Origin: Candidatus Omnitrophota bacterium
Lineage (GTDB): Bacteria; Omnitrophota; Gorgyraeia; Gorgyraeales; Gorgyraeaceae
Assembly: GCA_026387235.1 (NCBI GenBank)
Contig: JAPLMD010000069.1
Span: 26,920 to 90,919, forward strand
Reading direction: 5' to 3'
Length of the DNA stretch: 64,000 nucleotides
In this document: positions 1 to 64,000 of the stretch, piece after piece
Layout: every line of letters starts with the position of its first letter
How positions within the stretch are numbered: the stretch's first letter is position 1
Notes under the pieces: model-generated
What the model saw: the letters and a program-made list of their open reading frames with translations, nothing else
What the model was told of the DNA's origin: nothing
Database searches by the model: none
Program-made: the position numbers and the translations under genes

Positions 1-2256
1 CAGGATAAGATATTCATACATAGAGACCTATCCAGGTTTTTTTATCCTTTAAGGGAATTCAGCGCAAATGAGTTTTTAAAGTTCAAAATACCTCTCTGGG
101 ACCCGTATATACATTGCGGGAGCCCGCATCTGGCAGAACTCCAGACATGCGTATTCTATCCTCTCAGCGTAATATACCTGTTATTTTCTTATCCAAATGC
201 ATTTAATTATTTCATAATAATCCATATTTTCCTGGCGGGTTTATTTATCTATATTTTAATGAAGGAGTGGAGGCATTCTAACTATGCATGCTTTTTATCC
301 GCATCGGTTTTTATGTTCTCAGGTTATATAATTTCCGTAATAAATCTTTTGGCTTCGCTTGCTTCAGTCATATGGCTTCCGCTGGTAATTTTATTTTACG
401 AAAGGGCGTTAAAAAAAGATTGGGCCAAAAATTCTATCATTACAGGCATATTCATGACTCTGATGTTTACGGGAGGAGAGCCTGTGATTTTATATGCCAC
501 GTTTTTTATCTTGTTTTTAATTAATGGGGCGGATCGCTCGAACAATATTGGTATTCTTCGAGCGAAGTCGAGAAGTATGTTGTTAGCTACTATAGTTTTC
601 CTAGGGCTTGCAAGTTTTCAGATCCTGCCTTTTTTAGAATTTTTAAAGCACACATCAAGAAACCTGATGGATTTCAACGAAGCCTCTATGTGGTCTTTGC
701 CCGTGTATGCGCTTTCAGATTTATTTATTCCCTACTTAAGCGAATCAGATTATATATATAAGAATTACTGGACCAGGCAGAGCTGGCTTTTGGTTTATTA
801 TATGGGCATAGCTGTAATCATATTTGCGTTTATAGCTTTAAAATTTGATTCTACAAAAAGAAGAAAGACAATTTTTTATATCCTGGCGTTGGGCCTTGTG
901 CTTTCTTTCGGCAGATATACGCCTTTTTATTATCTTTTATATAATTTTCTCCCTGGTTTTAGCCTTTCCAGATATCCGATAAAGTTCTTTTTTATAGTAG
1001 CGTTTTCTCTGGCGATTCTGGCAGGAATAGGCATGGATTATTACAGGCAGCATGCCAGAACGAATGCAGATTTCGGAAAATTTTTAAAATTTATTTTGGC
1101 TACAGGGTTCGCGGCTTCGTTTTTGTATCTTGTATTCAGTCTGAATTTTTACGGCATCTGCGATTTTTTAAGAGACAGCATATTAAATGTTGCAGGTAAT
1201 CTAGGCGGTAAAAAAGATAATGTCGGACAACTGGTTCTCGCAGGCGGCCATAATATAAAAAGGGGCATAGGTTTATTTATGTTTTTATCAGTGGTTATGT
1301 TTTTCGGCATCAAAAAGCGGATAAGCATGAAAGCAGTTTTATCTTTTATTTTATTAATAGCCCTGGTCGATGTATTTATGGCAAATAAAAATGTATATCA
1401 AAATATGAGCATAAAGGAGTTTTTAAAACCTGGCGGTTCAATAGAATTTTTACAGCATGACAAAGCCCTTTTCAGGATATTCGATTCTCCGGCCACGCTT
1501 AGGCAGAATATGTTTGTGCCTGAGAGGGACTATTTTGAAGGCATGTCAGGCCTTAAAGAGAGGGTGGCCTCAGATAGAGGCGTGAGTTTCGGCATATATG
1601 ACGCATATGGCTATGGATCGCTTTACAATAGAAGACACGAAGAGGTTTTAGATATTATCGGAAGCCGAAAGACGCCCGATGAAACAAATCTTTTGAATCT
1701 ATTAAATGTAAAATATATAATCTCGCCCAAGGACTTGAAAATAAACGGATACAGGATGGTGAAGAAGGCTGAGAAGGCAAATATCTATGAGAACGAAAAT
1801 TATTTACCGAGGGCGTTCCTGGCAGATAAGGCAATTGTTATTAAAGATGAGAAAAAGATTCTGGAGTTTATGAAGAGTAAAGATTTTAACCCGGCTAGAG
1901 AAGTGATATTAGAAGAGGATTTTTCTTATGCGGCAGACCGAGCGAAGCGAATAAGCCGGGAAGAATCGGTGAATATTTTAAAATATTCACCAAATTATGT
2001 TGAAATAGAAGCTGTTGCGGGCGAATCTAAGTTTCTGATATTGAGCGATACGTATTATCCCGGGTGGAAGGCGGCCGTGGATGAAGAGCCGGGTAAGATT
2101 TACAGGGCAGATTATATTTTACGCGCAGTTTATATTAAACCGGGCAGGCATATCGTGAGGTTTACATATGACCCGTTTTCGTTTAGAATAGGCGCCATAA
2201 TAACGTTAGTTACAATAGGGGCTTTACTGGGATTATGGATAAAAAGATTATTATAG
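1..2256 (+). CDS. YfhO-like polytopic membrane protein (glycosylation-associated). 5'-partial: frame 1 is open from nt 1, so the ORF-track start at 259 is internal.
   Basis: No stop in frame 1 from nt 1 to 258. The translated upstream part (…FKIPLWDPYIHCGSP…) matches the YfhO N-terminal signature. Many TM segments. Followed directly by a GT2 gene, as in the csbB-yfhO pairing. Confidence 0.6.
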   Translation, partial: QDKIFIHRDLSRFFYPLREFSANEFLKFKIPLWDPYIHCGSPHLAELQTCVFYPLSVIYLLFSYPNAFNYFIIIHIFLAGLFIYILMKEWRHSNYACFLSASVFMFSGYIISVINLLASLASVIWLPLVILFYERALKKDWAKNSIITGIFMTLMFTGGEPVILYATFFILFLINGADRSNNIGILRAKSRSMLLATIVFLGLASFQILPFLEFLKHTSRNLMDFNEASMWSLPVYALSDLFIPYLSESDYIYKNYWTRQSWLLVYYMGIAVIIFAFIALKFDSTKRRKTIFYILALGLVLSFGRYTPFYYLLYNFLPGFSLSRYPIKFFFIVAFSLAILAGIGMDYYRQHARTNADFGKFLKFILATGFAASFLYLVFSLNFYGICDFLRDSILNVAGNLGGKKDNVGQLVLAGGHNIKRGIGLFMFLSVVMFFGIKKRISMKAVLSFILLIALVDVFMANKNVYQNMSIKEFLKPGGSIEFLQHDKALFRIFDSPATLRQNMFVPERDYFEGMSGLKERVASDRGVSFGIYDAYGYGSLYNRRHEEVLDIIGSRKTPDETNLLNLLNVKYIISPKDLKINGYRMVKKAEKANIYENENYLPRAFLADKAIVIKDEKKILEFMKSKDFNPAREVILEEDFSYAADRAKRISREESVNILKYSPNYVEIEAVAGESKFLILSDTYYPGWKAAVDEEPGKIYRADYILRAVYIKPGRHIVRFTYDPFSFRIGAIITLVTIGALLGLWIKRLL

Positions 2257-2921
2257 TGATGCCAGCTTATAATGCGGAATTGACCCTGGAAAAGACATGC
2301 CGGGATATACCAAAAGGGCTTGTCAGCGAGGTTATACTCTGCGATGACGAAAGCAAAGACAGGACTGTTGAGATAGCTAAAGAACTGGGGCTTACTGTAT
2401 TGATTCACGATAATAATAAAGGCTATGGAGGAAATCAGAAAACATTATATAAAGAAGCGCTTACAAAAAATCCGGATGTCGTAGTAATGCTTCATCCTGA
2501 TTATCAGTATGATTCAAAAAAGATACCGGATCTTATACAGCCTATATTGGATAATAAGGCTGATATTGTGCTGGGTTCAAGGATTTTAGGAAAAGGCGCA
2601 TTAAAAGGAGGCATGCCTGTTTATAAATATATTTCAAACAGGTTTCTTACATTCTGTGAAAATAAAAGGCTGGGGTTAAACCTCTCGGAATACCACACAG
2701 GCCTTAGGGCTTACACGAGGGATTTTCTGGAAAAGGTCAACTGGCAGGATAACTCAGATGATTTTTTATTTGACGGCCAGATCCTGATAAAAGCAGCTAG
2801 GTTGGGGCTTAGGATAGCGGAGATCCCTATTGAAACAAGATATTTTAAAGAGGCATCGCAGGTTGGATTTTTTGCTGGTATTAAATATGGGCTTGGTATA
2901 TTATGGGAATTAACAAAATGA
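2235..2921 (+). CDS. Family 2 glycosyltransferase (polyprenol-phosphate sugar transferase-like, CsbB/DPM1-like)
   Basis: N-terminal 'IIVMPAYNAE…VILCDDESKD' DxD-type GT-A motifs. 228 aa. Overlaps the YfhO-like gene by 22 nt. Confidence 0.75.
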   Translation: MDKKIIIVMPAYNAELTLEKTCRDIPKGLVSEVILCDDESKDRTVEIAKELGLTVLIHDNNKGYGGNQKTLYKEALTKNPDVVVMLHPDYQYDSKKIPDLIQPILDNKADIVLGSRILGKGALKGGMPVYKYISNRFLTFCENKRLGLNLSEYHTGLRAYTRDFLEKVNWQDNSDDFLFDGQILIKAARLGLRIAEIPIETRYFKEASQVGFFAGIKYGLGILWELTK

Positions 2922-3415
2922 AAAACCACAAAGGCTTTACATTAACAGAACTCGTGATGCTGATAGTTATAATAGGTATAGTTGCGCTGGTTGCTATGCC
3001 AAAGGCTAGTACAGGATCAGCTGTGAGGCTGGAGGCAGCTTGCCAGAAAATTGCCTCTGATTTAAGATATGCTCAAGAAATGTCTTTAGCCCAGCAGGTG
3101 AGATTAGGGATATCTTTTGATCCTGTGAACGAAGCTTATTTTGTTTACAGAGTAAATGTAGGTACAGTAGCTAGCGATCCTCAAACAAGAAATAATTTTA
3201 ATGTTTCATTTGTTACTCTTAATGAATTTAAAGGTATAGATATAGCCAGCACAAGTTTCAACAATAAGGTAGAGTTTGATTCAGTAGGCGCTCCGTATGA
3301 TGGGAATGGAGTTATTTTATCAAGCCAGGGCGTTATAACTCTTCAGGCTCAGGGAGGGGTGTATTCAAGGACAGTAAGGATAGAAGCTAAAACAGGCAAG
3401 GTAAGCGTGCAATGA
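2918..3415 (+). CDS. Prepilin-type N-terminal cleavage/methylation domain protein (type IV minor pilin/pseudopilin)
   Basis: MKNHKG|FTLTELVMLIVIIGIVA class-III leader with hydrophobic helix. ATG at 2918 overlaps the GT2 stop (ATGA); the ORF-track start at 2903 is probably too early. Confidence 0.75.
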   Translation: MKNHKGFTLTELVMLIVIIGIVALVAMPKASTGSAVRLEAACQKIASDLRYAQEMSLAQQVRLGISFDPVNEAYFVYRVNVGTVASDPQTRNNFNVSFVTLNEFKGIDIASTSFNNKVEFDSVGAPYDGNGVILSSQGVITLQAQGGVYSRTVRIEAKTGKVSVQ

Positions 3416-3792
3416 GAGGTTTTACTTTAATAGAGACAGTTATTGGGATAGTGGTGATAGGGATAATAGCTTTGGGGTTATTCGCTACGTTTACAGGGGT
3501 ATTTACTAATGCGGCCAGGGATGAAGTGGTGAGCGTAGCTACTGTGCTAGCGAGAGGAGAAATGGAAAGGGTGACACGCTTGAGCTTTGCAAGCGTGGTT
3601 GACCAAAACAGGGGATCCCCTGTAAGTTTCGGAGGGAATTTCGCTAATTATTCCTGGCAGATAAGGGTGGATGCTGTGCCTGTAGGAATCGCTAATGACC
3701 CAGGCATGATTAATTATAAACAAGTAGAATCAAGAGTGACAAATCCTATAGTGGGAGATATTGGCTTAAAAACTATTGTAACTAATAATTGA
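3412..3792 (+). CDS. Prepilin-type minor pilin/pseudopilin
   Basis: MRG|FTLIETVIGIVVIGIIA leader. Overlaps the previous gene by 4 nt. Confidence 0.75.
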   Translation: MRGFTLIETVIGIVVIGIIALGLFATFTGVFTNAARDEVVSVATVLARGEMERVTRLSFASVVDQNRGSPVSFGGNFANYSWQIRVDAVPVGIANDPGMINYKQVESRVTNPIVGDIGLKTIVTNN

Positions 3793-3793
3793 A

Positions 3794-4291
3794 ATGAAAA
3801 AAGAAAAAGGTTTTACTTTAATAGAAGTAATTATAGTAATAACAATAGTGGGGATTGTTTCAGTTATAATAGGATCCATGCTACTGGGGGTTGTGAAAGC
3901 GTGGACGTTTAAAATTAACAGGAACGATATATTATGGGATGGCAGGCTTGCAATAAACAGGATGACAAGGGAGATAAGGACTGTCAGGAATGATGCAAGC
4001 GTTACAACAGCGTCTTCAAGCCAATTTAGATTTATTGATTCAGCGAATATAGATATCACTTACAGCCTGAGCAGTGCGAATTTAAACAGGACTGAAAACG
4101 GGACTGCGAATTTATTGGCAGAAAACGTATCCAGCCTCAGTTTTACTTATTATGACGCAGCAGGAACTGTTATCCCGAGTCCTACGGTGAGCCCTACGAC
4201 TGATATAAAAAGGGTAAGGATAAATCTTACATTTACTAAAAATGGCCAAACTTTCTATTTACAATCAGATAGTATGCCGAGGAATTTCTAA
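3794..4291 (+). CDS. Prepilin-type minor pilin (PilW/GspJ-like)
   Basis: MKKEKG|FTLIEVIIVITIVGIV leader. 165 aa. Confidence 0.7.
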   Translation: MKKEKGFTLIEVIIVITIVGIVSVIIGSMLLGVVKAWTFKINRNDILWDGRLAINRMTREIRTVRNDASVTTASSSQFRFIDSANIDITYSLSSANLNRTENGTANLLAENVSSLSFTYYDAAGTVIPSPTVSPTTDIKRVRINLTFTKNGQTFYLQSDSMPRNF

Positions 4292-4691
4292 TAAAGGCAT
4301 ATCGCTGGTAGCTGTAGTTATTGTGATGCTGATAGCTGCAGCGCTTGCTTTGTTTATAGCTTCTTCAATGTCGTCAGGCAATATATCAGCTGTAACAGAC
4401 ATGCAGTCTGAACAGGCATTTTATATTGCCCAGGCAGGAATGGAGTGGTATTTAGAACAGTTGGAGGGGGATAATAACTGGAAGAGTCCGCCTACAGTAA
4501 AAACTAATCAGACATTTGGAGCAGGCGCATTCAGCGTGACTTATGCCAATGAAGATACGAAAGATATAGATGTAACTAGCACAGGCAAAGTTACTGGGTG
4601 GGATGGAAATACAGTTCAACGGGTTATAACATGCCATGTAAATGAGCACGGCCATGACATAATAACTTCTCTATGGCAGGAAACATTATAG
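4242..4691 (+). CDS. PilX/GspK-like minor pilin (start uncertain)
   Basis: N-terminal 'GISLVAVVIVMLIAAALALFIASS' hydrophobic segment typical of PilX N-termini. Overlaps the upstream gene by 50 nt, so the true start may be downstream. Confidence 0.5.
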   Translation: MAKLSIYNQIVCRGISNKGISLVAVVIVMLIAAALALFIASSMSSGNISAVTDMQSEQAFYIAQAGMEWYLEQLEGDNNWKSPPTVKTNQTFGAGAFSVTYANEDTKDIDVTSTGKVTGWDGNTVQRVITCHVNEHGHDIITSLWQETL

Positions 4692-4711
4692 TTATGGTAT
4701 AATCTGACAAT

Positions 4712-6250
4712 ATGAATGCAGGCATTTTAGAAAAACTCAAAAAAGAATACAAGTCGCTTCTCATAGGCATGGGCATAGGTTCCAGGTCTGCTAATTTTAT
4801 AGGTTTGGATATCGGGTCCAGGCATTTCAGGGCTGTAAGGGTTAAAAAGACAGGAGATGGTTTCTCGGTTTTGGATACATTGGTCGACAGCATAGAAAAG
4901 TTAGGGAATTTCCCGGTTAAAATGGCCGTAAAAGACGATGAAGAAGTATGCGTAAATTTAAATTCCGAAGGCGTTATTATAAAAAGGCTAAGCATACCTG
5001 TAATGCCTCATGAAGAGATTGAGAGCGCTCTTCGGTGGGAATTAAAAGAAGGTGTTGATTTTGATATTGATAAGGCCAAAATAAAATTTAATGTCCTAGG
5101 AGAAAAAGAAACAGAGGACGGCGCGAAAAAGATAGAATTGATTGTTTTTGCTTATCAGGAGCTCGGCGTAGAATCAAAAGTAAAGCAATTAAAAGAGATC
5201 GGCTTAAACGTGCAGAACGTAGTGCCTCTGGATTTCGCCCTGGCTAGATATTTAAGTAATTCAAAAATTATTCCTGAAAATGAAAAGGCTGCGATTGTAG
5301 ACATAGGCAGCGTGAAAACAATTATTTCTATAATTGAAAAGGGCAGGGTTTATTTTACAAGAGATATAGCGATAGGCGGGGACGCTATAACAGAGGCTAT
5401 GACAGGCGCTACTATGTCAGAAAAAGGCAGAATGGAATTATCCAGGGAAAATGCTGAGAAGATGAAAATCGAAAATGGCATTCCCGATGATATGAAAGCG
5501 CTGGCTATGATAAGGCCTATATTGGAAAAGCTTGCGAGTCAGATAAAAAGTTCCCTGGAATACTATGAACAGCATTTTCATGAAAAAGGTGTTAAAAGAA
5601 TAATACTGGCGGGCAACGGCTCCAGATTGAAAGGCCTTAGGGAGTACATTATTAAGGAAACAGGCGTAGAGGTGTTGGCAATATTGCCTGAAGAGGCAGG
5701 AGCCATAGGCCTTGCCTTGAGCACCGGCTTGAACTTGAATATGCTTCCTGAAAAATTCAGGTCAGAGGGTCAGAAGGCGCTGAAGAGATTTTCTGTCAGG
5801 TTGTCTGCCATTATTTTAGCGGGTATATTGTTATTTTCATACGCTTTATTATGCATACAAGCCATAAACCTCACTAAAGGCGCGGAAATCCAAAGGCAGC
5901 ACTGGAATAATCTCCGGGAGATAAAGATATTAAAGGATAAGATAATAGCGTATAAGTCTGTTATAGATACGATTTCTCTAAACGGCATAAATGCGGGTAA
6001 TATAATGAAAGAAACAAGCAAACTTATTCTTTCTGACATGGCGCTGGATAGGTTTACGATAGATAGTAAAGAGCCTAATATAAGAATAGGCGGGGTTGTA
6101 TTTAAGCAGGATTCGTTGACTGAATTTATGTCAAAACTGGAGTCTAGCCCTCTGTTTCAGAATGTGAAACTTTCTTTCAGCGAAAAAAGCCAATCTTCAG
6201 GTTCGCCGGATGCGGCTACTTTTGAGATAACGGCTAATATAGCAAAATAA
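4712..6250 (+). CDS. pilM: Type IV pilus assembly PilM-PilN fusion protein
   Basis: N-terminal actin-like ATPase fold (FIGLDIGSRHFRAV…, ILAGNGSRL). Single TM (LSAIILAGILLFSYALLCI) around aa 365, followed by a PilN-like periplasmic segment. 512 aa total, versus roughly 350+190 for separate PilM and PilN. Confidence 0.7.
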   Translation: MNAGILEKLKKEYKSLLIGMGIGSRSANFIGLDIGSRHFRAVRVKKTGDGFSVLDTLVDSIEKLGNFPVKMAVKDDEEVCVNLNSEGVIIKRLSIPVMPHEEIESALRWELKEGVDFDIDKAKIKFNVLGEKETEDGAKKIELIVFAYQELGVESKVKQLKEIGLNVQNVVPLDFALARYLSNSKIIPENEKAAIVDIGSVKTIISIIEKGRVYFTRDIAIGGDAITEAMTGATMSEKGRMELSRENAEKMKIENGIPDDMKALAMIRPILEKLASQIKSSLEYYEQHFHEKGVKRIILAGNGSRLKGLREYIIKETGVEVLAILPEEAGAIGLALSTGLNLNMLPEKFRSEGQKALKRFSVRLSAIILAGILLFSYALLCIQAINLTKGAEIQRQHWNNLREIKILKDKIIAYKSVIDTISLNGINAGNIMKETSKLILSDMALDRFTIDSKEPNIRIGGVVFKQDSLTEFMSKLESSPLFQNVKLSFSEKSQSSGSPDAATFEITANIAK

Positions 6251-6254
6251 TAAC

Positions 6255-6839
6255 ATGGATAAAAAATTAACAGGGGAAGATAAAAACAATATTTTAACAA
6301 TGTTTATTCTTACGGGCATAACGGTTTTGTTCCTGCAATTTATTTATTTTCCAAAAGTCATGGAAGTTAAAAAGCTTAGCAGAGAGAACAAAAAAACAAG
6401 GTCAGACATAGCGGAACTTTATAATTTTATAGGCGGTCAGGAGAATCTAAAGGATAATATTATTAAGGCGCGCAACTATGCCGCAATCCTTGAAAACGCG
6501 CTCCCTTCCGAAAAAGAGGCATCGAATATAATCAAACAGCTCAATGAAGAGGCTAGGGATTTAAAGGTTAGCGTAATTTCCGTAAAACCGAGAGACCTTT
6601 CAAGCTGTACAGATACGCAGGGTTTACAGCTTAATATTTCCGATCATATATGTAAAAGCATGCCTATCAACTTGAGCGTTGAGGCCAGGTATCAGGCACT
6701 GGGAGATTTTCTGCATAAAATAGAGTTTGACAGAAATCCAATGATGCGCGTCAATAAAGTGGAGATGAGAAAAGATATAAATATATTGCCAAAGATAAAG
6801 GCGGACATAGAGTTAAGTGCCGGCGTGCTGGGAGAATAA
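6255..6839 (+). CDS. pilO: Type IV pilus assembly protein PilO-like
   Basis: N-terminal TM followed by coiled-coil and a periplasmic domain. Position immediately after pilMN. Confidence 0.55.
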   Translation: MDKKLTGEDKNNILTMFILTGITVLFLQFIYFPKVMEVKKLSRENKKTRSDIAELYNFIGGQENLKDNIIKARNYAAILENALPSEKEASNIIKQLNEEARDLKVSVISVKPRDLSSCTDTQGLQLNISDHICKSMPINLSVEARYQALGDFLHKIEFDRNPMMRVNKVEMRKDINILPKIKADIELSAGVLGE

Positions 6840-6840
6840 T

Positions 6841-7272
6841 ATGTTAAAAGACGCGGATGTTAAACAAAGAATAGAATTAACCATAACAGGCATAGGTATA
6901 ATTATTTTTATATTTTTGATTATAAGTTATATGCCTAAATCCAGGGATAAAAGAGTTGTTTTAAAAATCGAACCTTATTCTGCTTCGAAAGTTGCTATGG
7001 CTGTGGCTTCCGAAGTAAAATCCTGGGGGAATACGAGATGGGGCAGAGATCCTTTTTTACTGGATGCTTCTAATGTGAAAGAGCAAGGCATGGAAGACCT
7101 GTCTCTTAATGGGATAGTATCTGATATGGAGAATCCGTATGCCATAATAAATAATGAGGTCATCAAACTGGGCGATACAGTAAACGGGATGACCGTTATT
7201 GAGATTAACGAGAAGAGTGTTGTCCTGGAGCAGGATGGCCAGAAGCATACCCTGGAATTGAACATATATTAG
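6841..7272 (+). CDS. pilP: PilP-like pilus assembly protein
   Basis: N-terminal TM anchor. C-terminal beta-rich segment (GIV…AIINNEVIKLGDTVNGMTVIEINEKSVVL) resembles the PilP fold. Start chosen at MLKD, ATG 6841. Confidence 0.45.
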   Translation: MLKDADVKQRIELTITGIGIIIFIFLIISYMPKSRDKRVVLKIEPYSASKVAMAVASEVKSWGNTRWGRDPFLLDASNVKEQGMEDLSLNGIVSDMENPYAIINNEVIKLGDTVNGMTVIEINEKSVVLEQDGQKHTLELNIY

Positions 7273-7341
7273 CCTTAAGACCATTTCCCGTTTCTTTAAT
7301 TATTGACTTTGGCATATTCTATGTGTTAACATACTCTGTCT

Positions 7342-8253
7342 ATGGCTAAGAATAGACCGAGAAGAGTGTTTATTTTTTTACTCTTCAGGCTCATAAGTTT
7401 TATTGTTTTAGCGTTTCCTATCAGAATAGGGCTTATGCTTGGCCAGGCCTTTGGAAGCCTGAGTTTTTATATTCTAAAAAAAGACAGAGAAAAGGCGCTC
7501 AAAAACCTGGACATTGCTTTTGGAGATAGTAAATCTAAGGCAGAAAAAAGAAGCATCGCCAAAAAGGTCTTTGAAAATCTGGGGAAGAATTTTGTAGAGG
7601 TAATATCTATCCCGAAATTTAATAGAGGCAATATAAATAGGTATGTTTCTTGTAATAATATTGGCTTATTAATGCGGTTTGTCCAGGAGAATAAGGGAGC
7701 AATAATACTTTCAGCTCATTTTGGAAATTGGGAACTGCTGGCTCATTACATCTCAATGCAAGGCCTGCCTATAAATGTAATCGCGCGGCGCGCGAGAATG
7801 GATGGGCTTGAGGCGTTTTTGGCCGGGATAAGAAAAAAGAATAATGTAAATGTAATATATAGAGATGCGTCGGCAAAAGAGATAGTAGATTTTTTAAGAA
7901 ATAAAAAATTCGTAGGTATTATGCCTGACCAGGATATGGATAGCGTATCAGGCGTGTTCGTGGATTTTTTCGGAAAAAGCGCGTGGACGCCGAGCGGCCC
8001 GGCTGTTTTAAATCTTTTAACGGGCGTTCCCATAGTCCCGTGCTTTATAGTGCGGAAGCCGTTCGGGCACGAGTTTTTAATTGATGGCCCGGCTGAACTA
8101 GTAAAGACAGGGGATAGGAAAGAAGATATCCTGGAGAACACTCAGAGATACACCAAGATCATAGAAGATTATATAAAAAGATTTCCGGAACACTGGGTTT
8201 GGTTTCATGACCGCTGGAAGACTAAAATATGCGACCAAAGAACTTCGGAATAA
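7342..8253 (+). CDS. Lipid A biosynthesis (Kdo)2-lipid IVA acyltransferase, LpxL/HtrB family
   Basis: N-terminal TM. 'SAHFGNWELLAHY' HX4E/D acyltransferase motif. Length and architecture of LpxL/LpxM. Confidence 0.7.
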   Translation: MAKNRPRRVFIFLLFRLISFIVLAFPIRIGLMLGQAFGSLSFYILKKDREKALKNLDIAFGDSKSKAEKRSIAKKVFENLGKNFVEVISIPKFNRGNINRYVSCNNIGLLMRFVQENKGAIILSAHFGNWELLAHYISMQGLPINVIARRARMDGLEAFLAGIRKKNNVNVIYRDASAKEIVDFLRNKKFVGIMPDQDMDSVSGVFVDFFGKSAWTPSGPAVLNLLTGVPIVPCFIVRKPFGHEFLIDGPAELVKTGDRKEDILENTQRYTKIIEDYIKRFPEHWVWFHDRWKTKICDQRTSE

Positions 8254-9062
8254 CTGTTTTTTTGATATTAATCCTAAACTCGGCATGCGTTGCTGAAGAA
8301 AAAAAAGAAACAGCGCAGCAAGAGGTGAAGGATTTTTCTTTCGTGCAGTATAAAGAAGGTGGTTCCCAGAAGTGGAAAATGAACGGGCGCTCGGCAGAGG
8401 TTTCGGAGAATAAGGTCAATATAGAGTATCTGTCTGCATTGTCTTTCGCCGAAGGCACAATGCTTAAATTGAAAGCTAATAAGGGCGTTTTTGATAAAGG
8501 CGAAAATCTCGTTCATCTCAGCGATAATGTAGTCGCGGCTTCTACTGACGGCACAAAGCTGACCACGGATCATATGGTGTGGGATGCAGAGACAAAAAAT
8601 GTCTCTACTGATGGCAGCGTAAACATAAAAAGGCCTGATATGGAGATTACAGCGAGAGGCGCTACGTGCGACATAGAAGGCAAAACAGCTGAATTAAAAC
8701 AGGACATAAACGCAAAGCTTGTGTCTGATGAATCCGGGATCCCGAATTCTGTGAGCGGCAAGAATCAGACTACTATAACATGCGATGGGCCGTTAGAGTT
8801 GAATTACATGCAGAACAGAGCGTTTTTTCACGGCAACGTAAAGGTAGAAGATTTAAGGGGCAATATCCTGGCGGATCGTTTAGATGTTTATTTCAGCCCT
8901 GAAACAAAACGAGTCAAATGCGTGGTTGCGAGGGGCAACGTAAGAATAATAAATGGAGAAAACGTAACTTACAGCGAAAAGGCGATTTATCTGGTGGATC
9001 AGGGCAGGGTCATACTGCCTAACAGGCCGAAATTGGTTATTCAAAATAATGGATCTAAATAA
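8229..9062 (+). CDS. OstA-like LPS transport periplasmic protein (LptA/LptC family, two OstA_N-like halves)
   Basis: Signal peptide. C-terminal half resembles the LptA beta-jellyroll. Immediately upstream of lptB. Confidence 0.6.
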   Translation: MRPKNFGITVFLILILNSACVAEEKKETAQQEVKDFSFVQYKEGGSQKWKMNGRSAEVSENKVNIEYLSALSFAEGTMLKLKANKGVFDKGENLVHLSDNVVAASTDGTKLTTDHMVWDAETKNVSTDGSVNIKRPDMEITARGATCDIEGKTAELKQDINAKLVSDESGIPNSVSGKNQTTITCDGPLELNYMQNRAFFHGNVKVEDLRGNILADRLDVYFSPETKRVKCVVARGNVRIINGENVTYSEKAIYLVDQGRVILPNRPKLVIQNNGSK

Positions 9063-9789
9063 TAACGGGCATATTTTAGAAATAAGTAATCTGGTAAAAT
9101 CCTACGACGGAAAAAGGGTTGTGGACAACGTCTGCATGAAGGTAAAACGCGGAGAAGTCGTAGGGCTCTTGGGCCCAAACGGGGCTGGTAAGACAACCAC
9201 ATTTTATATGATAGTGGGAATACTCAGGCCTGACGGCGGAAATATAATTTTTGACGGGAACGATATTACGAAACTTGCTATGTACAGAAGGGCCAGGAAC
9301 GGCATAGGTTATCTTTCGCAGGAACCTTCGATATTCAGGAAACTTACTGTCGAAGAAAATATAATGGCTGTATTGGAGACTCTGAATCTTCCCAGGCAGG
9401 TGCGCATAAACAGATTAAGAGAACTTCTTGAAGAGTTAAGCATAAGCCACCTCGCGAAGAAAAAGGCATACATGCTTTCGGGCGGAGAGAGGCGCAGACT
9501 GGAGATAACAAGGGCGCTTGTTACAAATCCGCTATTTATTCTTCTGGACGAACCTTTCAGCGGCATAGACCCCATTGCAGTGGCTGATGCGCAGGATATC
9601 ATAGGCGAATTAAAAAATAAAGGCCTTGGAGTACTTCTGACAGATCACAATGTCAGAGAAACGCTTGAAATAACAGACCATTCGTATATAATGGCACAAG
9701 GAAAGGTAATTATTTCCGGCACAAAAGAAGTGCTGGTTAATGATCCAAAGGCGAGAGAACTATATTTAGGAGAGAAATTCAGGTTATAA
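9049..9789 (+). CDS. lptB: LPS export ABC transporter ATP-binding protein LptB
   Basis: Walker A GPNGAGKTTTFYM, signature LSGGERRRLEI, Walker B ILLDEPF. Close match to the LptB N-terminus (…LLGPNGAGKTTTFYM…). Confidence 0.9.
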   Translation: MDLNNNGHILEISNLVKSYDGKRVVDNVCMKVKRGEVVGLLGPNGAGKTTTFYMIVGILRPDGGNIIFDGNDITKLAMYRRARNGIGYLSQEPSIFRKLTVEENIMAVLETLNLPRQVRINRLRELLEELSISHLAKKKAYMLSGGERRRLEITRALVTNPLFILLDEPFSGIDPIAVADAQDIIGELKNKGLGVLLTDHNVRETLEITDHSYIMAQGKVIISGTKEVLVNDPKARELYLGEKFRL

Positions 9790-9794
9790 ATGAG

Positions 9795-9837
9795 GCCATG
9801 ACTTATGGAGTCCGCAGGACGACATAAGTCATATGGC
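9795..9837. repeat. Inverted repeat/hairpin between lptB and tig
   Basis: GCCATGACTTATG (9795-9807) / CATAAGTCATATGGC (9823-9837): 13-bp stem with a 2-nt bulge and 15-nt loop. No clear T-tract. Confidence 0.4.
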
Positions 9838-9963
9838 TGAATTTATCCCTCGCAGCACGATGAAAAATCTATAGCTGCTCGGGATTAATTCGCACTTCAT
9901 GTAAAAACAGAAAGGAGATTGTTTTACAAAAATCATAGATTTTCGTAAAACAAGTGCTCATTA

Positions 9964-11016
9964 ATGAAGCTGTCTATCAAGAAATTGAAAAATTGTAAGC
10001 ATAGTTTTGAAGTAAATCTTCCTCCGGAGAAGGTAAAAGAGGCTTTTGATGATGTTTATGCTGATCTGGGAAAATACGCGAACGTGCCCGGTTTCAGGCA
10101 GGGTAAGGCGCCAAGAGATCTTTTAGAGCTTCACTATTCTAAAACTGCTAAGGAAGAAGTTTTGAAAAAGCTAATACCAGAAACATATGAAAAGGTTTTA
10201 GAGGAGCATAAGCTGGACCCTTTAGGGTATCCTGACGTAACTGATGTCAAGCTTGATATAAAGGAAGGTTTTTCATATAAGGCTAGCGTTGAAACAAGGC
10301 CTGAGATCAATCTGAAAGACTACAAAGGCCTTAAATTGAAAAAGAAAAACGCAGAGGTCAATGAAGTTGACCTGGCTAAGAACCTGGAATATCTAAGGGA
10401 GATGCATTCCCAGAACGTGCCTAAAGAAGGCAGTCAGGAAAAAGAAAAGGTGCTTCCCAAGCTTGACGATGAATTTGCAAAAGACCTGGGTTTTGAGAAT
10501 CTGGAAAAATTAAAAGAGGTAATGCGGCAGAATCTGAAGACAAAACTGGAACAGGATAGCGAAGCTGACCTGGAAGTCCAGGTCATAGACAATATTCTGA
10601 ATAGCATAGATTTTGAAGTACCTGAAACGCTTGTGAATTCAGAAAAAGAAAGATTGATGAAAGACGCGGATATGCGTATCAAGTACATGGAGGCGCTCCA
10701 GAAAAAAGAAAATCCGGATAAAAAATTTGCCCTGGAAGAAAAAGATAAAAAGGAATTAGAGGCAAATGCTTTCAAGCAGGCAATCCGCCAGGTAAAGGCG
10801 TTTTTTATACTTGATAAGATTGCGCAGTCTGAAAAAATCTATCTGAAAGAAGAAGAAATAGATAAATATATAGAAGGGCTGGCGGCGCAGTATAAAAAGA
10901 CGAAAGATGAGGTCAGGAGTTATCTGGAAAAAGGCCATGGCATGGATGAACTGGCTGTAAACATGAGAAATAAAAAAGTAATGGAGTTTTTGCTGAAAGA
11001 AGCGAAGATAGAATAA
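9964..11016 (+). CDS. tig: Trigger factor, short form lacking the FKBP-type PPIase domain
   Basis: Ribosome-binding N-domain with GFRQGKAP signature. C-domain present ([13 protein letters not shown]…). Only 350 aa. Canonical tig-clpP order. Confidence 0.8.
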
Positions 11017-11030
11017 CAGGGGAGGTCAAT

Positions 11031-11615
11031 ATGTTAATACCCATGGTAATAGAGCAGTCAGATAGAGGCGAGAGGGCGTATGATATTTATTCAAGGCTTC
11101 TGAAAGACAGGATTATTTTTATCGGTTCGGCGATAGATGATTTGGTAGCGAATGTGGTTATAGCCCAGATGCTTTTTCTTCAGATGGAAGACCGCGAAAG
11201 GGATATAAATATTTATATAAATAGCCCGGGCGGAGCAGTTACGGCAGGCATGGCGATATATGATACAATGCAGTTTGTAAAACCTGATGTGTGCACTTAC
11301 TGCGTAGGGCAAGCAGCCAGCATGGGAGCAGTTTTATTAGCGGCAGGCGCGAAAGGAAAACGCTACGCGCTTCCGAACGCAAGGGTGATGATACACCAGC
11401 CGTGGGGAGGAGTGCAGGGCCAGGCATCAGATATCAGCATACAGGCAAAAGAGATCTTGAAGATGAAAGACAGAATCAACGAGATCCTGGCAAAGCATAC
11501 AGGAAAACCGCTTGACAAGATACAGAAGGATACTGACAGGGATTATTTTATGTCCAGCCAGGAAGCGCTGGAATACGGGATTATAGATGAGATATTTACA
11601 AAAAGCAAGAAATAA
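11031..11615 (+). CDS. clpP: ATP-dependent Clp protease proteolytic subunit
   Basis: Ser-His-Asp region: [19 protein letters not shown]. 194 aa. Confidence 0.95.
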
Positions 11616-11628
11616 TAAGGAGACAGAA

Positions 11629-12762
11629 ATGTTAAAAAATTATTTATTAACACCAGGGCCGACGCCGATACCGCCAAGAGTCCTGGAAACAATGGCAAGG
11701 CCGATTATCCATCACAGGACTCCTGAGTTTCAGAGGATTATCCAGGAAGTTGAAGAAGATTTGAAGTATGTATACCAGACTAAAAATGAAGTCCTTATAT
11801 TTACGGCCAGCGGAACAGGCGCAATGGAAGGAGCTATTACAAACCTGCTTTCTCTTGGAGATAAAGCCCTTGTAGTGCGCGGCGGAAAATTCGGCGAAAG
11901 GTTCGGCGAAATCTGCCAGGCATACGGTATTGAGTTTGTCGCTCTAGACGTGGAATGGGGTAAAACAGTAGATCCTAAAAAAATAGACGATATTTTGAAA
12001 AAAGACAAGAAGATAAAGGCAGTATACACTACGTTGTGCGAAACTTCCACAGGGGTAGCCACAGACATAGAAGCAATCGGCAGGGTTTTGAAAAACTATG
12101 AAGCTGCGCTTGTAGTGGACGCGATAAGCGGCCTGGCAGCTATTCCTATAAAGACGGACGAGTGGGGCGCTGATGTAGTGGTGTCCGGCTCCCAGAAGGG
12201 ATTGATGATACCGCCAGGGCTTGCATTTGTAAGCGTGAGCCCAAAAGCATGGCAGATGATTGAAAAATCAACCTTGCCGAAATATTATTTTGATTTCAAG
12301 GCATACAAGAAGGCGCTTGGCAAGACAGATACGCCTTTCACACCTGCTGTAAATTTGATGATTGCGCTCAGAGAAGCGTTAAAGATAATAAAAGAAGAAG
12401 GCCTTGATGTTATATTCGAAAGGCATAAAAAGATGGCTTTTGCGGTGCGCGGCGCAGTTAAAGTAATGGGATTGGAATTATTTAGCCCTGACGCATATTC
12501 AGACGGGGTGACTGCGGTAAAAGTCCCCCAGGGCATAGACGGAGAAAAACTTGTAAAAATAATGAGGGATAAATATGGCGTGGGCATAGCAGGAGGCCAG
12601 GACGAATTAAAAGGCAAAATATTCAGGATCGCCACCATGGGTTATATCACTGCAACTGATCTTATTGTGTGCATAGCTACGCTTGAAACCGTGCTTTCAG
12701 AAATGGGGTATAAATTCCAATTAGGTTCCGGAGTAGGAGCATTGGAGGAAACGCTTAAATAA
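11629..12762 (+). CDS. Class V aminotransferase (AGXT/SPT family; candidate phosphoserine aminotransferase given the serA neighbour)
   Basis: MLKNYLLTPGPTPIPPRV N-terminus. PLP-lysine region SGSQKGLMIPPG. The ORF-track start at 11587 overlaps clpP; the ATG at 11629 follows an AAGGAG-like RBS. Confidence 0.8.
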   Translation: MLKNYLLTPGPTPIPPRVLETMARPIIHHRTPEFQRIIQEVEEDLKYVYQTKNEVLIFTASGTGAMEGAITNLLSLGDKALVVRGGKFGERFGEICQAYGIEFVALDVEWGKTVDPKKIDDILKKDKKIKAVYTTLCETSTGVATDIEAIGRVLKNYEAALVVDAISGLAAIPIKTDEWGADVVVSGSQKGLMIPPGLAFVSVSPKAWQMIEKSTLPKYYFDFKAYKKALGKTDTPFTPAVNLMIALREALKIIKEEGLDVIFERHKKMAFAVRGAVKVMGLELFSPDAYSDGVTAVKVPQGIDGEKLVKIMRDKYGVGIAGGQDELKGKIFRIATMGYITATDLIVCIATLETVLSEMGYKFQLGSGVGALEETLK

Positions 12763-12843
12763 AAGAAAAGACGCGTGGGGTTACAGACAGTGCTGGTGAC
12801 GTCCTATAAAGGGACACCCTATAGCTAAAAGGAGATTTTTGAC

Positions 12844-14430
12844 ATGTTCAAGATACTTGTGAGCGACCCGTTGGCGCAGGAAGGCGTGGATATACTTAAA
12901 AAAGTAAAAGAATTTCAGGTGGACGTAAAACATAAACTGCCTCCCGAAGAACTGAAAAAAATAATAAAAGACTATGACGCGCTTTTAGTCAGAAGCGAGA
13001 CAAAGGTTACAAAAGATATTATAGAGGCCGCAGCTAATTTAAAGGTAATAGGCAGGGCTGGTGTCGGGCTTGATAATGTTGATCTGACTAGCGCTTCCAA
13101 GAGAGGCATCATAGTAATGAATACGCCTGGCGGCAATACTATGTCCACGGCCGAACACGCCGTATCTCTCATGCTTTCTCTTTCAAGAAATATACCCCAG
13201 GCAGATGTGTCTGTTAAAAAAGGCGAATGGGAAAGAAAAAAATTTATGGGCACTGAGGTATACGGGAAGACGCTTGGCATTATAGGCCTTGGCAGGATCG
13301 GGACTGAGGTAGCGAAACGCGCTATTGCGTTCGGCATTAAAGTCATAGCTTATGACCCGTTTTTATCCATGGACAGGGCAAATGAACTTGGAATAGAGTC
13401 AGGCGAATTAAAAGAAATATTCAAAAGAGCCGACTATATAACTGTCCATTCCCCTCTCACGGCGGATACAAAGCATATTATTGATAAAAATGCGATAGAT
13501 TGCATGAAACAAGGCGTCAGGATTATAAATTGCGCAAGAGGCGGCATAATCGATGAAGCAGCTGTTTTGGAAGGCATAAATAGCGGCAAGATAGCGGGCG
13601 CTGCTTTTGACGTTTATGAAAAAGAACCTCCTCTGAAAGACAATCCTTTGTTCAAATGCGACAAGGTTGTTCTTACTCCGCATCTCGGGGCTTCAACCGA
13701 GGAAGCGCAGATAAACGTGGCTGTTGAAATCGCAGATAGCGTCCGCGACGCGCTTCTGGGCTGCGGGATAAGAAACGCGGTAAATGTGCCTTGCGTTGAT
13801 TTTGAATTATATAAAATATTGCAGCCTTATATAAATCTTGGGGAAAAGGTAGGCGCTCTGGTATCGCAGCTTGCCAAGGGAAGAACTCAGGAGATTCAGA
13901 TAAAATATTCAGGAGATGTCGCTAAATATAATCTATCTCCGATTACGGTTGCTATTGTTAAAGGAGTTTTATCGCCGGTATTGCAGGAAACAGTCAATTA
14001 TGTTAACTCCCTGATTGTGGCAAAAGAACGCGGCATCAGGGTAGAAGAGATGAGAGCTACGATGCTTGAAGAGTATTCAAGCCTCATAAGCGTGGAGATA
14101 AAGACAGATACCGGAGTAAGATCTGTTTCCGGCACTTTATTCACCAAAAAGGATGCCAGGATTGTTAAGATAGACGAATTTCACGTGGACGCTATACCGG
14201 AAGGGTATATGATAGTCGCCCATAATATAGATGTGCCTGGTATTATAGGTATGATGGGGACTATCCTGGGGAAAAACAATATCAATATTGCCGCAATGAC
14301 TTTCGGCAGAGAAAAGCCGGGCGGCAAGACATTGTCAGTTTTGAATGTGGATAGCGCAGTCCAGGAGAAAGTGTTAAATGAAATAAGGAACGATAAAAAC
14401 ATATTGGACGCAACATTAATAAAACTTTAA
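12844..14430 (+). CDS. serA: D-3-phosphoglycerate dehydrogenase (long form with C-terminal ASB/ACT domains)
   Basis: NAD-binding GIIGLGRIGTEVA. Catalytic RGG…D…H region. 528 aa. Confidence 0.9.
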   Translation: MFKILVSDPLAQEGVDILKKVKEFQVDVKHKLPPEELKKIIKDYDALLVRSETKVTKDIIEAAANLKVIGRAGVGLDNVDLTSASKRGIIVMNTPGGNTMSTAEHAVSLMLSLSRNIPQADVSVKKGEWERKKFMGTEVYGKTLGIIGLGRIGTEVAKRAIAFGIKVIAYDPFLSMDRANELGIESGELKEIFKRADYITVHSPLTADTKHIIDKNAIDCMKQGVRIINCARGGIIDEAAVLEGINSGKIAGAAFDVYEKEPPLKDNPLFKCDKVVLTPHLGASTEEAQINVAVEIADSVRDALLGCGIRNAVNVPCVDFELYKILQPYINLGEKVGALVSQLAKGRTQEIQIKYSGDVAKYNLSPITVAIVKGVLSPVLQETVNYVNSLIVAKERGIRVEEMRATMLEEYSSLISVEIKTDTGVRSVSGTLFTKKDARIVKIDEFHVDAIPEGYMIVAHNIDVPGIIGMMGTILGKNNINIAAMTFGREKPGGKTLSVLNVDSAVQEKVLNEIRNDKNILDATLIKL

Positions 14431-14442
14431 AAAGGATAGTTT

Positions 14443-15678
14443 ATGAAAAATAATAAAATCTATATCATCGACGTAACAAACAGGGACGGAGTGCAGACTG
14501 CAAAGCTTGGCCTTGCGAAACTTCAAAAGACCATGATAAATATCTTTCTGAACGAGATGGGTATCTATGGCAGTGAGTTTGGCTTTCCTGTCACGCGCCA
14601 TGAGACAAATTATCTGAATGCGAATATAGAGTTGGTAAAGATGGGCGTTTTAAAGCCTATAGTCCTGAATGGGTGGGTAAGGGCCATAAAAGACGATGTA
14701 AAGAAAGCATGCGAAATGACGGATGTTGAAAATCTGAATCTTTCGATATCTACCTCCGAACAAATGACCAACGGAAAATTCCTGGGCAATAAAACGCGGG
14801 ATGATATATTGCTTATGATGACGGACGCAGTGGATTTTGCAAGAAAAAAGAAATTGAAAATAGTAGGCGTAAACGCAGAGGATGCGTCAAGGACTGATAT
14901 GCCGTATCTTATAAAATTCGCAAAGGCGGCAAAAGATCACGGCGCAGACAGGATCAGATATTGCGATACGCTTGGCTACGACGATCCTTTTACAATTTAT
15001 AAAAGGATAAAGATATTGGCCAGCGAGATAAAATTGCCCATAGAGCTTCACTGCCATAATGATTTAGGAATGGTGATCGCGTGTTCTGTAGCAGGCGCAA
15101 AGGCAGCCATAGACGCCGGCTGCGACGCGTATATAAATACCACTGTAAACGGCATGGGAGAGCGGGCCGGAAACGCAGACCTTGTTTCTGTCATACTTGC
15201 TATCAAATATTCAAGCGGGTTCGGAGATAAATACCATCTGGACGAAAGGATTAAATTGAATCACGCGTGGAAGATAGGAAAATATGCTTCCTACGCATTC
15301 AAGGTGCCCATACCTATAAATCATCCCGGCATTGGCGCTAACGCATTTGCACATGAATCAGGTATTCACGCGGACGGCGCCCTAAAAGACAGGCGCAATT
15401 ATGAGCTTTATGATTTTGAAGAGCTGGGAAGAGGAGAACCTGAGCTCATAGAAACAGGCAGGCAGATTATCGCAGGCGAATACTCCGGTATAAAAGGATT
15501 CAGAAATGTATACGATAAACTGGAGATAAAATTTAAAAACGACTTAGAGGCAGCAAATATACTTGAACTTGTCAGATATGCCAACGTGCATACCCAGCAG
15601 CCGCTTACGCACGATGAGCTGCGATTTATAGCGAAATATCCGGAGATAGCCAGGAAAATATTCACGATGACACCATAA
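14443..15678 (+). CDS. 2-isopropylmalate/homocitrate/citramalate synthase family (HMGL-like) enzyme, short form without LeuA regulatory domain
   Basis: DVTNRDGVQT and HCHNDLGMVIACSVAGAKAA metal-binding motifs of the DRE-TIM aldolase family. Confidence 0.75.
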   Translation: MKNNKIYIIDVTNRDGVQTAKLGLAKLQKTMINIFLNEMGIYGSEFGFPVTRHETNYLNANIELVKMGVLKPIVLNGWVRAIKDDVKKACEMTDVENLNLSISTSEQMTNGKFLGNKTRDDILLMMTDAVDFARKKKLKIVGVNAEDASRTDMPYLIKFAKAAKDHGADRIRYCDTLGYDDPFTIYKRIKILASEIKLPIELHCHNDLGMVIACSVAGAKAAIDAGCDAYINTTVNGMGERAGNADLVSVILAIKYSSGFGDKYHLDERIKLNHAWKIGKYASYAFKVPIPINHPGIGANAFAHESGIHADGALKDRRNYELYDFEELGRGEPELIETGRQIIAGEYSGIKGFRNVYDKLEIKFKNDLEAANILELVRYANVHTQQPLTHDELRFIAKYPEIARKIFTMTP

Positions 15679-15684
15679 TGTAGG

Positions 15685-15705
15685 GGGTCGATTAATAATC
15701 GACCC
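15685..15705. promoter_or_regulatory. Perfect 21-nt palindrome GGGTCGATTA-A-TAATCGACCC between the IPMS-like gene and purA
   Basis: 10+1+10 perfect inverted repeat, 7 nt after the upstream stop codon and ~25 nt before the purA RBS. No T-tract follows. Operator or hairpin. Confidence 0.4.
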
Positions 15706-15719
15706 ATTACAGTTGGTAG

Positions 15720-16961
<1,242 letters not shown>

Positions 16962-16976
16962 AAAGGAGAAGTAAAA

Positions 16977-19064
16977 ATGTTATTTTTAGCACCGGTGGGT
17001 TCAATATTGGCGCTGGGTTTTGCGTTTTATCTCGCAGTGTCAATACTCAAAAAGGACGAAGGAAATGAAAAAATGAAAGAGATTGCAGCCGCTGTCAGGA
17101 TAGGCGCTAAGGCGTATCTGAAGAGGCAATATATGGCGGTCTCTTTATTTTTTATAGTAGTGTTTTTTATTCTTTTAGCGTTATCGTTATTTAAATACCT
17201 GCCTATATTCGTGCCTTTTGCATTTTTAACAGGAGGATTTTTTTCAGGGCTTTCCGGTTTTATAGGCATGACCATAGCTACGCAGTCTTCAAACAGGACC
17301 GCGGCAGCAGCAATGAAGAGTTTGAATTCAGGGCTCAGGGTCGCGTTTTCAAGCGGGGCTGTCATGGGCCTTACGGTTGTAGGGCTCGGGCTTCTGGACC
17401 TTAGTATCTGGTATTATTTCTTAAACTGGTATTATTCAGCGCACCCTCTGGCTGTCGGCGTAGATAAGATAGGAGCTATTACTTCTACGATGCTTTGTTT
17501 TGGCATGGGCGCAAGCTCCCAGGCGCTTTTTGCCCGCGTCGGAGGAGGTATTTTTACAAAAGCAGCGGACGTAGGAGCTGATCTTGTTGGAAAAATAGAG
17601 GCAGGAATACCTGAAGATGACCCAAGAAATCCCGCTGTTATCGCAGATAATGTAGGAGATAACGTGGGCGACGTAGCAGGTATGGGCGCGGATCTTTATG
17701 AATCTTATGTAGGCTCTATTGTTGCGACTTCTGCGCTGGGAGTTGCGGCTGGATTAGGAATAGCAGGCGTTACTGTCCCAATGGTTATGGCAGCGGTAGG
17801 TGTTTTGGCATCAATTATAGGCACATTTTTTGTAAGGAGCAAAGAGGATGCAAGCCAGCCGGTGCTTTTAGCTGCTTTAAGAAAAGGCGTATTTGTAAGT
17901 TCTTTTATAGTTGCTATAGCGTCGTATTTTCTTGTTAAATATACCCTTGGTGCTCAGCATATGGGGGTTTACTGGTCAGTTATATCAGGCCTTGTAGCAG
18001 GTGTTTTGATTGGGCTTTCAACAGAATATTACACATCGAGCACTTTTAAGCCTACTAAAACAATTACAGATGCAAGTATTACCGGTCCTGCGACAGTTAT
18101 TATAAGCGGTATTGCAGTTGGCATGATGTCAACTGCAATACCTGTTTTGGTAGTCTGCGTTGCTATTATGGCAAGTTATTTCCTTTCAGGCGGAGCTACA
18201 AATTTTAATTCAGGATTGTATGGAATAGCGATTTCAGCAGTAGGCATGCTTTCTACCCTCGGGATTACTCTTGCAACTGATGCATATGGCCCTGTTGCTG
18301 ATAATGCAGGAGGAAACGCGGAGATGTCTCATCTGCCTCCTGAAGTTAGAAAAAGGACAGATGCGCTTGATGCGCTGGGAAACACAACTGCTGCTACCGG
18401 TAAGGGTTTTGCCATTGGTTCAGCTGCATTGACAGCTTTGGCTTTGATTGCGGCTTACAGGGACCAGGTATATTTATTCGGAAAGACGATGGACCTCAAC
18501 CTCATGAATCCCAGCGTTTTAATAGGCTTATTTATCGGAGGTATGCTCCCATTTTTATTCTGCTCAATGACGATGGCTGCGGTTGGGCGGGCGGCAACGA
18601 AGATTGTTGTAGAAGTGAGAAGGCAGTTCAAAGAAATCGCAGGACTCATGGAAGGCAAGACAAAGCCTGACTATGCGCGTTGCGTGAACATCGCTACGGT
18701 TGCTGCGCAAAAAGAAATGGTAATTCCGTCGCTTTTAGCTATAACATCTCCTATTGCAGTAGGGCTTCTGGTAGGGATTAATGCGGTCGGAGGACTTCTT
18801 ATGGGAGCTACTGTTACAGGGTTCGTGCTGGCGGTAATGATGGCGAATTCAGGCGGGGCGTGGGATAATGCAAAAAAATATATCGAAGAAGGCCATCATG
18901 GCGGAAAAGGTTCCCCTGCTCATAAAGCATGCGTTGTAGGCGATACAGTGGGAGACCCGTTTAAAGATACGTCAGGCCCGTCTCTTAATATTCTGATTAA
19001 ACTGATGTCAATGGTCTCGATTGTATTCGCGTCGTTTATCATAAAGAATACGCTGTTTAAGTGA
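16977..19064 (+). CDS. hppA: Membrane-bound proton/sodium-translocating pyrophosphatase
   Basis: [19 protein letters not shown] and DNVGDNVGD motifs. About 16 TM helices. 695 aa. Confidence 0.95.
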
Positions 19065-19165
19065 GGACATTATTTACGAAGTCCGACCTCGTCCCGAGGG
19101 GCAAGATTTCTGGGGACTCGGCCCCGAGGGAAGGATTTCATGCGATTGCGTTCCTAAGTTTTTCG

Positions 19166-19194
19166 TTGACTTTGACGGATTTATGTATTATGAT
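19166..19194 (+). promoter_or_regulatory. Sigma70-like promoter TTGACT-17-TATGAT upstream of the OmpA-like gene
   Basis: TTGACT at 19166-19171, 17-nt spacer, TATGAT at 19189-19194. About 85 nt upstream of the ATG at 19278. Confidence 0.45.
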
Positions 19195-19277
19195 TAACGA
19201 AAAGTCCCTCGCTGCCCGATGGTAAAAACCATGGCGGCTCGGGATAAAATTTTGTTTCACAAAATTTTGGGGGATAT

Positions 19278-20007
19278 TATGGTAGCGAATAAGAGATTGT
19301 TTACGGTTTTGGTTTTAACATTAGTTTCTATTGCAGTATCCGGATGTTCGGTTACGTTCCAGATGAGGCATAGGAGCGATGTGGAGAAGATAGGTTCGCT
19401 CGGAAACGAAATAGAAGCGCTGAATGCCAAATTAAGCCAATTGCAGGAACAGAAGGAGACAGAGCTGTCTGAGCTGGAAAAGGCAAAACTGCTTCTGGAA
19501 GAAAGGTTGAAACAGGAAATAGACGATAAGAGCGTGCGGCTTGAAATGGCGCAGAAAGGCCTTGCGATTATATTCCTGACAGAAGTTCTTTTTGATTCAG
19601 GCAAGACAGACATAAAGCCGGAGGCATTTCCTTCTCTCGATAAAATAGCAGGCGTTTTAAAAGATAATGTGGAAGACAGAAATATAGGCATAGAAGGCCA
19701 TGCTGACAATGAGCCTATAAAACATTCCAAGTGGAAATCAAACTGGGAGCTTTCTACCTCAAGAGCTACCAGCGTTTTGCATTATCTTGTGGACACGAAA
19801 GGCATAAATCCTAAAAGGGTGGCTGCGATAGGCTACGGCGAATACAGGCCTGTGGCTTCCAATGATACGGCTAGCGGCAGGAGGCAGAATAGAAGGGTTG
19901 AGATAGTCATACTTCCGAAGAATATGGAGAAGATCCAGGCAGATATGGATAAGATTACGCAGAGAAAACAGCAGATAGAAAGACAGCTTAAGAAATATAA
20001 AAAATAG
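19278..20007 (+). CDS. OmpA-family peptidoglycan-associated lipoprotein with coiled-coil linker
   Basis: Lipobox LVSIAVSGC. Coiled coil. C-terminal OmpA_C domain (…GHADNEPI…LSTSRATSV…). Start moved to the ATG at 19278. Confidence 0.8.
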
Positions 20008-20024
20008 AAGGGAGCGAATTAAAA

Positions 20025-20399
20025 ATGGATAAGATAAAGTCCAATTTTATGATTGTTGTTGCAGTGCTGATTGTTCTGTGTATCGTTCTTGCAGGTTATG
20101 CTGCAAGTTTAAATAGCCAGCTCAGCGCTGAAAAAACTAAAGTCATACAGCTTAACGATCAGATAGCCGGGCTTAATGCCAAGGCAAATGGCTTACAAAC
20201 ACAGTTAACCAGCTTGACTGCGCAGGCCGGCGACCAGACAACGCTTGTCAACAGCTTGCAGGGTTCTCTGAACAGTTTGCGAAGTTCGCTAGATACAGCT
20301 AACGCGGAATCAGAGAAGTTAAAAACAGCGTACGCAGACCTTGAATCAAAATTGAAAACGCAAGTCCTCGCTGATACTACGCAATCAGTAGCCAAATAA
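20025..20399 (+). CDS. Membrane-anchored coiled-coil protein (hypothetical)
   Basis: N-terminal TM followed by Q/L/S-rich heptad repeats. No enzyme motifs. Confidence 0.5.
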   Translation: MDKIKSNFMIVVAVLIVLCIVLAGYAASLNSQLSAEKTKVIQLNDQIAGLNAKANGLQTQLTSLTAQAGDQTTLVNSLQGSLNSLRSSLDTANAESEKLKTAYADLESKLKTQVLADTTQSVAK

Positions 20400-20499
20400 G
20401 CTGTTTCTGCAGAGTAATCAGCTGCCCTGGCTTGTCCCTTGACTTTGCTCGGGACTTTGCTGGCCGCGAATGTGCAGAATTTTATGGAACTATAAAAGG

Positions 20500-20545
20500 A
20501 CGCGAATCGTATTTGGCAAAAATGCGAATTCGCGTTTTTCTTTTC
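20500..20545 (+). terminator. Terminator-like hairpin plus T-tract downstream of the coiled-coil gene
   Basis: 8-bp stem ACGCGAAT (20500-20507) / ATTCGCGT (20528-20535) followed by TTTTTCTTTTC. Confidence 0.4.
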
Positions 20546-20629
20546 AAATTTGCCCGCCTAAGGCGGCAAATTTGACCCCGAGCCGCTCTATATTTCTAAA
20601 TAATATGCGGCGAGGGGTAACCGAAATCA

Positions 20630-21325
20630 ATGATACCAAAACATATAGCGATAATAATGGACGGGAATGGAAGATGGGCTGAAGCCAGGGGGCTTCCAAA
20701 GGTTATGGGCCACAAGCAAGGCGTGGAGTCTGTAAGAAGAATTGTAAAAGCGTGTCTTAACGCAGAGGTTAAATATCTAACGCTATATGCGTTTTCAACA
20801 GAAAATTGGGCCAGGCCTGACCATGAAGTAAAGGCGTTGTTTCAATTGCTTGAAAATTTTATAGATACAGAATTCAAGCTTTTTCACGATAAAGGCATAA
20901 GATTTTGCGTAATAGGAGAAAGGCATAAGATACAGAAGGATGTCCTTAAGAAAATAGAAAATTTGGAAAAGGATACGCTGCGCTATAATAATCTGACGGT
21001 CAATATAGCCTTAAGCTATGGCGCCAGGCAGGAGATATTGAATGCTGCAAAAAAGCTGGCGGAAGAGGTAAAAGACGGGAAATTAAAATCGCAAGAGATA
21101 GACGAAAATATATTTTCAGAAAGGCTTTATACTGCCGGACAGCCGGATCCTGATCTATTAATACGGACAAGCGGAGAGATGCGGGTATCAAATTTTCTCT
21201 TATGGCAGATTTCTTATGCTGAATTTTATGTGACTGAAACGCTCTGGCCTGATTTTGACGAGAATGAATTAAATAAAGCCATAGAAGAATATAATAAAAG
21301 GGACAGGAGATTCGGAGGCAGGTAA
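20630..21325 (+). CDS. uppS: Undecaprenyl diphosphate synthase (cis-prenyltransferase)
   Basis: HIAIIMDGNGRWA and the C-terminal RFGG motif. Confidence 0.95.
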   Translation: MIPKHIAIIMDGNGRWAEARGLPKVMGHKQGVESVRRIVKACLNAEVKYLTLYAFSTENWARPDHEVKALFQLLENFIDTEFKLFHDKGIRFCVIGERHKIQKDVLKKIENLEKDTLRYNNLTVNIALSYGARQEILNAAKKLAEEVKDGKLKSQEIDENIFSERLYTAGQPDPDLLIRTSGEMRVSNFLLWQISYAEFYVTETLWPDFDENELNKAIEEYNKRDRRFGGR

Positions 21326-21329
21326 AGTT

Positions 21330-22136
21330 ATGTTTAAACGCGCAGTTACCTCTATAATCTTAATATTGGTCGTTATCCTCAGCATATTTGTATTGCCTGT
21401 GTGGACATTCGGGATAGTCGCGTCTTTATTTATAGGTTTAGGCCTTTATGAATTTTTCAGATTGAGCGGCGCAAAAAAAATATTTCCATTAAGTTTTGCG
21501 TACGTCGGGATTTTTTCAGGCATATTATTACCGTATATTACTTATCTTTACAGGCCTACCGGCGGCATATGGGAGATGCTGTTTTTTATACTCATATTGA
21601 TTACGCTTTTTATAATACATTTTACAAGAAAAGAAAGCCAGAATGCCGTAAATCTGATCGCGGTAACTTTATTCGCTATTTTTTATATAGGATGGTTTTT
21701 CACTTTTCTGGTGAAGATAAGATTTTTAGAAGACGGCCATAAACTAGTAGCATACCTTCTTCTTGTTACAAAATCCGGAGATATGGGCGCGTATCTTATC
21801 GGGTCTAATTTTGGAAAGCACAAACTCATACCAAGGATAAGCCCTAATAAATCAGTGGAAGGGGCCATAGGCGGGTTTATATTCAGCATAGCATGCGCTA
21901 TTATCCTAGGCAGATACTATATTTCGTGGATGAGCTTTGGTTTTATACTTGCAAGCGGAGTTTTAATAGGAGTTTTCGCGCAGCTTGGAGACTTGGCAGA
22001 AAGCCTCATTAAGAGGGATTATGAGGTAAAAGATTCAAGTGTTTTTCTCCCTGGGCTTGGCGGCATGCTGGATGTGATTGACAGCATACTTTTTGCCGCG
22101 CCTATCTTTTATATTTGCCTGACTATTTTTAGGTAA
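21330..22136 (+). CDS. cdsA: Phosphatidate cytidylyltransferase
   Basis: GSNFGKHKLIPRISPNKSVEGAIGG, C-terminal GLGGMLDVIDS. Polytopic membrane protein. Confidence 0.9.
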   Translation: MFKRAVTSIILILVVILSIFVLPVWTFGIVASLFIGLGLYEFFRLSGAKKIFPLSFAYVGIFSGILLPYITYLYRPTGGIWEMLFFILILITLFIIHFTRKESQNAVNLIAVTLFAIFYIGWFFTFLVKIRFLEDGHKLVAYLLLVTKSGDMGAYLIGSNFGKHKLIPRISPNKSVEGAIGGFIFSIACAIILGRYYISWMSFGFILASGVLIGVFAQLGDLAESLIKRDYEVKDSSVFLPGLGGMLDVIDSILFAAPIFYICLTIFR

Positions 22137-22140
22137 TGTT

Positions 22141-23292
22141 ATGGAAAATATCGCTATTTTAGGGTCAACAGGTTCTATAGGTACGAGCGGACTGGATGTA
22201 ATCTCGAAATTTCCTAAGAGATTTAAGGCCGCCTGTTTGTCCGTAAATTCAAATACAGAGCTATTGTTACAGCAAGTAAAAAAATTTAAACCGGCTGCTG
22301 TGTGCATTGCTGACAGAAAAAAAGCCGGGAAGTTCAAAGACTTATGCCGAGAAGTAAAGGTATATGAAGGCGAAGACGGACTATGCAGTATGCTGGAAGA
22401 CGTAAAGATAGATACTGCTCTTGTAGGAATAGTAGGTTCGTCCGCGCTTTTGCCTATTATTGCGGTGTTGGATAAGGTCAAGAAAATGGCTCTGGCAAAT
22501 AAAGAAGCTCTTGTTATGGCAGGCAGTATTATAATGAATAAGGCGGCAAGAAATAAGGTAACAGTAGTGCCTGTGGACAGCGAACACAGCGCAATATTCC
22601 AATGTGTCGGAAGAAGCGGCAGGAAAGATTTAAGGCGGATTTTTCTCACAGGCTCAGGCGGGCCTTTGTTAAAAGTAAAAAAGTCAAGATTCAAGGATAT
22701 CACGGTAAAACAGGCAATTAACCATCCGAGATGGAAGATGGGCAAAAAGATATCAGTGGACTCAGCTACGATGATGAATAAAGGCTTGGAGGTGATTGAG
22801 GCGCGCTGGCTTTTTGATATGGATATAGACAATATAGAGATTCTTATACATCCGGAAGCAGTGGTTCATTCAATGGTAGAGCTCAGGGACGGCACCATAC
22901 TCGCTCAGCTGGGCGCCTGCGACATGAGGATTCCTATCCAGTACGCGCTTACATATCCTGACAGGTTTGACTCCGGAATAAAAAGCCTGGAGTTTTCTAA
23001 AATAAAGAGCCTGAATTTCTATTGCCCTGATTTTAAAAAATTTCCGTGCATGGGCTTAGCGTATGAAGCAGGAAAAAAGGCAGGGACATGCCCTTCGGTT
23101 CTAAATGCTTCGAATGAAGCGGCTGTGAGGGAATTTATTGAAGGGGGTATAAAATTTATAGACATACCGAGGCTGATCGAAAAAGTCATGGGGCTGCATA
23201 AGAGCGTCAAAGACCCAATGCTGGGCGATATATTGGAAGCGGATAAATGGGCCAGGATAAAAACCAAGGAGATGATTAGATGCTGTCGCTAG
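22141..23292 (+). CDS. dxr: 1-deoxy-D-xylulose 5-phosphate reductoisomerase
   Basis: ILGSTGSIGTS NADPH-binding motif. 383 aa. MEP-pathway context. Confidence 0.9.
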   Translation: MENIAILGSTGSIGTSGLDVISKFPKRFKAACLSVNSNTELLLQQVKKFKPAAVCIADRKKAGKFKDLCREVKVYEGEDGLCSMLEDVKIDTALVGIVGSSALLPIIAVLDKVKKMALANKEALVMAGSIIMNKAARNKVTVVPVDSEHSAIFQCVGRSGRKDLRRIFLTGSGGPLLKVKKSRFKDITVKQAINHPRWKMGKKISVDSATMMNKGLEVIEARWLFDMDIDNIEILIHPEAVVHSMVELRDGTILAQLGACDMRIPIQYALTYPDRFDSGIKSLEFSKIKSLNFYCPDFKKFPCMGLAYEAGKKAGTCPSVLNASNEAAVREFIEGGIKFIDIPRLIEKVMGLHKSVKDPMLGDILEADKWARIKTKEMIRCCR

Positions 23293-24365
23293 TTTCTTTT
23301 ATAATTGTTTTGAGTATTTTAGTTATCGTGCATGAATTCGGCCATTTTATAGTTGCTAAGAAAATGGGCGTGCGCGTTGAAAAATTTTCAATAGGCTTCG
23401 GGCCGGAGATAGCTGGCGTCACAAAAGGAGGCACGAGATATTGTATTTCAATCATGCCTCTGGGAGGCTACGTGAAACTGGCCGGGGAAACAGGCGCAGA
23501 AGGGGTCAAGGGCGAGAAGTGGGAATATCTGTCAAGGACAGTCGGAGAGAGGGTAAGGATAATATTAGCAGGGCCTTTATTAAATTACATACTTGCGTTT
23601 CTGATTTTTTCATTTGTGTTTATAGTAGGAAATCCGACATTGACTGCAAAGGTAGGCAAAGTTATGCCCGGTTATCCGGCAGAATCAGCTGGATTAAAAG
23701 CAGGCGACAATATTATAAACATAAACGGTAAAGATGTGATTTATTGGGAAGATATCACGAATATTGTGCATGCGAGTAAAAATCAGGAGATAAAACTTCT
23801 CGTAAATAGAGACGGCGGACAGATAAACATTATGGTTATGCCCAAATATCAGGAGATTAGCACTATATTTGGCTCAAAAAAAAGCGTTTCTATAATAGGC
23901 ATTGCGCCGTCCGACGAAGTTGTATATGTGAAATACGGTTTCATAAAGTCTATATACATGGGGGCTGACAAATTATGGACCTTGACTTATATAACCTGCA
24001 GGGCCCTGTGGGCAAGTATTACGGGCGCGATACCTATAAAAGAATCCATGACAGGGCCTATAGGCATATTTTACATAACAGGCCAGGCAGCTAAGTTAGG
24101 ACTCGTTTATCTATTGCAGCTGATGGGCATATTGAGCGCATCTTTAGCTATTTTTAATCTTTTACCTGTGCCTGTTTTGGATGGCGGGCATATTTTATTT
24201 CTTGCAATAGAAAAGATTAGAAAAAAACCTGTTTCTCTTAAGATGCAGGAGAACGTGACTCAGGTAGGCATGGGGCTTTTGATAGTTTTAATGTTGTTCG
24301 TGTTCTATAATGATTTTAATAGGTTTGGGATTTTTGAAAAGATAGCGCAGATTTTTGAACGATAA
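23280..24365 (+). CDS. rseP: RIP zinc metalloprotease RseP/site-2 protease
   Basis: HEFGHFIVAK in TM1. PDZ region. C-terminal LLPVPVLDGG (LDG motif). Confidence 0.9.
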   Translation: MLSLVSFIIVLSILVIVHEFGHFIVAKKMGVRVEKFSIGFGPEIAGVTKGGTRYCISIMPLGGYVKLAGETGAEGVKGEKWEYLSRTVGERVRIILAGPLLNYILAFLIFSFVFIVGNPTLTAKVGKVMPGYPAESAGLKAGDNIININGKDVIYWEDITNIVHASKNQEIKLLVNRDGGQINIMVMPKYQEISTIFGSKKSVSIIGIAPSDEVVYVKYGFIKSIYMGADKLWTLTYITCRALWASITGAIPIKESMTGPIGIFYITGQAAKLGLVYLLQLMGILSASLAIFNLLPVPVLDGGHILFLAIEKIRKKPVSLKMQENVTQVGMGLLIVLMLFVFYNDFNRFGIFEKIAQIFER

Positions 24366-24384
24366 TGCCTTTGGTTAAAATATT

Positions 24385-25410
24385 ATGACAAAGCAGATAA
24401 AAGTAGGAAACGTTAAAATAGGAGGAGGCGCTCCTGTCACTATCCAGTCAATGACAAAGACTGATACCAGGAATGTCCAGGCTACCGTAAAGCAAATAAA
24501 AGAACTTGAAAAATCAGGTTGCGAAATCATAAGAGTTGCCGTAAAAGATTTTGAAGCGGCAAAGGCAATAAGGGCTATTAAAAGAAAGATAAAAATACCG
24601 TTAGTAGCGGATATACATTTTGACTATAGACTGGCTTTAAGCGCTATTGAAAACGGAGCGGATAAAATAAGGCTTAATCCGGGCAATATTTACAAAGAAG
24701 ATGAAATAAAAGAAGTCGTGAAATCAGCAAAAGAAAGAAAGATTCCTATAAGAGTAGGAGCCAATACAGGGTCGATAAAACTTAAAATAAGGAGCAATGC
24801 GCAGAGAGCAGAAAATCTGGTAAAATCTGTATTGGATTACATAAAAATATTGGAGAGAATGGATTTTTACGATATAATAGTTTCATTGAAAGCTTCTGAT
24901 GTCCTTAGCACTATAGAAGCATATAAGCTCTTTTCAAAGAAATCAAAATATCCGCTTCATCTAGGCGTTACCGCGGCAGGACCTGTTTCAACGGGTATTG
25001 TAAAATCATCTATAGGGATAGGCGCCTTGCTTCTAGATGGCATAGGAGATACTGTCAGGGTTTCATTGACAGGCGATCCTATCGAAGAAGTCATAGCTGC
25101 TAAAAATATTCTGCAGGCGTTAGAGTTAAGGAACTTCGGTCCGGAAATTATTTCATGCCCCACATGCGGGCGCTGCCAGGTAAATTTGAAGAGTATAGCA
25201 GAGGAGATAGACTGGCGAATGATCCCGTACCGTAAAAAGCAGATAAAGATCGCGATTATGGGCTGCGAGGTTAACGGCCCAGGAGAAGCGAAAGAAGCGG
25301 ATATAGGAATTGCGTTTGGAAAAGGCGCAGGGGTTATATTTAAAAAGGGCAGAATTATAAAGAGAGTAAAAGAAAAAGAAGCAGTTAATGCCATTTTAAA
25401 ATATTTGTAG
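24385..25410 (+). CDS. ispG: 4-hydroxy-3-methylbut-2-enyl diphosphate synthase (flavodoxin)
   Basis: CPTCGRC and GCEVNGPGE 4Fe-4S cluster motifs. 341 aa. Confidence 0.9.
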   Translation: MTKQIKVGNVKIGGGAPVTIQSMTKTDTRNVQATVKQIKELEKSGCEIIRVAVKDFEAAKAIRAIKRKIKIPLVADIHFDYRLALSAIENGADKIRLNPGNIYKEDEIKEVVKSAKERKIPIRVGANTGSIKLKIRSNAQRAENLVKSVLDYIKILERMDFYDIIVSLKASDVLSTIEAYKLFSKKSKYPLHLGVTAAGPVSTGIVKSSIGIGALLLDGIGDTVRVSLTGDPIEEVIAAKNILQALELRNFGPEIISCPTCGRCQVNLKSIAEEIDWRMIPYRKKQIKIAIMGCEVNGPGEAKEADIGIAFGKGAGVIFKKGRIIKRVKEKEAVNAILKYL

Positions 25411-25444
25411 GTAACTCGACTTCGGAAGCCGGATTGGTAAAAAC

Positions 25445-27181
25445 ATGCGATGGAGTAAATATTTTATCCCAACTTTAAAAGAGGTCCCAAGCGAGGCTGA
25501 GGCAGTCAGCCACAGGCTTATGATACGCGCAGGCCTTGTCAGAAAACTTGTCTCAGGCGCTTATACCTACCTTCCTTTAGGCCTAAGGATTTTGAAAAAA
25601 GTTCAAAATATAATCCGCGAAGAAATGGATAGCTCAGGAGCTATTGAACTTTTTATGCCTTCCTTGCAGCCTGTTGAATTATGGCACGAATCAGGCAGGT
25701 TTAAAGATTTGGGTGAAGACCTGATTACCTTTAAAGATAGACATAATAGGGTTATAGTTTTTGGGCCTACTCATGAAGAAGTTATAACAGACCTTGTTAA
25801 AAACCATGTAAATTCATATAAACAGCTGCCCATCACTTTTTATCAAATCCAGACTAAGTTCAGAGACGAAGTCCGCCCTAGGTTTGGGGTTATAAGAAGC
25901 AGAGAATTCATAATGAAAGATGCTTATAGCTTTGACAGGGATTGGCAAGGTTTGGACGAAAGCTATAAGAAGATGTATGAGGCATATAAGAGGATTTTTG
26001 AAAGATGCGGGTTAAAGGCAATTGCTGTAGAAGCAGATTCGGGTATTATGGGCGGAGACGTATCTCATGAATTCATGGTGCTTAGCGATAGCGGAGAGGA
26101 TTTATTAGCGCATTGCGCTTCGTGCGGATATGCAGCAAGTCTTGCTATTGCAGAATGTAAAGAAAGAACACCAGAACGCCAGAGCACCCCCGTACCACAA
26201 GGGTACGGGGCAGGCAGGACATTGGAAAAGATTAAAGAGGTAGATACGCCTGGGGTGACGACGATAGAAAAGGTTGGGCAAATGCTGAAGGTTAAGCCGG
26301 AAGAGATGGTAAAGACCCTTATTTACGCGGCAGATGAAAAGCCTGTAGCTGTTTTAATAAGAGGCGACCACGATGCAAACGATGCAAAGATAAAGAAATA
26401 TTTAAAATGCGCCAAGCTTGAGATGGCTAATGAAGATGTTATAAAGAAAGCAACCGGCGGCCCAATGGGATTTTCAGGCCCTGTGAGATTGAAAGATGCT
26501 AGGGTTATAGCAGATAATTCTATTAATGGCATGATTAATTTTGTCACAGGAGCAAATAAAAAAGATAAGCATTATATAAATACAAATATAGACAGGGATT
26601 TTAAGATTAGCGAATGGGCTGATTTAAGAATGATTACAGAAAGAGATTTATGTCCTAAGTGTAATAAAGATATAAAGATAGAGCATGCAATAGAAATGGG
26701 GCATGTGTTTAAATTAGGTCTTAAGTATTCAAAGGCAATGAAAGCTGAATTCCTGGATGAAGACGGCAAGTTGAAACCTGTGGTAATGGGTTGTTACGGC
26801 ATAGGCGTAAATAGGATCATAGCTACCGCAGTAGAGCTTCATAATGATGAAAAAGGCATAATATGGCCGCTCGCAATAGCGCCTTTTCAGGTTATAATAA
26901 TACCATTAAATTATAAAAATGGCAGCATTAAAGCTACAGCTGATTATGTTTATAATGAGTTAAAAGAGGCGGCTATAGACGTATTATTGGATGACAGGGA
27001 TGAAAGCGCTGGCATTAAGTTTAATGATGCTGAATTAATAGGGATACCTGTTGAAATAATAATAGGAGAAAAGAGCCTGAAAAAAGGTGTTTTTGAACTT
27101 AAAATTAGAGAGGCAAACAAGATAATAGAGATTAAAAAAGAAGAAATAAAGCATAAAATCTTATCATTAATAGCCCTGTAG
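25445..27181 (+). CDS. proS: Prolyl-tRNA synthetase (bacterial type with editing domain)
   Basis: Class II aaRS motifs. 578 aa. N-terminus MRWSKYFIPTLKE…HRLMIRAG. Confidence 0.9.
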   Translation: MRWSKYFIPTLKEVPSEAEAVSHRLMIRAGLVRKLVSGAYTYLPLGLRILKKVQNIIREEMDSSGAIELFMPSLQPVELWHESGRFKDLGEDLITFKDRHNRVIVFGPTHEEVITDLVKNHVNSYKQLPITFYQIQTKFRDEVRPRFGVIRSREFIMKDAYSFDRDWQGLDESYKKMYEAYKRIFERCGLKAIAVEADSGIMGGDVSHEFMVLSDSGEDLLAHCASCGYAASLAIAECKERTPERQSTPVPQGYGAGRTLEKIKEVDTPGVTTIEKVGQMLKVKPEEMVKTLIYAADEKPVAVLIRGDHDANDAKIKKYLKCAKLEMANEDVIKKATGGPMGFSGPVRLKDARVIADNSINGMINFVTGANKKDKHYINTNIDRDFKISEWADLRMITERDLCPKCNKDIKIEHAIEMGHVFKLGLKYSKAMKAEFLDEDGKLKPVVMGCYGIGVNRIIATAVELHNDEKGIIWPLAIAPFQVIIIPLNYKNGSIKATADYVYNELKEAAIDVLLDDRDESAGIKFNDAELIGIPVEIIIGEKSLKKGVFELKIREANKIIEIKKEEIKHKILSLIAL

Positions 27182-27197
27182 AAAATTGGATTTTTAT

Positions 27198-27226
27198 TTG
27201 ACACGAAAGCGTTTACGTGTTATACT
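27198..27226 (+). promoter_or_regulatory. Consensus-like sigma70 promoter TTGACA-17 nt-TATACT upstream of giant gene 1
   Basis: TTGACA at 27198-27203, 17-nt spacer, TATACT at 27221-27226. About 70 nt upstream of the ATG at 27296. A near-identical element is found before gene 3. Confidence 0.6.
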
Positions 27227-27295
27227 TTATAGTAGAGTTTTAAAAGCATTTAAAAATACATATAATATTTCCATGAACCTAAAGAGAGGGGTTAT

Positions 27296-30200
27296 ATGTC
27301 TGTGAAGCCATTATCTAGAGCAATCTCTATAACCGTGCTCATTACATTTCTTTTCACAAATATCCCATATGCTTCATCTGCCCCCAATTCTTTATTTAAG
27401 AACAAGAAAATAGACTATCAAAAGCTTTCCGATCAGAATCAAGATATTGTCCAGAAAAAGAAAGATATCCTATCTGGCGAAGATTCAAAACAAACCCAAT
27501 CACAGCAAAAACAAGCCCAGAAGATTCTGTCCAGCCATCTATCTGATATATCGCAGATTCATATTCCATCTGAGATAGGAAGGATAGTAGAGGTGCACCA
27601 GGGCACTGGGGCACCAGAGCATCAGGATAAGCTTATAGTGCACATACAAGACCTGCATACAAATCCTGAGGCAGAATATAACCTGGCAAAGATATTAGAG
27701 GTTCTATTAAATGACTATAAGATGGGTCTTGTATGTTCGGAGGGCGCTGATGGAGTTGTTGATACATCTAGTGTATCCACTTTTCCTGATTCCCAGGTAA
27801 GAGAAAAGATCTCCAAGATCTTTGTGAACGCAGGAGAACTCACAGGCGAGGAATACCTATCTATCACCAAATATCCTGATCTTCCCATCTGGGGCATTGA
27901 GAGTAAAGACATCTATTTCAGAAATATCATTGACTTCAATAAGATAATGAAATTCAACCCTGGGTCCCAAATCTTTATCTCCCAGGCTAAAAAAGCCCTG
28001 GAAGAGCTGAAAGCCAGAATCTATACAAAAGAACTGATTGAGCTGGACCAGAAAGAGGCTGATTACAAAGCCCAGAAGATAGAATCTCCTGAATATGTGA
28101 AATATCTTCTCGACTCGGCTGCTTCACAGCCTCGCTCGAAGAATATTCTCTCCAACTACAAAAATATCGGCCTATTGACTGAAACAATAGATGCGGAGAA
28201 AAAGATAGACCAGCTCAAGATAATGAACGAATCCCAAAAACTACTTTTAAACCTCCAGTCTTCCCTTAATGCCAAATCCCTCAACTCTGACATGGATTCT
28301 TTAATGGCAAAATCAAGCCTTTTCAAAGACCAGAAGATTTCACCATTCTCATTCTACAGCTACCTAAAAGACCTTGCAAATAAACACCTGAAGGACGAGT
28401 TTGGCGCAAAATACCCTAATCTGAATGGCTTTGTAGATTACCTCACTAAACTTAATTCTCTTGATTCCACAAAGCTCTTTATTGAATTAGAAGACCTGAA
28501 TTTTGAGATAAAACAAGCCCTTTCCAGAACAGATGAGCAAAAAACCCTTATCAAGGCCCTCAGAAACATAAGCTTCCTTGAAGGCTTTTTTAACCTCAAG
28601 GTCTCCAATGAAGAATTAGACTATTACCTTAATAATAAGGACTTCCATAAAGTAGCATTCTTTGAATCCTTCTTGAAACCAGCTATCAAAAAATACAATA
28701 TCAGCACCTTTATAGACTATAACCCCGATCTTATAGATTCCCATTTAACAGAGCTTGAGGATTTCTACAAGGTTGTAAAAGACCGCGATATCGCAATGGT
28801 AAATAACTCTATCTCTGAGATAGAGAAGCGCAACTCTAAAGTCAGCGCTCTTATTGCAGGAGGGTTTCATACAAAAGGCATCACTAAGCTCCTAAAAGAA
28901 AAAGGCTATTCCTATATAGTCATCTCCCCGTATTCAAAGACAGGTATAAATGAAGAGAACTATCACTATTTATTATCAGGCCAGCGTAAACCCTTAATGG
29001 AATTGGCAGAAAAGCTTAATGCTGCTGCTCTTCGCGTTATTCTTGGATTTGTAAAAGATCCGACCTTTGAAACAGAGCTTAAAAAAACTTTAGCTGCTGC
29101 TGGCATAATAGATAACCAGTTATATTCCGGTGCTAAACCAAGGATGTTATCTTTATTTGCGCTTGGGGCTGCTAAAACTCTATATCTGCGCGATAAAGCA
29201 AACTTTGATTTATCTGCGCTTCCAGCCTATTTTACATCTTCATTTTATACTGAATTAAATAAGCTTGGCTTAGATGTAGAGATAAGAGAGAGCAAATCAG
29301 GCATCCATGTGAAATGCGGGGATAATTACTTTGGCATAAATAAGGAAGATGGGGGGATAATAAAGTCTAATGCCAGCATATTTACCAGTGTATCTGATAA
29401 GAACAGAGTAATGCTGGCAAAAATAAGCGAAGAAGAGACGCTAAAAATTCCAGGGCCTCGTATTTCTGAAGGAATAACTCAGGCAGTTGCAGAAAAATGG
29501 AAAGCTAGAGCAGATATGGTTCCGGATTCGCAAATCAAAGTGATGAGAATAAAAGATTTGGAGATAGAAACTGTATTAATAACAGCTGATTCTGGAGATA
29601 TGCCTGAGGGGATACTGGCTTGGCGTTTGCGCGATAGTAAAAATAGGCTAGTGATAATTACGGAAAGGGAAGTAAAACTTGGAGACAGCTTTTCAGAAGA
29701 ACTTCTGTTTCACGAGCAATTTGAAGAGAATCTAAAACAAGAGCTTAATTATATTACTGACCGTGATCCAGAAAGGCTTAGACATACTAGGCATGCTATT
29801 GCCAGCGCAGTGGAATCTATACTATTTAGTGAGGGCGGGACCAGGCTTACGCCTTTTCATGAATATGCAATAGGCCATAGGATGAGCCTGTTGCACCTTA
29901 AAAGATTGGTCGATGAATATCAAGAACTAGGATTTTATTACAATATGATAGCAGATTTTTTTACTAGGAAAGGAATAGAATATCAAGATAAGGGCATAAC
30001 CATAGAAGCTTTACAGGCCTATGAAAGAAAATTTATAGCAAGAATAAAAGAAGAAATAAGGCACAGGACTACAGAGTCAAGAGCTCGGGCCGGCGCAAGG
30101 AGAAAGGGCAAAGCCGCTGAGGTGCCTAAGATGTATTTAGTGGGGAAAGTAGTTGTCCCTCAAGATGATGCCAGGACCCAGCAGGTGATTGAGCAGGCAA

Positions 30201-33200
30201 GGGGTCAGGAAAGGCTGGTAAGAATAGATGTATCTAAACAAGAGAGAATCACTCCGCAAGGCAGGTTTGCAGATATTTTGCGAGACGCAATCTCGTATTA
30301 TGAAAGACGGGGCGCATCTGATGAAGTAGCTGATTTGCAACAGACTGAATTTTACCTAGTTAGGCCGCAAGAGGATGATCCTAATCGCACTCTTCCAGGA
30401 TTTATTTGGTACGATTCAGATGGACATTACCTTATTGCCAAAGCAATGGAACCTAGACAAGCTTATTTTGGTTATGAGGCTATAGATATCTTAAGAGAAA
30501 AAAATCCAAGGATAGATTTTATTGCCAACATGCTTCTCCAGGTAGCACGATATGCTAAAGATCCTTATGGTAAGTGGGACCCATCTATACTTAACCATAT
30601 TTTGGCAGAGTCAGGAAACTATTTATTGGAAGATGCTCGTTTAATTAAAGAAGTGAGATTTATAATTAACCGCCTTTTTAAAGAAGAAACCTCGCCTGAA
30701 GAGAATGACCGGCTTCAGGGGCTCCTTATAGATATAAAACAACGCAAACCAGTTTTGTTCTATGTAGGGTTAGCTAATTTAGGAAGAACATACCTTCAGG
30801 GGATTTCCCCTAATAGATATCCCTGCGTCACTGCTGCAAATTTGTGTCTTGCCAGGAATTATGCTTTTATGGACCAGCATTTACAAAAGGATGCTTATGT
30901 CTCAGAAATAGACAGGACTATCACGGTTTTTAGAGATGTTTTTAATCCTACCTTAACTAGAGCGATTCCCTGGATGCTTCAGGTGTTAAAGGAGCAGCAG
31001 AATCCAGCTAATCCCAATTTAGTTAAGGGAGAAATACTTATAAAGAAAGGCGATAACTTTTTAGATCTTACTTGCGGGACAGGCATTTTTGGTTTGTTTG
31101 CAGCTTTAAACGGTGCAGAGAGTGTTTTAAGCAGCGATATTAATCCAAGTGCTGTGGCTTGCGCGAACTTTAATGCAAAAAAATTAGGAGTAGCTAAGAA
31201 AATGCAGGCAATACAAAGCGACCTTTTTAATGGTATTCCTAAAGATAGAAAATTTAACATTATCAGTTTTACCCCGCCATTCTTAGATGAGCCGCAATCT
31301 CCAGGCGTGTGGTTAGAAAAAGCTGTATATGACCCTGGATTCAGCCTTTTAACCCGTTTTTTAAATAGGGTTGGTAATTATCTAACTGATGATGGAAAGA
31401 TATTGTTTATAGGCACAGATAAGAGTCAGGGCCCAGAAGGGAAAAACAGCACAGGCCTCATGTTAGATTTAGCAAGACGGAAAGGATTTATCAGTACTAT
31501 TATACGTTCTCAAGAGTTTCATGGAGAAACCTACTCAGTTTATGAACTGACCAGAAGATCTGCTTTAGTGTCCGATAGCGAGATAGATAATCTTGTGGCA
31601 ACATCCCTAAGCTCTGACAAGGAATCAGCTAATTTTGCCATTAGAGAGTTAATTGAACAGGCTCGTTCTGCCTTTGATAGCAATCCTGAATTTTATCAAA
31701 GGCTATTCTTGCATCTCGTCCAGATTTATATTGAAGAATCCTATAACGGTTATGTATCGGAAAGGGTGATAGCTAAACGTAATGCAGGGGAGAGACCAGA
31801 CTTTTATGAAGAACAAAAGGCAGCAACCTATAATGCATCGGCAGCGCGAACAATAAACTGGTTTATTAAAGACTATTGTAGAGATGTTTTGAAATTAGAT
31901 CCTGAAGGCCAAATTGTTGAAGACTATTTTAGTTGCCTTCATATGTTGCCTATTATGAATAGAGATATGAAGAGAAGATTTAGCGAGCGTGATGGCATAG
32001 AGATAGATTCTACTATGATTGTTAATGGAAACCCAGAAGAAGTGCAGATGACCAAGGACTTTTATCGCGCGAGGTTGGGGCGTATATATGATTCTTTGAA
32101 AGTGATTGGCATAAGGGACGATCTATGGCTTGGCAATATAGTAGGTATGATGCCTTTATTTGAGGACTATTTGGCCCAGCCATCAAGAGACCAGGAAGCC
32201 AAGGGTAATAAAAAGGTTATATTGCATGTCTTGGCAGTTAATGGCGGCGCAGGAGCCAGAAATATTCTTCTTACAGCATCTTCTGATGGAAAAGGTGAAA
32301 TCATTCTTGACAATGGCCGCACAATGATGGAACAGGGCATTGAACAGGTAAAAGGCATGGTTCAGGGGTTAGTAGAAAGAAACATATATGGCGAATTTTT
32401 TATTGTTATTCCCTGCGATAACATGATACTCCCAGCCATGTATACAGCTGATGCTTACAGATCAGATAGAGGGTTTTATCTCTATGCAAGGAAGACTGAG
32501 GTTTTAAGGGCATCATTGAATGAACTTAAACATTGGGGGCCGCCGTTTGGCCAGATGTTTGCAAAAAGGGAAACGGGTATCGTCAAAGGTTTTGAAGAAA
32601 AACCAAACATATGGAAATTACTAAACAGAGTCATGATCAATGCTATTGAAGAAAGCAATGAAGAAACTTGCGGAAAAAGCATTTCGGAATTTTTATACAA
32701 CTTAGATACCAGAAGGAACAGGTATTTAGATGACTTGAAACAAAAATCCGGGGATTACGCCTTATACCTTATCGCCCTTCCTATGATTGTTCAGGAGGAG
32801 GTATGGAATTATGTCTATGAAAACGGCGAGGTGGAACCTGAAATCAGGAAGATTATCCCTACTTTTGATGAGTGGAAAAGGTTATATAGCGAAGCTAATA
32901 AACATAAGTCTCGAGTAGAAGGATTGATAAACAAAGTTTTAGATGAAGGAGGCACTGTTTCTTTTACAAATACTTTCTATTTTCTTTTATCCAGGCCTGT
33001 AGCAGAAAAGATTTATACTCTATTTTCACAGCCTACTGAAAGAGAGGACAGCGGTTCTTTCTGGGCAAGAAAGCTTCCCAAAGGCCAGACTCCAAAAATG
33101 GTAGCCGCACTTGACTGGGCAGGCTTAATCCTTACACCCATGACTGTAACCCAGGAAACATGGATGGAAGACTATGAAAAAAGAGGCGCTATGTATTTGG

Positions 33201-36166
33201 CAGAGCAGCAGGTGACTGATTTTATAAGTCAGGCTAGCTCCTTAAAAGAAGCCTATTGTCAAAAATTTAGTATAGCTTCCGAAGCTTATGAAGGCCAAGT
33301 AAATGCTTATCAAGAAAAGGCTGCTAAGGAAGGCATAGTTGAGACAGCTTTTCCTGTTCAGGATACTTATCAGAAAACTTTGAAAGCCTTTTTAGAGAAG
33401 GCACTTAAAAAAGATTTAATCAATGCTTTTGCCGCAGATATTAGATCAGCAATGATACAGGATAGTACTGTGCGAGCCAATGTTCTGGAAAGCGCTGAGA
33501 AAGTCACAACATATACTCACTATGACTGGAATAGAATCTGGGAAATGGCTCTGGACATTGACCTGGCAGCCGGCGGTTTAACATGTGTTAACTTTGGCCC
33601 GATCTGGTCTGATGTTGGTACAATTAAAGAAGCCAAGAGGCTGGCAGATTACGAGGTTTCAAAGGATAATCTTTTAGAGAGGGCTTTATATAGAGGTCTG
33701 TTTGAGCTGCCTATTACCCATGATAAAATATACAATGTTGATTCTAATAAGGGTAAGATTGTATATTCTAGCCCAAACGAATTCTTGCGTTATCGCAGTG
33801 TTATTGATGTTCCAGAAGGCGTAACTTTAATAATAGGAAATAGAGTAAGGATTGCTAATAGTTTTATTCAAATAATAGCCAAAAAAGGGGAAACAGTAAT
33901 AATACCTGATGATACTGCAATAGTAGCTAGTTATTTGCGCTGTTCAATAGGAAAGGAAGGCAAGCCAGGGTCATTTGTGTATAGACACGAGCAGAGAAGA
34001 GGTACTTTAGAATTTTCAGGAGATTTCATTACAACGATCCGGACCATTGAAGGGCCAGTGAGAGGAACCCATCCCATAGATGCAACTACTATTGCATGGA
34101 ACGACGTTCCAGTGGCAGGAACTTATACTCCCAGGATGTTGACTAGGCCATTTCCGGGTATGCCTGGACCCTTGCGAGACAAGCCTAAAGTTACTTCTGT
34201 TGTTGTTAGGGAAAAAACATATAGTTTTTATAGAAGTCGTCTCGATCGCATTATAACTACGATTTGGGAGAGAGCACAGTCACAAGAGGTCAGATTTATC
34301 CCTGAAAAGGCCATTGGAAAAATTATAGACATGGTTCAGAATGATAGAGCAAAAAGTGAAGGCAGAGGCTATATTTCAAGTTTCCTTTTTATAGGAGGCA
34401 ATGTCGGAGGTTTAGAGCCTCAAGTTTATACTCAGACATTAGAGAGATTAAGTAAGCATTATTTATATTATACTACTCCAGAAAGAAGGATTGGAGAAGA
34501 AGGGGTTTTCGGAAGGCGAGGCATGTCAGGTTTACAACATTCGTTAAGATCAATGCAACTGAATGATAAATATACTACTGAATTTCTGAATAGAGCCAAA
34601 GACCTGATTAAAGAAAGAAACATGAGAGGGCTTAAAGCATGGATAGAAGAAGCTAAACAGATAGATCCAGAAGAAGCAGGGATTAAGACTTTACGTTGTG
34701 CATTGGACTATTTAAGTAAAGAAGGGAGCCAGGTTGTACTTTACAGGATAGTTAGCAGGGCAGAAATAATAAAAGAGTATATTAGAGGCGAACATGGCGA
34801 AGAATTGGATATAGCTGACGCAGAACGAAAAGCCCGTGATTTATTAAGTGGGAAAGATCCTTATAAAGTTGATGAGCAGGATTTCTTAAGATTAATAGTA
34901 AGAGGGGAGACAGATCCAAATGACGCACATTCAGGCAGCCTGTCACATGACTTGCTTAGACACTATGAAGAAGGAGGTATTTTAAAAGGAGCTCTTGTAG
35001 AGAACGTTGCTAAATATAATATACCCAAAAAGGCCTTAATTAGTATTATGTGCGTCTTTCGCTGCCCTAGCAGGTCGGAGCTATTCTCTGATTTAGCTCA
35101 GCTGCCTCAAGAAGATATAGGCCTTTTAGAAAGTAAACTTGAGGATGCGATGTTTACGCATGACGAGATGTTATCAAGAAAGGTGAAAGAACTCCTTCAT
35201 AAGCATGGTAAGCCAATTACTGTAACCATAGATGGCTTAGCCATGACAGGCAAGAGCACGATGAGTAAAGATATAAGCAATGTCTTAGGATTTACACGTA
35301 TACCTGGAGGAGAGATAAGCAGGCTGATAACAGCTGGCCTGCTTGGAACAGGTATAAACCGTAATACTATAGAATCTACAGAGCCTGATACGATAGTTGC
35401 TGCAGTGCAGCAAACCTTGGAGGACGTGAAATATAAATTAATAGGCGGCGCTGTAACATTGTGCTATAAAGACACAGATTTGCTTAATAATCAAGATCTT
35501 TTAAGTCAACTCCGCAGCCAAGATATCAATGACAATATATCTTCACTTGTTATGAACAGTAACATTGTCAGAAATCTGCTTATAATGCATATCATGGAAT
35601 TGATAAAACAAGTCCATGATCTTGGTTTCAGCGTGGTGATAGATGGAAGATTAGCTGGAACTGAAATAGAACGGCAAGCAGATGTAAAGATTTGTTTGGA
35701 CACAAGCTATGAAGCCATGGCCAGAGCAGATGCCCGTAGAATTATTGACCAAAAAGGTAGTATGACTGCTTACATAGAGAGAACCGGCAATACTATGGCA
35801 GAGTATAGGCAAATTATAAGAAGTGGAGGGTTGCCAGGTGTGGAAAGAGCGATAATGCAGACTTATTATCAGCCAGCAGAAGAAAGAGATGCGAGTGATG
35901 TTTTAGATGTGGCTGAGTATCTATCCAGCAGAGAACAAGATGATGAGATTACTGTTATTTCATCAAGGGGCGTAGAAGATAGATTATCTATTAAGGATGT
36001 AAGAGAAACGATATTTGCAGAGATTATTAAAAAAATTAGCAATGCAGAAGATGCTGTAACTGTACTGAATTTAAGAGAGGGAACCCAGCCAGGAGTACCT
36101 TCAGATGCTGGTGTGTATCTCGAAACAGCTGTTCAAGGACTTAGAACCACAGGTCAAGGCCTATAA
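27296..36166 (+). CDS. Giant secreted multidomain protein (2956 aa). Signal peptide, paralogous N-domain, class-I SAM amino-methyltransferase domain, possible NTP-transferase-like stretch, shared C-module, cytidylate-kinase-like P-loop domain.
   Basis: Sec-type signal peptide MSVKPLSRAISITVLITFLFTNIPYASSA|P. N-domain (~27383-29020) ~80-85% identical to the gene 3 N-domain. MTase motif I DLTCGTG (31063-31083) and motif IV FTPPF (31268-31282). LAVNGGAGARN…FIVIPCDNM (32215-32430) weakly nucleotidyltransferase-like. Cmk-like ITVTIDGLAMTGKST (P-loop) and VVIDGRLAGTE…KICLDTSYEAMARADARR (35213-35745). Confidence 0.85.
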   Translation: MSVKPLSRAISITVLITFLFTNIPYASSAPNSLFKNKKIDYQKLSDQNQDIVQKKKDILSGEDSKQTQSQQKQAQKILSSHLSDISQIHIPSEIGRIVEVHQGTGAPEHQDKLIVHIQDLHTNPEAEYNLAKILEVLLNDYKMGLVCSEGADGVVDTSSVSTFPDSQVREKISKIFVNAGELTGEEYLSITKYPDLPIWGIESKDIYFRNIIDFNKIMKFNPGSQIFISQAKKALEELKARIYTKELIELDQKEADYKAQKIESPEYVKYLLDSAASQPRSKNILSNYKNIGLLTETIDAEKKIDQLKIMNESQKLLLNLQSSLNAKSLNSDMDSLMAKSSLFKDQKISPFSFYSYLKDLANKHLKDEFGAKYPNLNGFVDYLTKLNSLDSTKLFIELEDLNFEIKQALSRTDEQKTLIKALRNISFLEGFFNLKVSNEELDYYLNNKDFHKVAFFESFLKPAIKKYNISTFIDYNPDLIDSHLTELEDFYKVVKDRDIAMVNNSISEIEKRNSKVSALIAGGFHTKGITKLLKEKGYSYIVISPYSKTGINEENYHYLLSGQRKPLMELAEKLNAAALRVILGFVKDPTFETELKKTLAAAGIIDNQLYSGAKPRMLSLFALGAAKTLYLRDKANFDLSALPAYFTSSFYTELNKLGLDVEIRESKSGIHVKCGDNYFGINKEDGGIIKSNASIFTSVSDKNRVMLAKISEEETLKIPGPRISEGITQAVAEKWKARADMVPDSQIKVMRIKDLEIETVLITADSGDMPEGILAWRLRDSKNRLVIITEREVKLGDSFSEELLFHEQFEENLKQELNYITDRDPERLRHTRHAIASAVESILFSEGGTRLTPFHEYAIGHRMSLLHLKRLVDEYQELGFYYNMIADFFTRKGIEYQDKGITIEALQAYERKFIARIKEEIRHRTTESRARAGARRKGKAAEVPKMYLVGKVVVPQDDARTQQVIEQARGQERLVRIDVSKQERITPQGRFADILRDAISYYERRGASDEVADLQQTEFYLVRPQEDDPNRTLPGFIWYDSDGHYLIAKAMEPRQAYFGYEAIDILREKNPRIDFIANMLLQVARYAKDPYGKWDPSILNHILAESGNYLLEDARLIKEVRFIINRLFKEETSPEENDRLQGLLIDIKQRKPVLFYVGLANLGRTYLQGISPNRYPCVTAANLCLARNYAFMDQHLQKDAYVSEIDRTITVFRDVFNPTLTRAIPWMLQVLKEQQNPANPNLVKGEILIKKGDNFLDLTCGTGIFGLFAALNGAESVLSSDINPSAVACANFNAKKLGVAKKMQAIQSDLFNGIPKDRKFNIISFTPPFLDEPQSPGVWLEKAVYDPGFSLLTRFLNRVGNYLTDDGKILFIGTDKSQGPEGKNSTGLMLDLARRKGFISTIIRSQEFHGETYSVYELTRRSALVSDSEIDNLVATSLSSDKESANFAIRELIEQARSAFDSNPEFYQRLFLHLVQIYIEESYNGYVSERVIAKRNAGERPDFYEEQKAATYNASAARTINWFIKDYCRDVLKLDPEGQIVEDYFSCLHMLPIMNRDMKRRFSERDGIEIDSTMIVNGNPEEVQMTKDFYRARLGRIYDSLKVIGIRDDLWLGNIVGMMPLFEDYLAQPSRDQEAKGNKKVILHVLAVNGGAGARNILLTASSDGKGEIILDNGRTMMEQGIEQVKGMVQGLVERNIYGEFFIVIPCDNMILPAMYTADAYRSDRGFYLYARKTEVLRASLNELKHWGPPFGQMFAKRETGIVKGFEEKPNIWKLLNRVMINAIEESNEETCGKSISEFLYNLDTRRNRYLDDLKQKSGDYALYLIALPMIVQEEVWNYVYENGEVEPEIRKIIPTFDEWKRLYSEANKHKSRVEGLINKVLDEGGTVSFTNTFYFLLSRPVAEKIYTLFSQPTEREDSGSFWARKLPKGQTPKMVAALDWAGLILTPMTVTQETWMEDYEKRGAMYLAEQQVTDFISQASSLKEAYCQKFSIASEAYEGQVNAYQEKAAKEGIVETAFPVQDTYQKTLKAFLEKALKKDLINAFAADIRSAMIQDSTVRANVLESAEKVTTYTHYDWNRIWEMALDIDLAAGGLTCVNFGPIWSDVGTIKEAKRLADYEVSKDNLLERALYRGLFELPITHDKIYNVDSNKGKIVYSSPNEFLRYRSVIDVPEGVTLIIGNRVRIANSFIQIIAKKGETVIIPDDTAIVASYLRCSIGKEGKPGSFVYRHEQRRGTLEFSGDFITTIRTIEGPVRGTHPIDATTIAWNDVPVAGTYTPRMLTRPFPGMPGPLRDKPKVTSVVVREKTYSFYRSRLDRIITTIWERAQSQEVRFIPEKAIGKIIDMVQNDRAKSEGRGYISSFLFIGGNVGGLEPQVYTQTLERLSKHYLYYTTPERRIGEEGVFGRRGMSGLQHSLRSMQLNDKYTTEFLNRAKDLIKERNMRGLKAWIEEAKQIDPEEAGIKTLRCALDYLSKEGSQVVLYRIVSRAEIIKEYIRGEHGEELDIADAERKARDLLSGKDPYKVDEQDFLRLIVRGETDPNDAHSGSLSHDLLRHYEEGGILKGALVENVAKYNIPKKALISIMCVFRCPSRSELFSDLAQLPQEDIGLLESKLEDAMFTHDEMLSRKVKELLHKHGKPITVTIDGLAMTGKSTMSKDISNVLGFTRIPGGEISRLITAGLLGTGINRNTIESTEPDTIVAAVQQTLEDVKYKLIGGAVTLCYKDTDLLNNQDLLSQLRSQDINDNISSLVMNSNIVRNLLIMHIMELIKQVHDLGFSVVIDGRLAGTEIERQADVKICLDTSYEAMARADARRIIDQKGSMTAYIERTGNTMAEYRQIIRSGGLPGVERAIMQTYYQPAEERDASDVLDVAEYLSSREQDDEITVISSRGVEDRLSIKDVRETIFAEIIKKISNAEDAVTVLNLREGTQPGVPSDAGVYLETAVQGLRTTGQGL

Positions 36167-36169
36167 GGA

Positions 36170-36341
36170 ATAATCTGGCCTCTGGTTATAGCGCTTTTTC
36201 AGGTTTTAATTATGCCTAAGTGATAGGGGATAAAGGCCTTAAAAGAGGCGTAGTCGAGATAAAGATAAGAGAAACCGGAGAAATCCTGGAATCCAAAAAA
36301 GAAGAAATAAAAGGCAAAATCCTATCATTATTAGCTACGTA
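36170..36341 (+). pseudogene. Degraded duplicate of the proS 3' end (two fragments with an internal deletion)
   Basis: Translates to IWPLVIALFQVLIMPK* … VVEIKIRETGEILESKKEEIKGKILSLLAT*. This parallels the proS C-terminus IWPLAIAPFQVIIIPL … VFELKIREANKIIEIKKEEIKHKILSLIAL*. Roughly 70% nt identity over both fragments. Confidence 0.75.
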
Positions 36342-36396
36342 GTACACAATAAAAATATAGAATTTTTGTTTGACAGAAAAGCGGAAGAGGGGAGCC

Positions 36397-38130
36397 ATGT
36401 TTTTTAAATCATTTAAGAAAATCACTCCAATTATTGCCCTGGGCATATTTATAGCTGTTAATACTATACATGCGGCGTCTGATTCCAAATCCATATTCAA
36501 AAATAAAAAAATTGACTACCAAAAACTGAGCACTGAAGAAGAAGAAGCCCTTCGAAGAAAAAAAGCTATGCGCAGCGAAGAGGCTGTCAATAAACCTAAA
36601 GTCCAGAAAAAGGAAACCCAGAAGATAGTTTTTTCGCGTCTTTCTGATATATCGTTCATCCACATCCCCCAGGAAACAGGGAAAATAGCGGAAATATACC
36701 AGAGCCCTAACCAGGATAATTCCAGGCTCGTAGTGCATATTCAGGACTTACATACTAATCCGGAAGCAACGCTTAACCTGGCCAGGATACTGGAAATATT
36801 GTTTAAAGACTATAATCTGGGGTTAGTGTGTTCAGAAGGGGCAGAGGGCCCGGTTGATACTTCCAGCGTTGCCAGTTTTCCTGACCCAGAAGTCAGGGAA
36901 AAAGTAGCCAAGCTTTTTGTTGATTCAGGAGAGCTCACAGGAGAGGAGTATTTATCCATAACAAAATATCCGGATCTACCCATATGGGGCATTGAAAATA
37001 AAGATATCTATTTTAAAAATATCGAGGAATTTAACAGCATAATGAAGTTTAATCATGATTCCCAGGCTTTTATCTCCCAGACTAAAAAGGCGTTAGAAGA
37101 ATTAAAACCAAAAATTTATTCGAAAGAGATGCTGGAGATAGACCAGAAAGAAGACGATTACGAACAGCAGACAATAGAAACAACCGATTACTTAAAGTAC
37201 CTGTCTTTATATCTTCGGAAACTGAACATCCCGGCAGACAGCTATAAAAATATAACGCTATTAAATGAGACTATAATACAGGAATCCAGGATTGACCAGC
37301 AAAAGGTCAAGCAGGAATCCCAGGACATGCTTTTGAATTTACAGTCAGCTATTGCCAAGAAGCCCAATAGCACGGATATGGATAGTTTAATGGCTAAGGC
37401 CACCCTGTTTAAGGACCAGAAAATATCGCCTTTTTCATTCTATAATTATCTAAAAGAGCTGGCAGGTAAAGAGTTAGGGGGCCAGTTGTCAAAATATCCA
37501 AATGTAATGGGCTTTGTGGATTATCTTGCAAAAGTCAATTCGCTTGATTCCGCAAAACTTTTTACGGAGATAGAGAATCTGACCTACGAAATAAAACAAA
37601 AGCTCGCTGTAAATAATGAACAGAAAGAGCTTGTCCTTGCCCTGCGCAATATAAAATTTCTTGAGACCTTTTTTAATCTTGAAATTTCCAACGAGGACCT
37701 GGAGTATTATTTAAATAACAGGGATTTTCACAAAGTAGCGTTCTTTAAGGATGTTTTAGCGGGTTTGAGGGCCAAGGCAGGGCTTTCGACCCAGGCAGAT
37801 TATATAGATTTTAATCCTGATTTAATAGATTCTCACCTAGGGGAGATAGAAGATTTCTATGAAACCGCAAAATCCAGGGATCTGGCTATGTTTAATAACG
37901 CTGTCTCAGAAATAGAAAAGCGCAACGTAAGAGTGGCTGCTCTGGTAACAGGCGGATTTCATACAAAAGGCCTGACCAGGCTTTTAAAGGATAAAGGCTA
38001 TTCCTATATAGTTATATCTCCGTATGCAAAAACCGGCATAGACGAAGAGAATTATCGTTTTCTGTTATCAGGTAAGCGCAAGCCAATAGAAGAAATAATA
38101 AAACAATTTGAGGAAACTAAGCAAAAATAA
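36397..38130 (+). CDS. Secreted stand-alone copy of the ~560-aa N-domain (paralog of genes 1 and 3 N-termini)
   Basis: Signal peptide MFFKSFKKITPIIALGIFIAVNTIHAAS|D followed by the SIFKNKKIDYQKLS motif. Colinear with the gene 1 and gene 3 N-domains throughout (VHIQDLHTNPEA…CSEGAEG…GGFHTKG…LLSGKRKP). The ORF-track start at 36370 is a TTG that forms part of a TTGACA box; the ATG at 36397 is preferred. Confidence 0.8.
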   Translation: MFFKSFKKITPIIALGIFIAVNTIHAASDSKSIFKNKKIDYQKLSTEEEEALRRKKAMRSEEAVNKPKVQKKETQKIVFSRLSDISFIHIPQETGKIAEIYQSPNQDNSRLVVHIQDLHTNPEATLNLARILEILFKDYNLGLVCSEGAEGPVDTSSVASFPDPEVREKVAKLFVDSGELTGEEYLSITKYPDLPIWGIENKDIYFKNIEEFNSIMKFNHDSQAFISQTKKALEELKPKIYSKEMLEIDQKEDDYEQQTIETTDYLKYLSLYLRKLNIPADSYKNITLLNETIIQESRIDQQKVKQESQDMLLNLQSAIAKKPNSTDMDSLMAKATLFKDQKISPFSFYNYLKELAGKELGGQLSKYPNVMGFVDYLAKVNSLDSAKLFTEIENLTYEIKQKLAVNNEQKELVLALRNIKFLETFFNLEISNEDLEYYLNNRDFHKVAFFKDVLAGLRAKAGLSTQADYIDFNPDLIDSHLGEIEDFYETAKSRDLAMFNNAVSEIEKRNVRVAALVTGGFHTKGLTRLLKDKGYSYIVISPYAKTGIDEENYRFLLSGKRKPIEEIIKQFEETKQK

Positions 38131-38166
38131 AGGATAGGGGATGAAGGAAAACGCCCAATTTTTTAT

Positions 38167-38195
38167 TTGACAAGAAAACGGTTACATGGTATACT
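38167..38195 (+). promoter_or_regulatory. Duplicated sigma70-like promoter TTGACA-17-TATACT upstream of gene 3
   Basis: ttttttatttgacaagaaaacggttacatggtatacttttatatag is near-identical to tttttatttgacacgaaagcgtttacgtgttatactttatagtag upstream of gene 1. Confidence 0.6.
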
Positions 38196-38240
38196 TTTAT
38201 ATAGATTTTAAAAGTATTTATATAAAAAGGAGAATAAGAT

Positions 38241-41200
38241 ATGACTTTTAATACTATGAAGAAGGTTGCTTCTATAGTTACATTTATTAGTTTTATAGCC
38301 ACTAATAGCATATATGCCGCGCCTGAGTCAAAGTCTGTATTCAAGAACAAGAAGGTGGACTATCAGAAGATTAATGACCAGAATAATGGCGTTATTCAGA
38401 GGAAAAAGGCCATTCTTAACGGAGAAGACGCAAACCAGGTTGAGTCCCAGCAAAAAGAGGCTCAGAAGATACTCTCATCCCATCTTTCTGATATATCACT
38501 TATCCATATTCCTGCAGAGTTGGGAAGAATTACCGAAGTCTACCAGAACCCAGATGCTGAAAACTCCAGGCTAATTGTCCATATCCAGGATCTTCATACG
38601 AACCCTGAGGCAGAGTATAACCTTGCCAAGATACTTGAGCTTTTATTGAATGATTATAAAATGGGCCTGGTGTGCTCAGAAGGTGCTGATGGCGCAGTGG
38701 ATACTTCAAGTATTTCAAGTTTCCCGGATTATGCAACAAGGGAAAAGGTCTCAAAGATATTTGTCAATGCAGGCGAGCTTACAGGAGAGGAATACCTCTC
38801 AATAACAAAATACCCTGCTCTACCTATCTGGGGAATTGAAAATAAGGAAATATATTTCAAAAATATAATTGATTTTAATAAGATAATGAAATTTAATCCC
38901 CAGTCACAGGTTTTTATATCACAGGCAAAAAAGGCGCTTGAAGAACTTAAAAACAAGCTTTATACAAAAGAGCTTTTGGAATTAGACCAGAAGGGATTAG
39001 ATTATAAGGCGCAGAAACTTGAGTCAGCAGATTATATAACATACCTTACAGGATATGTCCAAAAACTTAATATCCCAACGCTCAAATATGAGAATGTTTC
39101 GCTATTGAATGAAACTATTGATATGGAGAAAAGAATAGGCCAGCTGAAGATAATGAACGAATTGCAGAATCTATTACTGAATCTGCAGGCGGCGTTTTTA
39201 TCCAAATCCATGAAAGGAGAATCTGATTCTTTAAACGCCAACGCCCAGCTTTTCAAAGACCAGAAGATATCGCCGTTTTCATTTTATAGTTACCTGAAAG
39301 ACCTTGCGAATAAGCACCTTAAAGACGAATTTTCTGCAAAATATACAGCTATAAATAGCTTTGTAACCTACCTCACAAAAGTAAATTCATTAGATTCCAC
39401 AAAGCTATTCATAGAATTGGAAGACCTTAATTTTGAAATAAAAGAAGCGCTCTGTAGAACAGAGGAACAAAAAACGCTTGTGAAGGCGCTCCGCAATATA
39501 GATTTCCTTGAAGGGTTTTTTAATCTGAAGGTCTCAAATGAAGAATTAGATTATTATCTTGAAAATAAAGAATCCCATAAGGTGGCGTGGTTCAAATCTG
39601 CAATAACGGGCATAACAGGCAAAATAGGCCTAACGGGCCAAACGAACTACATAGATTATAATTCGGCTTTAATAGACCCGCATCTAACTGAACTTGAAGA
39701 ATTTTACAAGGTTGTAAAAGAGCGCGATGTGGCAATGGTGGATAATTCATTGTTTGAGATTGAGAAACGCAGATCAAAGGTAAGTGCATTAATAGCAGGC
39801 GGATTCCATACAAAAGGCATAACAAGGCTTTTAAAGGATAAGGGGTATTCTTATATAGTAGTATCTCCGTATTCAAAGACAGATATGGATGAGCAAAATT
39901 ACCATTTCTTATTGTCAGGAAAAAGAAAACCCCTTGTAGAATTATTGAAACAATTAGATTTAGGTGGAATTGTAAAAAGATACATCACTTCTACCGGCCT
40001 TCGAGTAAATATGGGTTGTGATACAGATATGGATGCGGCTTTTGGACGTCAAGTAATTCCTGAACTTGCAAAAATATGGGATTTTGAACCAGAGGATTTG
40101 CATCGATGGAATTTACCTCCAAGAGTGGTAGCTTGTTTAGTATTTCAAAGCGCAGCAGCAGGAAGAACTGACTTTAAAGGATGGCCGTCAATAGTTGGGT
40201 TAGAGCTAAATGATATAGGTGTGTTAAAGCTTACTTCTCGTGAAGGGTATATTTACTATGTTGAAGTTACCGCTGATAATAAAGTAAAAGAAGCAAAGCC
40301 AGATGCTTTTAATAATGGCACAGTAGTTGTAAATATACCATCAGCAGGCACAGGGCAAATAATCGCAAAGGAGCTACAAAAGGTAGATTTAAGTGCTGTA
40401 GAACCGGAAGCAGCCGTAGGTTCTCTTTTTAACCTTTTGGATTTACTTATACGCTTACGTGATGGTCAGGGAATCACAGAAATTTCAACTGGGAAATTAA
40501 AAACGGAGCGCACTGCAGTTGGTGTCAGAATGGTTGACAGAGAAATAAACGCAGGCCGTTTGCTCGGCATATTAGAGGACAAAGAAACATCAAGGGGAGT
40601 TGTTAAATTCACAGAGCCATTTAAAGATATTACCCGTGCAGAATTAGTAGAAATAAATACAGAAATAGCAAAAATCCTGCCTAAAGGTTTAGGCAGAGGG
40701 ACATTAGATCAGTTAGATCAAGTTAAACTAGAGCAAGTAAGAAAGATAGTAGAAACTTTTAAAAAAGTGGACGGATTACGAACACAACAGGGTAGAGAAG
40801 CGGAGTTTTTGGTTCAAAATGTGCAGAAGTTGTCAAGAGTTGATGGAGGTATAGTTGCAGGTATTGGATTACAGGATATTCATGGCCGGGTGTTTAAGCT
40901 AAATGGCCAGTTTTTTAACGATGATGGTAGCTATACCGAGGAGTTGCAGAAGTTTATGGATACTCTCTCTGATAATTCGGTCCAAGAGATGATACATGCA
41001 GGGATTATGTATTATGATATTCGCTCTAAATACTGGAAAGATAACCCTGCATTTACAGTGGCATTTGCATTTGCCTTTGCAAAGAAGTTGCAGGAAATAG
41101 AGGGCAGGCAAGATGGTATAGTGCTTCATATAGGCGTCGATGCATATCATAAGCATTTTGAAACAGCTCAGGTTTTTGCTGATGCAATATTGAGGACAGG

Positions 41201-42854
41201 GATATGCGATAATGGAGGAGGTATTTATTACTGGGGCGTTATAAATGGCGGTGATACGCGAAATTATGGTCAGCTTTATCATGCAATGAATAATGGAAAA
41301 GGCGGAAACTGGGTTTATTTTACCATGAGCCATGTTCGCGATGATTTTATAGGAGCTAAGTTAGGCAGAGGCGCTAAAGTATACTGCGGATCTGAAATTC
41401 GGCATTGCGAAGACGTAACAAGCGGCACATTATATGATGCTATAGTTGAAAAAGATTTTACTCCAGTAAAACGTAATATTCCTGTTGGGAATATTGTAAC
41501 TGTGAGTAATGTTATAAAAAATAATATTGAGGTTGCAGCAGATATGATAAGAGCAACTTCTGATAGCAGTGATATACCAACAAATGAGTTATTGAAAAGT
41601 GAAAAAGCAAAATTTTATGTTCTTATGGGTGGCAGTCCAATGGCTAAGAATCTAGTGGATATGCTCAAGGCTCTTGGTGCTGATATAGAGGTTGAAAGTG
41701 GAAGCGTGGATAAGAATTTTAATACAGCCAATATTATAGACCCTAATGAGCTTAATAATCCTAATGCGCATCCGCTTCAAGTTGCTATAAATAAAAGATT
41801 GAGAGAGATAGCGAAAGAGACAGGCAGGACGGTTTTAGTAGTAGACCCTGATGCTGATAGAGGATCGATTGTTGCTATAAATGAAGAAGGAGAAGCAATA
41901 GCTTTATCAGGTTCGAAGTTATTACTTCTGGCTATGGAACCACTGGCGCGCAGTTATAAAGCTAAAGGACTTCCTCCTCCTACTGTAATTTGCGACATGA
42001 GAACAGGGGTAAGCGCTAAAGATTTAGCAAAGGTGCTTAATGAAAGAGGATTTCCAATCAAGGTTGTTCCACATGAGGCTGGTTATCCATTTTTTATGAG
42101 AGGAATGGCGAGCTTGCCAGCTGATCTGGCTGTAGAAAATACTACGCATGCATTTATGAACCCTATGACAAACCCGAAATGGGGCGCGCCAGAAGAATAT
42201 AGAATGCCAAATGGTGAGGGTTATCAAGGTGGTGATAATGCCGCTCTTTTCCTTATTTATTTGGCAGGCTGTATGGTCCATCAGTGGGAAGGTAGAACCC
42301 CTGCCCAGCAATTAGAATGGCTTGAACAAGAATATGGCATTAAAAAGACTATAGATGATGAACGGAAACCCAAGATGCCAGTGAAGGATGATAAGTACAA
42401 ATATATTATTGCAGGTAGAATGAAAATGTTGGCTAAACAATATTGTACTGATAAAACTAGGTTTTTAATTAATTTCGATGATCCTAAGGTTAGTTTGGTA
42501 AGCGGTGTCCATCTGACAAATGTTAAAACAGGCGCCATGGTTTTAGTAAGATTTTCTAATACAGGTTCAACTTTTACGATTTCTGGTGAAGCCTACTATA
42601 GAAAAGATTTAGGCGAAGGGCGTGAGAGAGAAGATTTGAATGAAATGTTGGGCTTGGGGTATTGGATTATGATTACCGCAGTGAATCAATTGCACGCCGA
42701 GGGCAATGTTTTTGATTTTGATCCCAAGGATGCTGCTGAATTGGAAAATCAACCAATTGTAGCTGAGATGAATCAAATGCTTACAGACACTCAACACGAA
42801 GGTTTGCAGCCTGCTATTACAAAGATATCTAGAGACATAGGTTCAGGTATATGA
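38241..42854 (+). CDS. Giant secreted protein (1537 aa): signal peptide, N-domain, unknown middle region, C-terminal alpha-D-phosphohexomutase (phosphoglucomutase)-like domain
   Basis: Signal peptide MTFNTMKKVASIVTFISFIATNSIYAA|P. Phosphohexomutase signatures: active-site-Ser-like YFTMSHVRDD (~41321), metal loop VDPDADRGSIV (41844-41861), phosphate-binding loop RFSNTGSTFTISGEAYY (42548-42600), comparable to RLSGTGSxGATIRLY of PGM. Confidence 0.8.
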   Translation: MTFNTMKKVASIVTFISFIATNSIYAAPESKSVFKNKKVDYQKINDQNNGVIQRKKAILNGEDANQVESQQKEAQKILSSHLSDISLIHIPAELGRITEVYQNPDAENSRLIVHIQDLHTNPEAEYNLAKILELLLNDYKMGLVCSEGADGAVDTSSISSFPDYATREKVSKIFVNAGELTGEEYLSITKYPALPIWGIENKEIYFKNIIDFNKIMKFNPQSQVFISQAKKALEELKNKLYTKELLELDQKGLDYKAQKLESADYITYLTGYVQKLNIPTLKYENVSLLNETIDMEKRIGQLKIMNELQNLLLNLQAAFLSKSMKGESDSLNANAQLFKDQKISPFSFYSYLKDLANKHLKDEFSAKYTAINSFVTYLTKVNSLDSTKLFIELEDLNFEIKEALCRTEEQKTLVKALRNIDFLEGFFNLKVSNEELDYYLENKESHKVAWFKSAITGITGKIGLTGQTNYIDYNSALIDPHLTELEEFYKVVKERDVAMVDNSLFEIEKRRSKVSALIAGGFHTKGITRLLKDKGYSYIVVSPYSKTDMDEQNYHFLLSGKRKPLVELLKQLDLGGIVKRYITSTGLRVNMGCDTDMDAAFGRQVIPELAKIWDFEPEDLHRWNLPPRVVACLVFQSAAAGRTDFKGWPSIVGLELNDIGVLKLTSREGYIYYVEVTADNKVKEAKPDAFNNGTVVVNIPSAGTGQIIAKELQKVDLSAVEPEAAVGSLFNLLDLLIRLRDGQGITEISTGKLKTERTAVGVRMVDREINAGRLLGILEDKETSRGVVKFTEPFKDITRAELVEINTEIAKILPKGLGRGTLDQLDQVKLEQVRKIVETFKKVDGLRTQQGREAEFLVQNVQKLSRVDGGIVAGIGLQDIHGRVFKLNGQFFNDDGSYTEELQKFMDTLSDNSVQEMIHAGIMYYDIRSKYWKDNPAFTVAFAFAFAKKLQEIEGRQDGIVLHIGVDAYHKHFETAQVFADAILRTGICDNGGGIYYWGVINGGDTRNYGQLYHAMNNGKGGNWVYFTMSHVRDDFIGAKLGRGAKVYCGSEIRHCEDVTSGTLYDAIVEKDFTPVKRNIPVGNIVTVSNVIKNNIEVAADMIRATSDSSDIPTNELLKSEKAKFYVLMGGSPMAKNLVDMLKALGADIEVESGSVDKNFNTANIIDPNELNNPNAHPLQVAINKRLREIAKETGRTVLVVDPDADRGSIVAINEEGEAIALSGSKLLLLAMEPLARSYKAKGLPPPTVICDMRTGVSAKDLAKVLNERGFPIKVVPHEAGYPFFMRGMASLPADLAVENTTHAFMNPMTNPKWGAPEEYRMPNGEGYQGGDNAALFLIYLAGCMVHQWEGRTPAQQLEWLEQEYGIKKTIDDERKPKMPVKDDKYKYIIAGRMKMLAKQYCTDKTRFLINFDDPKVSLVSGVHLTNVKTGAMVLVRFSNTGSTFTISGEAYYRKDLGEGREREDLNEMLGLGYWIMITAVNQLHAEGNVFDFDPKDAAELENQPIVAEMNQMLTDTQHEGLQPAITKISRDIGSGI

Positions 42855-45800
42855 ATTTATTCATAATGAGGAAGAATATGCCGCATAGCTACTTTAAAAA
42901 AACCCTATCTTTTTTTACCCTGATTGCTTTTATTTTTACAAATGCTAGCTATGCTGCCCCTGATTATAATAGCTTATTTAAAAATAAAGCAGCGCTCAGG
43001 GTGCCGCTTAATTCTGATAAGCTTAGGGATGAATTTTTAGAAGTTGCTTCAGCCAAAGGTACAGGAGTTGCGCATCGTGGCTCTAATAGCATAAATGAAG
43101 CAATAAGATTAGCATATGACGCAAGGAACAAAGACAAAGAAACATTTTTTGTAATTCAAGAAAATGGAAAACCAGTCAGAGGAATCAGCAGATATCACGC
43201 TGCTATTTTACCTGCAACTTTCAAAGCTATAGACAGCCTGGATGCATCAGCAGTAAAACTAATATTAACAAGACTAGAGAGAAACATTTCTGAAATCTTA
43301 GGCCTTAGAATCCGACTATCAACAATAGGCAAAGATCAAATTAAAGATACGATAGAATCAGCTTTGACAGTTTTAATAAAAGACCCAAATGATCCTGATA
43401 ATCCTCTTATTATTGCGAAGAGCCTTAATGAATATAATGCTGGACATAATAGCCCTAAAAGAAAAAGTATATATTTACCAAGAAGGTTTATAGATGGCCT
43501 GATAAAAGAGGGAGAGATGAGTATCGTAGCAGCAGCTGAAGGCCATGAAGGTTTTCAGCTTGCCGTTGCACTTGCTTTGGGTAATAAATATGATGAAAGA
43601 AATGAAGTCTTATTGGATGCAATTAATAACGCAGCTGAAGAGTTTGAGTGTTTAATAGCAGGAAAAAGCAGATTAGGATTAAATAGCAGGCTGGACGACC
43701 AGATATTGGCCTCAATAGCATGTACTACAAGAGGCGCACAAAAACTTCAATTTGCAAATTCGCTATCTCAAAAGGTTACTCCTGAGCATGGGCTTAGTGA
43801 AGAAGATTTGGCTGAAGTGAAAGATGCATTGGAAGAGGTCCACGCCTCTATTCAATCAGATGACAGCCTTAATGGGTTATATAAAAGCCCGTCAAGTTAT
43901 GTGGAAAGACAAAAAGATATAGCCCGGATGAGCGCGCTAGCAGAAGAATGGAAAGATAAGTATAATGATATTTTGATTATAGGCGGAGAAGATAGCGGTA
44001 CCCATATGGCATTTACAGCGCTTACTGAAGAAAACCGGAACAACCTTTCTAAAGCAGAAAGAAAAGGATTTCCTAGGATACATTTCGTGGACATGGATAA
44101 GGTAGTTGAAATTGCACACCGCATAGATTTAAAAAAGGCTGGAATTTTAGTAATAGGTAATAATATAAGCAATGCTAATGCTGCAACATGCAGGTATTTA
44201 CAAGAAATATATGGTAAAGAAGGTATAGCATCCAGACTTGCTATTGTAGGTGACTCAGGAAAGACATTAGGGGAAACAGTGCCTTCTGAGAAACAGTTTT
44301 CATTACCCGAAGGCTTAGGCAACATGGATTCTTTTTTTAGCGCCGCAGGATTACTGCCTATTGTTTTGGCAGGTAAAGTTAGGGAGGCTCAGGATATATT
44401 GACAGGAGCTGAATCTGCTGCTGAGGATATAGCAGGAATAGATTTAACTGCTCCAACAACAGGAATTCCAGCCATATTCATGTATCCTGAATATATGCAT
44501 CCTGGAATTATTGCAGCGCTATATGAAAAAAAGGCAAAAGATGTGAGCATCTATTGTCCTTTTTCAGAAAAATTGAGGTTATTTGGTGTATGGACTGCAA
44601 ATCAGTTTAATTTAGTTATAAGCGGAAGAAAAGGTAATAGTTTAGTTTTTCAAGGCGCAGTAGGCACAAGGCATAATCATGCCAGTTTACAAAACTGGCA
44701 AAAAGGCCATAATATGTTTCAAGTAATTACACTTGGGGTGAATGAATTTAATAGCAATCTGGCTGCCGGAAGGTCCAGTTACAATCTATTTAGAAATATG
44801 TCATTTGCTGACCTTATGAATTTTGCAATGGAAGGCACAGAACAGGCTTTAGCAGATGGGAAAAGGCCAAATTTAGGCTATAGAATTAAGAAAGTAGATG
44901 GAGTTAATTTAGGAGGATTGATTTATACAACGCTTTATCAAAAACTCGTTCTTTCTAGATTGCTAGATAAAATGGATAAAGGAGAAAGGGCGCAAACAAC
45001 AGTTGCTAGTTTAGAAAAAGAGACAGAAAATGCTGTTGCGAGCAAGGTTGTTTCTGCAGAGGGCAAGCCTAGTGTTATAAGAGATGCTTCTGGCCTTAGC
45101 CTTGATTATTCAGGTGCTCTTGGAAAAGATGGAGTAACTACGGAAGAGATGCCTGAGGTTGTTGCAGATTTGGTAGATATACAGATGGAAGTGGCAAAAG
45201 AAAGACTTGCAGGTAAACATGATTATCTTAATCTTCCTGAGCGCATGATAAAGGAAATCCAATCAGATAATTTTAGAGGTATAATGAAGGACTTCAGGGA
45301 GTTTGAGGATGTCCTTGTAATAGGCATAGGAGGTTCTAGCGTAGGTGCAAAGATGTGCTTGCAAGCACTTTCTGTGCCTGGTGATAGAAAAATTCCAAAT
45401 GTTTATTTTCTTGAAAGCGTGGATCCGGATTATATAGAAGAAATAACCAAGAATATTGATTTTACAAAAACAGGAATAATTGTAATCAGCAAAACCGGAG
45501 AAACAATGGAATCCAATACAGTCTTCGCAGCTGTAAAAGAAATGATGCAGCAGAGTTTTAGCAGTATTGGCCAGCCTGCGGATTACAAAAAGAATATATT
45601 AGCCATTACAGATCCTGATCATGGCTTATTGAAAAAGGAGGCAAAGAGAGAAGGGTATCGCACCTTAGATGTACCTCCTTTAGTAGAGGGCAGATTCACA
45701 GTGCTTTCCGCAGTGGGTATTGCAGTCATAGGGCTTAAGCTTACAGATAATGAATTATTAGAATTGTTAGAAGGTGCTAGAGATTATGTAAATACAACAG

Positions 45801-48571
45801 AGCTTAGTTCAGATAAACTAAAGAAGTTCGTAAAATTAGATACAAAAAAGAAAAAGACTGCAGAAGAATCAGCAGAATTGCAAAGATTAGGAAATGAGTT
45901 AAAAGAAGAGGCAAAACAAAAAGTATATAATTCAATAGGTTATATGTATGGAGGCCTAAGAAGCCAATTAAATCTTAAAAAGCAAAAAAGCCTGTCTTTT
46001 GTTGCCCCTTTTTCTTATAGGCTGTCAGGATTTCTGGACTGGGTTATTCAATTATGGAATGAAAGCTATGGCAAGCCAGGTGTAAAAGAATATACTACTG
46101 GAGCAGTAGGGCTTGATCCTGAAGCAGTTGTTTATGACAAAGATTCAGAAGTTGTAACCTTAGTTAACATAGAAGACACTCAGGCTCCAGGATTGGATTC
46201 TACGCGTTCAGGCTACTATAGAGCATCTGATTCATTATTAAGAAAAAATAACAAACCTGTTTTTTCATTGTCACTTCCTTTGCTTGATGGTGAAAATCCC
46301 CGGTCATTTGGCGCATTTATTATTGCTTTGCAACAAGCAGTTATGGTGCAGTCCAAGTCCAAATTATTCACAAAACCAATAATATATGATAACCAGCCTG
46401 GCGTAGAGCTTGCAAAGCGTTCTGCAAGGAGGATGATAGAGCAGAAAAGAGGGCTTGTGGGTGTGGATGTTATTCCTCATGAGCTTACTGAAATAGGTTC
46501 AGCAATTGGAAGTCTTGGTATGTCTGCAAGCGATACCATTAGATATGAGGACTTTAATAGCCCTGAAGAACGAGAAAGGGCTTTAGCAAAATTAATAAAA
46601 AGTACTTTAACTCAAAGAAGTGAAGAAGCTTCTATAGGCAGCATCTGGATGAAAGGAGAAGAAAAACCTGTTTCAGTGAATCCGAATGGGAAATATACAA
46701 TTCTCATAAATCCCTTGGACGCATCTTCTAATATTGAGAAAAATAACGGGAGTGTCACTGCATTATTTGCTGTATATGATGGAAGTCAGTTCGCAAAAGA
46801 TAATCTCATAGCTACATTTATGGTTGTTTATGGCCCGGCAACTGGTTTAGTGGCAAGGGTCAAGGTAGGAGATGAGTTCTGTGTATATGATTTTATACTT
46901 GATGAAAAGATTAAGAGTTTTGTTCAGAGGCAGAGAGGGGGCAGGGAAACCAGTCTTATTGAGATGAATTATAAAGGCGACGAACTTGCTATATGGGGCA
47001 AGGTAAAAGATTGGCCACCAGCGCTTAATGATTTTTATTACAAGGAGATATATAGAAGCGGTAAAAAAGTCAGGATAAGCGAATCTGCAGCAGATTTATA
47101 CGAGATGATTTTAAAAGGAGGGATTATTGCTGCGCCGATTACACAATGTGATGCAGTAATGTGGGGCTCTATTATTGAATCAGCTGGAGGAAGGTCTTTA
47201 ATAATGACTGAAGATGGCCCAATATCCTGCACTGAATTAAAATTAGGCAAAGATTCTTTTAATCCTGAGAAACAAATCTGGGCTTATTTTGGGAATAAGG
47301 ACGTAATGGAAAGAATGGAGCAAAGTCTAAGGGGGGGCGAAAATTTAAATCCTGATGAGCGTAAAGAGTTTTATAAAAGCAATATGATTGTAAGAGGCCC
47401 ACCTAAGAGTATAGATACAACAAGAGAAAATGCTGATGGAAAGAGCTTAGAGAGTGTATTGAGTGATGAGATAGGGGAAGACACCGAAATAGTAAGAATA
47501 GTAGGCCATGTTGCACGTGTAGCAACAACTACAGTAACGCCAATGTTTTCAGTAATAGGGGTGGAAGAAGGGTTAGGTGAAATTAATCTTGCAGGAGATG
47601 AGCAGGTAGGAGGAGATACATTCACTAATAGGACATTCAGGAACAGGCTTTTGAATCCTGGTAATGATCAGGAGTTGGAAAGGCGTTTAACTGCAGCAGA
47701 AGAAACAGGAGAGCGCTTGGTAGCAAGTGACTTTAACGGTATATCATGGGTAAGCGCTTTTTATTCAGAAGAAGAAGATATGAGATATCCTGGAAATGAT
47801 AATGCTAAATACCTGGTTAGCTTTGATCCATTAGATGGTTCAAGTAAAGTAGATACATTTGGAGGCGTGTCTACAATTCTGACTATTTGGGATAAAGGTG
47901 AGTCAAATGATATTATAGGCAAAATAGGCCATAGAGATGTAAGAGGAGTATGTTTTGTCCTTTACGGTCCGCAGACAATGCTTGTATATGCCTCAGCTAA
48001 GTCAGATAAGGTATTTCTGTTTAAAGTAGACAAAGATGGAAGCGTTAGCAGGGTTGGAATGTTAAAGCCATTGCCAGAAAGGACAGAGAAAGGTTTGAGG
48101 CTAGCAATTGGAGGAGAAAGGCCTGATATGGTGCCTAAAGGTAAGTCTGAAATAGATGATCTTGAGAGCCTGATAACAACATTAGAAAGAGAACATGAAG
48201 GAAAGGCTGGTTACAGTGGTTCAATGAACGTTGATATTGCTGGAATTTTATTTGGAATGGACTCAGAAGCTGATGGAGGCATGTATGCATATCCTGGCAC
48301 AGTTAGGAGGCCCGAAGGCCGCTTAAGGCTTGATAGTGAACTTGTAGCTATGAGTTTTATAACAGAGAAGTTAGGCGGCAGCAGTACAAATGGCAGAAAG
48401 AATATACTTGATATACCTGTCGGAAAATTGCACCAGCACGAGCCATTCTTTGTTGGGTCAAAAATTTTGATAGATAAAGTAGAAAAGGTGTTCGGGAATC
48501 AAGCTAATGCAGCTACTATGCTGCCAGAAGCATTGCCTCTTGGCACAGCAGCAGTTGGGACAAATTTATAA
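42851..48571 (+). CDS. Giant secreted protein (1906 aa): signal peptide, unknown region, phosphoglucose-isomerase (SIS)-like domain, two tandem class-I fructose-1,6-bisphosphatase domains
   Basis: Signal peptide …TLSFFTLIAFIFTNASYAA|P followed by SLFKNK. PGI-like VLVIGIGGSSVGAKM (45309-45360) and IVISKTGETMESNT (45481-45520). FBPase copy 1, degenerate: NPLDASSNIE (~46700). FBPase copy 2: SEEEDMRYPGNDNAKYLVSFDPLDGSS (47764-47850), GGMYAYPGTVRRPEGRLRLDSELVAMSFITEKLGG, LHQHEPFFVGSK…VEKVF. This is near-colinear with E. coli Fbp …SEEEDE…DPLDGSSNID…GGIYLYP…GKLRLLYE…LHQRRSFFVGN…VERFI. The 4-nt ATGA overlap with gene 3 implies an operon. Confidence 0.85.
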   Translation: MNLFIMRKNMPHSYFKKTLSFFTLIAFIFTNASYAAPDYNSLFKNKAALRVPLNSDKLRDEFLEVASAKGTGVAHRGSNSINEAIRLAYDARNKDKETFFVIQENGKPVRGISRYHAAILPATFKAIDSLDASAVKLILTRLERNISEILGLRIRLSTIGKDQIKDTIESALTVLIKDPNDPDNPLIIAKSLNEYNAGHNSPKRKSIYLPRRFIDGLIKEGEMSIVAAAEGHEGFQLAVALALGNKYDERNEVLLDAINNAAEEFECLIAGKSRLGLNSRLDDQILASIACTTRGAQKLQFANSLSQKVTPEHGLSEEDLAEVKDALEEVHASIQSDDSLNGLYKSPSSYVERQKDIARMSALAEEWKDKYNDILIIGGEDSGTHMAFTALTEENRNNLSKAERKGFPRIHFVDMDKVVEIAHRIDLKKAGILVIGNNISNANAATCRYLQEIYGKEGIASRLAIVGDSGKTLGETVPSEKQFSLPEGLGNMDSFFSAAGLLPIVLAGKVREAQDILTGAESAAEDIAGIDLTAPTTGIPAIFMYPEYMHPGIIAALYEKKAKDVSIYCPFSEKLRLFGVWTANQFNLVISGRKGNSLVFQGAVGTRHNHASLQNWQKGHNMFQVITLGVNEFNSNLAAGRSSYNLFRNMSFADLMNFAMEGTEQALADGKRPNLGYRIKKVDGVNLGGLIYTTLYQKLVLSRLLDKMDKGERAQTTVASLEKETENAVASKVVSAEGKPSVIRDASGLSLDYSGALGKDGVTTEEMPEVVADLVDIQMEVAKERLAGKHDYLNLPERMIKEIQSDNFRGIMKDFREFEDVLVIGIGGSSVGAKMCLQALSVPGDRKIPNVYFLESVDPDYIEEITKNIDFTKTGIIVISKTGETMESNTVFAAVKEMMQQSFSSIGQPADYKKNILAITDPDHGLLKKEAKREGYRTLDVPPLVEGRFTVLSAVGIAVIGLKLTDNELLELLEGARDYVNTTELSSDKLKKFVKLDTKKKKTAEESAELQRLGNELKEEAKQKVYNSIGYMYGGLRSQLNLKKQKSLSFVAPFSYRLSGFLDWVIQLWNESYGKPGVKEYTTGAVGLDPEAVVYDKDSEVVTLVNIEDTQAPGLDSTRSGYYRASDSLLRKNNKPVFSLSLPLLDGENPRSFGAFIIALQQAVMVQSKSKLFTKPIIYDNQPGVELAKRSARRMIEQKRGLVGVDVIPHELTEIGSAIGSLGMSASDTIRYEDFNSPEERERALAKLIKSTLTQRSEEASIGSIWMKGEEKPVSVNPNGKYTILINPLDASSNIEKNNGSVTALFAVYDGSQFAKDNLIATFMVVYGPATGLVARVKVGDEFCVYDFILDEKIKSFVQRQRGGRETSLIEMNYKGDELAIWGKVKDWPPALNDFYYKEIYRSGKKVRISESAADLYEMILKGGIIAAPITQCDAVMWGSIIESAGGRSLIMTEDGPISCTELKLGKDSFNPEKQIWAYFGNKDVMERMEQSLRGGENLNPDERKEFYKSNMIVRGPPKSIDTTRENADGKSLESVLSDEIGEDTEIVRIVGHVARVATTTVTPMFSVIGVEEGLGEINLAGDEQVGGDTFTNRTFRNRLLNPGNDQELERRLTAAEETGERLVASDFNGISWVSAFYSEEEDMRYPGNDNAKYLVSFDPLDGSSKVDTFGGVSTILTIWDKGESNDIIGKIGHRDVRGVCFVLYGPQTMLVYASAKSDKVFLFKVDKDGSVSRVGMLKPLPERTEKGLRLAIGGERPDMVPKGKSEIDDLESLITTLEREHEGKAGYSGSMNVDIAGILFGMDSEADGGMYAYPGTVRRPEGRLRLDSELVAMSFITEKLGGSSTNGRKNILDIPVGKLHQHEPFFVGSKILIDKVEKVFGNQANAATMLPEALPLGTAAVGTNL

Positions 48572-48591
48572 TATTTGCTAAATAGTATTTC

Positions 48592-48645
48592 AGGGACGGT
48601 TCTGGTGGAGCCAATAATAGAACCGTCCCTCAATTTTGGTATTTT
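48592..48645 (+). terminator. Rho-independent terminator-like hairpin after giant gene 4
   Basis: Perfect 11-bp stem AGGGACGGTTC (48592-48602) / GAACCGTCCCT (48620-48630), 17-nt loop, then CAATTTTGGTATTTT. 20 nt after the gene 4 stop; gene 5 ATG at 48646 follows immediately. Confidence 0.6.
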
Positions 48646-50622
48646 ATGAAAACGTTTTCTATTTCTAAAAAATTAAATACCTTACTTAATGCGCATGGGG
48701 ATAAGGCCATGGCTGACAGGTTCCTGAAAGGCGGGTACAGGCAGGATGGCTATGGTGTGCCTAGTGGGTCTGCAATAAATGGTTCTTTTGCTTTTGAAGG
48801 TGAGCAGGGATATTATACTGAAGACGGAAAAAAGGCTTTTCTTGGGACTGTTAAAAGCATGAGAGATTTTTTTGAAAGGCGTAAACCTATAAAACTGGTT
48901 ATTAAATTAGGCATAGGCGGGCAGCATACACCATTTCAAGGCATAGCTGATATCTTTGGCGCGCAGAAAGGCGTAAAGATTTCTGGAGAATATGAGCTTG
49001 GCAAAGATTATGAAGAATTTATAGTTAAGACTTTAAAAGAACTTAAAGCAGGCTGGGATGAAGTGGCAGTGATACCAAGCTCAAAATCAGGCTCAACTGA
49101 TGAAACAATGATGGTTTTTGTGGATATATTTTATGTTCTATTAAAATATCAAGCTATAAAGATGGGTCTTGACGGAGAAAAATTTGCGAAATTGGTTTTA
49201 GATACGCTTCATGAGATTAATTTTATAAATAGAAAAGAAAGACCAGGGAAAGAGCTTTTTACATCAGATGTGGGTATTATGAAACGCATATCTGAAAAAG
49301 TTGATATTTCAAGCAAGAAGATAAATGATATATTCGCCAAGGTTCTTGGGAATATGTTTTTTGAGACTACAGACAGGGCGGAACAGAGCAGGCTTTCAGC
49401 TTTTATCAGGAATTCAGGCCTGGATAAGGAACTTGGAGATGATGCGCCTGGTTTCGGAGCGATGTTTGATAATGTAGGGGGTAGGTGGACAGCAGATCTT
49501 CATATGATGACATTCCTGGCTTACCTTGGTCTTGATGCTGAAAAATACTGGAAGATACGTAAATATGGGATAAGTAAAGTCAGGGAAGGAAAACATCAGG
49601 CAAATAGTATTGCTAAAAAAATTGTAGATAATGAAATAACAGATATTGCACTTTTACTTCCTGACCAGTTTTTCTGGTTTGGGAAATCCATTGAGCAGAA
49701 TTTCAATGAAAGCATATGGCAGGAAGGTTTTGCGAACTTAATAGCAATAAGAGAGTCTCAGTGGAAGGCGCAAGAAAAATATTACAAGGGCAAGAAAAAG
49801 CTGATTATAAAAATATCAGATTTAAAAATTCCTGATTTTAAAAAGCTCAATAATCAGGAAAAAGCAAATGCCCTAGCAGAGCTTTTTACAACATTCTACG
49901 GCATTACTTCTATTGTTGGAAATTTATTGATTGAAAAGGCTCTCAGGAAAGCAGGATACAGCAAAAAAGATGTTGATTTAAATAATCTGGATAACCCGGC
50001 TACAAAGATAGTTCAGGAGAATCTATATCTTAGACAGCCTTATGTTGAACTAGGAAAAGGACTTTTAGAGGCAAGGCTAAAAGAACTTCAGGAAAAGGAA
50101 ACTAAAAAACCAGGTTCAATAGAAGAGGAATACAGGAGAATAGTAAAGCTTGCTGAATCAAAGAAGATGGAATCCAGTATCTCAGACATAGCTTCGTTTG
50201 AAAAGGCAATTGAATTTGCCATGAAAGACTCCAGGAAATTTGTCCCGTTTATTTATTTAGAAGGAGATAAATTTTATAATCTCAGGGATTATCTGATTTC
50301 AGAAGGCATTGAGTGGGTAATGCAGGGAACAGGAGACCAACATATAAGTTTTCAGCAGGTCCTGGCTCAGCCGCAAAAATACTTGCCGTTTATTATCTCA
50401 TTTATTCCCGAAAAACCATTGCCTGGCAGGCCTGCCATAGGTTTTGCTAAAGGTTATCTTCATAATATAAGCCCTAACATGGTGCGTGACTTTTTCGCAG
50501 AGGCATCATACAAGGCTTTAGTTTCACAGGGAGGAAAAGGGTTTTTTATAAGGTTAATTGATCACAAAGAAAATATCAGCATTATTAAAAAAGGAATATC
50601 AGATACCGCTAATGCAATCTAA
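48646..50622 (+). CDS. SIS-domain (phosphoglucose-isomerase-like) protein, 658 aa, no signal peptide
   Basis: LGIGGQHTP (48907-48933) and SSKSGSTDETM (~49080-49110), the paired SIS/PGI motifs GxGGS…SKSGxTxET. Hydrophilic N-terminus. Confidence 0.6.
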   Translation: MKTFSISKKLNTLLNAHGDKAMADRFLKGGYRQDGYGVPSGSAINGSFAFEGEQGYYTEDGKKAFLGTVKSMRDFFERRKPIKLVIKLGIGGQHTPFQGIADIFGAQKGVKISGEYELGKDYEEFIVKTLKELKAGWDEVAVIPSSKSGSTDETMMVFVDIFYVLLKYQAIKMGLDGEKFAKLVLDTLHEINFINRKERPGKELFTSDVGIMKRISEKVDISSKKINDIFAKVLGNMFFETTDRAEQSRLSAFIRNSGLDKELGDDAPGFGAMFDNVGGRWTADLHMMTFLAYLGLDAEKYWKIRKYGISKVREGKHQANSIAKKIVDNEITDIALLLPDQFFWFGKSIEQNFNESIWQEGFANLIAIRESQWKAQEKYYKGKKKLIIKISDLKIPDFKKLNNQEKANALAELFTTFYGITSIVGNLLIEKALRKAGYSKKDVDLNNLDNPATKIVQENLYLRQPYVELGKGLLEARLKELQEKETKKPGSIEEEYRRIVKLAESKKMESSISDIASFEKAIEFAMKDSRKFVPFIYLEGDKFYNLRDYLISEGIEWVMQGTGDQHISFQQVLAQPQKYLPFIISFIPEKPLPGRPAIGFAKGYLHNISPNMVRDFFAEASYKALVSQGGKGFFIRLIDHKENISIIKKGISDTANAI

Positions 50623-53254
50623 AAAGGTTTACAGGGCAATATCTTTCTTAAGTATTGCAGCGTTTATTGTTACTAATACTTGTTATGCATTTTCAGGTTC
50701 AGGCGCATTAAGGCCGGCTATGGTAATGGGAAAATTGATACAACCATCTGCCGTTAAATTCCAGCCGCTCGGGATGCTTACCGATGATGGCAGATTGAAT
50801 ATGCGCAGGCTTGAAAAATTGCTTGGTGCCACTGCGACTGAAATAATAAGAAAAGACGCGGGCAATAAAGACATAACAGTAAATTGTATTTTTATAGGCA
50901 GTGCCAGGTATCTTTCTGACAACGAAGGCTTTGTTCCGTTGGGAAGGATAGGAGATATAGATTATGCATTAGTGGCTACTAAACTAGAAGATGCAGCATA
51001 TGACTATTCTAAACTGTGGTATAAGACATTGATGGAAGTAATAAAACTGTTATCGCCAAGTGAAGATAAAAGATATGAAGTATTACATCGGGCATTATCT
51101 GGTGCAAAACCAATTGTACTATTTCAAGATGAATTTGATTTTACCAAAGGCATGTCGGAAGTTTTAAAAAGAATTACAGGTGAAACCGAAGAACTGTCGC
51201 TAACACCAGACAATGCTGAAAAAATAGCAAAACGATATATTCAATTGGCATATTATTTAGGCTCTTCAAAATTACATGAAAGGCTCATTGGGGATTTTCT
51301 AGCAGTAGACAAGGACGATAAAGATGGTTTAGTCAAATTGGCGCAGAAATTTCGAGAAGATGGTGAGATACAAAGGCTTGTGGATTTTCTTAATTCTTCC
51401 AAGGATGAAATATTATCAGCTGCAATAGAGAATAGATTAAGGGGGATTCCGGGCTATGAATGGCTTAATAGTAGCATAGACCGAACTGGTTATCAGAGAA
51501 GGTTAGAAGAAGCAGGGTTTTCTTTTGCCAGAAAAGAAGCTCAGAAAGAACCTAAGAGGGTAATAGTTTTTGACTTAGACGGCACTGTTCTCGATACTGA
51601 AGAAATCACTTTGGCGGTTTTTATCCGCCATATAACGCGGATAGTAAATGGCATAGATGATATTAATTGGTCTCCTAACCCTAAACAGGTTGAGGAAGCA
51701 CAAAATATCTACAAACAATGTGTGGCTATCTCGACTGTACCGGCAAGAAAAATCTTTGAAACAGCAGAAGGGATTGCTAAAGATAGAGGTTTTTCTGTCA
51801 AATCTGTGAAAGAATATATAGAAGCTTTTGATAGAGATAAAAGAGAGACGATAATTGCGGAAATAAAAAAATCCCCAACCAAGCTTATCTTTCCAGACGC
51901 CTTGATTTTGCTGAATTTTCTTAAAAAATATACGGATGTAGAACTCTATCTTTGTTCCGGGGCAGCGCCTGTCTATACACAAGAGGCTTGTAAGGAGGCA
52001 GGCCTTGTAGCTATATTCGGCAATAATATATTCGGTTCTCGTAGGGATGAATCGCCAGAAATGCCTAAAGATAAAAAGGATTTAATCCGGAGATTGAAAA
52101 CAGAAAAAAATTTATCTAACGCAGAAATAATGCTTATTGATGATTTAAAAGGGTTTATAGTTCGTATAAAAGAAGGAAATGATGCAATAGCTGTTGCAAT
52201 AGATAGAGGAAATACAAAACTACAGGAATTTATAGATTCAGGCGCTGATTTTATTGCAAACAGCCTGGCCAATCCTGAAGGTTTCTGCAAAGTAGTAAAT
52301 ATTCCAATATCCTTACAAGCGAAAAAAGCGGCTATCGTTAGTAATATAAAGGGTATGATTGAAAGAGACAGGTTAGAATATGAAGAAACAGGCCATATAT
52401 CTTTACTTCTTCTTAAAGGAGGAGAGGAAGAAGGGGGTTGCCAGGCTGAACTTAGGTCTGAGACGGTGGAGCGGTTAAAAAAACATTGGTTGCTTGTTTC
52501 TTGTCCGATTAGAAAAATTGGTGAAGCAGGAGCTTTAGTCAAATGGGGTATGTCTGGACTGCAATATCCTTTAAAAATTATGGAAACAAAGCCTTTAATA
52601 TTTACCAAAGAGTTTATAGATATTGCAAGAGGAATGATTATGAATAGAGATTTTACAGGGCTTAAAGCATGGATAGCGGAAGCAGAAGGTTTAGATCCTA
52701 CCGACGTAGGCCATAAAGCCCTGTCCCGCGCTTTGGACTACTTAAGCAAAGAAGTACAGCAGATGTTGCTTTATAGAATAAGCAGCAGAGATGCGGCAAT
52801 GCTGGAATTTGTTAGGGGTGAAAATGGCGAAGAATTGCCGCTAGTCCAAGCAGAACAAAAAGCCCGGAATTTATTAAATGGAAGGGACCCTTATAAAGTT
52901 GATGAACAGGACTTTTTTAAAGCAATTGTGGTAGGGGCTACGAATCCGCTTCATGCGCATCCTGGCAGTTTAAGGTATAGCGTGGGTGAACGCTACAAGG
53001 AAGGTGGTAGTTTAAGGCCAGCTATTGAAAGGTCCAGAGCCGAATTTGGCATAGAAGATATTGAGCTTCTAACCAGTATTATGAACGCTTTTCATTCTCC
53101 CAGCAGTAATGAAATGCCTGATGAGTTAAACCAAATGACAACCCAGGAGCTGGAAATTTTAGAGAGGGGAACAGCTCTATTGCAAGAACAAAGGATTTTA
53201 GGTGTTTTTGGGCCTTTAGAGACGGTTTCAGAAGAAGCAAGATTTGGAATGTAG
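50612..53254 (+). CDS. Secreted multidomain protein (~880 aa): signal peptide, unknown region, HAD-superfamily (DxDGT) domain, C-module shared with giant gene 1
   Basis: Signal peptide MQSKKVYRAISFLSIAAFIVTNTCYAFS. HAD motif I VIVFDLDGTVLDTEE (51569-51610). C-module (~52500-53254) alignable with gene 1 ~34480-35200: …RKIGEAGALVKWGMSGLQ…GLKAWIAEAEGLDP…ALDYLSKE…GENGEELPL…KARNLLNGRDPYKVDEQDF…. The ORF-track start at 50558 overlaps gene 5 by 65 nt; the in-frame ATG at 50612 gives an 11-nt overlap. Confidence 0.75.
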   Translation: MQSKKVYRAISFLSIAAFIVTNTCYAFSGSGALRPAMVMGKLIQPSAVKFQPLGMLTDDGRLNMRRLEKLLGATATEIIRKDAGNKDITVNCIFIGSARYLSDNEGFVPLGRIGDIDYALVATKLEDAAYDYSKLWYKTLMEVIKLLSPSEDKRYEVLHRALSGAKPIVLFQDEFDFTKGMSEVLKRITGETEELSLTPDNAEKIAKRYIQLAYYLGSSKLHERLIGDFLAVDKDDKDGLVKLAQKFREDGEIQRLVDFLNSSKDEILSAAIENRLRGIPGYEWLNSSIDRTGYQRRLEEAGFSFARKEAQKEPKRVIVFDLDGTVLDTEEITLAVFIRHITRIVNGIDDINWSPNPKQVEEAQNIYKQCVAISTVPARKIFETAEGIAKDRGFSVKSVKEYIEAFDRDKRETIIAEIKKSPTKLIFPDALILLNFLKKYTDVELYLCSGAAPVYTQEACKEAGLVAIFGNNIFGSRRDESPEMPKDKKDLIRRLKTEKNLSNAEIMLIDDLKGFIVRIKEGNDAIAVAIDRGNTKLQEFIDSGADFIANSLANPEGFCKVVNIPISLQAKKAAIVSNIKGMIERDRLEYEETGHISLLLLKGGEEEGGCQAELRSETVERLKKHWLLVSCPIRKIGEAGALVKWGMSGLQYPLKIMETKPLIFTKEFIDIARGMIMNRDFTGLKAWIAEAEGLDPTDVGHKALSRALDYLSKEVQQMLLYRISSRDAAMLEFVRGENGEELPLVQAEQKARNLLNGRDPYKVDEQDFFKAIVVGATNPLHAHPGSLRYSVGERYKEGGSLRPAIERSRAEFGIEDIELLTSIMNAFHSPSSNEMPDELNQMTTQELEILERGTALLQEQRILGVFGPLETVSEEARFGM

Positions 53255-53290
53255 CGCAAGTAACCCAGAAACAATGATGGGCTTAGTATC

Positions 53291-53340
53291 AAGAAAATTC
53301 TAGAATTTTCTTGACACGCTTCCATAGGATGTAGTATATT
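53291..53340 (+). promoter_or_regulatory. Promoter for rimP-nusA-infB with an overlapping perfect 22-bp palindrome (candidate operator)
   Basis: Palindrome AAGAAAATTCTAGAATTTTCTT (53291-53312) overlaps TTGACA (53311-53316). 18-nt spacer, then TATATT (53335-53340). Confidence 0.5.
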
Positions 53341-53407
53341 ATATCTACTCTTATGAAAGGGGGTAGGTTAGTTGAAGTGGGTGCAGTATGCCCGCTTTTT
53401 TTGTTTT

Positions 53408-53857
53408 ATGGTAGATAAAATCAAGGAAATAATAGAGCCGATTTTACAAGGAGAGCAGGTTGAGCTCGTAGAGATTATTTTCAGGAAAGAAGCTGGGAGA
53501 CAGGTTTTACGGCTGTTGGTTGATAAAGATGACGGGATTCAACTTTCAGATTGCATAGAACTAAACGAGAAAATATCTTGGGTTTTAGATGCGGCAGATA
53601 TTATACAAGAAAGTTATGTTATTGAAGTGGATTCACCTGGGATTGACAGGCCGTTTAAAACAAAAAGGGATTATGAGAGGGCTATGGGGAGGTTAGTAAG
53701 GGTAACATTAAACGAAAAGATATTGGACAAAAAGGAATATATTGCTAGATTAGGAGAAGTATCTGACGCAGGCGTTAAGATAGACGTGAAGAAAAAAGGT
53801 ATTATAGAGATACCTTTTGAGAAAATCGTGCGGGCAAGAGAAGAAGTTGAATTATAA
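53408..53857 (+). CDS. rimP: Ribosome maturation factor RimP
   Basis: MVDKIKEIIEPILQGEQVELVEIIF…VDSPGIDRP aligns with the E. coli RimP N-terminus. An upstream in-frame TTG (53372), preceded by AAAGGGGG, is an alternative start. Confidence 0.85.
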   Translation: MVDKIKEIIEPILQGEQVELVEIIFRKEAGRQVLRLLVDKDDGIQLSDCIELNEKISWVLDAADIIQESYVIEVDSPGIDRPFKTKRDYERAMGRLVRVTLNEKILDKKEYIARLGEVSDAGVKIDVKKKGIIEIPFEKIVRAREEVEL

Positions 53858-53872
53858 TAACGGGGGAAAGAA

Positions 53873-55132
53873 ATGAATCAGGAATTATTGGCAATATTGG
53901 ATAGTATCGAACGGGATAAAGGGATTAAGAAAGAGATTCTTGTAAAGGCAATAGAATCAGCTCTTGTAAGCGCTGCCAGGAAGAACCTTGGCAAGCACGT
54001 CGAAGATATAAAGGTTGAATTTGATTCTACAACGGGAGATTTTAAGGTTTTTGCGGCAGGCGGGAAAGAAGTTTCCGGAGATTTTGGCAGGATCTCCGCG
54101 CAGACAGCCAAGCAGGTTATAATACAGAAGATACGCGAAGCTGAGAGGGATGTGCTGTTTGAAGAATATAAGAAAAAGGTAAATGATATATGTTCAGGCA
54201 GTGTTCATAGATTTGATAAAGGGATGATAATCATCGACCTTGGCAAAGTGGAAGGGATCTTGCCAAAAAGAGAACTTCCTTCTAACGAAGAATACAGACA
54301 GGGCGATAGGATTAAGGCATTAGTTGTAGATGTTAAAAAGTCTTCGAAAGGGCCTGAGATATTGCTTTCCAGGACAAGCCCGGGTTTTGTAAAGAGGCTT
54401 TTTGAATTAGAGGTGCCCGAGATATATGAAAGTATCGTAGAGATAAAAGTCGTATCAAGAGAAGCGGGAGACCGTTCAAAGATAGCCGTGTATTCTAAAG
54501 ATGATAAGGTTGATCCTGTAGGCGCTTGTGTAGGTATGAGAGGGCAGAGAGTTAAAAATATTGTAAGAGAATTAAACGGGGAAAAAATAGATATTGTGCG
54601 CTGGAGTGTCAATATAGGCGAATTTATATCAGCCAGCCTGAGCCCTGCTGAGATTTCCAGCGTAAAAACAAGCGAAAGCGAGAGAAGGGCAGAGGTCATA
54701 GTCGCGGATGACCAGCTTTCTCTTGCGATAGGCAAAAAGGGCCAGAATGTAAGGCTTGCTGCAAAACTTACAGGATGGAATATAGACATAAGAAGCAAAT
54801 CAGAGATAGAGGAAGTAAAAGAAATCCCGATAATAGGGGTTGATGGGATTGGGCCTAAGACTGAAAAAGAGCTTAAAAAAGCAGGGTATGATACGGTTGG
54901 GAAAATTATGAAACTGGACCTGAAAGAATTGACTGCTGTTAAGGGCATCGGCAAGAAAACAGCTGAAAAGATTCTTAAATCAGCCAAAGAGCTCATGGAA
55001 CAAAAGGTGCACGAGGTAAGGGATAAGAAGAATAAAGAAAATAGAGAAGCCAAGGCTGAGAAAGAGCGAGAGGCAGCTGCGGAAGAAGATAAAAAAGGAA
55101 AAGAGAAAGAACATGCAAAGGATGGAGAATGA
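53873..55132 (+). CDS. nusA: Transcription termination/antitermination factor NusA
   Basis: N-terminal domain MNQELLAILDSIERDKGI. S1, KH (GxxG: AIGKKGQNVRLA) and C-terminal HhH region. 419 aa. Confidence 0.95.
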   Translation: MNQELLAILDSIERDKGIKKEILVKAIESALVSAARKNLGKHVEDIKVEFDSTTGDFKVFAAGGKEVSGDFGRISAQTAKQVIIQKIREAERDVLFEEYKKKVNDICSGSVHRFDKGMIIIDLGKVEGILPKRELPSNEEYRQGDRIKALVVDVKKSSKGPEILLSRTSPGFVKRLFELEVPEIYESIVEIKVVSREAGDRSKIAVYSKDDKVDPVGACVGMRGQRVKNIVRELNGEKIDIVRWSVNIGEFISASLSPAEISSVKTSESERRAEVIVADDQLSLAIGKKGQNVRLAAKLTGWNIDIRSKSEIEEVKEIPIIGVDGIGPKTEKELKKAGYDTVGKIMKLDLKELTAVKGIGKKTAEKILKSAKELMEQKVHEVRDKKNKENREAKAEKEREAAAEEDKKGKEKEHAKDGE

Positions 55133-57222
55133 GCATACGCGTTCATCAGTTAGCAAAGGAACTAGGGGTTACAAGCAAAGAGCTTATAGATAAGCTTCAT
55201 AGCCTTAAGATAGACGTTAAAAGCCACATGAGCGCTCTTGATGACGATACAGCGTTCCTTGTAAAAGAAGAATTAAAACCTAAGAAAGAAAAAACAAAAG
55301 CGAAAGAAAAGGTACCTGCGCGCCAGAGCACTGGAACGCCGATAAAAGAAAAGGCGCCAAAAAAGATAAAAGAGCCTGAAAAGACAAAAGAACCTGAGGC
55401 AAAGGTTGAAGAAAAAAAACCAGAGGAAATAAAAGAAGAGCCGAAGCCTGCGCCGGAGCTTAAAGTTTTAAAAATAGATTTTCCGATAGTTATCAAAGAC
55501 ATTGCCATAAAATTGGGCGTAAGACCGGCAGAACTCCTGAAAAAACTTCTGGATAGAAAAGTGCTTGTTACCATAAACCAGGCGCTTGACGAGGAAGCTG
55601 CGCGTTCGATCTGCAAAGATTTCGGATATACGATTGAAAAACTCCCTAGTTTCGAGGAAACTTTTTTAGCGGAGCTTGATAAAACAGCAGATCCTAAAAA
55701 ACTTAAACCAAGGGCGCCTGTTGTTACATTTATGGGTCATGTTGACCACGGAAAAACGTCCCTTCTTGACGCCATTAGAAAAACAAAAGTTGTCGATAAA
55801 GAAGCAGGCGGGATTACTCAGCATATAGGCGCATACGAGGTAATGCTGCCTAAAGGCAGCGTAACGTTTCTGGATACGCCCGGCCACGCCGCGTTTACCG
55901 CAATGCGCGCAAGAGGCGCAAATGCTACTGATATAGTTGTCCTTGTAGTTGCCGCTGATGACGGCATAATGCCGCAAACTATAGAGGCCATAAACCATGC
56001 TCGCGCCGCAGGCGTTACGATAGTAGTGGCGATAAATAAAATTGACAAACAGAACATAAATTTAGACAAGGTTAAAAAACAATTAGCGGAGCAAGACCTT
56101 ACTCCCGAAGAATGGGGAGGAAAGACTATTACGGTAGGTGTTTCCGCAAAAACAGGCCAGGGCATCGATGTCTTATTGGAGATGCTGCTTCTTGAAGCGG
56201 AATTATTGGAATTAAAAGCAAACCCAGAACAATCTGCCGTAGGGGTAGTAATAGAAGCAGAGCTTTCCAAAGGAAAGGGACCTATCGCTACTGTGCTTGT
56301 GTCAAACGGCACTTTAAAAATAGGCGATACAGTTATGGTAGGCCTTAATTACGGCAGGATAAAGGCAATGCTGGATGATAAAGGCCGCAGGGTTATATCA
56401 GCAGGGCCGGTAAAGCCCGTAGAAATACTTGGGCTTTCCGGAGTTCCGCTTGCAGGAGAAAGATTTTATGTAATAGCCGATGAAAAAAAAGCTAGGGATA
56501 TAGTATCTGCCAGGCAGATGGAAGCAGAAAAGAAAAAACTTGCCGGAAAAACCTCCAGGGTTACTCTCGAAGAGCTTTATAATAAGATAAAGGCCGGAGA
56601 GGTAAAGGAATTAAAGACAGTTATAAAAGCTGATGTGCAAGGGTCTCTGGAAGCGATAAAGGATTCTCTTAAAAAATTAAGCACAGAGGAAGTAAAACTT
56701 TCTGTAATGCATAGCCATGTAGGGGATATCAATGAATCTGATATAATGCTGGCTTCTGCTTCAAATGCCATAGTTATAGGGTTTCATGTCAATGCAACGA
56801 GCGAGGCAAGCGCCTTGGCTAAACAGGAAGAGGTAGAGATAAGGATTTACAGCATAATTTACGAAATAGTTAATGAGATACAGGCTGCCATGGAAGGCAT
56901 GCTGGAGCCTGTTATAGAAGAGGTTTTCCTGGGCAGGGCAGAAGTGAGGCAGGTTTTTAATGTCTCAAAGACAGGCGTAGTGGCAGGCTGTTTTATTTCA
57001 AAAGGCAGGATTCCGCGGGATGCGGTATGTAAACTTATAAGAGAAAAAGAAATTGTTTTTAAAGGCAAGATGGGTTCGCTAAAGCACTTTAAAGATGATT
57101 TGAAAGAGGCAAAAGAAGGGTTTGAGTGCGGGATAAACCTGGGATTTAAAGACATACAAAAAGGCGATTTGATAGAGGCGGTTGAAATTAGAAAAGTGGC
57201 AAGGAGATTAAACAAGCAATGA
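55129..57222 (+). CDS. infB: Translation initiation factor IF-2
   Basis: GTPase G1 GHVDHGKTSLLD, G3 DTPGH, G4 NKID. 697 aa. rimP-nusA-infB order. Confidence 0.95.
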   Translation: MSIRVHQLAKELGVTSKELIDKLHSLKIDVKSHMSALDDDTAFLVKEELKPKKEKTKAKEKVPARQSTGTPIKEKAPKKIKEPEKTKEPEAKVEEKKPEEIKEEPKPAPELKVLKIDFPIVIKDIAIKLGVRPAELLKKLLDRKVLVTINQALDEEAARSICKDFGYTIEKLPSFEETFLAELDKTADPKKLKPRAPVVTFMGHVDHGKTSLLDAIRKTKVVDKEAGGITQHIGAYEVMLPKGSVTFLDTPGHAAFTAMRARGANATDIVVLVVAADDGIMPQTIEAINHARAAGVTIVVAINKIDKQNINLDKVKKQLAEQDLTPEEWGGKTITVGVSAKTGQGIDVLLEMLLLEAELLELKANPEQSAVGVVIEAELSKGKGPIATVLVSNGTLKIGDTVMVGLNYGRIKAMLDDKGRRVISAGPVKPVEILGLSGVPLAGERFYVIADEKKARDIVSARQMEAEKKKLAGKTSRVTLEELYNKIKAGEVKELKTVIKADVQGSLEAIKDSLKKLSTEEVKLSVMHSHVGDINESDIMLASASNAIVIGFHVNATSEASALAKQEEVEIRIYSIIYEIVNEIQAAMEGMLEPVIEEVFLGRAEVRQVFNVSKTGVVAGCFISKGRIPRDAVCKLIREKEIVFKGKMGSLKHFKDDLKEAKEGFECGINLGFKDIQKGDLIEAVEIRKVARRLNKQ

Positions 57223-58199
57223 AAAGCCGTATATTAAGCGGAATGCGGCCGACAGGGCCGTTGCATCTGGGACATTTATTCGGCGCGCTCGATAACTGGG
57301 TAAAGCTCCAGGATAAATATGATTGTTTCTTCATGGTTGCGGACTGGCACGCAATGATGAGCGAGTACGAAGATCCGTCAAGGCTTTCCGGATTTGCTAA
57401 AGAGTGCGTCGCAGACTGGATAGCGTGCGGCATAGACCCTGAAAAAAGCACTGTATTTGTACAGTCTCACGTAAAAGAACACCTGGAATTATACATGGCG
57501 TTTTCTAATTTTGTTCCTCTCGGATGGCTTGAGAGATGCCCTACGTATAAAGAACAACTCAGAGAGATTAAAACAAGGGAGCTTCATACGTATGCCTTTC
57601 TCGGTTATCCTGTTTTGCAGGCAGCGGATATATTGATATATAAGGCAGATACGGTTCCAGTCGGTAAAGATCAGGTCCCGCATATTGAGCTTACGAATGA
57701 TATCGCGGAAAGATTCAACAGCCTGTACGGAGGCATATTTCCTTCGGTAAAGCCGCTTCTTACTAAAATCCCAAAGCTTCTTGGCATAGATGGCAGGAAA
57801 ATGAGCAAATCTTACGATAATTCTATTTCGCTTGGAGACAGCGAAGATGCGATAAAAAAGAAATGCTCTGCGATGTTTACGGACCCAGAGAGGATAAAAT
57901 TATCAGACAAGGGCCGTCCTGAAAAATGCAACGTTTACGCGTACTATAATTTATTTAAAAAAGAATACGCGCCAGAGGTTTATGAATACTGCGCGAAGGC
58001 AAAAACCGGATGCACGGAATGCAAAAAGAATTTAGGCAGCGTTATTTCTGATTATCTGGCTGATATAAGGCATAAAAGAGAAGGGCTTCTAAAAGACGAA
58101 GATAAGATTAATGCTATTCTGGAAAAAGGCGCGGCTAAGGCAGGAAAAGCAGCGTCTGAAACAATGGATGAGGTCAAGAAAGCAATAGGGTTGATTTAA
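57219..58199 (+). CDS. trpS: Tryptophanyl-tRNA synthetase
   Basis: HIGH-region variant TGPLHLGHL and KMSKS. 326 aa. Confidence 0.9.
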   Translation: MKSRILSGMRPTGPLHLGHLFGALDNWVKLQDKYDCFFMVADWHAMMSEYEDPSRLSGFAKECVADWIACGIDPEKSTVFVQSHVKEHLELYMAFSNFVPLGWLERCPTYKEQLREIKTRELHTYAFLGYPVLQAADILIYKADTVPVGKDQVPHIELTNDIAERFNSLYGGIFPSVKPLLTKIPKLLGIDGRKMSKSYDNSISLGDSEDAIKKKCSAMFTDPERIKLSDKGRPEKCNVYAYYNLFKKEYAPEVYEYCAKAKTGCTECKKNLGSVISDYLADIRHKREGLLKDEDKINAILEKGAAKAGKAASETMDEVKKAIGLI

Positions 58200-58924
58200 T
58201 GTCATATAAGGTGAAGCTAGACGTATTTGAAGGCCCGCTGGATTTATTGTTATATCTTATAAAGAAGAACGAGATAGATATTTACGATATTCCGATAGCG
58301 ACTATTACGGAACAGTATCTGGAATATCTTGAACTCATGCGGATGCTGGATCTCAATATCGCGGGAGAGTTTCTGGTAATTGCCGCAACCCTGATTCACA
58401 TAAAAAGCAAGATGCTTCTTCCGCCTGACGAGAAGGAGCTTTTTCCTGAGGAGGAAGAGGATCCCAGAGAAGAACTTGTGCGCAGGCTCGTGGAATATAA
58501 AAAATTCAAGGAGGTTGCGGGGATTTTACAAGATTTGGAAGGCCAGAGAAAAAAGATGTTCACTAGGGACATCCCTTTTGAGGTTGAACCCGGAGAGGTT
58601 TTCTTTGAGGCAAGTTTATTTGACCTGATAACAGCCTTTACAAGGGTACTTAAGGATGTTCCAAAAGAGATATTTCAGGAGATCATAAAGGACGAATTTA
58701 CCGTTGAACAAAAGGTGCACGACCTTTTGCATAGGTTAATAGCTGCTCCCGTAATCAGCCTTTTTGAACTTTTTAAGAATTCCAAAAATAAGCCTGAGAT
58801 AATAGCCACGTTTTTGGCAGTGCTGGAGCTTATAAGATTAAAAGAGATAATAGTTATACAGAAGCAGAATTTCAGCGACATAGAAATCGTACGGAACGAA
58901 AAACACAGGTTGAATATAGAATAA
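58199..58924 (+). CDS. scpA: Segregation and condensation protein A (kleisin)
   Basis: Size, acidic central region and position before scpB. N-terminus …FEGPLDLLLYLIKKNEIDIYDIPIA. Confidence 0.85.
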   Translation: MSYKVKLDVFEGPLDLLLYLIKKNEIDIYDIPIATITEQYLEYLELMRMLDLNIAGEFLVIAATLIHIKSKMLLPPDEKELFPEEEEDPREELVRRLVEYKKFKEVAGILQDLEGQRKKMFTRDIPFEVEPGEVFFEASLFDLITAFTRVLKDVPKEIFQEIIKDEFTVEQKVHDLLHRLIAAPVISLFELFKNSKNKPEIIATFLAVLELIRLKEIIVIQKQNFSDIEIVRNEKHRLNIE

Positions 58925-58952
58925 TTATAAAGGCAAGGGCCGGATCAAAACC

Positions 58953-59576
58953 ATGGATAAGGCGCAGATAAAAAATATAATAGAAGCAATGCTTTTCGTA
59001 AGCGACAAGCCTTTATTCTTGAGCGAGATAAAAAGTGTCCTTGAAGGGTCTAATGTAAATGAGATAAAGGAAGTCATAGCTGAATTGGCAGGCGAGTTTG
59101 AGACGCATGGCCGGGCATTGAGGGTTAAAGAGATCGCCGGAGGTTATCAGATTGTAACTGATCCTGTGCTTGCGCCGTGGCTCAAAAAATTATATAAGAC
59201 AGCAGGTTCTGACAGGCTTTCCGGGCCCAGCCTTGAGACTCTGGCTATAATAGCGTATAAACAGCCTGCTTCTAAGCCTGAGATAGAGGCGATAAGAGGC
59301 GTGAATGTCGACGGTGTATTAAAGACGCTGATTGAAAAAAATCTTGTAAAGATCATGGGTAGAAGAGAGACAGTGGGAAGGCCCATTATTTACGGCACCA
59401 CCCAGGAATTTCTGCAGTATTTCGGGCTGAATTCGCTCGAAGAACTTCCGAGATTAGAAGAGTTTAATTTTACAGAAAAAGATATTGAACTGCCTGAGCA
59501 TCTTCAGAAAGAAGAAGAGGAGTTGAAACAGCAAGAAGGAGGAAAACTAGATGTCCAAGCTAGTGGGACCGCGTAA
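58953..59576 (+). CDS. scpB: Segregation and condensation protein B
   Basis: Winged-helix pair. IIEAMLFVSDKPL N-terminus. 207 aa. Confidence 0.85.
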   Translation: MDKAQIKNIIEAMLFVSDKPLFLSEIKSVLEGSNVNEIKEVIAELAGEFETHGRALRVKEIAGGYQIVTDPVLAPWLKKLYKTAGSDRLSGPSLETLAIIAYKQPASKPEIEAIRGVNVDGVLKTLIEKNLVKIMGRRETVGRPIIYGTTQEFLQYFGLNSLEELPRLEEFNFTEKDIELPEHLQKEEEELKQQEGGKLDVQASGTA

Positions 59577-60615
59577 AAAAATAAACGAAATAGATAAAAA
59601 GATAATCGCGTTATTGAATGACAGAGCAGGGGTCGCAAAATATATAGGTAAGCTGAAGAAAGACGCGGGCATTTCTATCTATACTCCCGAGAGGGAAGTG
59701 GAGATATACGAGAATATAATAAAAGAAAATAAAGGCCCCTTGCCCAATAAGGCGCTTTTTGCGATATACCGGGAAATTATGTCAGGTTCTCTTGGCCTTG
59801 AGAAAAAATTAAAGATAGCGTATCTTGGGCCTGAAGCAACATTCACGCATCAGGCAGGTATAAAAAAATTCGGGTCAAATGTAGAATATTATGCCTGCCT
59901 GACAATAACCGATGTTTTCAGGGATGTGGAGGCAGGAAGGTCAGATTACGGAGTTGTGCCTGTAGAGAATTCAACAGAAGGCATGATAAGCCATACGCTG
60001 GATATGTTTATAAATTCTGATCTAAAGATATGTTCCGAAATAATGCTAGAGATATCGCACAACCTATTGGGTAAATGCAGCATTAAATCAGTAAAGAAGA
60101 TTTATTCAAAACAGGAAGTGTTCGGCCAGTGCAGGCTATGGCTGGAGATAAATATGCGGGGCATAGCTCTGGCAGAGGTATCTTCAACTAGCAAGGCTGC
60201 GGAGATTGCCTCAAAGGAAAAAAATTCAGCTGCCATAGCCAGCGTGCTGGCAGCTAAAAAATACAGGCTGAATGTGCTCGCGGAAGATGTAGAGGATAAC
60301 CCGAATAATGTTACAAGATTTCTTGTTATAGGAGAGGTGACTCCGCGGCCTACAAAACGAGACAAGACCTCTATAATGTTTTCAGTAAAAGACAGGGTTG
60401 GCGCTTTGCACGATATCCTTGTACCTTTCAAGAAATACAGTATAAATCTTACTAAGATTGAATCAAGGCCTTCCAAAAGAAAGTCGTGGGAATATTATTT
60501 CTTTGTGGATATGATCGGGCACTATGAGAACCCTGGCGTAAAAAAGGCATTGAATGAACTTGAAAAACATTGCTCGTTTTTAAAGATACTGGGCTCTTAT
60601 CCTGTAGGAATCTAA
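59551..60615 (+). CDS. pheA: Bifunctional chorismate mutase/prephenate dehydratase (P-protein) with ACT domain
   Basis: AroQ CM N-domain (INEIDKKIIALLNDRA). PDT domain with the TRF motif (VTRFLVIG). C-terminal ACT. Confidence 0.85.
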   Translation: MSKLVGPRKKINEIDKKIIALLNDRAGVAKYIGKLKKDAGISIYTPEREVEIYENIIKENKGPLPNKALFAIYREIMSGSLGLEKKLKIAYLGPEATFTHQAGIKKFGSNVEYYACLTITDVFRDVEAGRSDYGVVPVENSTEGMISHTLDMFINSDLKICSEIMLEISHNLLGKCSIKSVKKIYSKQEVFGQCRLWLEINMRGIALAEVSSTSKAAEIASKEKNSAAIASVLAAKKYRLNVLAEDVEDNPNNVTRFLVIGEVTPRPTKRDKTSIMFSVKDRVGALHDILVPFKKYSINLTKIESRPSKRKSWEYYFFVDMIGHYENPGVKKALNELEKHCSFLKILGSYPVGI

Positions 60616-60652
60616 TAACCTTTCCGATTCGAAGCCGGGAATAGGAAGAACT

Positions 60653-61750
60653 ATGTTACCGAGAAAAGCTATTTTAAATGTAAAGCCATACCAGCCTGGT
60701 AAACCTATTGAAGAAGTCAAGAGAGAGTTGGGTTTACAGGATGTTATAAAAATGGCTTCAAATGAAAATCCGTTAGGGCCTTCTCCTAAGGCTGTGGCTG
60801 CTATAAGGAAATATCTGGGGAATATAAACAGATACCCTGAGGGGGGTTGTTTTTATCTGCGTCAGGCAGTTGCAAAGAGATTGAAAATAAAACCGGAACA
60901 ATTAATTTTCGGAAACGGTTCCGATGAGCTTATAGAGCTTACATTAAAGGCATTTGTAAATGAAGGAGACGATGTGGTTGTCGCAAGCCCGACTTTTCTC
61001 ATGTATGAGGTGGCTTCTACGGCACATGGCGCAAAGATAAAAGTTGTGCCTATGCGTTATTTTAAATATGATTTAAAAGCCATGAAGGATGCGATAAATA
61101 AAAACACCAAAGCGGTATTTATAGCAAACCCTGATAATCCGAACGGCACGTATGTCGCGAGACACGAGCTTGAGGATTTTTTAAAGGGTTTGCCTGGCGA
61201 GACAATAGTTTTTCTTGACGAGGCGTATTTTGAGTTTGTGGAAGAGCAGGATTACCCCAATGGCCTTGATTATCTTGGTAAAAACAATATCATAGTTACC
61301 AGGACGTTTTCAAAGGTATACGGTCTTGCGGGCTTAAGGGTTGGATATGGCGTATCAAGCCCGGAAATAATAAAGTATATGGAGGCTGTCAGGGATCCTT
61401 TTAACGTGAATTCGCTCGGCCAGATAGGCGCCATAGCAGCATTGAAGGACAAGGAGTTTTTGTCAAAGTCTAAAAAGGCGGCGAGGGATGGTAAAAAGTT
61501 TTTGTATTCTGAATTAAAGGCAATGGGCGTGAGGTACGTGCCGAGCGTGACTAATTTTATATTGATAGAGCTTGGGCCGGAATCATGCGAGGTTACGGAA
61601 AAACTTTTAAAGAAAGGCGTGATTGTCAGAAACATGAAGGCATGGGGCCTGGAGAATTTTATACGCGTGACTGTAGGCAAAGAATCGGAGAACAAGAGGT
61701 TTATCAGGGAATTAAAGGAGGTTTTTAATGATTATAGTCTTGCGTCCTGA
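60653..61750 (+). CDS. hisC: Histidinol-phosphate aminotransferase (or aromatic aminotransferase, given context)
   Basis: ASNENPLGPSPKA N-motif. PLP-lysine region TFSKVYGLAGLRVGYG. Sits among aromatic-amino-acid genes. Confidence 0.85.
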   Translation: MLPRKAILNVKPYQPGKPIEEVKRELGLQDVIKMASNENPLGPSPKAVAAIRKYLGNINRYPEGGCFYLRQAVAKRLKIKPEQLIFGNGSDELIELTLKAFVNEGDDVVVASPTFLMYEVASTAHGAKIKVVPMRYFKYDLKAMKDAINKNTKAVFIANPDNPNGTYVARHELEDFLKGLPGETIVFLDEAYFEFVEEQDYPNGLDYLGKNNIIVTRTFSKVYGLAGLRVGYGVSSPEIIKYMEAVRDPFNVNSLGQIGAIAALKDKEFLSKSKKAARDGKKFLYSELKAMGVRYVPSVTNFILIELGPESCEVTEKLLKKGVIVRNMKAWGLENFIRVTVGKESENKRFIRELKEVFNDYSLAS

Positions 61751-62741
61751 TGCGACAAAAAAACAGATAGACCATTTAATAGAAAAGGTTAAGAAACTAG
61801 GGCTAAAGCCAATGGTTTCAAAAGGCGTAGAGCGTACGATTATAGGCGTCATAGGCGAGGAAGACGTCTTAAGGGTGCAGCCGCTGGAGGCATTTCCAGG
61901 CGTTGAGAAGGTAATGCCCATCCTGAAGCCCTATAAGCTTGTGTCCAGGGAATTTAAGCCTGAAAATAGTATCGTGGATGTTGAAGGCGTGAAGATAGGC
62001 GGAAAAAAGATAGTTATTATGGCAGGGCCTTGCTCTGTGGAGAATTTTGACATGCTCCTAGATATAGGCAAGAAAGTAAAAAAAGCAGGAGCCAGTATTC
62101 TAAGAGGAGGAGCGTTTAAGCCTAGGAGTTCGCCTTACAGTTTTCAAGGGCTGGGAGAAGAAGGCCTTAAATTTTTAAGAGACGTAAAAAAAGAAACAGG
62201 CCTTAAGATTGTTACCGAGGTGATGGATACGCGCGATGTGTGGATGGTTGAAAAATATGCGGATATCCTTCAGGTAGGCGCGCGCAACATGCAGAATTTT
62301 AATTTACTTAAAGAGGTTGGGCTATCCAAAAAGCCGGTGCTTTTAAAAAGAGGCATGTCTGCTACGGTGAAAGAATTTCTTATGTCAGCTGAATATATAT
62401 TGGCGGCCGGAAATTTCAACTGCATACTCTGCGAAAGAGGCATAAGGACCTTTGAAGATGCCACTAGATTTACTCTGGATCTTAACGCAGTCCCTCTTAT
62501 TAAGCAGCTGAGCCATCTGCCGGTTATTGTGGATCCCAGCCATGGGACAGGCAAATGGGATCTTGTTGATCCGATGGCAAGGGCAGCGATTGCCTCAGGC
62601 GCGGACGGTTTGATTGTAGAGGTTCATCCGAATCCTGAAGAGGCGTTATCTGACGGAGAAGAGTCTCTTATGCCGTACAGATTTGACGCCATGATGAAAG
62701 GGCTTAAGACAATAGCTAAAGCTATTAACCGCAGGATATGA
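61728..62741 (+). CDS. 3-deoxy-7-phosphoheptulonate (DAHP) synthase, type I-beta with N-terminal ferredoxin-like regulatory domain
   Basis: N-terminal ACT-like MIIVLRPDATKKQIDHLIEKVKKLGL. Catalytic GPCSVEN…LRGGAFKPRSSPYSFQGLG. Confidence 0.85.
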   Translation: MIIVLRPDATKKQIDHLIEKVKKLGLKPMVSKGVERTIIGVIGEEDVLRVQPLEAFPGVEKVMPILKPYKLVSREFKPENSIVDVEGVKIGGKKIVIMAGPCSVENFDMLLDIGKKVKKAGASILRGGAFKPRSSPYSFQGLGEEGLKFLRDVKKETGLKIVTEVMDTRDVWMVEKYADILQVGARNMQNFNLLKEVGLSKKPVLLKRGMSATVKEFLMSAEYILAAGNFNCILCERGIRTFEDATRFTLDLNAVPLIKQLSHLPVIVDPSHGTGKWDLVDPMARAAIASGADGLIVEVHPNPEEALSDGEESLMPYRFDAMMKGLKTIAKAINRRI

Positions 62742-63574
62742 TGTTTAATAAGATAACTATTATAGGTTTGGGGTTGATTGGCGGATCGCTGGCTCTTGCG
62801 ATAAAAGAAAAGAAACTTGCAAAAGAGATTGCAGGGGTTTCAAGAAGGAAAAGCACTATTGACCGCGCTATTGAGAATAAAATAGTAGATTTCGCTACGC
62901 TGAATCTGAAAGATGGAGTGAAGGATTCAGATCTTGTAATTATCGCTGCTCCTGTTTTAAGAATAGCAGCTATAGCAAAACTAGCAGCCCCTTTTTTAAA
63001 AAAAGACGCTATCCTTACCGATGCCGGCAGCACAAAAAGATACATACTGAAGTATATAGAAAAAAGCGGATTTAAAAGCGTAAATTTTGTAGGCAGCCAC
63101 CCTATCGCGGGTTCTGAAAAATCAGGTATTAAATCCGCGAATAAAGATTTATTTGAAAAGTCATGCTGTATTTTAACAAAAACAAAAAATACAAATCCAA
63201 AAACGATCGTCAAGCTTAAAAAATTCTGGCGCAAGCTTGGGATGCAGGTTGCAATAATGTCTCCCCAGATGCACGATAAAATACTTTCAGAGATAAGCCA
63301 TATGCCTCACGCGGTCAGCGTCAGCCTTGTAAATTCTGTGGGGAAAAATAGTCTAAAGCTCGCAGCGGGAGGGTTTAAGGATATCACGAGAATTGCATCC
63401 GGCGAGCCGGAACTTTGGAAAGATATATTTTTGACAAATAGAGATAATCTGGTAAAAGATATAGAGATATTAAAGAAAGAATTATCTAAGATACAGATAG
63501 CTTTGAAAAATAATGATGAAGCATGTTTGTTAAAGCTTCTTGGCAATGCCAAAGTTATTAGAGATTCTCTATAA
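62738..63574 (+). CDS. tyrA: Prephenate/arogenate dehydrogenase
   Basis: NAD-binding ITIIGLGLIGGSLA. Catalytic GSHPIAG. Confidence 0.85.
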   Translation: MMFNKITIIGLGLIGGSLALAIKEKKLAKEIAGVSRRKSTIDRAIENKIVDFATLNLKDGVKDSDLVIIAAPVLRIAAIAKLAAPFLKKDAILTDAGSTKRYILKYIEKSGFKSVNFVGSHPIAGSEKSGIKSANKDLFEKSCCILTKTKNTNPKTIVKLKKFWRKLGMQVAIMSPQMHDKILSEISHMPHAVSVSLVNSVGKNSLKLAAGGFKDITRIASGEPELWKDIFLTNRDNLVKDIEILKKELSKIQIALKNNDEACLLKLLGNAKVIRDSL

Positions 63575-64000
63575 TGATATATTTTATTTCCAGAAATATA
63601 TTAAAACTGCTCTTTAAAATATGTTTCAGGCTCAGGATAGCAGGTTCTGAAAATTGTCCCAGGAATGGGCCGCTGATTATTGCGTTGAATCATGCGAGTT
63701 TTCTTGATCCTTTAATAGCGGGTTTTGCTGTGCCGCGGGCACTGAATTTCATGGCGCGCGACAGCCTTTTCAGGAATAAAATTTTTGGCAAGATGCTAAT
63801 GTCAGTAAACGCATTTCCTTTAAGGCGGGAAGGCGCGGATCTGGGAGCTATGAAGCTGGCCATAGATAAATTATGCCAAGGGAAAGCAGTTTTGATTTTT
63901 CCTGAAGGGACTCGTTCAAAAGACGGCAATCTTGGGACTCCAAGAGCCGGCATAGGGTTTTTGGCAGCTAGTTCAGGAGCAAGTATATTGCCGTGTTATA
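63574..64000 (+). CDS. plsC: 1-acyl-sn-glycerol-3-phosphate acyltransferase (3'-partial, runs off window)
   Basis: NHASFLD (HX4D) and FPEGTRS motifs. ATG overlaps the tyrA stop (TAATG). Confidence 0.8.
   Translation, partial: MIYFISRNILKLLFKICFRLRIAGSENCPRNGPLIIALNHASFLDPLIAGFAVPRALNFMARDSLFRNKIFGKMLMSVNAFPLRREGADLGAMKLAIDKLCQGKAVLIFPEGTRSKDGNLGTPRAGIGFLAASSGASILPCY

Follow-up and report, generated by a model that had tools for sequence, protein, structure and literature searches.

A six-gene array between proS and rimP

We analysed a 64,000-nucleotide window (the whole stretch of DNA, position 1 being its first letter) from an Omnitrophota MAG, in which a 26-kb block of six co-directional genes, here called g1 to g6, lies on the plus strand between proS and rimP. 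The flanks, uppS-cdsA-dxr-rseP-ispG-proS on one side and rimP-nusA-infB on the other, rule out a phage or mobile element, which the co-directional genes had suggested. The initial annotation also reported six co-directional ORFs, and its length of 578 aa for the second gene is corrected here to 577 aa. We number g6 from its first Met; its ORF opens at TTG 50558.

27296-36166, plus strand: g1, 2956 aa; leader, N-domain, junction motif and cargo (ORF, Pfam and PDB sequence matches)
36397-38130, plus strand: g2, 577 aa; leader and N-domain only, without junction motif or cargo
38241-42854, plus strand: g3, 1537 aa; leader, N-domain, junction, unassigned region, probable phosphohexomutase
42851-48571, plus strand: g4, 1906 aa; leader, SLFKNK, junction, two PGI and two FBPase domains, without N-domain
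48646-50622, plus strand: g5, 658 aa; leaderless, divergent phosphoglucose isomerase (PGI) fold
50609-53254, plus strand: g6, 881 aa; leader, junction, unassigned region, HAD domain, domain shared with g1

Candidate transcription signals were read from the sequence. The promoter-like region of g1 is duplicated ahead of g3 (27191-27252 versus 38160-38220, 86% identity). The hairpin after g4 received no call in a consensus terminator scan, and Rfam gave no RNA family match within the window. LPS genes and T2SS/T4P-like genes are present in the same window.

27198-27226, plus strand: promoter-like TTGACA-17-TATACT upstream of g1 (intergenic sequence)
38167-38195, plus strand: promoter-like site ahead of g3, matching the consensus at 11 of 12 positions
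48593-48629, plus strand: possible terminator after g4, a GC-rich hairpin followed by a short T-run

Leaders, N-domain and junction motif

Five of the proteins (g1, g2, g3, g4 and g6) start with a basic n-region, a hydrophobic core of 12-14 residues and a c-region of the form ...TNxxYA|A. By inspection they show the Sec (SPase I) features that we looked for, namely a basic n-region, an h-region of 7-15 residues and small residues at -3 and -1. This n/h/c layout, with an xYA|A or xYS|E c-region, is kept in more than 30 relatives, and the leaders resemble those of TolC-like, SH3 and PEBP proteins of the phylum, our exported controls. In g4 the leader spans aa 1-35; in g1 it is followed closely by the motif SLFKNKKIDYQK at aa 32-43.

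27296-27373, plus strand: g1 leader, aa 1-26, ...TNIPYA|S (sequence and charge/hydrophobicity analysis)

The same analysis found no leader at the N-terminus of g5, and none of g1-g6 has a further hydrophobic segment or a C-terminal anchor. Counting against the export reading, the net charge over the first 18 putative mature residues is +1 to +4, and such a net-positive early mature region is unusual for Sec substrates. Cysteine depletion was considered as evidence of export and discarded: cargo contains 0.24% Cys, the leaderless g5 family 0.32% and NusA 0.44%, and the measure is uninformative because leaderless g5 is equally Cys-poor. The N-termini are best read as putative Sec-type leaders. 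The five signal peptides proposed initially stand as n/h/c leaders like those of exported Omnitrophota proteins and are candidate export signals.

The N-domain of ~560 aa, initially described as novel, is present in g1, g2 and g3 and absent from g4 and g6. The N-terminal module runs from a Lys-rich motif through a disordered linker to a domain with an alpha/beta fold and a parallel beta-sheet core, and this domain turns out to have a TIKI/TraB/EreA-superfamily fold rather than a novel one. The copies in the window are 67-70% identical at the DNA level.

27557-29020, plus strand: g1 N-domain, aa ~88-575, a TIKI/TraB/EreA-like fold containing a ~300-aa helical insert
38502-39965, plus strand: g3 N-domain

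No Pfam model matches the N-domain at its curated threshold and there is no PDB sequence or profile match; sub-threshold ChaN/Tiki matches (PF04187) appear in 6 of 33 members, with a best E of 0.035. D117-x-H119, E147 and H522 are invariant across the 33 sequences and are candidate catalytic residues. The 28 residues from H119 to E147 equal the spacing of H3902 and E3930 in RRSP (PMC6254334). With the TIKI superfamily (TraB/PrgY/GumN, ChaN, erythromycin esterase, Tiki) the N-domain would share a putative constellation of two His and two acidic residues. It differs from these proteins in having Asp for the first Glu of the 2His/2Glu set, in falling below every Pfam threshold, in its helical insert and in being fused ahead of enzyme cargo. 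Many bacterial members of the superfamily are extracytoplasmic.

A motif scan identified a junction motif, xLR(V/I)PLxF (broader form xLR(V/I/A/P)(P)(L/M)xF), that lies between the cargo and the preceding leader or N-domain. Of 42 cargo-bearing ORFs, 38 have the motif, against none of the 9 ORFs that lack long cargo; it occurs once per protein and at a constant distance from GGFH. In the arrays of other genomes, genes without an N-domain carry the same motif directly after the leader. We considered whether the motif recurs from one cargo domain to the next, as a polyprotein cleavage site would, and rejected this, given 1 internal match against 1.6 in shuffles. In the leader-bearing genes of the array the modules are combined in three ways: the N-module alone in g2; N-module, junction and cargo in g1 and g3; and, without the N-module, leader, junction and cargo in g4 and g6.

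29030-29053, plus strand: g1 junction LRVILGFV, aa 579-586 (motif scan)
39999-40022, plus strand: g3 junction LRVNMGCD (motif scan)
42995-43018, plus strand: g4 junction LRVPLNSD (motif scan)
50708-50731, plus strand: g6 junction LRPAMVMG (motif scan)

Enzyme domains of the cargo

Profile searches (Pfam and NCBIfam), together with the predicted fold for g5, upheld nearly every domain proposed by the initial annotation.

31028-31420, plus strand: g1 class-I SAM methyltransferase, LDLTCGTGIFG, motif IV TPPF (Pfam MTS 7e-10; PDB 1dus 1.2e-6; motifs)
32213-34105, plus strand: g1 sugar-nucleotidyltransferase-like region (motifs GGAGAR, CDN, F-EEKP and WSDVGT, then a beta-helix-like tail)
34211-35143 in g1 and 52313-53197 in g6, plus strand: domain common to both, 45% identity
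35216-35758, plus strand: g1 cytidylate-kinase-like domain, P-loop GLAMTGKST (PF02224 1.6e-16; PDB 3r8c 7e-8; motifs)
41058-42680, plus strand: g3 probable phosphohexomutase, signature loops TMSH, DPDADR, ENTTH and RFSNTGS
43751-44926, plus strand: g4 PGI-1
45098-46090, plus strand: g4 PGI-2
46514-47329, plus strand: g4 FBPase-1, motif NPLDASS (37.8 bits against a cut-off of 34.8)
47528-48490, plus strand: g4 FBPase-2, motif DPLDGSS (Pfam N and C domains 2e-25 and 1.5e-19)
51557-52147, plus strand: g6 HAD phosphatase (PF00702 3.9e-11; 44.1 bits against a cut-off of 26.4)

The g1 cargo comprises methyltransferase, nucleotidyltransferase-like, possibly NDK-like and Cmk-like domains. Its methyltransferase and kinase are confirmed, the latter with 61.1 bits for PF02224 (cut-off 26), although below the equivalog cut-off (TIGR00017, 57 versus 135). 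For the suspected nucleotidyltransferase the motifs are in place, but all profile matches are sub-threshold: ADP-glucose pyrophosphorylase and CCT are matched at E 0.16-0.85 only, and one relative matches PF07959 at 3.9e-4, below cut-off. The sugar-1-phosphate nucleotidyltransferase motifs (GGxGxR, catalytic D, F-x-EKP, W-x-D-V-G) are kept in 11 relatives of g1. The domain shared by g1 and g6 is possibly NDK-like, with a 76% hhalign probability that covers only 24 columns and uses approximate reference sequences, and with weak PDB matches.

In g3, inspection shows each of the four signature loops of phosphohexomutases (phosphoserine, DxDxDR metal, sugar, phosphate), in keeping with the phosphoglucomutase-like call, though Pfam scores are below cut-off (6e-4; domain II 20.7-23.3 bits versus 29.3) and PDB sequence and profile searches gave no significant match. 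The HAD domain of g6 was called correctly from its DxDGT motif, and motifs I-IV are present (DLDGT, CSG, K, IDD). For g4, the two FBPases anticipated are both above the Pfam cut-off, but there are two PGI-like domains rather than one. FBPase-2 (N and C domains 89.9 and 70.5 bits) has SEEED, DPLDGSS and LRL..SE, and in FBPase-1 an Asn replaces the first metal-binding Asp; NCBIfam equivalog cut-offs are not reached. The PGI region matches PF00342 (2.8e-22, 79.5 bits against a cut-off of 22) and NF010697 (8e-21). The order of pathway steps proposed at the outset, FBPase to PGI to PGM, is supported by these domains, and a possible nucleotidyltransferase accompanies them.

We assigned PGIs by a double-SIS fold with GIGGS, SKSG-T-E, GGR(F/W), ES-GK and DQH motifs, which we find twice in g4 and also in g5. 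The latter, annotated as SIS/PGI-like, has no sequence profile match in Pfam, NCBIfam or a PDB profile search and is a PGI by its predicted fold (pLDDT 87.7), the top 38 Foldseek matches all being PGIs with E from 1.5e-7. The PGI motifs are invariant in its family, a conserved stand-alone family found in housekeeping contexts elsewhere, and hhalign relates g5 to the g4 PGI region weakly (15% probability). We take g5 to be probably the cell's own enzyme, a divergent PGI by fold, that probably lies outside the leader-bearing set. PGI was scored positive in 67 of 176 complete genomes of the phylum (10.64898/2026.06.07.730766). The g5 family, missed by Pfam and NCBIfam models and by the PDB profile search, may explain part of the phylum's "missing PGI".

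A conserved hotspot with replaceable cargo

The order proS-[N-domain giant]-rimP recurs in at least 20 other genomes. At least 20 species share this site as a conserved hotspot, with wholly different cargo in each. Cargo is replaced completely even between species with ~80% identical ProS, and blastp and phmmer detect no shared conservation of cargo among syntenic relatives except for g5 and, in g3, a short region following the junction. Across relatives the cargo includes PGM, PGK, UDPGP, enolase, PFK, PPDK, aldolase, GlpX, PGI, PMI, GDH and aminotransferases, with ATP-, UTP-, NAD(P)H-, SAM- and acetyl-CoA-dependent enzymes among them. In one relative, a GltD-like Fe-S/FAD domain retains its CP-x4-C-x3-C ligands. 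Homologues are rare: 2 of 5.8 billion proteins match a 1041-aa stretch of the g1 cargo, and for a 1200-aa stretch the count is 40 of 1.84 billion representatives. Fast cargo turnover and rare homologues are a pattern typical of conflict or interface proteins.

Lengths range from 577 to 2956 aa here, and some relatives exceed 3.9 kAA or reach up to 7.2 kAA. Among 62 related loci, every record with a taxon name more specific than "bacterium" comes from an Omnitrophota MAG or SAG, except some labelled Planctomycetia, which we take to be mislabelled. For both g2 and g5, an identical protein is encoded by a Candidatus Omnitrophica MAG.

A family of putatively exported enzymes

These comparisons show the array to be an expanded version of a lineage-specific Omnitrophota gene family whose modular plan is fixed: a putative Sec-type leader, an optional N-terminal module, a single junction motif and species-specific enzyme cargo. 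The cargo enzymes belong to central-carbon metabolism, sugar activation and nucleotide metabolism, and most of them retain catalytic motifs. Omnitrophota are host-dependent episymbionts or predators, and predator RNA has been detected within prey cells (PMC13153191). We tentatively propose, as the best of the readings, with a little under an even chance of being right, that the family supplies exported polymorphic enzyme cargo active outside its own cytoplasm. The leader would carry the proteins over the inner membrane of this LPS-bearing diderm, and the TIKI-like module could recognise or cleave the junction, either that of its own protein (in cis, g1 and g3) or, as the separate protein g2, those of g4 and g6 (in trans). 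That the junction is cleaved is conjecture on our part; processing there would leave every cargo released or passed on with a similar N-terminus. Released enzymes would work on phosphorylated metabolites from host or prey, outside the producer's cytoplasm. The cofactor-free set (FBPase, PGI, PGM, HAD) might do so in the periplasm or a contact zone, along F1,6BP -> F6P -> G6P -> G1P -> sugar, and cargo that depends on ATP, NAD(P)H or SAM might act in the prey cytoplasm. Simple periplasmic activity is disfavoured because family cargo is ATP-, NAD(P)H-, SAM- and acetyl-CoA-dependent and includes an Fe-S/FAD domain with its Cys ligands. Sec export is normally unable to deliver such a domain with its cofactors, and we know of no apparatus for moving 100-300 kDa proteins into prey. 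A fuller version is doubtful: an exported modular cargo system in which a TIKI-fold peptidase, acting in cis or trans at the LRVPLxF junction, releases interchangeable "metabolic effectors". If true, these effectors, at work within prey or in the contact zone, would divert the host's pools of sugar phosphates and nucleotides.

The cofactor requirements also suit a cytoplasmic, membrane-tethered metabolon, in which the short hydrophobic segment, flanked by basic residues on either side, serves as an anchor that is uncleaved or lies in-plane. We give this possibility real weight, if well short of an even chance. Cargo enzymes that retain catalytic motifs and require cytoplasmic cofactors, including the GltD-like Fe-S/FAD domain with its cluster ligands intact, would be at home there; the K/R-rich stretch past the hydrophobic core is strictly conserved, and FBPase, PGI, PGM and nucleotidyltransferase, with Cmk and a possible NDK, form a coherent pathway. 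The same reading is given to TM-only giants (10.64898/2026.06.07.730766), and West-Roberts et al. caution that an extracellular call may be a topology error (10.1101/2023.11.21.568195). However, n-region charges of +2 to +4 favour an N-in, C-out orientation, and the c-regions have helix breakers and small -3/-1 residues like the phylum's real exported proteins. Wholesale replacement between species with 80% identical ProS is not expected of housekeeping enzymes, and scores 5- to 10-fold under family cut-offs are likewise unlike them. Because the conserved leaderless g5 exists alongside, the cargo PGIs are not the sole PGI copies, which also argues against a metabolon.

Divergence of this degree would fit a reuse of enzyme folds for binding or scaffolding, with catalysis beside the purpose. 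The proteins would then be surface or periplasmic pseudoenzymes for sugar phosphates, glycans or prey-surface molecules, much like glycolytic enzymes that moonlight at cell surfaces. The PGM below its Pfam cut-off, equivalog scores far under threshold, the Asn in FBPase-1, the TPPF motif IV of the methyltransferase, domain duplication inside g4 and rapid cargo turnover between species all point that way. We nevertheless consider it improbable, since FBPase-2, PGI-2, PGM, HAD and Cmk have full catalytic signatures and the recurrent choice of consecutive pathway steps is poorly explained by binding alone. Least credible of all, at a very small probability, is an artefact, either a chimeric assembly or decaying pseudogenes fused as long ORFs. 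The sequence does derive from a MAG and large parts have no detectable family, but the ORFs are unbroken up to 8.9 kb, promoters are conserved and an identical protein is present in the NCBI record of a 107-kb contig. Mis-assembly is excluded by the synteny in at least 20 genomes and by N-domain paralogues too divergent in DNA to be collapsed repeats.

Comparison with known systems

Leader-bearing glycolytic-enzyme proteins are an acknowledged oddity of Omnitrophota, and the side of the membrane on which they work is the question. Giant Omnitrophota proteins with TPI, PGI, FBPase, PGM/PMM, aldolase and PPDK in predicted extracellular parts have been described (West-Roberts et al. 2023, bioRxiv 10.1101/2023.11.21.568195), and 94% of a "multi-enzyme metabolic cluster" class has a signal peptide or TM helix (2026 preprint, 10.64898/2026.06.07.730766). 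In light of these two preprints, the initial view of the architecture as undescribed was overstated. The family has several features in common with these giants ("Archaeovorins", "multi-enzyme metabolic cluster"): the phylum and class (Gorgyraeia), an N-terminal leader/TM segment, polypeptides made up of such domains as PGI, FBPase, PGM/PMM, aldolase, PPDK, HAD and methyltransferase, a T2SS-like locus nearby, and the topology question. Unlike them, the array proteins measure 0.6-3 kAA (catalogue minimum 10 kAA in 2026, search minimum 30 kAA in 2023), have no HEAT, dockerin or TM-rich regions and are encoded by several genes arrayed at a fixed proS-rimP site. A TIKI-like N-module and an LRV junction motif define them, and the words TraB, Tiki, GumN and erythromycin are all absent from the text of both preprints. 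Leader-bearing enzyme giants are thus known in Omnitrophota; the TIKI-like N-module, the junction motif and the proS-rimP hotspot are new findings.

MARTX and polymorphic multi-effector toxins likewise combine a conserved delivery or processing part with interchangeable, strain-variable enzymatic cargo. RRSP is a TIKI-fold domain within MARTX toxins (PMC6254334), and the idea of proteolytic cargo release applies to both. The TIKI-like domain is the constant N-terminal part in the array and one cargo domain in MARTX, however, and the array cargo is ordinary central metabolism with no recognised toxins. Pfam matches for RTX repeats, a CPD autoprocessing domain or a T1SS signal are absent from the six array proteins. 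Secreted or surface metabolic enzymes are known from microsporidia (secreted hexokinase), as moonlighting surface enolase, PGK and PGI, and as the E. coli periplasmic glucose-1-phosphatase Agp. These resemble the array in that a sugar-phosphate or central-metabolism enzyme with a secretion signal meets host or external metabolites, but they are single enzymes and are not known to have a TIKI-like head, junction motif or polymorphic multi-domain cargo.

The locus offers tractable members of 60-330 kDa, compared with 1-15 MDa, and three points of attack: the conserved leader, the candidate catalytic residues of the TIKI-like head and the single junction motif. The last is open to testing as a cleavage or sorting site, which makes the question of topology and processing directly testable.

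A modular gene family at the proS-rimP locus

The array comprises six genes (g1-g6) that lie between ordinary housekeeping genes, preceded by uppS, cdsA, dxr, rseP, ispG and proS and followed by rimP, nusA and infB.

Genes of the array (window positions, strand, product length, junction motif and its position)
27296-36166, +, g1, 2956 aa, LRVILGFV at aa 579
36397-38130, +, g2, 577 aa, no junction motif
38241-42854, +, g3, 1537 aa, LRVNMGCD at aa 587
42851-48571, +, g4, 1906 aa, LRVPLNSD at aa 49
48646-50622, +, g5, 658 aa, no junction motif
50609-53254, +, g6, 881 aa from the first Met (the ORF opens at 50558), LRPAMVMG 5 residues past the predicted cleavage site

The proteins g1, g2 and g3 have in common an N-terminal module of ~575 aa (the N-domain; 60-70% identity) that g4 and g6 lack. 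We find that the order proS, a gene with the same N-domain, rimP-nusA-infB recurs in at least 20 other Omnitrophota genomes, and that a Candidatus Omnitrophica MAG encodes, on a 107.7-kb contig, hypothetical proteins identical to g2 and g5. The 5' parts of g1, g2 and g3 share 67-70% DNA identity and are therefore old duplicates rather than collapsed repeats. Given this divergence and the gene order conserved across genomes, mis-assembly was excluded, and we hold it most improbable that the array is an artefact. TTGACA-17-TATACT promoter-like elements precede g1 (27198-27226) and g3 (38167-38195) and are 86% identical over 63 nt; the duplication therefore took its own promoter along. Together with a hairpin 3' of g4 and the g3/g4 and g5/g6 overlaps, these elements suggest four transcription units: g1, g2, g3-g4 and g5-g6.

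A junction motif that the initial annotation missed, xLR(V/I/A/P)(P)(L/M)xF, separates the N-domain or leader from the enzyme cargo. It lies C-terminal to the N-domain, 52 or 61-65 residues past GGFH. Of 42 ORFs with a cargo of 380 aa or more, 38 have it, as against none of nine stand-alone or short-tailed ORFs. Each protein carries a single copy, with no excess of matches within cargo (1 versus 1.6 in shuffles). In g4 it directly follows the leader (the Sec-type signal-peptide-like N-terminus) and SLFKNK, as though the N-domain had been precisely excised. Genes of this leader-LRV-cargo type, without an N-domain, are also found in other genomes just downstream of N-domain giants, with PGM, PPDK, a GNAT with cupin-type GPI and PfkB, or GltD-like domains as cargo. 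Members of the family thus come in three forms: head only, head-junction-cargo and leader-junction-cargo. A further conserved region right behind the junction (g3 aa 583-919, 39987-40997; ..V-P-LAKIW..EE-T..) is common to a subset of members, including those at loci L040, L011 and L045 of other Omnitrophota genomes.

A TIKI-like head

The N-domain family is multi-copy and restricted to Omnitrophota (62 loci, at most five per MAG, with one genome per species scanned). The initial annotation described the domain as novel, and no sequence profile recognises it; its predicted fold, however, matches the TIKI/TraB/EreA superfamily. Structural matches of an alignment-based model (pLDDT 79.5) include HopBA1 (10.5), EreA-like "succinoglycan biosynthesis" proteins (10.2 and 9.7), a TraB family protein (9.8), EreC (9.2), ChaN (8.8), RRSP (8.1) and PMT (7.4), all of this superfamily, and the ChaN/Tiki Pfam model gives sub-threshold matches in 6 of 33 members. 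A helical insert of ~300 aa separates the two halves of the fold. Among the invariant residues, which also include R494/D495, D117-x-H119, E147 and H522 seem to mirror the superfamily's 2His/2Glu site; the 28-residue H119-E147 spacing equals that of H3902-E3930 in RRSP (PMC6254334).

Ahead of a disordered linker, ~6-8 residues past the predicted cleavage site, S(I/L)FK(N/D)KK(V/I)DY is strictly conserved in g1-g3 (aa ~32-43) and all relatives (columns ~40-55 of their alignment, A1), and might serve in sorting, retention or membrane binding. In another Omnitrophota genome (L001:11735-21722), many small PilZ genes lie 3' of a stand-alone N-domain gene, which recalls reports of pilZ genes downstream of giants.

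Enzyme domains of the cargo

Pfam, NCBIfam and PDB sequence searches bore out nearly all of the domains first assigned by eye. In g1, the amino-methyltransferase corresponds to a class-I methyltransferase domain (aa 1245-1375), and the Cmk-like kinase, whose P-loop is intact, to a cytidylate-kinase-like domain (aa 2641-2821). The putative nucleotidyltransferase of g1 (aa ~1640-2270) gives sub-threshold profile matches, and its GGAGAR, CDN, F-EEKP and WSDVGT motifs are conserved in 11 relatives. The phosphoglucomutase-like g3 matches PGM domain II below the Pfam cut-off and has, by inspection, all four phosphohexomutase loops (TMSH, DPDADR, ENTTH and RFSNTGS), and the HAD domain of g6 has all four motifs. 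The two class-I FBPase domains described for g4 stand (aa ~1222-1493 and ~1560-1880), but the single PGI-like domain proved to be two (aa ~301-692 and ~750-1080). The proteins g1 and g6 have a 300-aa domain in common (45% identity) that may be NDK-like: NDKs make up 9 of its 14 weak PDB matches, and in hhalign the probability is 76%, over only 24 columns, against approximate NDK reference sequences. We treat this as a lead rather than a finding. The searches assigned no domain to g1 aa 576-1240 and 1400-1630, g3 595-940, g4 57-300 or g6 60-330.

That the enzyme domains are pseudoenzymes serving as binding modules seems to us improbable. In the first FBPase of g4 the motif is NPLDASS, with Asn replacing an Asp that is a metal ligand; the second retains SEEED, DPLDGSS and LRL..SE, and the second PGI-like domain retains GIGGSS, SKTGET, GRFTV and WNESYGK.

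Cargo varies widely across the family. In 24 complete relatives we find PGM (5), PGK (3) and UDPGP (3), besides aminotransferases, PPDK, enolase, PMI, PFK, ABC1 kinase, class-II aldolase, GlpX, GDH, PGI and phosphoribosyltransferase. At the proS-rimP site it differs from species to species, with flanking proteins 63-91% identical:

L012 and L005: UDPGP and PGM
L006: GDH, enolase and UDPGP
L009: GlpX and aldolase
L007: PGK
L004: PGI

By blastp and phmmer, the window cargo has no match in the cargo of related N-domain genes except in a short region of g3 behind the junction. For a 1041-aa stretch of g1, 5.8 billion proteins yielded two homologues; for a 1200-aa stretch, 1.84 billion representatives yielded 40, most of them in other giants. 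In its evolution the cargo resembles interface proteins. At L006:2461-10392 (cargo 48-438 and 1069-1603), Enolase_C precedes Enolase_N and the GDH catalytic domain precedes the N-terminal dimerisation domain, a Pfam order that suggests circularly permuted enzymes.

The architecture was initially thought undescribed. West-Roberts et al. (2023; 10.1101/2023.11.21.568195) already assign TPI, PGI, FBPase, PGM/PMM, aldolase and PPDK domains to parts of giant Omnitrophota proteins that are predicted to be extracellular. A June 2026 preprint (10.64898/2026.06.07.730766) surveys 916 proteins of 10 kAA or more; it sets up a "multi-enzyme metabolic cluster" class and finds that 94% have a signal peptide or TM segment. 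The portions of the two preprints consulted make no mention of a junction motif or a proS-rimP hotspot, and the words TraB, Tiki, GumN and erythromycin are absent from both. The main interest of the array lies in the small, well-defined members and testable handles that it offers for a known kind of giant protein.

A divergent phosphoglucose-isomerase fold

The product of g5 has no leader and belongs to a well-conserved stand-alone family (62 matches, 39-74% identity; P0057-P0117, 650-790 aa) with a PGI fold. None of the 62 has a Pfam match over the g5-like part, nor do Pfam, NCBIfam or PDB profile searches recognise the family. The predicted structure of g5 (pLDDT 87.7, pTM 0.89) finds phosphoglucose isomerases as its best Foldseek matches in the PDB, the top 38 included, and the family invariably keeps GIGGQH, SSKSGSTDE, GGRWT, NES, DQHIS and a C-terminal Lys. 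Elsewhere its members sit in unrelated housekeeping contexts; in one other genome (L005) a homologue adjoins a giant gene. We read g5 as probably the cell's own, highly divergent phosphoglucose isomerase, and the family may account for part of the "missing PGI" in metabolic reconstructions of Omnitrophota. Two members have additional domains: P0107 has Pfam domains of 6PGD and 6-phosphogluconolactonase type, and P0113 has PGM domain IV.

Export or cytoplasmic tethering

We tentatively propose that the array encodes exported, polymorphic enzyme cargo. Cargo-bearing proteins would leave the cytoplasm via the leader, the TIKI-like head of g1 and g3 would act on its own junction in cis, and g2, which is head only, would act in trans on the junctions of g4 and g6. 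The leader, which all but g5 have, combines 2-4 basic residues with a core of 12-14 residues, helix breakers, and small residues at positions -3 and -1, and resembles those of TolC-like, SH3 and PEBP proteins from Omnitrophota. None of the six window proteins has a further TM segment or anchor; a few relatives have internal TM-like segments, most clearly L046. The organism has LPS and T2SS/T4P-like genes, and Omnitrophota are host-dependent, with predator RNA found in prey cells (PMC13153191). We count the leader and its likeness within the phylum, the absent anchor, the LPS/T2SS genes, the interface-like cargo evolution and host dependence as favouring export. FBPase, PGI, PGM and HAD (g3, g4 and g6) need no nucleotide cofactor. 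Outside the cytoplasm they could feasibly take released F1,6BP step by step to G1P or free sugar.

Other features speak against export: the start of the mature region has a net positive charge, and much cargo requires ATP, UTP, NAD(P)H, SAM or acetyl-CoA. A leader-LRV protein at L057:18494-21724 has a GltD-like Fer4_20 and FAD/NAD domain that keeps its C...CP-x4-C-x3-C cluster ligands despite only 7 Cys in total, which is hard to reconcile with Sec export. A less probable but substantial alternative is that the hydrophobic segment is an anchor at the cytoplasmic face and that the proteins form a tethered metabolon for gluconeogenesis and sugar activation; West-Roberts et al. (10.1101/2023.11.21.568195) raise the same doubt about topology.

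The T2SS/T4P-like set (window 2903-7272) lies ~20 kb upstream of the array and encodes three or four prepilin-type pseudopilins (one GspH-like), a PilM-PilN fusion, PilO and a T2SSB-like protein; West-Roberts et al. (10.1101/2023.11.21.568195) describe a T2SS-like locus that is conserved upstream of the giants. A single ORF combines LptC with LptA/LptD-N domains, and near it is a gene for a Na+/H+-translocating pyrophosphatase (8229-9062 and 16977-19064); both are ordinary but useful markers of a diderm, energy-limited lifestyle.

Follow-up and report, generated by a model that had tools for sequence, protein, structure and literature searches.

Predicted promoters of giant genes in an Omnitrophota genome form a conserved block with an operator-like spacer

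Introduction

Omnitrophota are uncultured and, to our knowledge, nothing is known about the expression of their unusually large genes. The stretch of DNA analyzed here (64,000 nucleotides of a Candidatus Omnitrophota MAG, hereafter the window) carries a cluster of such genes, numbered 1 to 6 (Table 1), and raises the question of how they are transcribed. Two of them, genes 1 and 3, are preceded by copies of the same promoter-like sequence. We asked whether these copies are promoters kept for the genes that follow them or remnants of a duplication, why the sequence between their hexamers is alike, and how the genes without such a copy might be expressed.

Table 1. Positions of the features discussed, in window coordinates
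Feature	Position	Strand	Description	Basis
proS (prolyl-tRNA synthetase)	25445..27181	+	Stop codon 16 nt before the gene 1 -35	Pfam
Gene 1 promoter block (predicted)	27195..27257	+	-35 TTGACA 27198-27203; TG 27218-27219; -10 TATACT 27221-27226; predicted transcription start ~27231-27234; conserved leader start extends to ~27257	Sequence, motif scan; profile match E = 4e-12; information content
Operator-like dyad in gene 1 block, CAcGAAAGCGTTTACgTG	27202-27219	+		
Gene 1, 2956 aa	27296..36166	+	Signal peptide, N-module, methyltransferase-like and cytidylate-kinase-like domains	
proS 3'-end relic	36165..36342	+	Pieces 36165-36216 and 36217-36342; internal deletion ~153 nt	
Gene 2 truncated block	36370..36399	+	Left spacer half to ~36384 joined to ribosome-binding site GAGGGGAG and ATG 36397	
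Gene 2, 577 aa	36397..38130	+	Signal peptide and N-module only	
Possible third proS-tail relic, GATAGGGGATGAAGG	38133..38147	+	14/15 positions match 36222-36236	Read from sequence
Gene 3 promoter block (predicted)	38164..38221	+	-35 38167-38172; TG 38187-38188; -10 TATACT 38190-38195; predicted start ~38201-38203	Motif scan; profile match E = 2e-12
Dyad in gene 3 block, CAaGAAAACGGTTACaTG	38171-38188	+		
Gene 3, 1537 aa	38241..42854	+	N-module, weak PGM/PMM-like domain	
Gene 4, 1906 aa	42851..48571	+	Family signal peptide, PGI-like and FBPase-like domains	
Gene 4/5 hairpin	48592..48645	+	Stem 48592-48604 / 48618-48630, 13 bp; loop 13 nt; tail CAAUUUUGGUAUUUU; then ATG 48646	
Gene 5, 658 aa	48646..50622	+	Without signal peptide; no Pfam match	
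Palindrome GAAAACGTTTTC	48648..48659	.	Identical to promoter-dyad core; overlaps gene 5 start codon; status uncertain	
Gene 6, 880 aa	50612..53254	+	Family signal peptide, HAD-like domain	
rimP-nusA-infB promoter, TTGACA-18-TATATT	53311..53340	+	Independent; promoter and leader also in relatives; downstream end of giant-gene cluster	

Promoter-like sites upstream of genes 1 and 3

The original prediction placed TTGACA-17-TATACT at 27198-27226 and again at 38167-38195. We found both sites and no third copy in the window. When the spacer was allowed to range from 16 to 18 nt, the paired hexamers occurred twice as compared to 0.08 times expected, and none of 100 shuffled sequences reached two. 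At both sites the -35 hexamer matches the consensus TTGACA/TATAAT at 6/6 positions and the -10 hexamer at 5/6, with A2 and T6 present. In addition, both carry a TG at -15/-14, an extended -10 element that had previously gone unmentioned. The two sites had been regarded as the strongest promoter-like signal in the window, and a scan of the whole window agreed, with both being its best sigma-70-type matches (11/12). Five sites reached this score, four of them in intergenic DNA, which makes up about 5% of the window; only those before genes 1 and 3 combine it with a 17-bp spacer and TG. Both sites are intergenic and on the sense strand, and are followed by the ribosome-binding sites GAGAGGGG and AGGAG, respectively. 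From the end of the -10 hexamer to the ATG there are 69 nt at gene 1 and 45 nt at gene 3.

The similarity of the two sites extends beyond the hexamers. Near-identical blocks of about 45 nt had been proposed, and a shared block does exist, although "near-identical" is slightly generous: identity is 80% over 54 nt (27191-27244 compared with 38160-38213), or 86% over 63 nt by blastn. Such a resemblance might result solely from a recent duplication of genes 1 and 3 together with their upstream DNA, in which case the hexamers need not function. The 580-aa N-terminal module common to the two genes and the equal placement of the blocks before each of them are what this explanation would predict. However, a comparison of genes 1 and 3 shows saturation at synonymous sites (pS 0.80), yet their blocks are still 80-86% identical. 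The same saturation was found among genes 1, 2, and 3 and their orthologs (pS 0.68-0.84; pN 0.15-0.25); judged by this divergence, the three genes are ancient paralogs. Thus, 60 nt free of constraint would not have remained 80-90% identical, and the block is held by selection and not by recent copying.

Conservation of the block across Omnitrophota

A profile of the block, searched against 687 kb of Omnitrophota DNA, gave 28 matches with E values from 2e-14 to 3e-8, comprising the two copies in the window and 26 loci of other genomes. All 28 are in the sense orientation and precede a family gene, with 44-118 nt from the -35 hexamer to the start codon, and the search found nothing comparable away from family genes in the 687 kb. 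The 17-bp spacer with TG was present in 21 of 26 aligned blocks. Mean information per position in the 26 sequences was 1.81 bits for the -35 hexamer, 1.56 for the -10 hexamer, and 1.47 for the spacer, which is therefore about as conserved as the hexamers, as compared to 0.22 bits in the 40 nt upstream. The occurrence in 26 further loci and the unconserved flanking DNA again stand against recent duplication, and together the profile matches, the saturated synonymous sites, and the information content refute this explanation, which we regard as extremely unlikely. The conservation across genomes instead constitutes strong evidence for the blocks being the promoters, as predicted, of genes 1 and 3.

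The upstream neighbor of the block is proS in 17 loci, all with a strong block in the order ispG-proS-block-family gene. At L047 and L055, proS also lies upstream, but the block is weak or variant. Other upstream neighbors include tyrS, a DinG-like helicase gene, a U32 peptidase gene, another giant gene, and a transposase-like open reading frame (ORF). Because the block is found after such varied genes, it is tied to the gene family and not to a single locus. Its anatomy comprises an A/T-rich upstream tract, TTGACA, a conserved 17-bp spacer with a dyad, TG-n-TATACT, and a conserved A/U-rich leader start; this unit travels through the phylum with a family of giant genes for secreted, multidomain proteins and is kept there by selection. 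We consider it probable that, as a whole, the explanation is as follows: the block is a housekeeping-sigma (sigma-70 type) extended -10 promoter maintained by selection along with its gene family, its dyad is a likely operator, and the cluster arose from stacked cassettes.

Structure in the leader RNA was also evaluated. Rfam gave no match at the gathering threshold in the whole window and none for either leader at E <= 1, while for the hairpin between genes 4 and 5 it returned only generic microRNA-hairpin chance matches at E <= 1. These results rule out a known RNA family at the leaders or at this hairpin. The hairpins predicted in the leader RNAs are weak, most of them above -5 kcal/mol within a range of 0 to -10, and show no consistency among loci; we make no claim of an RNA structure.

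The paralogous MLxWQ subfamily has promoters with the same hexamers as the block but an unrelated spacer. A profile of the MLxWQ leader alone recovers fellow members of that subfamily at E of about 5e-4. A leader motif common to both subfamilies was rejected, as the gene 3 leader reached only E of about 1, a similarity that is not significant. The leaders of both subfamilies are A/T-rich and, in that sense, related.

The spacer dyad

Because the spacer is as well conserved as the hexamers, we suspected an operator. The spacer contains a dyad, CAnGAAAnCGnTTnCnTG, with the block consensus CAnGAAAnC|GnTTnCnTG. Across the 26 sequences, complementarity reaches 92-100% at pairs 1, 3, 4, and 6, but only 35-38% at positions 2 and 5 and 4% at pair 7 (A...A). 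As in LacI/GalR operators, the symmetry spans about 14-18 bp around a central CG, with AA...TT at plus and minus 3-4. In the usual LacI-family operator consensus, TGnAAnCGnTTnCA, there is also an outer T...A pair, which is absent from the dyad.

The perfect palindrome GAAAACGTTTTC occurs in L019, L024, and L043. The best copies of the dyad, those of L024 and L043, have the 18-mer CAAGAAAACGTTTTCATG, which equals, at 17 of 18 positions, the minimal fragment TAAGAAAACGTTTTCATG bound in EMSA by LipR, a LacI-family regulator of Bacillus thuringiensis (PMC10989752). The 18-mer also includes the core of AAAGAAAACGTTTTCT, a ChIP-bound site occupied by CcpA (PMC8359418); the LipR and CcpA sites are both from Firmicutes. 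The two dyads of the window are imperfect: of the 14 positions in the LipR motif, they share 11 and 12.

The promoter could be real and its spacer nevertheless be conserved for intrinsic strength, whether by way of DNA shape or of contacts between spacer and RNA polymerase, or because of a DNA or RNA feature unrelated to a repressor. Genes of 5-9 kb need high or steady expression, and the CA...TG of the dyad would be a by-product of the -35 and extended -10 elements; it accounts for two of the six pairs conserved in the dyad and is expected in any TTGACA-N14-TG promoter. Also in line with this reading, no regulator gene is encoded in the 64-kb window, and neither the PROSITE LacI helix-turn-helix pattern nor tblastn detected a LacI-like ORF in 810 kb of Omnitrophota DNA, a weak test that covered only a small share of each genome. 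However, other strong Omnitrophota promoters, those of nrdJ (TTGACA-16-TGnTATACT) and rimP (TTGACA-17/18-TATATT), share the hexamers but, like the MLxWQ promoters, have spacers unlike that of the block. Moreover, the conserved positions are arranged as a dyad centered on CG, and this dyad matches sites to which LacI-family proteins bind experimentally. We thus consider conservation for strength unlikely, if still to be reckoned with. Going by its sequence, we read the dyad as most likely an operator for a dimeric and probably LacI/GalR-type repressor; a repressor bound there would block RNA polymerase between the -35 and -10 elements.

Two copies of the dyad lack a promoter. One, the palindrome at the gene 5 start codon (Table 1), would be expected by chance 0.005-0.07 times in the window and 0.74 times over 686 kb. 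It is not a reversed promoter copy, as the block profile was silent here on both strands at E <= 10. The other (L070, 2920-2937) lies within an ORF, at the edge of a gene-5-type module. These copies could suggest that the block or dyad is mainly a recombination or cassette-junction site for giant-gene modules, with the hexamers being secondary. Both promoter-less dyads edge gene-5-type modules, and the content of the proS-rimP interval varies between genomes, as such a role would predict. On the other hand, the cassette junctions of the window lie in proS-tail relics upstream of the block and not in the dyad, while the orientation of the block and its placement before the start codon are constant, and the hexamers, the spacing, and the TG are kept. 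No recombinase gene was found near the block in the window. A junction site as the main role of the block is therefore very unlikely, and we retain the promoter with a putative operator. More speculatively, the dyad may serve a regulator that controls the giant secreted proteins with sugar-phosphate-enzyme-like domains as one Omnitrophota regulon, in which case the promoter-less dyads may be auxiliary or relic operators marking cassette fusions that built larger genes; we offer this only tentatively. If true, and taken with the proS-tail relics, the stacking beside proS of cassettes with their own promoters, by recombination with diverged DNA and with later loss of the internal promoters, would be a concrete mechanism for the growth of these genes.

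Gene 2 and the proS-tail relics

The copy upstream of gene 2 was said to have lost its -10 element while keeping TTGACA at 36370-36375, and this proved correct; the leader and the right half of the spacer and dyad are gone as well. TTGACA is followed by TTGACAGAAAAGCGG and then directly by the ribosome-binding site and start AAGAGGGGAGCCATG, the result of a single clean deletion of about 56-69 nt. A distance of 17 nt from TTGACA now falls on AGCCAT, and no replacement promoter scoring at least 9/12 was found on the + strand at 36167-36396. Neither was a terminator found between genes 1 and 2. As one deletion destroyed its own promoter, gene 2 would be expected to be transcribed from that of gene 1. 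Gene 2 retains an intact ORF that evolves under purifying selection. A longest-ORF caller takes the TTG of the -35 hexamer as the start of gene 2.

Upstream of gene 2, the 3' end of proS is present as a relic that begins on the gene 1 stop codon and was detected by tblastn (67% over 39 aa) and nhmmer (E = 3e-22 and 4e-10). Thus, the copies came as cassettes consisting of a proS tail, a promoter, and a gene. The possible third relic, before gene 3, would be heavily deleted and is below the nhmmer detection length; we estimate that about 3e-4 matches like the one to 36222-36236 would occur by chance. The cluster accordingly grew by stacking of proS-tail/promoter/family-gene cassettes, leaving relics before gene 2 and probably gene 3. 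The relic is 81-84% identical to proS tails of other genomes as compared to 71.5% to the resident tail, a pattern that suggests recombination inside proS with already diverged DNA. No proS-tail relics were found in other genomes, and the relic therefore appears specific to the lineage of the window. An exact look-up of the proS protein returned no record.

Genes 4 to 6 and the intergenic hairpin

As originally described, genes 3 and 4 overlap in an ATGA (42851-42854), and there is an 11-nt overlap of genes 5 and 6, given a gene 6 start at ATG 50612. Gene 4 has an alternative start at ATG 42878, behind AGGAAG. The statement that genes 4 to 6 have no comparable promoter also stands, since no match of at least 10/12 was found upstream of any of them; the 10/12 matches at 43364, 44686, 48998, and 51828 lie inside coding sequence and have no TG. 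The gene 3 promoter would serve gene 4 also.

The hairpin between genes 4 and 5 was described as terminator-like, which is supported by its homology to stronger hairpins of relatives that are flanked by A and U tracts. Of the 13 bp in its stem, 8 are G-C and one is a G-U wobble; the predicted folding energy of the 89-nt hairpin region is -24.5 kcal/mol (z = -2.9 versus shuffles). The homologous hairpins of L063-L069 have GGGAC...GUCCC ends in common and compensatory stems. The hairpins of relatives before gene 5 homologs reach -30 to -47 kcal/mol, and either their loops are large or their stems long and extended. In five of seven relatives the hairpin is followed by a dedicated promoter (TTGATT or TTGCTT-17-TGaTATGCT), an arrangement expected if the hairpin stops transcription; in the other two, L066 and L067, it lies immediately before the gene with no promoter. 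The further claim that the window has no room for a promoter here was nearly right, except that a relic extended -10, TGgTATTTT (48637-48645), remains before the ATG and aligns in register with the TGaTATGCT of the relatives. No -35 accompanies the relic, and only 4/6 positions of its hexamer agree with the consensus.

Several observations would also suit a hairpin that is not an effective terminator but possibly an mRNA-stabilizing or processing stem-loop, with genes 5 and 6 expressed at the level of genes 3 and 4, or transcribed from TGgTATTTT and translated from a start downstream of 48646. The 13-nt loop is outside the intrinsic-terminator range of 3-8 nt, and a terminator consensus scan missed the hairpin because its loop limit was 8 nt. 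The U run of the tail is interrupted, with 4-5 U in the first 8-10 nt. The hairpins of L066 and L067 are likewise placed directly before the gene without a promoter, and TGgTATTTT is in the right register. Furthermore, ATG 48646 has no Shine-Dalgarno sequence, whereas GGGGA precedes the in-frame ATG 48709. Still, this reading is at odds with the hairpins of five relatives, which combine a long G+C-rich stem and A and U tracts with a dedicated promoter afterward, and with the relic itself, which lacks a -35 and keeps only 4/6 positions of the -10. We consider it unlikely and favor partial termination, in which the hairpin (48592-48630) would end the gene 3-4 unit at least partly. Genes 5 and 6 have lost the dedicated promoter of the relatives and would rely on read-through or on the weak relic -10. 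As this relic is all that is left in the window, expression of genes 5 and 6 by read-through, at an attenuated level, is plausible.

Similarly to partial intrinsic terminators within operons, the hairpin has a G+C-rich stem and a T-rich tail and lies right after a stop codon; it differs from them in its 13-nt loop and interrupted U tract, and the next start codon follows 15 nt on, without a Shine-Dalgarno sequence. Gene 5 misses about 10-12 N-terminal codons present in the relatives.

Discussion

The type of promoter described here is already known, and a conserved family block with a putative operator dyad is a conventional gene switch. As the block is thus a conventional bacterial promoter, the advance is incremental. 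The block resembles extended -10 (TGn) sigma-70/sigma-A promoters in its TTGACA, 17-bp spacer, TG, TATAAT-like -10, and A/T-rich upstream tract, as well as in the 45-70 nt between the end of the -10 and a start codon that bears a Shine-Dalgarno sequence. In contrast to model promoters, its -10 is TATACT, which is preferred also in other strong Omnitrophota promoters, and, in contrast to ordinary promoters, its spacer sequence is conserved between genomes. TTGACA-17-TGnTATACT appears to be the strong-promoter form of the phylum and could serve as a usable consensus, while the family-specific spacer and leader provide a searchable signature of one putative regulon, for instance in new complete genomes. 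The proS-tail relics show cluster growth by cassettes, each bringing its promoter.

A site between the -35 and -10 elements is the classic placement of a repressor, and genes for sugar-phosphate enzymes are typical targets of the LacI family. The dyad occupies this position, and the genes behind the block encode sugar-phosphate enzyme-like domains; that a sugar-responsive repressor may act on the promoter is a testable hypothesis. The dyad resembles the operators of LipR (PMC10989752) and the cre sites of CcpA (PMC8359418) in its length of 14-18 bp, in the CG at its center, and in its AA/TT, but the outermost T...A pair of LacI/GalR operators is missing, and the likeness is one of sequence.

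The proteins of the cluster recall the Archaeovorin-type giant proteins (West-Roberts et al. 2023, bioRxiv 10.1101/2023.11.21.568195), which also come from Omnitrophota and share predicted export and sugar-phosphate enzyme-like domains (in the cluster, matches to PGI, FBPase, PGM/PMM, HAD, and cytidylate-kinase-like domains). Archaeovorin-type proteins are extremely long, with HEAT repeats and glycosyltransferase domains being the commonest, and promoters are not mentioned in that study (bioRxiv 10.1101/2023.11.21.568195). The proteins of the cluster differ in having 577-2956 aa and not tens of thousands; no HEAT or glycosyltransferase Pfam match was found in them at E <= 0.01. The family signal peptides were judged by eye. 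The N-module had no Pfam or NCBIfam match, and its best PDB sequence match was not under E = 0.04; fold comparison is the only lead to its nature. The C-terminal part of gene 6 is 45% identical to residues 2340-2612 of gene 1.

Conserved promoter block upstream of the giant-protein genes

The giant-gene cluster is flanked by ...dxr-rseP-ispG-proS and rimP-nusA-infB; the remainder of the window holds housekeeping genes, all on the same strand as the cluster, and encodes no transcription factor genes. Genes 3 and 4 overlap as ATGA and genes 5 and 6 by 11 nt, as originally described. Genes 1, 2, and 3 share a 580-aa N-terminal module (N-module; 61-70% amino acid identity), and genes 1-4 and 6 a characteristic signal peptide (...F.TN..YA). 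The gene 2 product is identical to an NCBI protein from a Candidatus Omnitrophica MAG (locus tag NTX47_07430). Export signals here accompany domains resembling cytoplasmic sugar-phosphate and nucleotide enzymes (PGI, FBPase, PGM/PMM, HAD, cytidylate kinase, and methyltransferase), and a paralog at 3014-5974 in L024, a locus from another Omnitrophota genome, has a phosphofructokinase-like stretch recognized by eye only. Such a repertoire has been reported for the Omnitrophota "Archaeovorin" giant proteins (bioRxiv 10.1101/2023.11.21.568195); promoters are mentioned neither in that paper nor in a 2026 complete-genome survey.

Features of the cluster and its surroundings, in window coordinates
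Feature	Position	Product	Characteristics
Giant-gene cluster	27296-53254		between proS and rimP
TTGACA-17-TATACT, gene 1	27198-27226		
Gene 1	27296-36166	2956 aa	N-module, methyltransferase-like, cytidylate-kinase-like
proS relic	36165-36342		right after gene 1 stop
TTGACA, gene 2	36370-36375		-10 gone
Gene 2	36397-38130	577 aa	N-module only
15-mer	38133-38147		before gene 3 block
TTGACA-17-TATACT, gene 3	38167-38195		
Gene 3	38241-42854	1537 aa	N-module, weak phosphoglucomutase-like
Gene 4	42851-48571	1906 aa	glucose-6-phosphate-isomerase-like, fructose-bisphosphatase-like
Hairpin	48592-48630		between genes 4 and 5
TGgTATTTT	48637-48645		relic -10
Gene 5	48646-50622	658 aa	no signal peptide, no Pfam hit
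Palindrome GAAAACGTTTTC	48648-48659		over gene 5 ATG
Gene 6	50612-53254	880 aa	HAD-like
16+16-nt palindrome	53286-53317		contains rimP -35
Terminator-like hairpin with T run	53374-53408		between rimP promoter and conserved part of RimP

Both copies of TTGACA-17-TATACT noted before genes 1 and 3 are present as read from the sequence, and both also carry TG at -15/-14 (extended -10). The TTGACA/TATACT pattern occurs twice in the window versus 0.08 expected, a count reached in 0 of 100 shuffles. Scanning the whole window for promoters gave five 11/12 matches, four of them in intergenic DNA, which makes up ~5% of the window. Of the five, the two copies alone have both a 17-bp spacer and TG, in line with their description as the strongest promoter-like signal. 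Their common block spans 54 nt at 80% identity or, alternatively, 63 nt at 86%. Before genes 4 to 6, where no comparable promoter had been noticed, the scan found nothing scoring at least 10/12.

Among 62 N-module loci, one genome per species, TTGACA-17-TG-n-TATACT lies immediately 5' of the gene in most. A block profile searched against 687 kb gave 28 matches (E 2e-14 to 3e-8; 2 in the window and 26 in other loci), all sense-oriented with the -35 44-118 nt before a family-gene start codon; there were no comparable matches elsewhere in the 687 kb. In 17 loci the block gene follows proS, itself preceded by ispG, which is the orthologous position. The block also occurs after tyrS (L024 and L054), a helicase gene, a peptidase gene, another giant gene, and a transposase-like ORF. 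Thus, it is linked to the gene family and not to a single locus. The content of the proS-to-rimP interval differs between genomes, from six genes in the window to one 2020-aa gene in L007.

Synonymous sites are saturated among genes 1, 2, and 3 and against orthologs (pS 0.68-0.84), with nonsynonymous differences of 0.15-0.25; therefore, the three paralogs are ancient and all under purifying selection, gene 2 included. Across 26 aligned sequences, information content was 1.81 bits per position in the -35 hexamer, 1.56 in the -10 hexamer, and 1.47 in the 17-bp spacer, versus 0.22 in the 40 nt before the -35. The constraint on the spacer equals that on the hexamers, which is unusual. Together, these data indicate that conservation of the block is due to selection. 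This comparative evidence gives good support to the promoter reading for genes 1 and 3, and the two sites are very probably functional promoters. The class of element, a sigma-70-type promoter with a probable operator, is conventional and not new; the motif is new as a description for an uncultured phylum.

The spacer dyad as a putative operator

The spacer consensus is aGAAArCGkTTwCrTGg. Dyad pairs 1, 3, 4, and 6 around the central CG show complementarity in 92-100% of sequences. Complementarity extends to pairs 8-9 (CA...TG), where the -35 and extended -10 supply the bases anyway. In 686 kb, the 12-mer GAAArCGkTTwC occurs in 18 family promoters and one other place, with 0.74 expected by chance. 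Other strong promoters of the phylum have the same hexamers and unrelated spacers, namely, those of nrdJ (TTGACA-16-TGnTATACT), rimP (TTGACA-17/18-TATATT), and the MLxWQ subfamily.

Full-text literature searching for the dyad core yielded two experimentally supported sites. LipR, a LacI-family protein that represses gapN in Bacillus thuringiensis, binds a minimal fragment TAAGAAAACGTTTTCATG with motif GAWAWCRWTWTCAT, and the 18-mer CAAGAAAACGTTTTCATG of loci L024 and L043 is one base off this fragment (PMC10989752). The CcpA-occupied site AAAGAAAACGTTTTCT of Streptococcus pyogenes has the same core as the spacer dyad (PMC8359418). A dimeric repressor, possibly of LacI/GalR type, is inferred to bind between the -35 and -10. 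Searches of the window and of 810 kb of Omnitrophota DNA turned up no regulator. Judged from sequence, the chances that the spacer is a regulator site are about even; a regulator of LacI type is rather doubtful.

The MLxWQ genes, a paralogous subfamily named for their N termini (MLxWQ...), have TTGACA-17-TATACT promoters and long leaders (180-300 nt) that begin with a conserved sequence of their own, TAGAGTTTATAAAAG..TTATAAG (L016, L023, L025, L028-L031, L033, L034, L039, L042, L044, L048-L050, and L062). Before the promoter of nrdJ-like ribonucleotide reductase genes lies a palindrome, CAATATATTG (L029 115-275, L049 1480-1605, and L062 1350-1470), which resembles an NrdR box. The rimP -35 falls within the palindrome GTATCAAGAAAATTCT/AGAATTTTCTTGACAC, and the rimP leader CTCTTATGAAAGGGGG...GAAGTGGGTG is kept in relatives; its hairpin may be an attenuator of the rimP-nusA-infB operon.

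Loss of the gene 2 promoter

The gene 2 copy retains TTGACA and lacks the -10, as had been noted. Its block ends at ~36384, abutting the ribosome-binding site and ATG; the right half of the spacer and dyad, the -10, and the leader were lost in a single deletion of ~56-69 nt, and the ribosome-binding site and ORF are intact. The upstream scan found no substitute promoter, no terminator-like structure lies between genes 1 and 2, and only a weak A/U-rich stem separates genes 2 and 3. Gene 2 is most likely cotranscribed with gene 1. L024 holds a similar pair, a block-bearing gene followed by a family gene without the block. For annotation, the TTG of the -35 is a trap, being the longest-ORF start of gene 2; the real start is the ATG after GAGGGGAG.

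The hairpin before gene 5 and the expression of genes 5 and 6

The hairpin described between genes 4 and 5 is present, and 20 loci with gene 5 homologs were collected for comparison. Seven close relatives have a hairpin (-30 to -47 kcal/mol) with A and U tracts on either side directly 5' of the homolog. The stems differ in sequence between relatives, with GGGAC...GUCCC ends common to them and the window; compensatory conservation of this kind indicates that the RNA structure is functional. Five of the seven (L063, L064, L065, L068, and L069) have, after the hairpin, a promoter dedicated to the gene (TTGATT or TTGCTT-17-TGaTATGCT), then a Shine-Dalgarno sequence and the N terminus MKQKIEKEKNQID...; the presence of such a promoter argues that the hairpin stops transcription. 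The view that there is no room for a promoter before gene 5 holds for the window, L066, and L067, but the window keeps TGgTATTTT, aligned with TGaTATGCT of the relatives; the -35, leader, Shine-Dalgarno sequence, and ~10-12 codons are lost. The window hairpin is weaker than those of relatives, with a 13-nt loop and an interrupted U tract. If the hairpin stops transcription, genes 5 and 6 would rely on read-through or on the relic -10, and their attenuation seems an evenly balanced proposition. More distant relatives carry the gene 5 module as an in-frame fusion with upstream domains. The homolog stands immediately before rimP in L064, L065, L068, and L069, and in L066 (3356-3871) a 171-aa ORF precedes it and a 753-aa ORF separates it from rimP.

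The perfect palindrome over the gene 5 ATG is identical to the promoter dyad core and absent from gene 5 relatives. An 18-mer matrix scan of 810 kb found, besides promoters, one further maximal-score site, CAAGAAAGCGTTTACATG (L070 2920-2937); even with the threshold set much lower, shuffled sequences produced 0-1 hits. It lies within a 1174-aa ORF (codons MLKKAFTWA) at the C-terminal edge of a gene-5-like module, with no -35 or -10 around it. Therefore, promoter-less dyads occur at both edges of the gene-5-type module; they could be what is left of earlier promoters between genes, act as auxiliary operators, or be there by coincidence.

A proS relic and the origin of the copies

The relic before gene 2 derives from the final 330 nt of proS, of which ~153 nt have been deleted internally. 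It shares 81-84% identity with the proS tails of L001, L002, L004, L010, and L043, versus 71.5% with the resident tail. Resident proS mostly matches those genomes at 80-85%, except in one poorly conserved 300-nt bin and in its last 240 nt, which are unusually divergent (64-71%). A neighbor-joining tree of N-modules places gene 2 with proS-adjacent genes from L001-L006 and L010, and genes 1 and 3 with L018 first, then L015, L024, and L043.

Given the saturation of synonymous sites, a neutral relic dating back to the gene 1/gene 2 split could no longer be recognized. The relic is still recognizable; thus, the arrangement is younger than the split and arose by recombination between already diverged sequences. 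The relic's closeness to the proS of other genomes, together with the divergent resident tail, suggests that foreign DNA recombined with the window within proS. In the simplest scenario, a crossover there would have imported a new tail, promoter, and gene 1, shifting their older counterparts (tail, promoter, and gene 2) downstream; the evidence for this direction is suggestive. The 15-mer before the gene 3 block agrees with the relic at 14 of 15 positions, so that it may represent a third proS relic, of older date. Searching other genomes revealed no proS-tail relics. In the window, 16 nt and no terminator separate the proS stop from the block; in L001 (5815-5915) and L002 (5840-5920), long inverted repeats are inserted at this place.

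Follow-up and report, generated by a model that had tools for sequence, protein, structure and literature searches.

A 2,956-residue Omnitrophota protein with a signal-like N-terminus, a predicted TIKI/TraB-fold module and a putative nucleotide-sugar activation cargo, encoded in an array of related genes

Results

In the window (the whole 64,000-nucleotide stretch of DNA analysed, to which all nucleotide positions refer), gene 1 occupies positions 27296..36166 of the forward strand as a single open reading frame, which runs for 8.9 kb without interruption in DNA of 40% G+C and encodes 2956 aa. Its product is an Omnitrophota MAG protein, 100% identical to the NCBI entry (P0001) named '(d)CMP kinase [Candidatus Omnitrophica bacterium]'. 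A promoter-like site, TTGACA-17-TATACT with a TG extension, lies 5' of the gene (27198..27226, forward strand), and a nearly identical one is placed 5' of g3 (38167-38195). Each agrees with the consensus at 11 of 12 positions, and the total number of such sites in the region shows no excess over the shuffle expectation. The preliminary description ascribed to gene 1 methyltransferase, cytidylate-kinase-like and sugar-nucleotidyltransferase-like parts; all three assignments hold, and every motif quoted in their favour was found in place or within a few bases of it. The domain matches exceed chance level (Pfam, NCBIfam and PDB for the methyltransferase and Cmk-like domains).

As gene 1 derives from a metagenome-assembled genome, and its NCBI name rests, for the entire protein, on one small domain, it might be supposed that separate cmk, methyltransferase and pyrophosphorylase genes were fused by mis-assembly or frameshifts. 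Such an artefact can hardly be the explanation, given the unbroken frame, an independent protein (P0079) which is co-linear with aa 940-2914, and the presence of the N-module with a long cargo on dozens of independent contigs. Moreover, no domain of gene 1 is close to a housekeeping copy, the top Cmk match reaching about 39 bits.

Genes g2, g3, g4 and g6, all on the forward strand, bear the same N-terminal signal as gene 1. The g2 product (36370..38130; 586 aa) consists of the signal and the N-module alone, with no cargo and no Pfam domain, and is 61% identical to aa 1-574 of gene 1. In g3 (38241..42854), the signal and N-module (70% identity to gene 1) are followed by a divergent phosphohexomutase, recognizable by four signature loops, TMSHV (aa 1028), DPDADR (1202), ENTTH (1299) and RFSNTGS (1437), and by a match to Pfam PGM_PMM_II (E=6e-4); a phmmer search of its C-terminus against the PDB gave no significant match. 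The shared signal and leader, without the N-module, precede in g4 (42851..48571) a phosphoglucose isomerase (PGI, aa ~750-990, E=2e-57, the profile being matched only in part) and a class-1 fructose-1,6-bisphosphatase (FBPase, aa ~1600-1885, E=1e-46). Finally, g6 (50558..53254) combines the signal with a HAD hydrolase (aa 334-530) and a copy of the segment called here region C (aa 613-879, 45% identity to that of gene 1), which retains the conserved His and Arg of this family. It was suggested earlier that the array would encode every step from fructose-1,6-bisphosphate (FBP) to an NDP-hexose. This route is plausible because g3, g4 and g6 add the phosphohexomutase with its four loops, PGI, FBPase and the HAD hydrolase; the cargo of the array can be read as one pathway comprising FBPase, PGI, phosphohexomutase, nucleotidylyltransferase and an NMP-kinase-like domain. 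None of the array's genes was recognized as encoding a glycosyltransferase for the NDP-hexose.

The first ~580 aa of gene 1 comprise a conserved signal-like segment and the N-module. The former (aa 1-27; 27296..27376, forward strand) is family-specific and consists of a K/R n-region, an h-region of ~13 residues and YASS before AP; an AF2 prediction places a helix at aa 4-21, and no further hydrophobic helix or TM segment occurs beyond the N-terminus. The consensus (K/R)K-x-x-S-h-region-F-x-x-(T/S)N-x-x-(Y/F)(A/G) before (A)P, followed by the leader S-x-F-K-N-K-K-x-D-Y, gave 35 regex matches, of which one is spurious, and is thus present in 34 proteins, among them g3, g4, g6, P0084 and P0086, while P0079 has a related variant. 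With its short h-region and small residues preceding A-P, the segment in gene 1 resembles cleavable Sec signals. Taken at face value, such a signal would put the NTP- and SAM-dependent enzymes of gene 1 outside the cytoplasm.

The N-module (aa ~88-560; 27557..28975, forward strand) is predicted to adopt the parallel beta-sheet, alpha/beta core of the TIKI/TraB/ChaN/erythromycin-esterase superfamily, into which a helical insertion of ~310 aa is placed, and its sequence profiles gave no match to the TraB, Ere or ChaN families. No variation occurs at D119, H121, E149, R497 and H525 among 30-39 sequences, at identities down to ~20%, and these residues reproduce the 2His/2Glu (plus Arg) catalytic constellation of the superfamily, a correspondence of spacing and fold rather than of superposition. 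The N-module is thus a putative hydrolase with an apparently intact D-x-H...E...R...H active site.

Between this module and the first recognizable enzyme, aa 585-1245 matched nothing in the PDB, NCBIfam and 5.8-billion-protein searches; within it, a conserved block of no named family (aa ~940-1090; 30113..30565, forward strand), devoid of matches in Pfam, NCBIfam or the PDB, is common only to P0079, P0017 and P0081 (two copies in the latter), and recurs beside the nucleotidylyltransferase (NTase)-like modules of other giant proteins. There follows a class-I SAM methyltransferase domain (aa ~1240-1420; 31013..31555, forward strand), with motif I, LDLTCGTG, in the stretch FLDLTCGTGIFG (31058-31093) and motif IV in NIISFTPPF (31256-31282). 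Pfam MTS matches aa 1247-1334 (E=7e-10, 39 bits against a threshold of 23), as do four more methyltransferase models. The NCBIfam PRK14968/HemK2 models reach E=1e-23, PRK14968.1-3 being matched over profile positions 25-195 of 198 at E=1.3e-23, yet below its cut-off, and the PDB matches are to MJ0882 (1dus) and N6AMT1, to E=3e-8. The view that this is an amino-methyltransferase of the HemK/N6 type is therefore borne out, the best models being HemK2/MTQ2 and PRK14968 and the best structures MJ0882 and N6AMT1. Its motif IV had been described as being of the (D/N/S)PP(F/Y) type; the actual TPPF (aa 1326-1329), found also in P0079, falls outside that definition. Similarity searches thus support a HemK2/MTQ2/MJ0882-like enzyme with a non-canonical motif IV.

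A further assignment concerns the sugar-1-phosphate nucleotidylyltransferase-like catalytic domain (aa ~1630-1940; 32183..33115, forward strand). An NTP-transferase had been proposed there from LAVNGGAGARN (32231-32263) and FIVIPCDNM (32399-32425). At the level of sequence profiles this proposal found no backing, for the stretch has no Pfam match at E<=0.1 and no NCBIfam match at E<=1, including models of the PF00483, PF12804 and PF07959 types; a trace of PF07959 appeared only in a distant relative, P0116 (E=4e-4, below the cut-off). The predicted structure, on the other hand, agrees with it: a Rossmann-like GT-A core, interrupted by a helical insertion of ~115 aa (aa ~1772-1885), is followed by a helical linker of ~150 aa (aa ~1941-2092) and by a left-handed beta-helix resembling hexapeptide repeats (aa ~2150-2262; 33743..34081, forward strand), which completes the architecture of a pyrophosphorylase. 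The motifs GGAGAR, KGE (aa 1666), PCDN (aa ~1707), EEKP (aa 1767) and NTFYF were assigned through motif analogy and are conserved in the family, as G-x-G-(T/S)-R, KGE, DN, EKP and NTFYF in 14-15 relatives; in the glycine-rich loop, the Thr or Ser of the relatives is replaced by Ala in gene 1, the Arg being retained. From the structure model, we regard this region as a predicted sugar-1-phosphate nucleotidylyltransferase with a beta-helix domain, of a family previously unmodelled. Since this family is invisible to Pfam and NCBIfam, the capacity for NDP-sugar synthesis is probably under-called in these genomes.

Region C (aa 2359-2618; 34370..35149, forward strand) is conserved and belongs to no named family; it occurs also as stand-alone proteins of 280-315 aa, and a phmmer search of the PDB gave no significant match. 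In gene 1, Arg replaces the conserved His of the family (CVFRCPS), and Ser replaces the Arg (GSLS). A resemblance to nucleoside diphosphate kinase (NDK) was considered, as a 19-residue motif (VG-T-P--A-PGS/T-R) can be aligned and the pattern VG-T-P--AHPGSLR ... N-A-x-H recalls that enzyme. This identity was not established: hhalign gave a probability of 10-18% over 19-122 columns, a PDB profile search E~0.2, and the region C HMM failed to match the canonical NDK domain of P0093.

The last domain is a P-loop NMP-kinase-like domain derived from cytidylate kinase (aa 2641-~2880; 35216..35935, forward strand), on which Pfam, PDB and NCBIfam agree, in line with the preliminary description. Its P-loop stretch ITVTIDGLAMTGKST lies at 35216-35260, VVIDGRLAGTE at 35633-35665 and the C-terminal motif KICLDTSYEAMARADARR at 35687-35740. 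Pfam Cytidylate_kin (PF02224) matches aa 2643-2821 (E=1.6e-16, 61.1 bits against a gathering threshold of 26, profile positions 1-153 of 211), and PDB Cmk chains match to E=5e-9. The NCBIfam equivalog TIGR00017 scores 58.2 bits against a cut-off of 135.55; with the Pfam threshold passed and this one missed, the domain is, judged by its sequence, a true Cmk homologue and not an equivalog or orthologous CMP kinase. A search for homologues with the Cmk domain alone returned only two fragments, from a 1.3-kb contig labelled 'Desantisbacteria'.

Mapped onto E. coli Cmk (1kdo), the domain keeps the P-loop (GLAMTGKST, aa 2647-2655) and the arginines R41, R110 and R131 (R2676, R2759 and R2785), together with D129-G-R131, G134-T135, S101 and probably D185. 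The expected DGRDIGT layout is there, but reads DGRLAGT, its Asp having been lost. At the positions in contact with cytosine, S36, Y40 and D132 are replaced by G2671, S2675 and L2786, the same G and L being found in P0079, so that two of three cytosine-H-bonding side chains and the stacking Tyr40 are missing from the pocket. R188 (E2874) and R181 (Ser) are probable losses, the alignment being uncertain around a ~35-aa insertion in the C-terminal third. In Cmk, S36 and D132 recognize cytosine, Y40 contributes stacking and R188 lies towards the C-terminus, the R188A variant of the Yersinia enzyme being inactive (PMC3603445). CMP specificity of the gene 1 domain is unsupported because the pocket residues are replaced and the equivalog cut-off is missed.

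Because key residues are altered in the Cmk-like domain, region C, motif IV and the NTase loop, some gene 1 domains may serve for binding instead of catalysis. Extended to the whole protein, this would mean that a surface protein of structural or adhesive function retains the domains chiefly for binding ligands or proteins, with no working pathway. The eroded positions in Cmk (S36G, Y40S, D132L, R188E) and region C (His to Arg, Arg to Ser), the changes from NPPY to TPPF in the methyltransferase and from T/S to A in the NTase, NCBIfam scores that are all far below equivalog cut-offs, and the partial PGI match of g4 would fit such a scaffold. We nevertheless consider it improbable. None of the motifs that bind nucleotide or SAM, and none of the phosphate-binding arginines, is lost, even in the 47%-identical relative, the Arg, Lys, Asp and E-K-P residues of the NTase are present, and the active-site residues of the N-module do not vary even among its most distant copies; nor would a coherent, consecutive pathway be expected of random binding modules.

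A search for related loci with the gene 1 protein found six, all close relatives. The 77 homologues that carry the N-module (1.6-5 kaa) share with gene 1 only aa 1-~580, and their downstream parts, where Pfam names them, are mostly cytoplasm-type enzymes: PGM, PFK, enolase, PGK, FBA, GlpX, transaldolase, UDPGP, PGI, GDH, PPDK and others, as well as radical-SAM, SecA-like and Ser/Thr-kinase domains. In two other genomes, a conserved N-module is combined with variable cargo at one chromosomal position (rseP-ispG-proS-giant gene). The cargo of gene 1 itself is not a chance fusion, as P0079 is co-linear with it at 47% identity and P0081 repeats the block-plus-NTase unit twice. Nucleotide kinases recur next to NTase or region C domains of the gene 1 type; P0093 has an NTase-like region followed by canonical NDK, and P0089 has region C with a dNMP kinase and a uridine-kinase-like P-loop. 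Gene 1 thus belongs to a family of modular 'enzyme-carrier' proteins of Omnitrophota and some Elusimicrobia.

Discussion

The architecture of these carriers may be summarized as a family signal-like N-terminus, a TIKI/TraB/erythromycin-esterase-fold module and a variable cargo, mostly of cytoplasm-type enzymes. For gene 1 we propose that the cargo, i.e. the methyltransferase, the nucleotidylyltransferase with its beta-helix, region C and the Cmk-derived domain, forms a nucleotide-sugar activation unit. We give this explanation of gene 1 and the array, as a whole, a probability of about 0.5. The course that we infer presumes the catalytic activities, the nucleotide and sugar used, and the coupling of the steps. 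The shared N-terminal signal would bring the products of g1-g4 and g6 to one membrane-associated site, where FBPase and PGI of g4 and the phosphohexomutase of g3 would convert fructose-1,6-bisphosphate to hexose-1-phosphate. The transferase of gene 1 would join the latter with an NTP to yield an NDP-hexose, its P-loop domain would re-phosphorylate the released nucleotide, and trimming or processing of the carriers may fall to the N-module.

The weakest step of this scheme is the site of action. Provisionally, we suppose the enzymes to act in a place supplied with NTP and SAM, most simply the cytoplasmic face of the cell's own membrane, to which an uncleaved N-terminal helix would tether them. 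The alternative is that the Sec signal is genuine and cleaved, and that the whole protein goes to the surface, the 'coat', or the cell of a host or prey. Its conserved N-terminal part would then take care of trafficking and processing, and its variable C-terminal part would be the payload, as in MARTX and polymorphic toxins; the enzymes would find their substrates among the metabolites of a partner cell that has been lysed or invaded, or would work inside such a cell. Canonical signal features in 34 family members, more strongly conserved than a generic signal would be, the lack of an additional TM segment in gene 1, and the constant module with varying cargo at the rseP-ispG-proS position point in this direction. 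The fold of the N-module, too, is common to secreted effectors, namely type III HopBA1 and the MARTX effector domain RRSP, and in the literature Omnitrophota are proposed to be epibionts or predators, whose giant proteins mostly have a predicted signal peptide and/or TM segment; sugar-phosphate enzyme domains have been predicted to be extracellular. However, the payload requires ATP, NTP or SAM, and the radical-SAM, SecA-like, PFK, PGK and Ser/Thr-kinase domains of the relatives normally function only in the cytoplasm. No translocation or pore-forming region was recognized, and the strong basicity of the mature N-terminus (S-x-FKNKKxDYQK) would disfavour Sec export, as it does in model Gram-negatives. 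A crude positive-inside test (Kyte-Doolittle) of multi-TM relatives placed the N-module side in the cytoplasm for P0037 and P0049, in which the K/R-rich flank is on that side of the first TM cluster, and gave the opposite result for P0054. We hold export of the cargo to be rather unlikely.

A more far-reaching version, 'polymorphic enzyme cargo', is doubtful in our estimation. The signal and TIKI-fold module would export interchangeable blocks of central-metabolic enzymes from an ultra-small epibiont or predator onto or into a partner cell, the payload here being an entire line from FBP to NDP-hexose, including a nucleotide-recycling domain of its own. If true, this would mirror the logic of MARTX and polymorphic toxins while delivering metabolism instead of toxins.

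Irrespective of localisation, the name '(d)CMP kinase' on a 2,956-aa protein whose naming domain lacks a conserved cytosine pocket is an annotation problem, and counting such domains as housekeeping enzymes may mislead pathway reconstruction in these MAGs. The locus offers clonable proteins of 3 kaa, a tractable size when compared with giants of 30-150 kaa, and the common signal and TIKI-fold module provide a shared handle by which export and processing can be tested directly.

Among known systems, the TIKI/TraB/PrgY/ChaN/erythromycin-esterase superfamily resembles the N-module in its parallel beta-sheet core, flanking helices and catalytic constellation. The spacing of E3900/H3902/E3930/R4001/H4030 in RRSP matches that in the N-module, with 28 residues from His to Glu in both and 29 against 28 from Arg to His, and H85/E113 of Bcr135 are spaced likewise. 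Unlike the superfamily, the N-module has Asp instead of Glu as the first acidic catalytic residue, a core split by the ~310-aa helical insertion, and a constant position directly after a signal-like N-terminus and ahead of enzyme cargo. The methyltransferase shares with HemK2/MTQ2 (N6AMT1) and MJ0882-type enzymes a full-length match to the PRK14968 and hemK_rel_arch models, motif I, an acidic post-I residue and an x-P-P-F motif IV; it differs in starting motif IV with Thr, not Asn, Asp or Ser, and in scoring below every family cut-off. With bacterial Cmk (PF02224, TIGR00017, 1kdo), the C-terminal domain has in common the fold, the P-loop GxxxxGKST and an NMP-binding insert with V-R (R110), although it forms the tail end of a 3-kaa protein.

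The closest solved structure to the NTase is the N-terminal, GDP-fucose pyrophosphorylase half of FKP, the L-fucokinase/GDP-fucose pyrophosphorylase of Bacteroides (PDB 9iis, 9iit), with which, as more broadly with AGPase and GDP-mannose pyrophosphorylases, it appears by motif analogy to share the Gly-rich loop with Arg, the Lys, the Asp-Asn and the E-K-P. The identity to FKP is only 12-14%, Pfam and NCBIfam models do not detect the gene 1 domain, and the ~115-aa core insertion and ~150-aa linker are peculiar to it. Whereas FKP is fused to a GHMP sugar kinase, the gene 1 NTase is fused to region C and the Cmk-like domain.

The preliminary description saw no precedent for such domains in a secreted protein. 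This does not hold, as two preprints, on giant 'Archaeovorin' proteins of Omnitrophota (West-Roberts et al. 2023, bioRxiv 10.1101/2023.11.21.568195) and on 'multi-enzyme metabolic cluster' giant proteins (Nielsen & Lui 2026, bioRxiv 10.64898/2026.06.07.730766), report that Omnitrophota giants bearing a signal peptide or TM segments contain methyltransferase, PGI, FBPase, PGM and FBA domains. The parts of these preprints that were searched make no mention of the TIKI/TraB-fold N-module, the FKP-like nucleotidylyltransferase, region C or the Cmk-derived domain. The size used to define giants in those surveys (at least 10 kaa or at least 30 kaa) exceeds that of gene 1 (2,956 aa) and of its N-module relatives (1.6-5.0 kaa), and gene 1, unlike the giants described there, is one of several tandemly arranged paralogues of 0.6-3 kaa. 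In other respects gene 1 has the features of an Archaeovorin-type protein, i.e. Omnitrophota origin, a signal-like N-terminus and several unrelated enzyme domains on one chain. Both groups come from the same phylum as gene 1 and have long chains with a signal peptide and/or TM segment, on which methyltransferase, kinase, HAD, PGI, FBPase, PGM/PMM, FBA and PPDK domains are strung, and the localisation paradox is common to them and to gene 1.

The array between proS and rimP

Gene 1 is a single uninterrupted open reading frame of 2956 codons on the + strand (window positions 27296..36166), in a region of about 40% G+C where almost every gene is on that strand. It is the first of six large + strand genes in the proS-rimP interval (g1, 2956 aa; g2, 586 aa; g3, 1537 aa; g4, 1906 aa; g5, 658 aa; g6, 898 aa). 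On either side lie bacterial housekeeping genes of the usual kind: uppS, cdsA, dxr, rseP, ispG and proS upstream, and rimP, nusA, infB, trpS, scpA, scpB and pheA downstream. The gene 1 protein is 100% identical to the NCBI MAG protein '(d)CMP kinase [Candidatus Omnitrophica bacterium]', encoded by a 107-kb contig, and close relatives come from Omnitrophota MAGs. All peptide motifs quoted in the preliminary description were recovered where it had placed them.

The products of g1, g2 and g3 have in common, at 60-70% identity, a signal-peptide-like N-terminus and a module of the TIKI/TraB/erythromycin-esterase fold (N-module, aa ~88-560 of gene 1); everything downstream is called cargo here. Both g1 and g3 are preceded by a promoter-like site, TTGACA-17-TATACT with a TG extension (27198-27226 and 38167-38195, respectively). 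Since the two sites are near-identical and their flanks are alike too, the sequences suggest that the promoter and the gene's 5' part were duplicated together. The protein of g2 (36370-38130), 61% identical to aa 1-574 of gene 1, consists of just the signal and the TIKI-fold N-module and has no cargo; it is listed with a TTG start, and the signal-like segment starts at Met10.

The cargo of g3 includes a divergent phosphohexomutase (41322-42569; g3 aa 1028-1443), for which Pfam detects domain II alone, weakly (PGM_PMM_II, E=6e-4), and a phmmer search of the PDB gave no match. All four signature loops are present, namely the phosphoserine loop TMSHV, the metal loop DPDADR, the sugar loop ENTTH and the phosphate loop RFSNTGS. 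The next gene, g4 (42851-48571), overlaps g3 by 4 nt and combines in one chain phosphoglucose isomerase (PGI), matched in NCBIfam at E=2e-57, with class-1 FBPase, matched at E=1e-46; its aa 1244-1429 weakly resemble FBPase a second time (NF006781, E=2e-15). In the g4-g5 spacer (48572-48645), GGGACGGTTCT...AGAACCGTCCC form a perfect, G+C-rich inverted repeat of 11 bp with a T-rich stretch after it, which may be a terminator for g4. No signal is present and no domain was recognised in g5 (48646-50622), while g6 (50558-53254) encodes a HAD hydrolase and region C, a conserved domain without a named family. The listed g6 frame opens with TTG and shares 65 nt with g5; because its signal-like segment does not start until about aa 25, the true start may lie further downstream.

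About 20 kb upstream of the array (2903-7272) lie pilM/N/O and pseudopilin genes, the latter GspH-like and with an N-terminal methylation motif. West-Roberts et al. (bioRxiv 10.1101/2023.11.21.568195) describe loci for type II secretion or pili in the neighbourhood of giant genes of Omnitrophota, and the nearness seen here could be meaningful or coincidental.

A conserved N-terminus with exchangeable cargo

There are 77 proteins of 1.6-5.0 kaa whose similarity to gene 1 is essentially confined to aa 1-~580, the sole exception being P0017, which also shares the block at aa ~957-1089. Identity to this part of gene 1 is 45-72% in the nearer proteins and falls to ~21%; where the sources give an organism, it belongs to the Omnitrophota or, in a few cases, the Elusimicrobia. 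Their cargo comprises, by Pfam, PGM, PFK, enolase, PGK, class-II FBA, GlpX, transaldolase, UDPGP, PGI, glutamate dehydrogenase, aminotransferases and PPDK, as well as SecA-like, DUF89, radical SAM, PP2C/FHA, Ser/Thr kinase and Lon/AAA domains and glycogen-metabolism enzymes. The signal-peptide-like segment is strikingly conserved: a basic n-region, an h-region of ~13 residues ending in F-x-x-T-N, and x-x-Y-A|A-P, directly followed by a basic leader, S-x-F-K-N-K-K-x-D-Y. The family signal without the remaining N-module occurs in g4, where the leader is also present, in g6 and in the database proteins P0084 and P0086; P0079, a relative of the gene 1 cargo, has a related signal variant and likewise lacks the N-module.

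In fold, the N-module resembles the Bcr-type 'succinoglycan biosynthesis proteins' 2rad and 2qgm, HopBA1, a TraB-family protein, EreC, ChaN and the MARTX effector RRSP. Its invariant residues (D119, H121, E149, R497 and H525) mirror the catalytic E/H...E...R...H set of RRSP, 28-residue spacings included, and the H85/E113 pair of Bcr135, which has the same 28-residue spacing. By this analogy the N-module is probably an active hydrolase, of which g2 may be a free-standing version.

The order rseP-ispG-proS followed by an N-module giant gene is retained in two other Omnitrophota-type MAGs with different cargo: none was recognised in one (locus L001, 1-5300), and PGM domains I and II are present in the other (L003, 600-6400). 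One of these two records is labelled 'uncultured Planctomycetia'.

Predicted enzymatic domains of gene 1

The proposed class-I SAM methyltransferase is supported: Pfam MTS (E=7e-10) and four further class-I methyltransferase models match aa 1247-1334, and near full-length NCBIfam matches were obtained with PRK14968 'putative methyltransferase' (E=1e-23) and the HemK2/MTQ2 model TIGR00537 (E=7e-17), every NCBIfam score being under its curated cut-off. Models of PrmC, PrmB, PrmA, RsmC and RsmD scored below these two, and the top solved relatives were MJ0882 (1dus) and human N6AMT1/HemK2; thus, among the clades considered, the domain groups with HemK2/MJ0882. Its motif IV had been described as of the (D/N/S)-P-P-(F/Y) type; it reads T-P-P-F, and this Thr is retained in P0079 (47% identity).

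The weakest of the earlier suggestions, an NTP-transferase-like stretch, found no match in either Pfam or NCBIfam. An exhaustive HMMER search with aa 1431-2630 against 1.84 billion representatives returned just 40 proteins, with conserved blocks A (aa ~1538-1965), B (aa ~2065-2265) and C (aa ~2300-2615). Block-A relatives share L-x-L-(N/D)-(G/A)-G-x-G-(T/S)-R, K-G-E, G-E-x-F-x-x-x-P-x-D-N, F-x-E-K-P and N-T-F-Y-F, which include the motifs first noticed and follow the usual pattern of sugar-1-phosphate nucleotidylyltransferases (RmlA, GlmU and AGPase families). A confident AlphaFold2 model of aa 1538-2270, built from the block alignment (pLDDT 86.4, pTM 0.86), was independently matched by Foldseek to AGPase (E=6e-5, probability 1.0), GDP-mannose pyrophosphorylase and FKP. 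The suggestion was therefore correct, and the domain exceeds the stretch flagged: a catalytic core (aa ~1630-1940) with a helical insertion is followed by a helical linker and a beta-helix (aa ~2150-2262). The Gly-rich loop of gene 1 contains Ala at a position occupied by Thr or Ser in relatives; the Arg, Lys, Asp and E-K-P are present. On the modelled fold, this NTase is a member of an FKP-like nucleotidylyltransferase family missed by present profile libraries.

The cytidylate-kinase-like domain was likewise borne out (Pfam Cytidylate_kin, E=1.6e-16; PDB Cmk chains up to E=5e-9), yet the Pfam match is confined to profile positions 1-153 of 211, and the TIGR00017 score, 58 bits, falls short of the cut-off of 135. 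We aligned it to E. coli Cmk, using a reference sequence identical to 1kdo. The P-loop, R41, S101, R110, D129-G-R131, G134-T135 and probably D185 are retained, while S36 is replaced by G, Y40 by S, D132 by L, R181 by S and R188 by E, and the final third has an insertion of ~35 aa. Cytosine is hydrogen-bonded by S36, R110 and D132 and stacked upon by Y40, and the Yersinia variants R110A, R131A and R188A are inactive (PMC3603445). As P0079 carries the same G and L, the altered pocket is a stable state and not decay. Judged by its sequence, the domain is a Cmk-derived, P-loop NMP-kinase-like one, and the name '(d)CMP kinase', given to the whole 2956-aa protein, implies a CMP specificity that is unsupported. 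A fragment 84% identical to this domain (P0119/P0120) comes from a 1.3-kb contig placed in 'Candidatus Desantisbacteria', probably through misbinning or mislabelling and not because a second phylum has the domain.

Region C (aa 2359-2618) occurs also in g6 (45% identity), in P0086 (363 aa, signal and region C alone) and in stand-alone proteins of 280-315 aa without a signal. The conserved His and Arg of the family are both absent from the gene 1 copy and both retained in that of g6. An NDK-like motif is present, but profile comparisons failed to establish homology to NDK. Other giant proteins have the block of aa ~940-1090 next to their NTase module, and for aa ~600-940 no relatives were detected in NCBIfam, the PDB or a large protein search. 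A word-indexed search with window positions 29048-31030 (aa 585-1245) was empty, missing even the identical P0001, which reflects how candidates are ranked and is no sign that relatives are absent.

Possible function and localization of the carriers

The combination of domains recurs. Over aa 940-2914 of gene 1, P0079 (2304 aa) aligns co-linearly with 47% identity and has methyltransferase, NTase, beta-helix, region C and Cmk-like domain in the same order. P0081 (7252 aa) has the block-plus-NTase unit twice, together with region C and methyltransferase; the copies of this ~3-kaa unit (block, NTase, beta-helix; ~2125-2917 and ~5181-5991) are equally similar to gene 1, which points to a large internal duplication. 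In P0093 an NTase-like region is followed by canonical NDK, and P0089 joins region C to a dNMP kinase and a uridine-kinase-like P-loop. The recurrent pairing of NTase with a nucleotide kinase fits a unit making an activated sugar and recycling its nucleotide. The idea that the array covers every step from FBP to an NDP-hexose holds for the predicted enzymes: PGI and FBPase in g4, the phosphohexomutase loops in g3 and the gene 1 NTase would account for FBP, F6P, G6P, hexose-1-P and NDP-hexose in turn. No glycosyltransferase to use the product was found in the array.

The best-supported reading is that of a modular enzyme carrier, for whose overall mechanism we estimate a probability of about 0.5. 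The shared N-terminus would gather g1-g4 and g6 at one place, where the cargo domains would carry out consecutive steps, gene 1 contributing nucleotide activation, nucleotide re-phosphorylation and the methyltransferase. Tethering at the cytoplasmic face is our working guess. Export is favoured by an N-terminus that looks like a cleavable Sec signal and by the absence of a second hydrophobic helix from gene 1; against it, the cargo requires NTP and SAM, and paralogues bear strictly cytoplasmic machinery. Export or delivery of the cargo is a strong rival, if less probable than the preferred reading. A crude positive-inside analysis of relatives with TM clusters after the N-module gave contradictory sides. 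The Cmk-like, region C and methyltransferase domains have indeed lost part of their specificity residues, and this partial loss is conserved; it could be compatible with changed substrates or binding-only roles alike; a pseudoenzyme scaffold, which would exploit the latter, seems improbable. With the evidence on export conflicting and the positive-inside analysis contradictory, we retain all three readings, the enzyme carrier being preferred.

Relation to known giant proteins

The initial observation is confirmed and its interpretation supported with the corrections described; the mechanism is what we infer. Such domains had been thought to have no precedent in a giant secreted protein. Multi-enzyme giant proteins do have one: methyltransferase, TPI, PGI, FBPase, PGM/PMM, FBA and PPDK domains are listed for the Omnitrophota 'Archaeovorins', whose extracellular location was predicted, and doubted, by the authors (West-Roberts et al. 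2023, bioRxiv 10.1101/2023.11.21.568195), and a 'multi-enzyme metabolic cluster' class, with a sugar-metabolism module, was defined among proteins of at least 10 kaa, 94% with signal peptide and/or TM segments (Nielsen and Lui 2026, bioRxiv 10.64898/2026.06.07.730766). Giant ORFs have also been discussed as possible adhesins (Seymour et al. 2023). The array thus belongs to a kind of protein that is known but poorly understood, and offers surprising, though precedented, biology and a tractable test system. Relative to the literature examined, what is new is a 1.6-5 kaa family with a conserved signal and TIKI-fold module, swappable cargo and a fixed locus; the FKP-like nucleotidylyltransferase family absent from profile libraries; region C; a Cmk-derived domain with a remodelled base pocket; and the reading of the array as a single FBP-to-NDP-hexose line.
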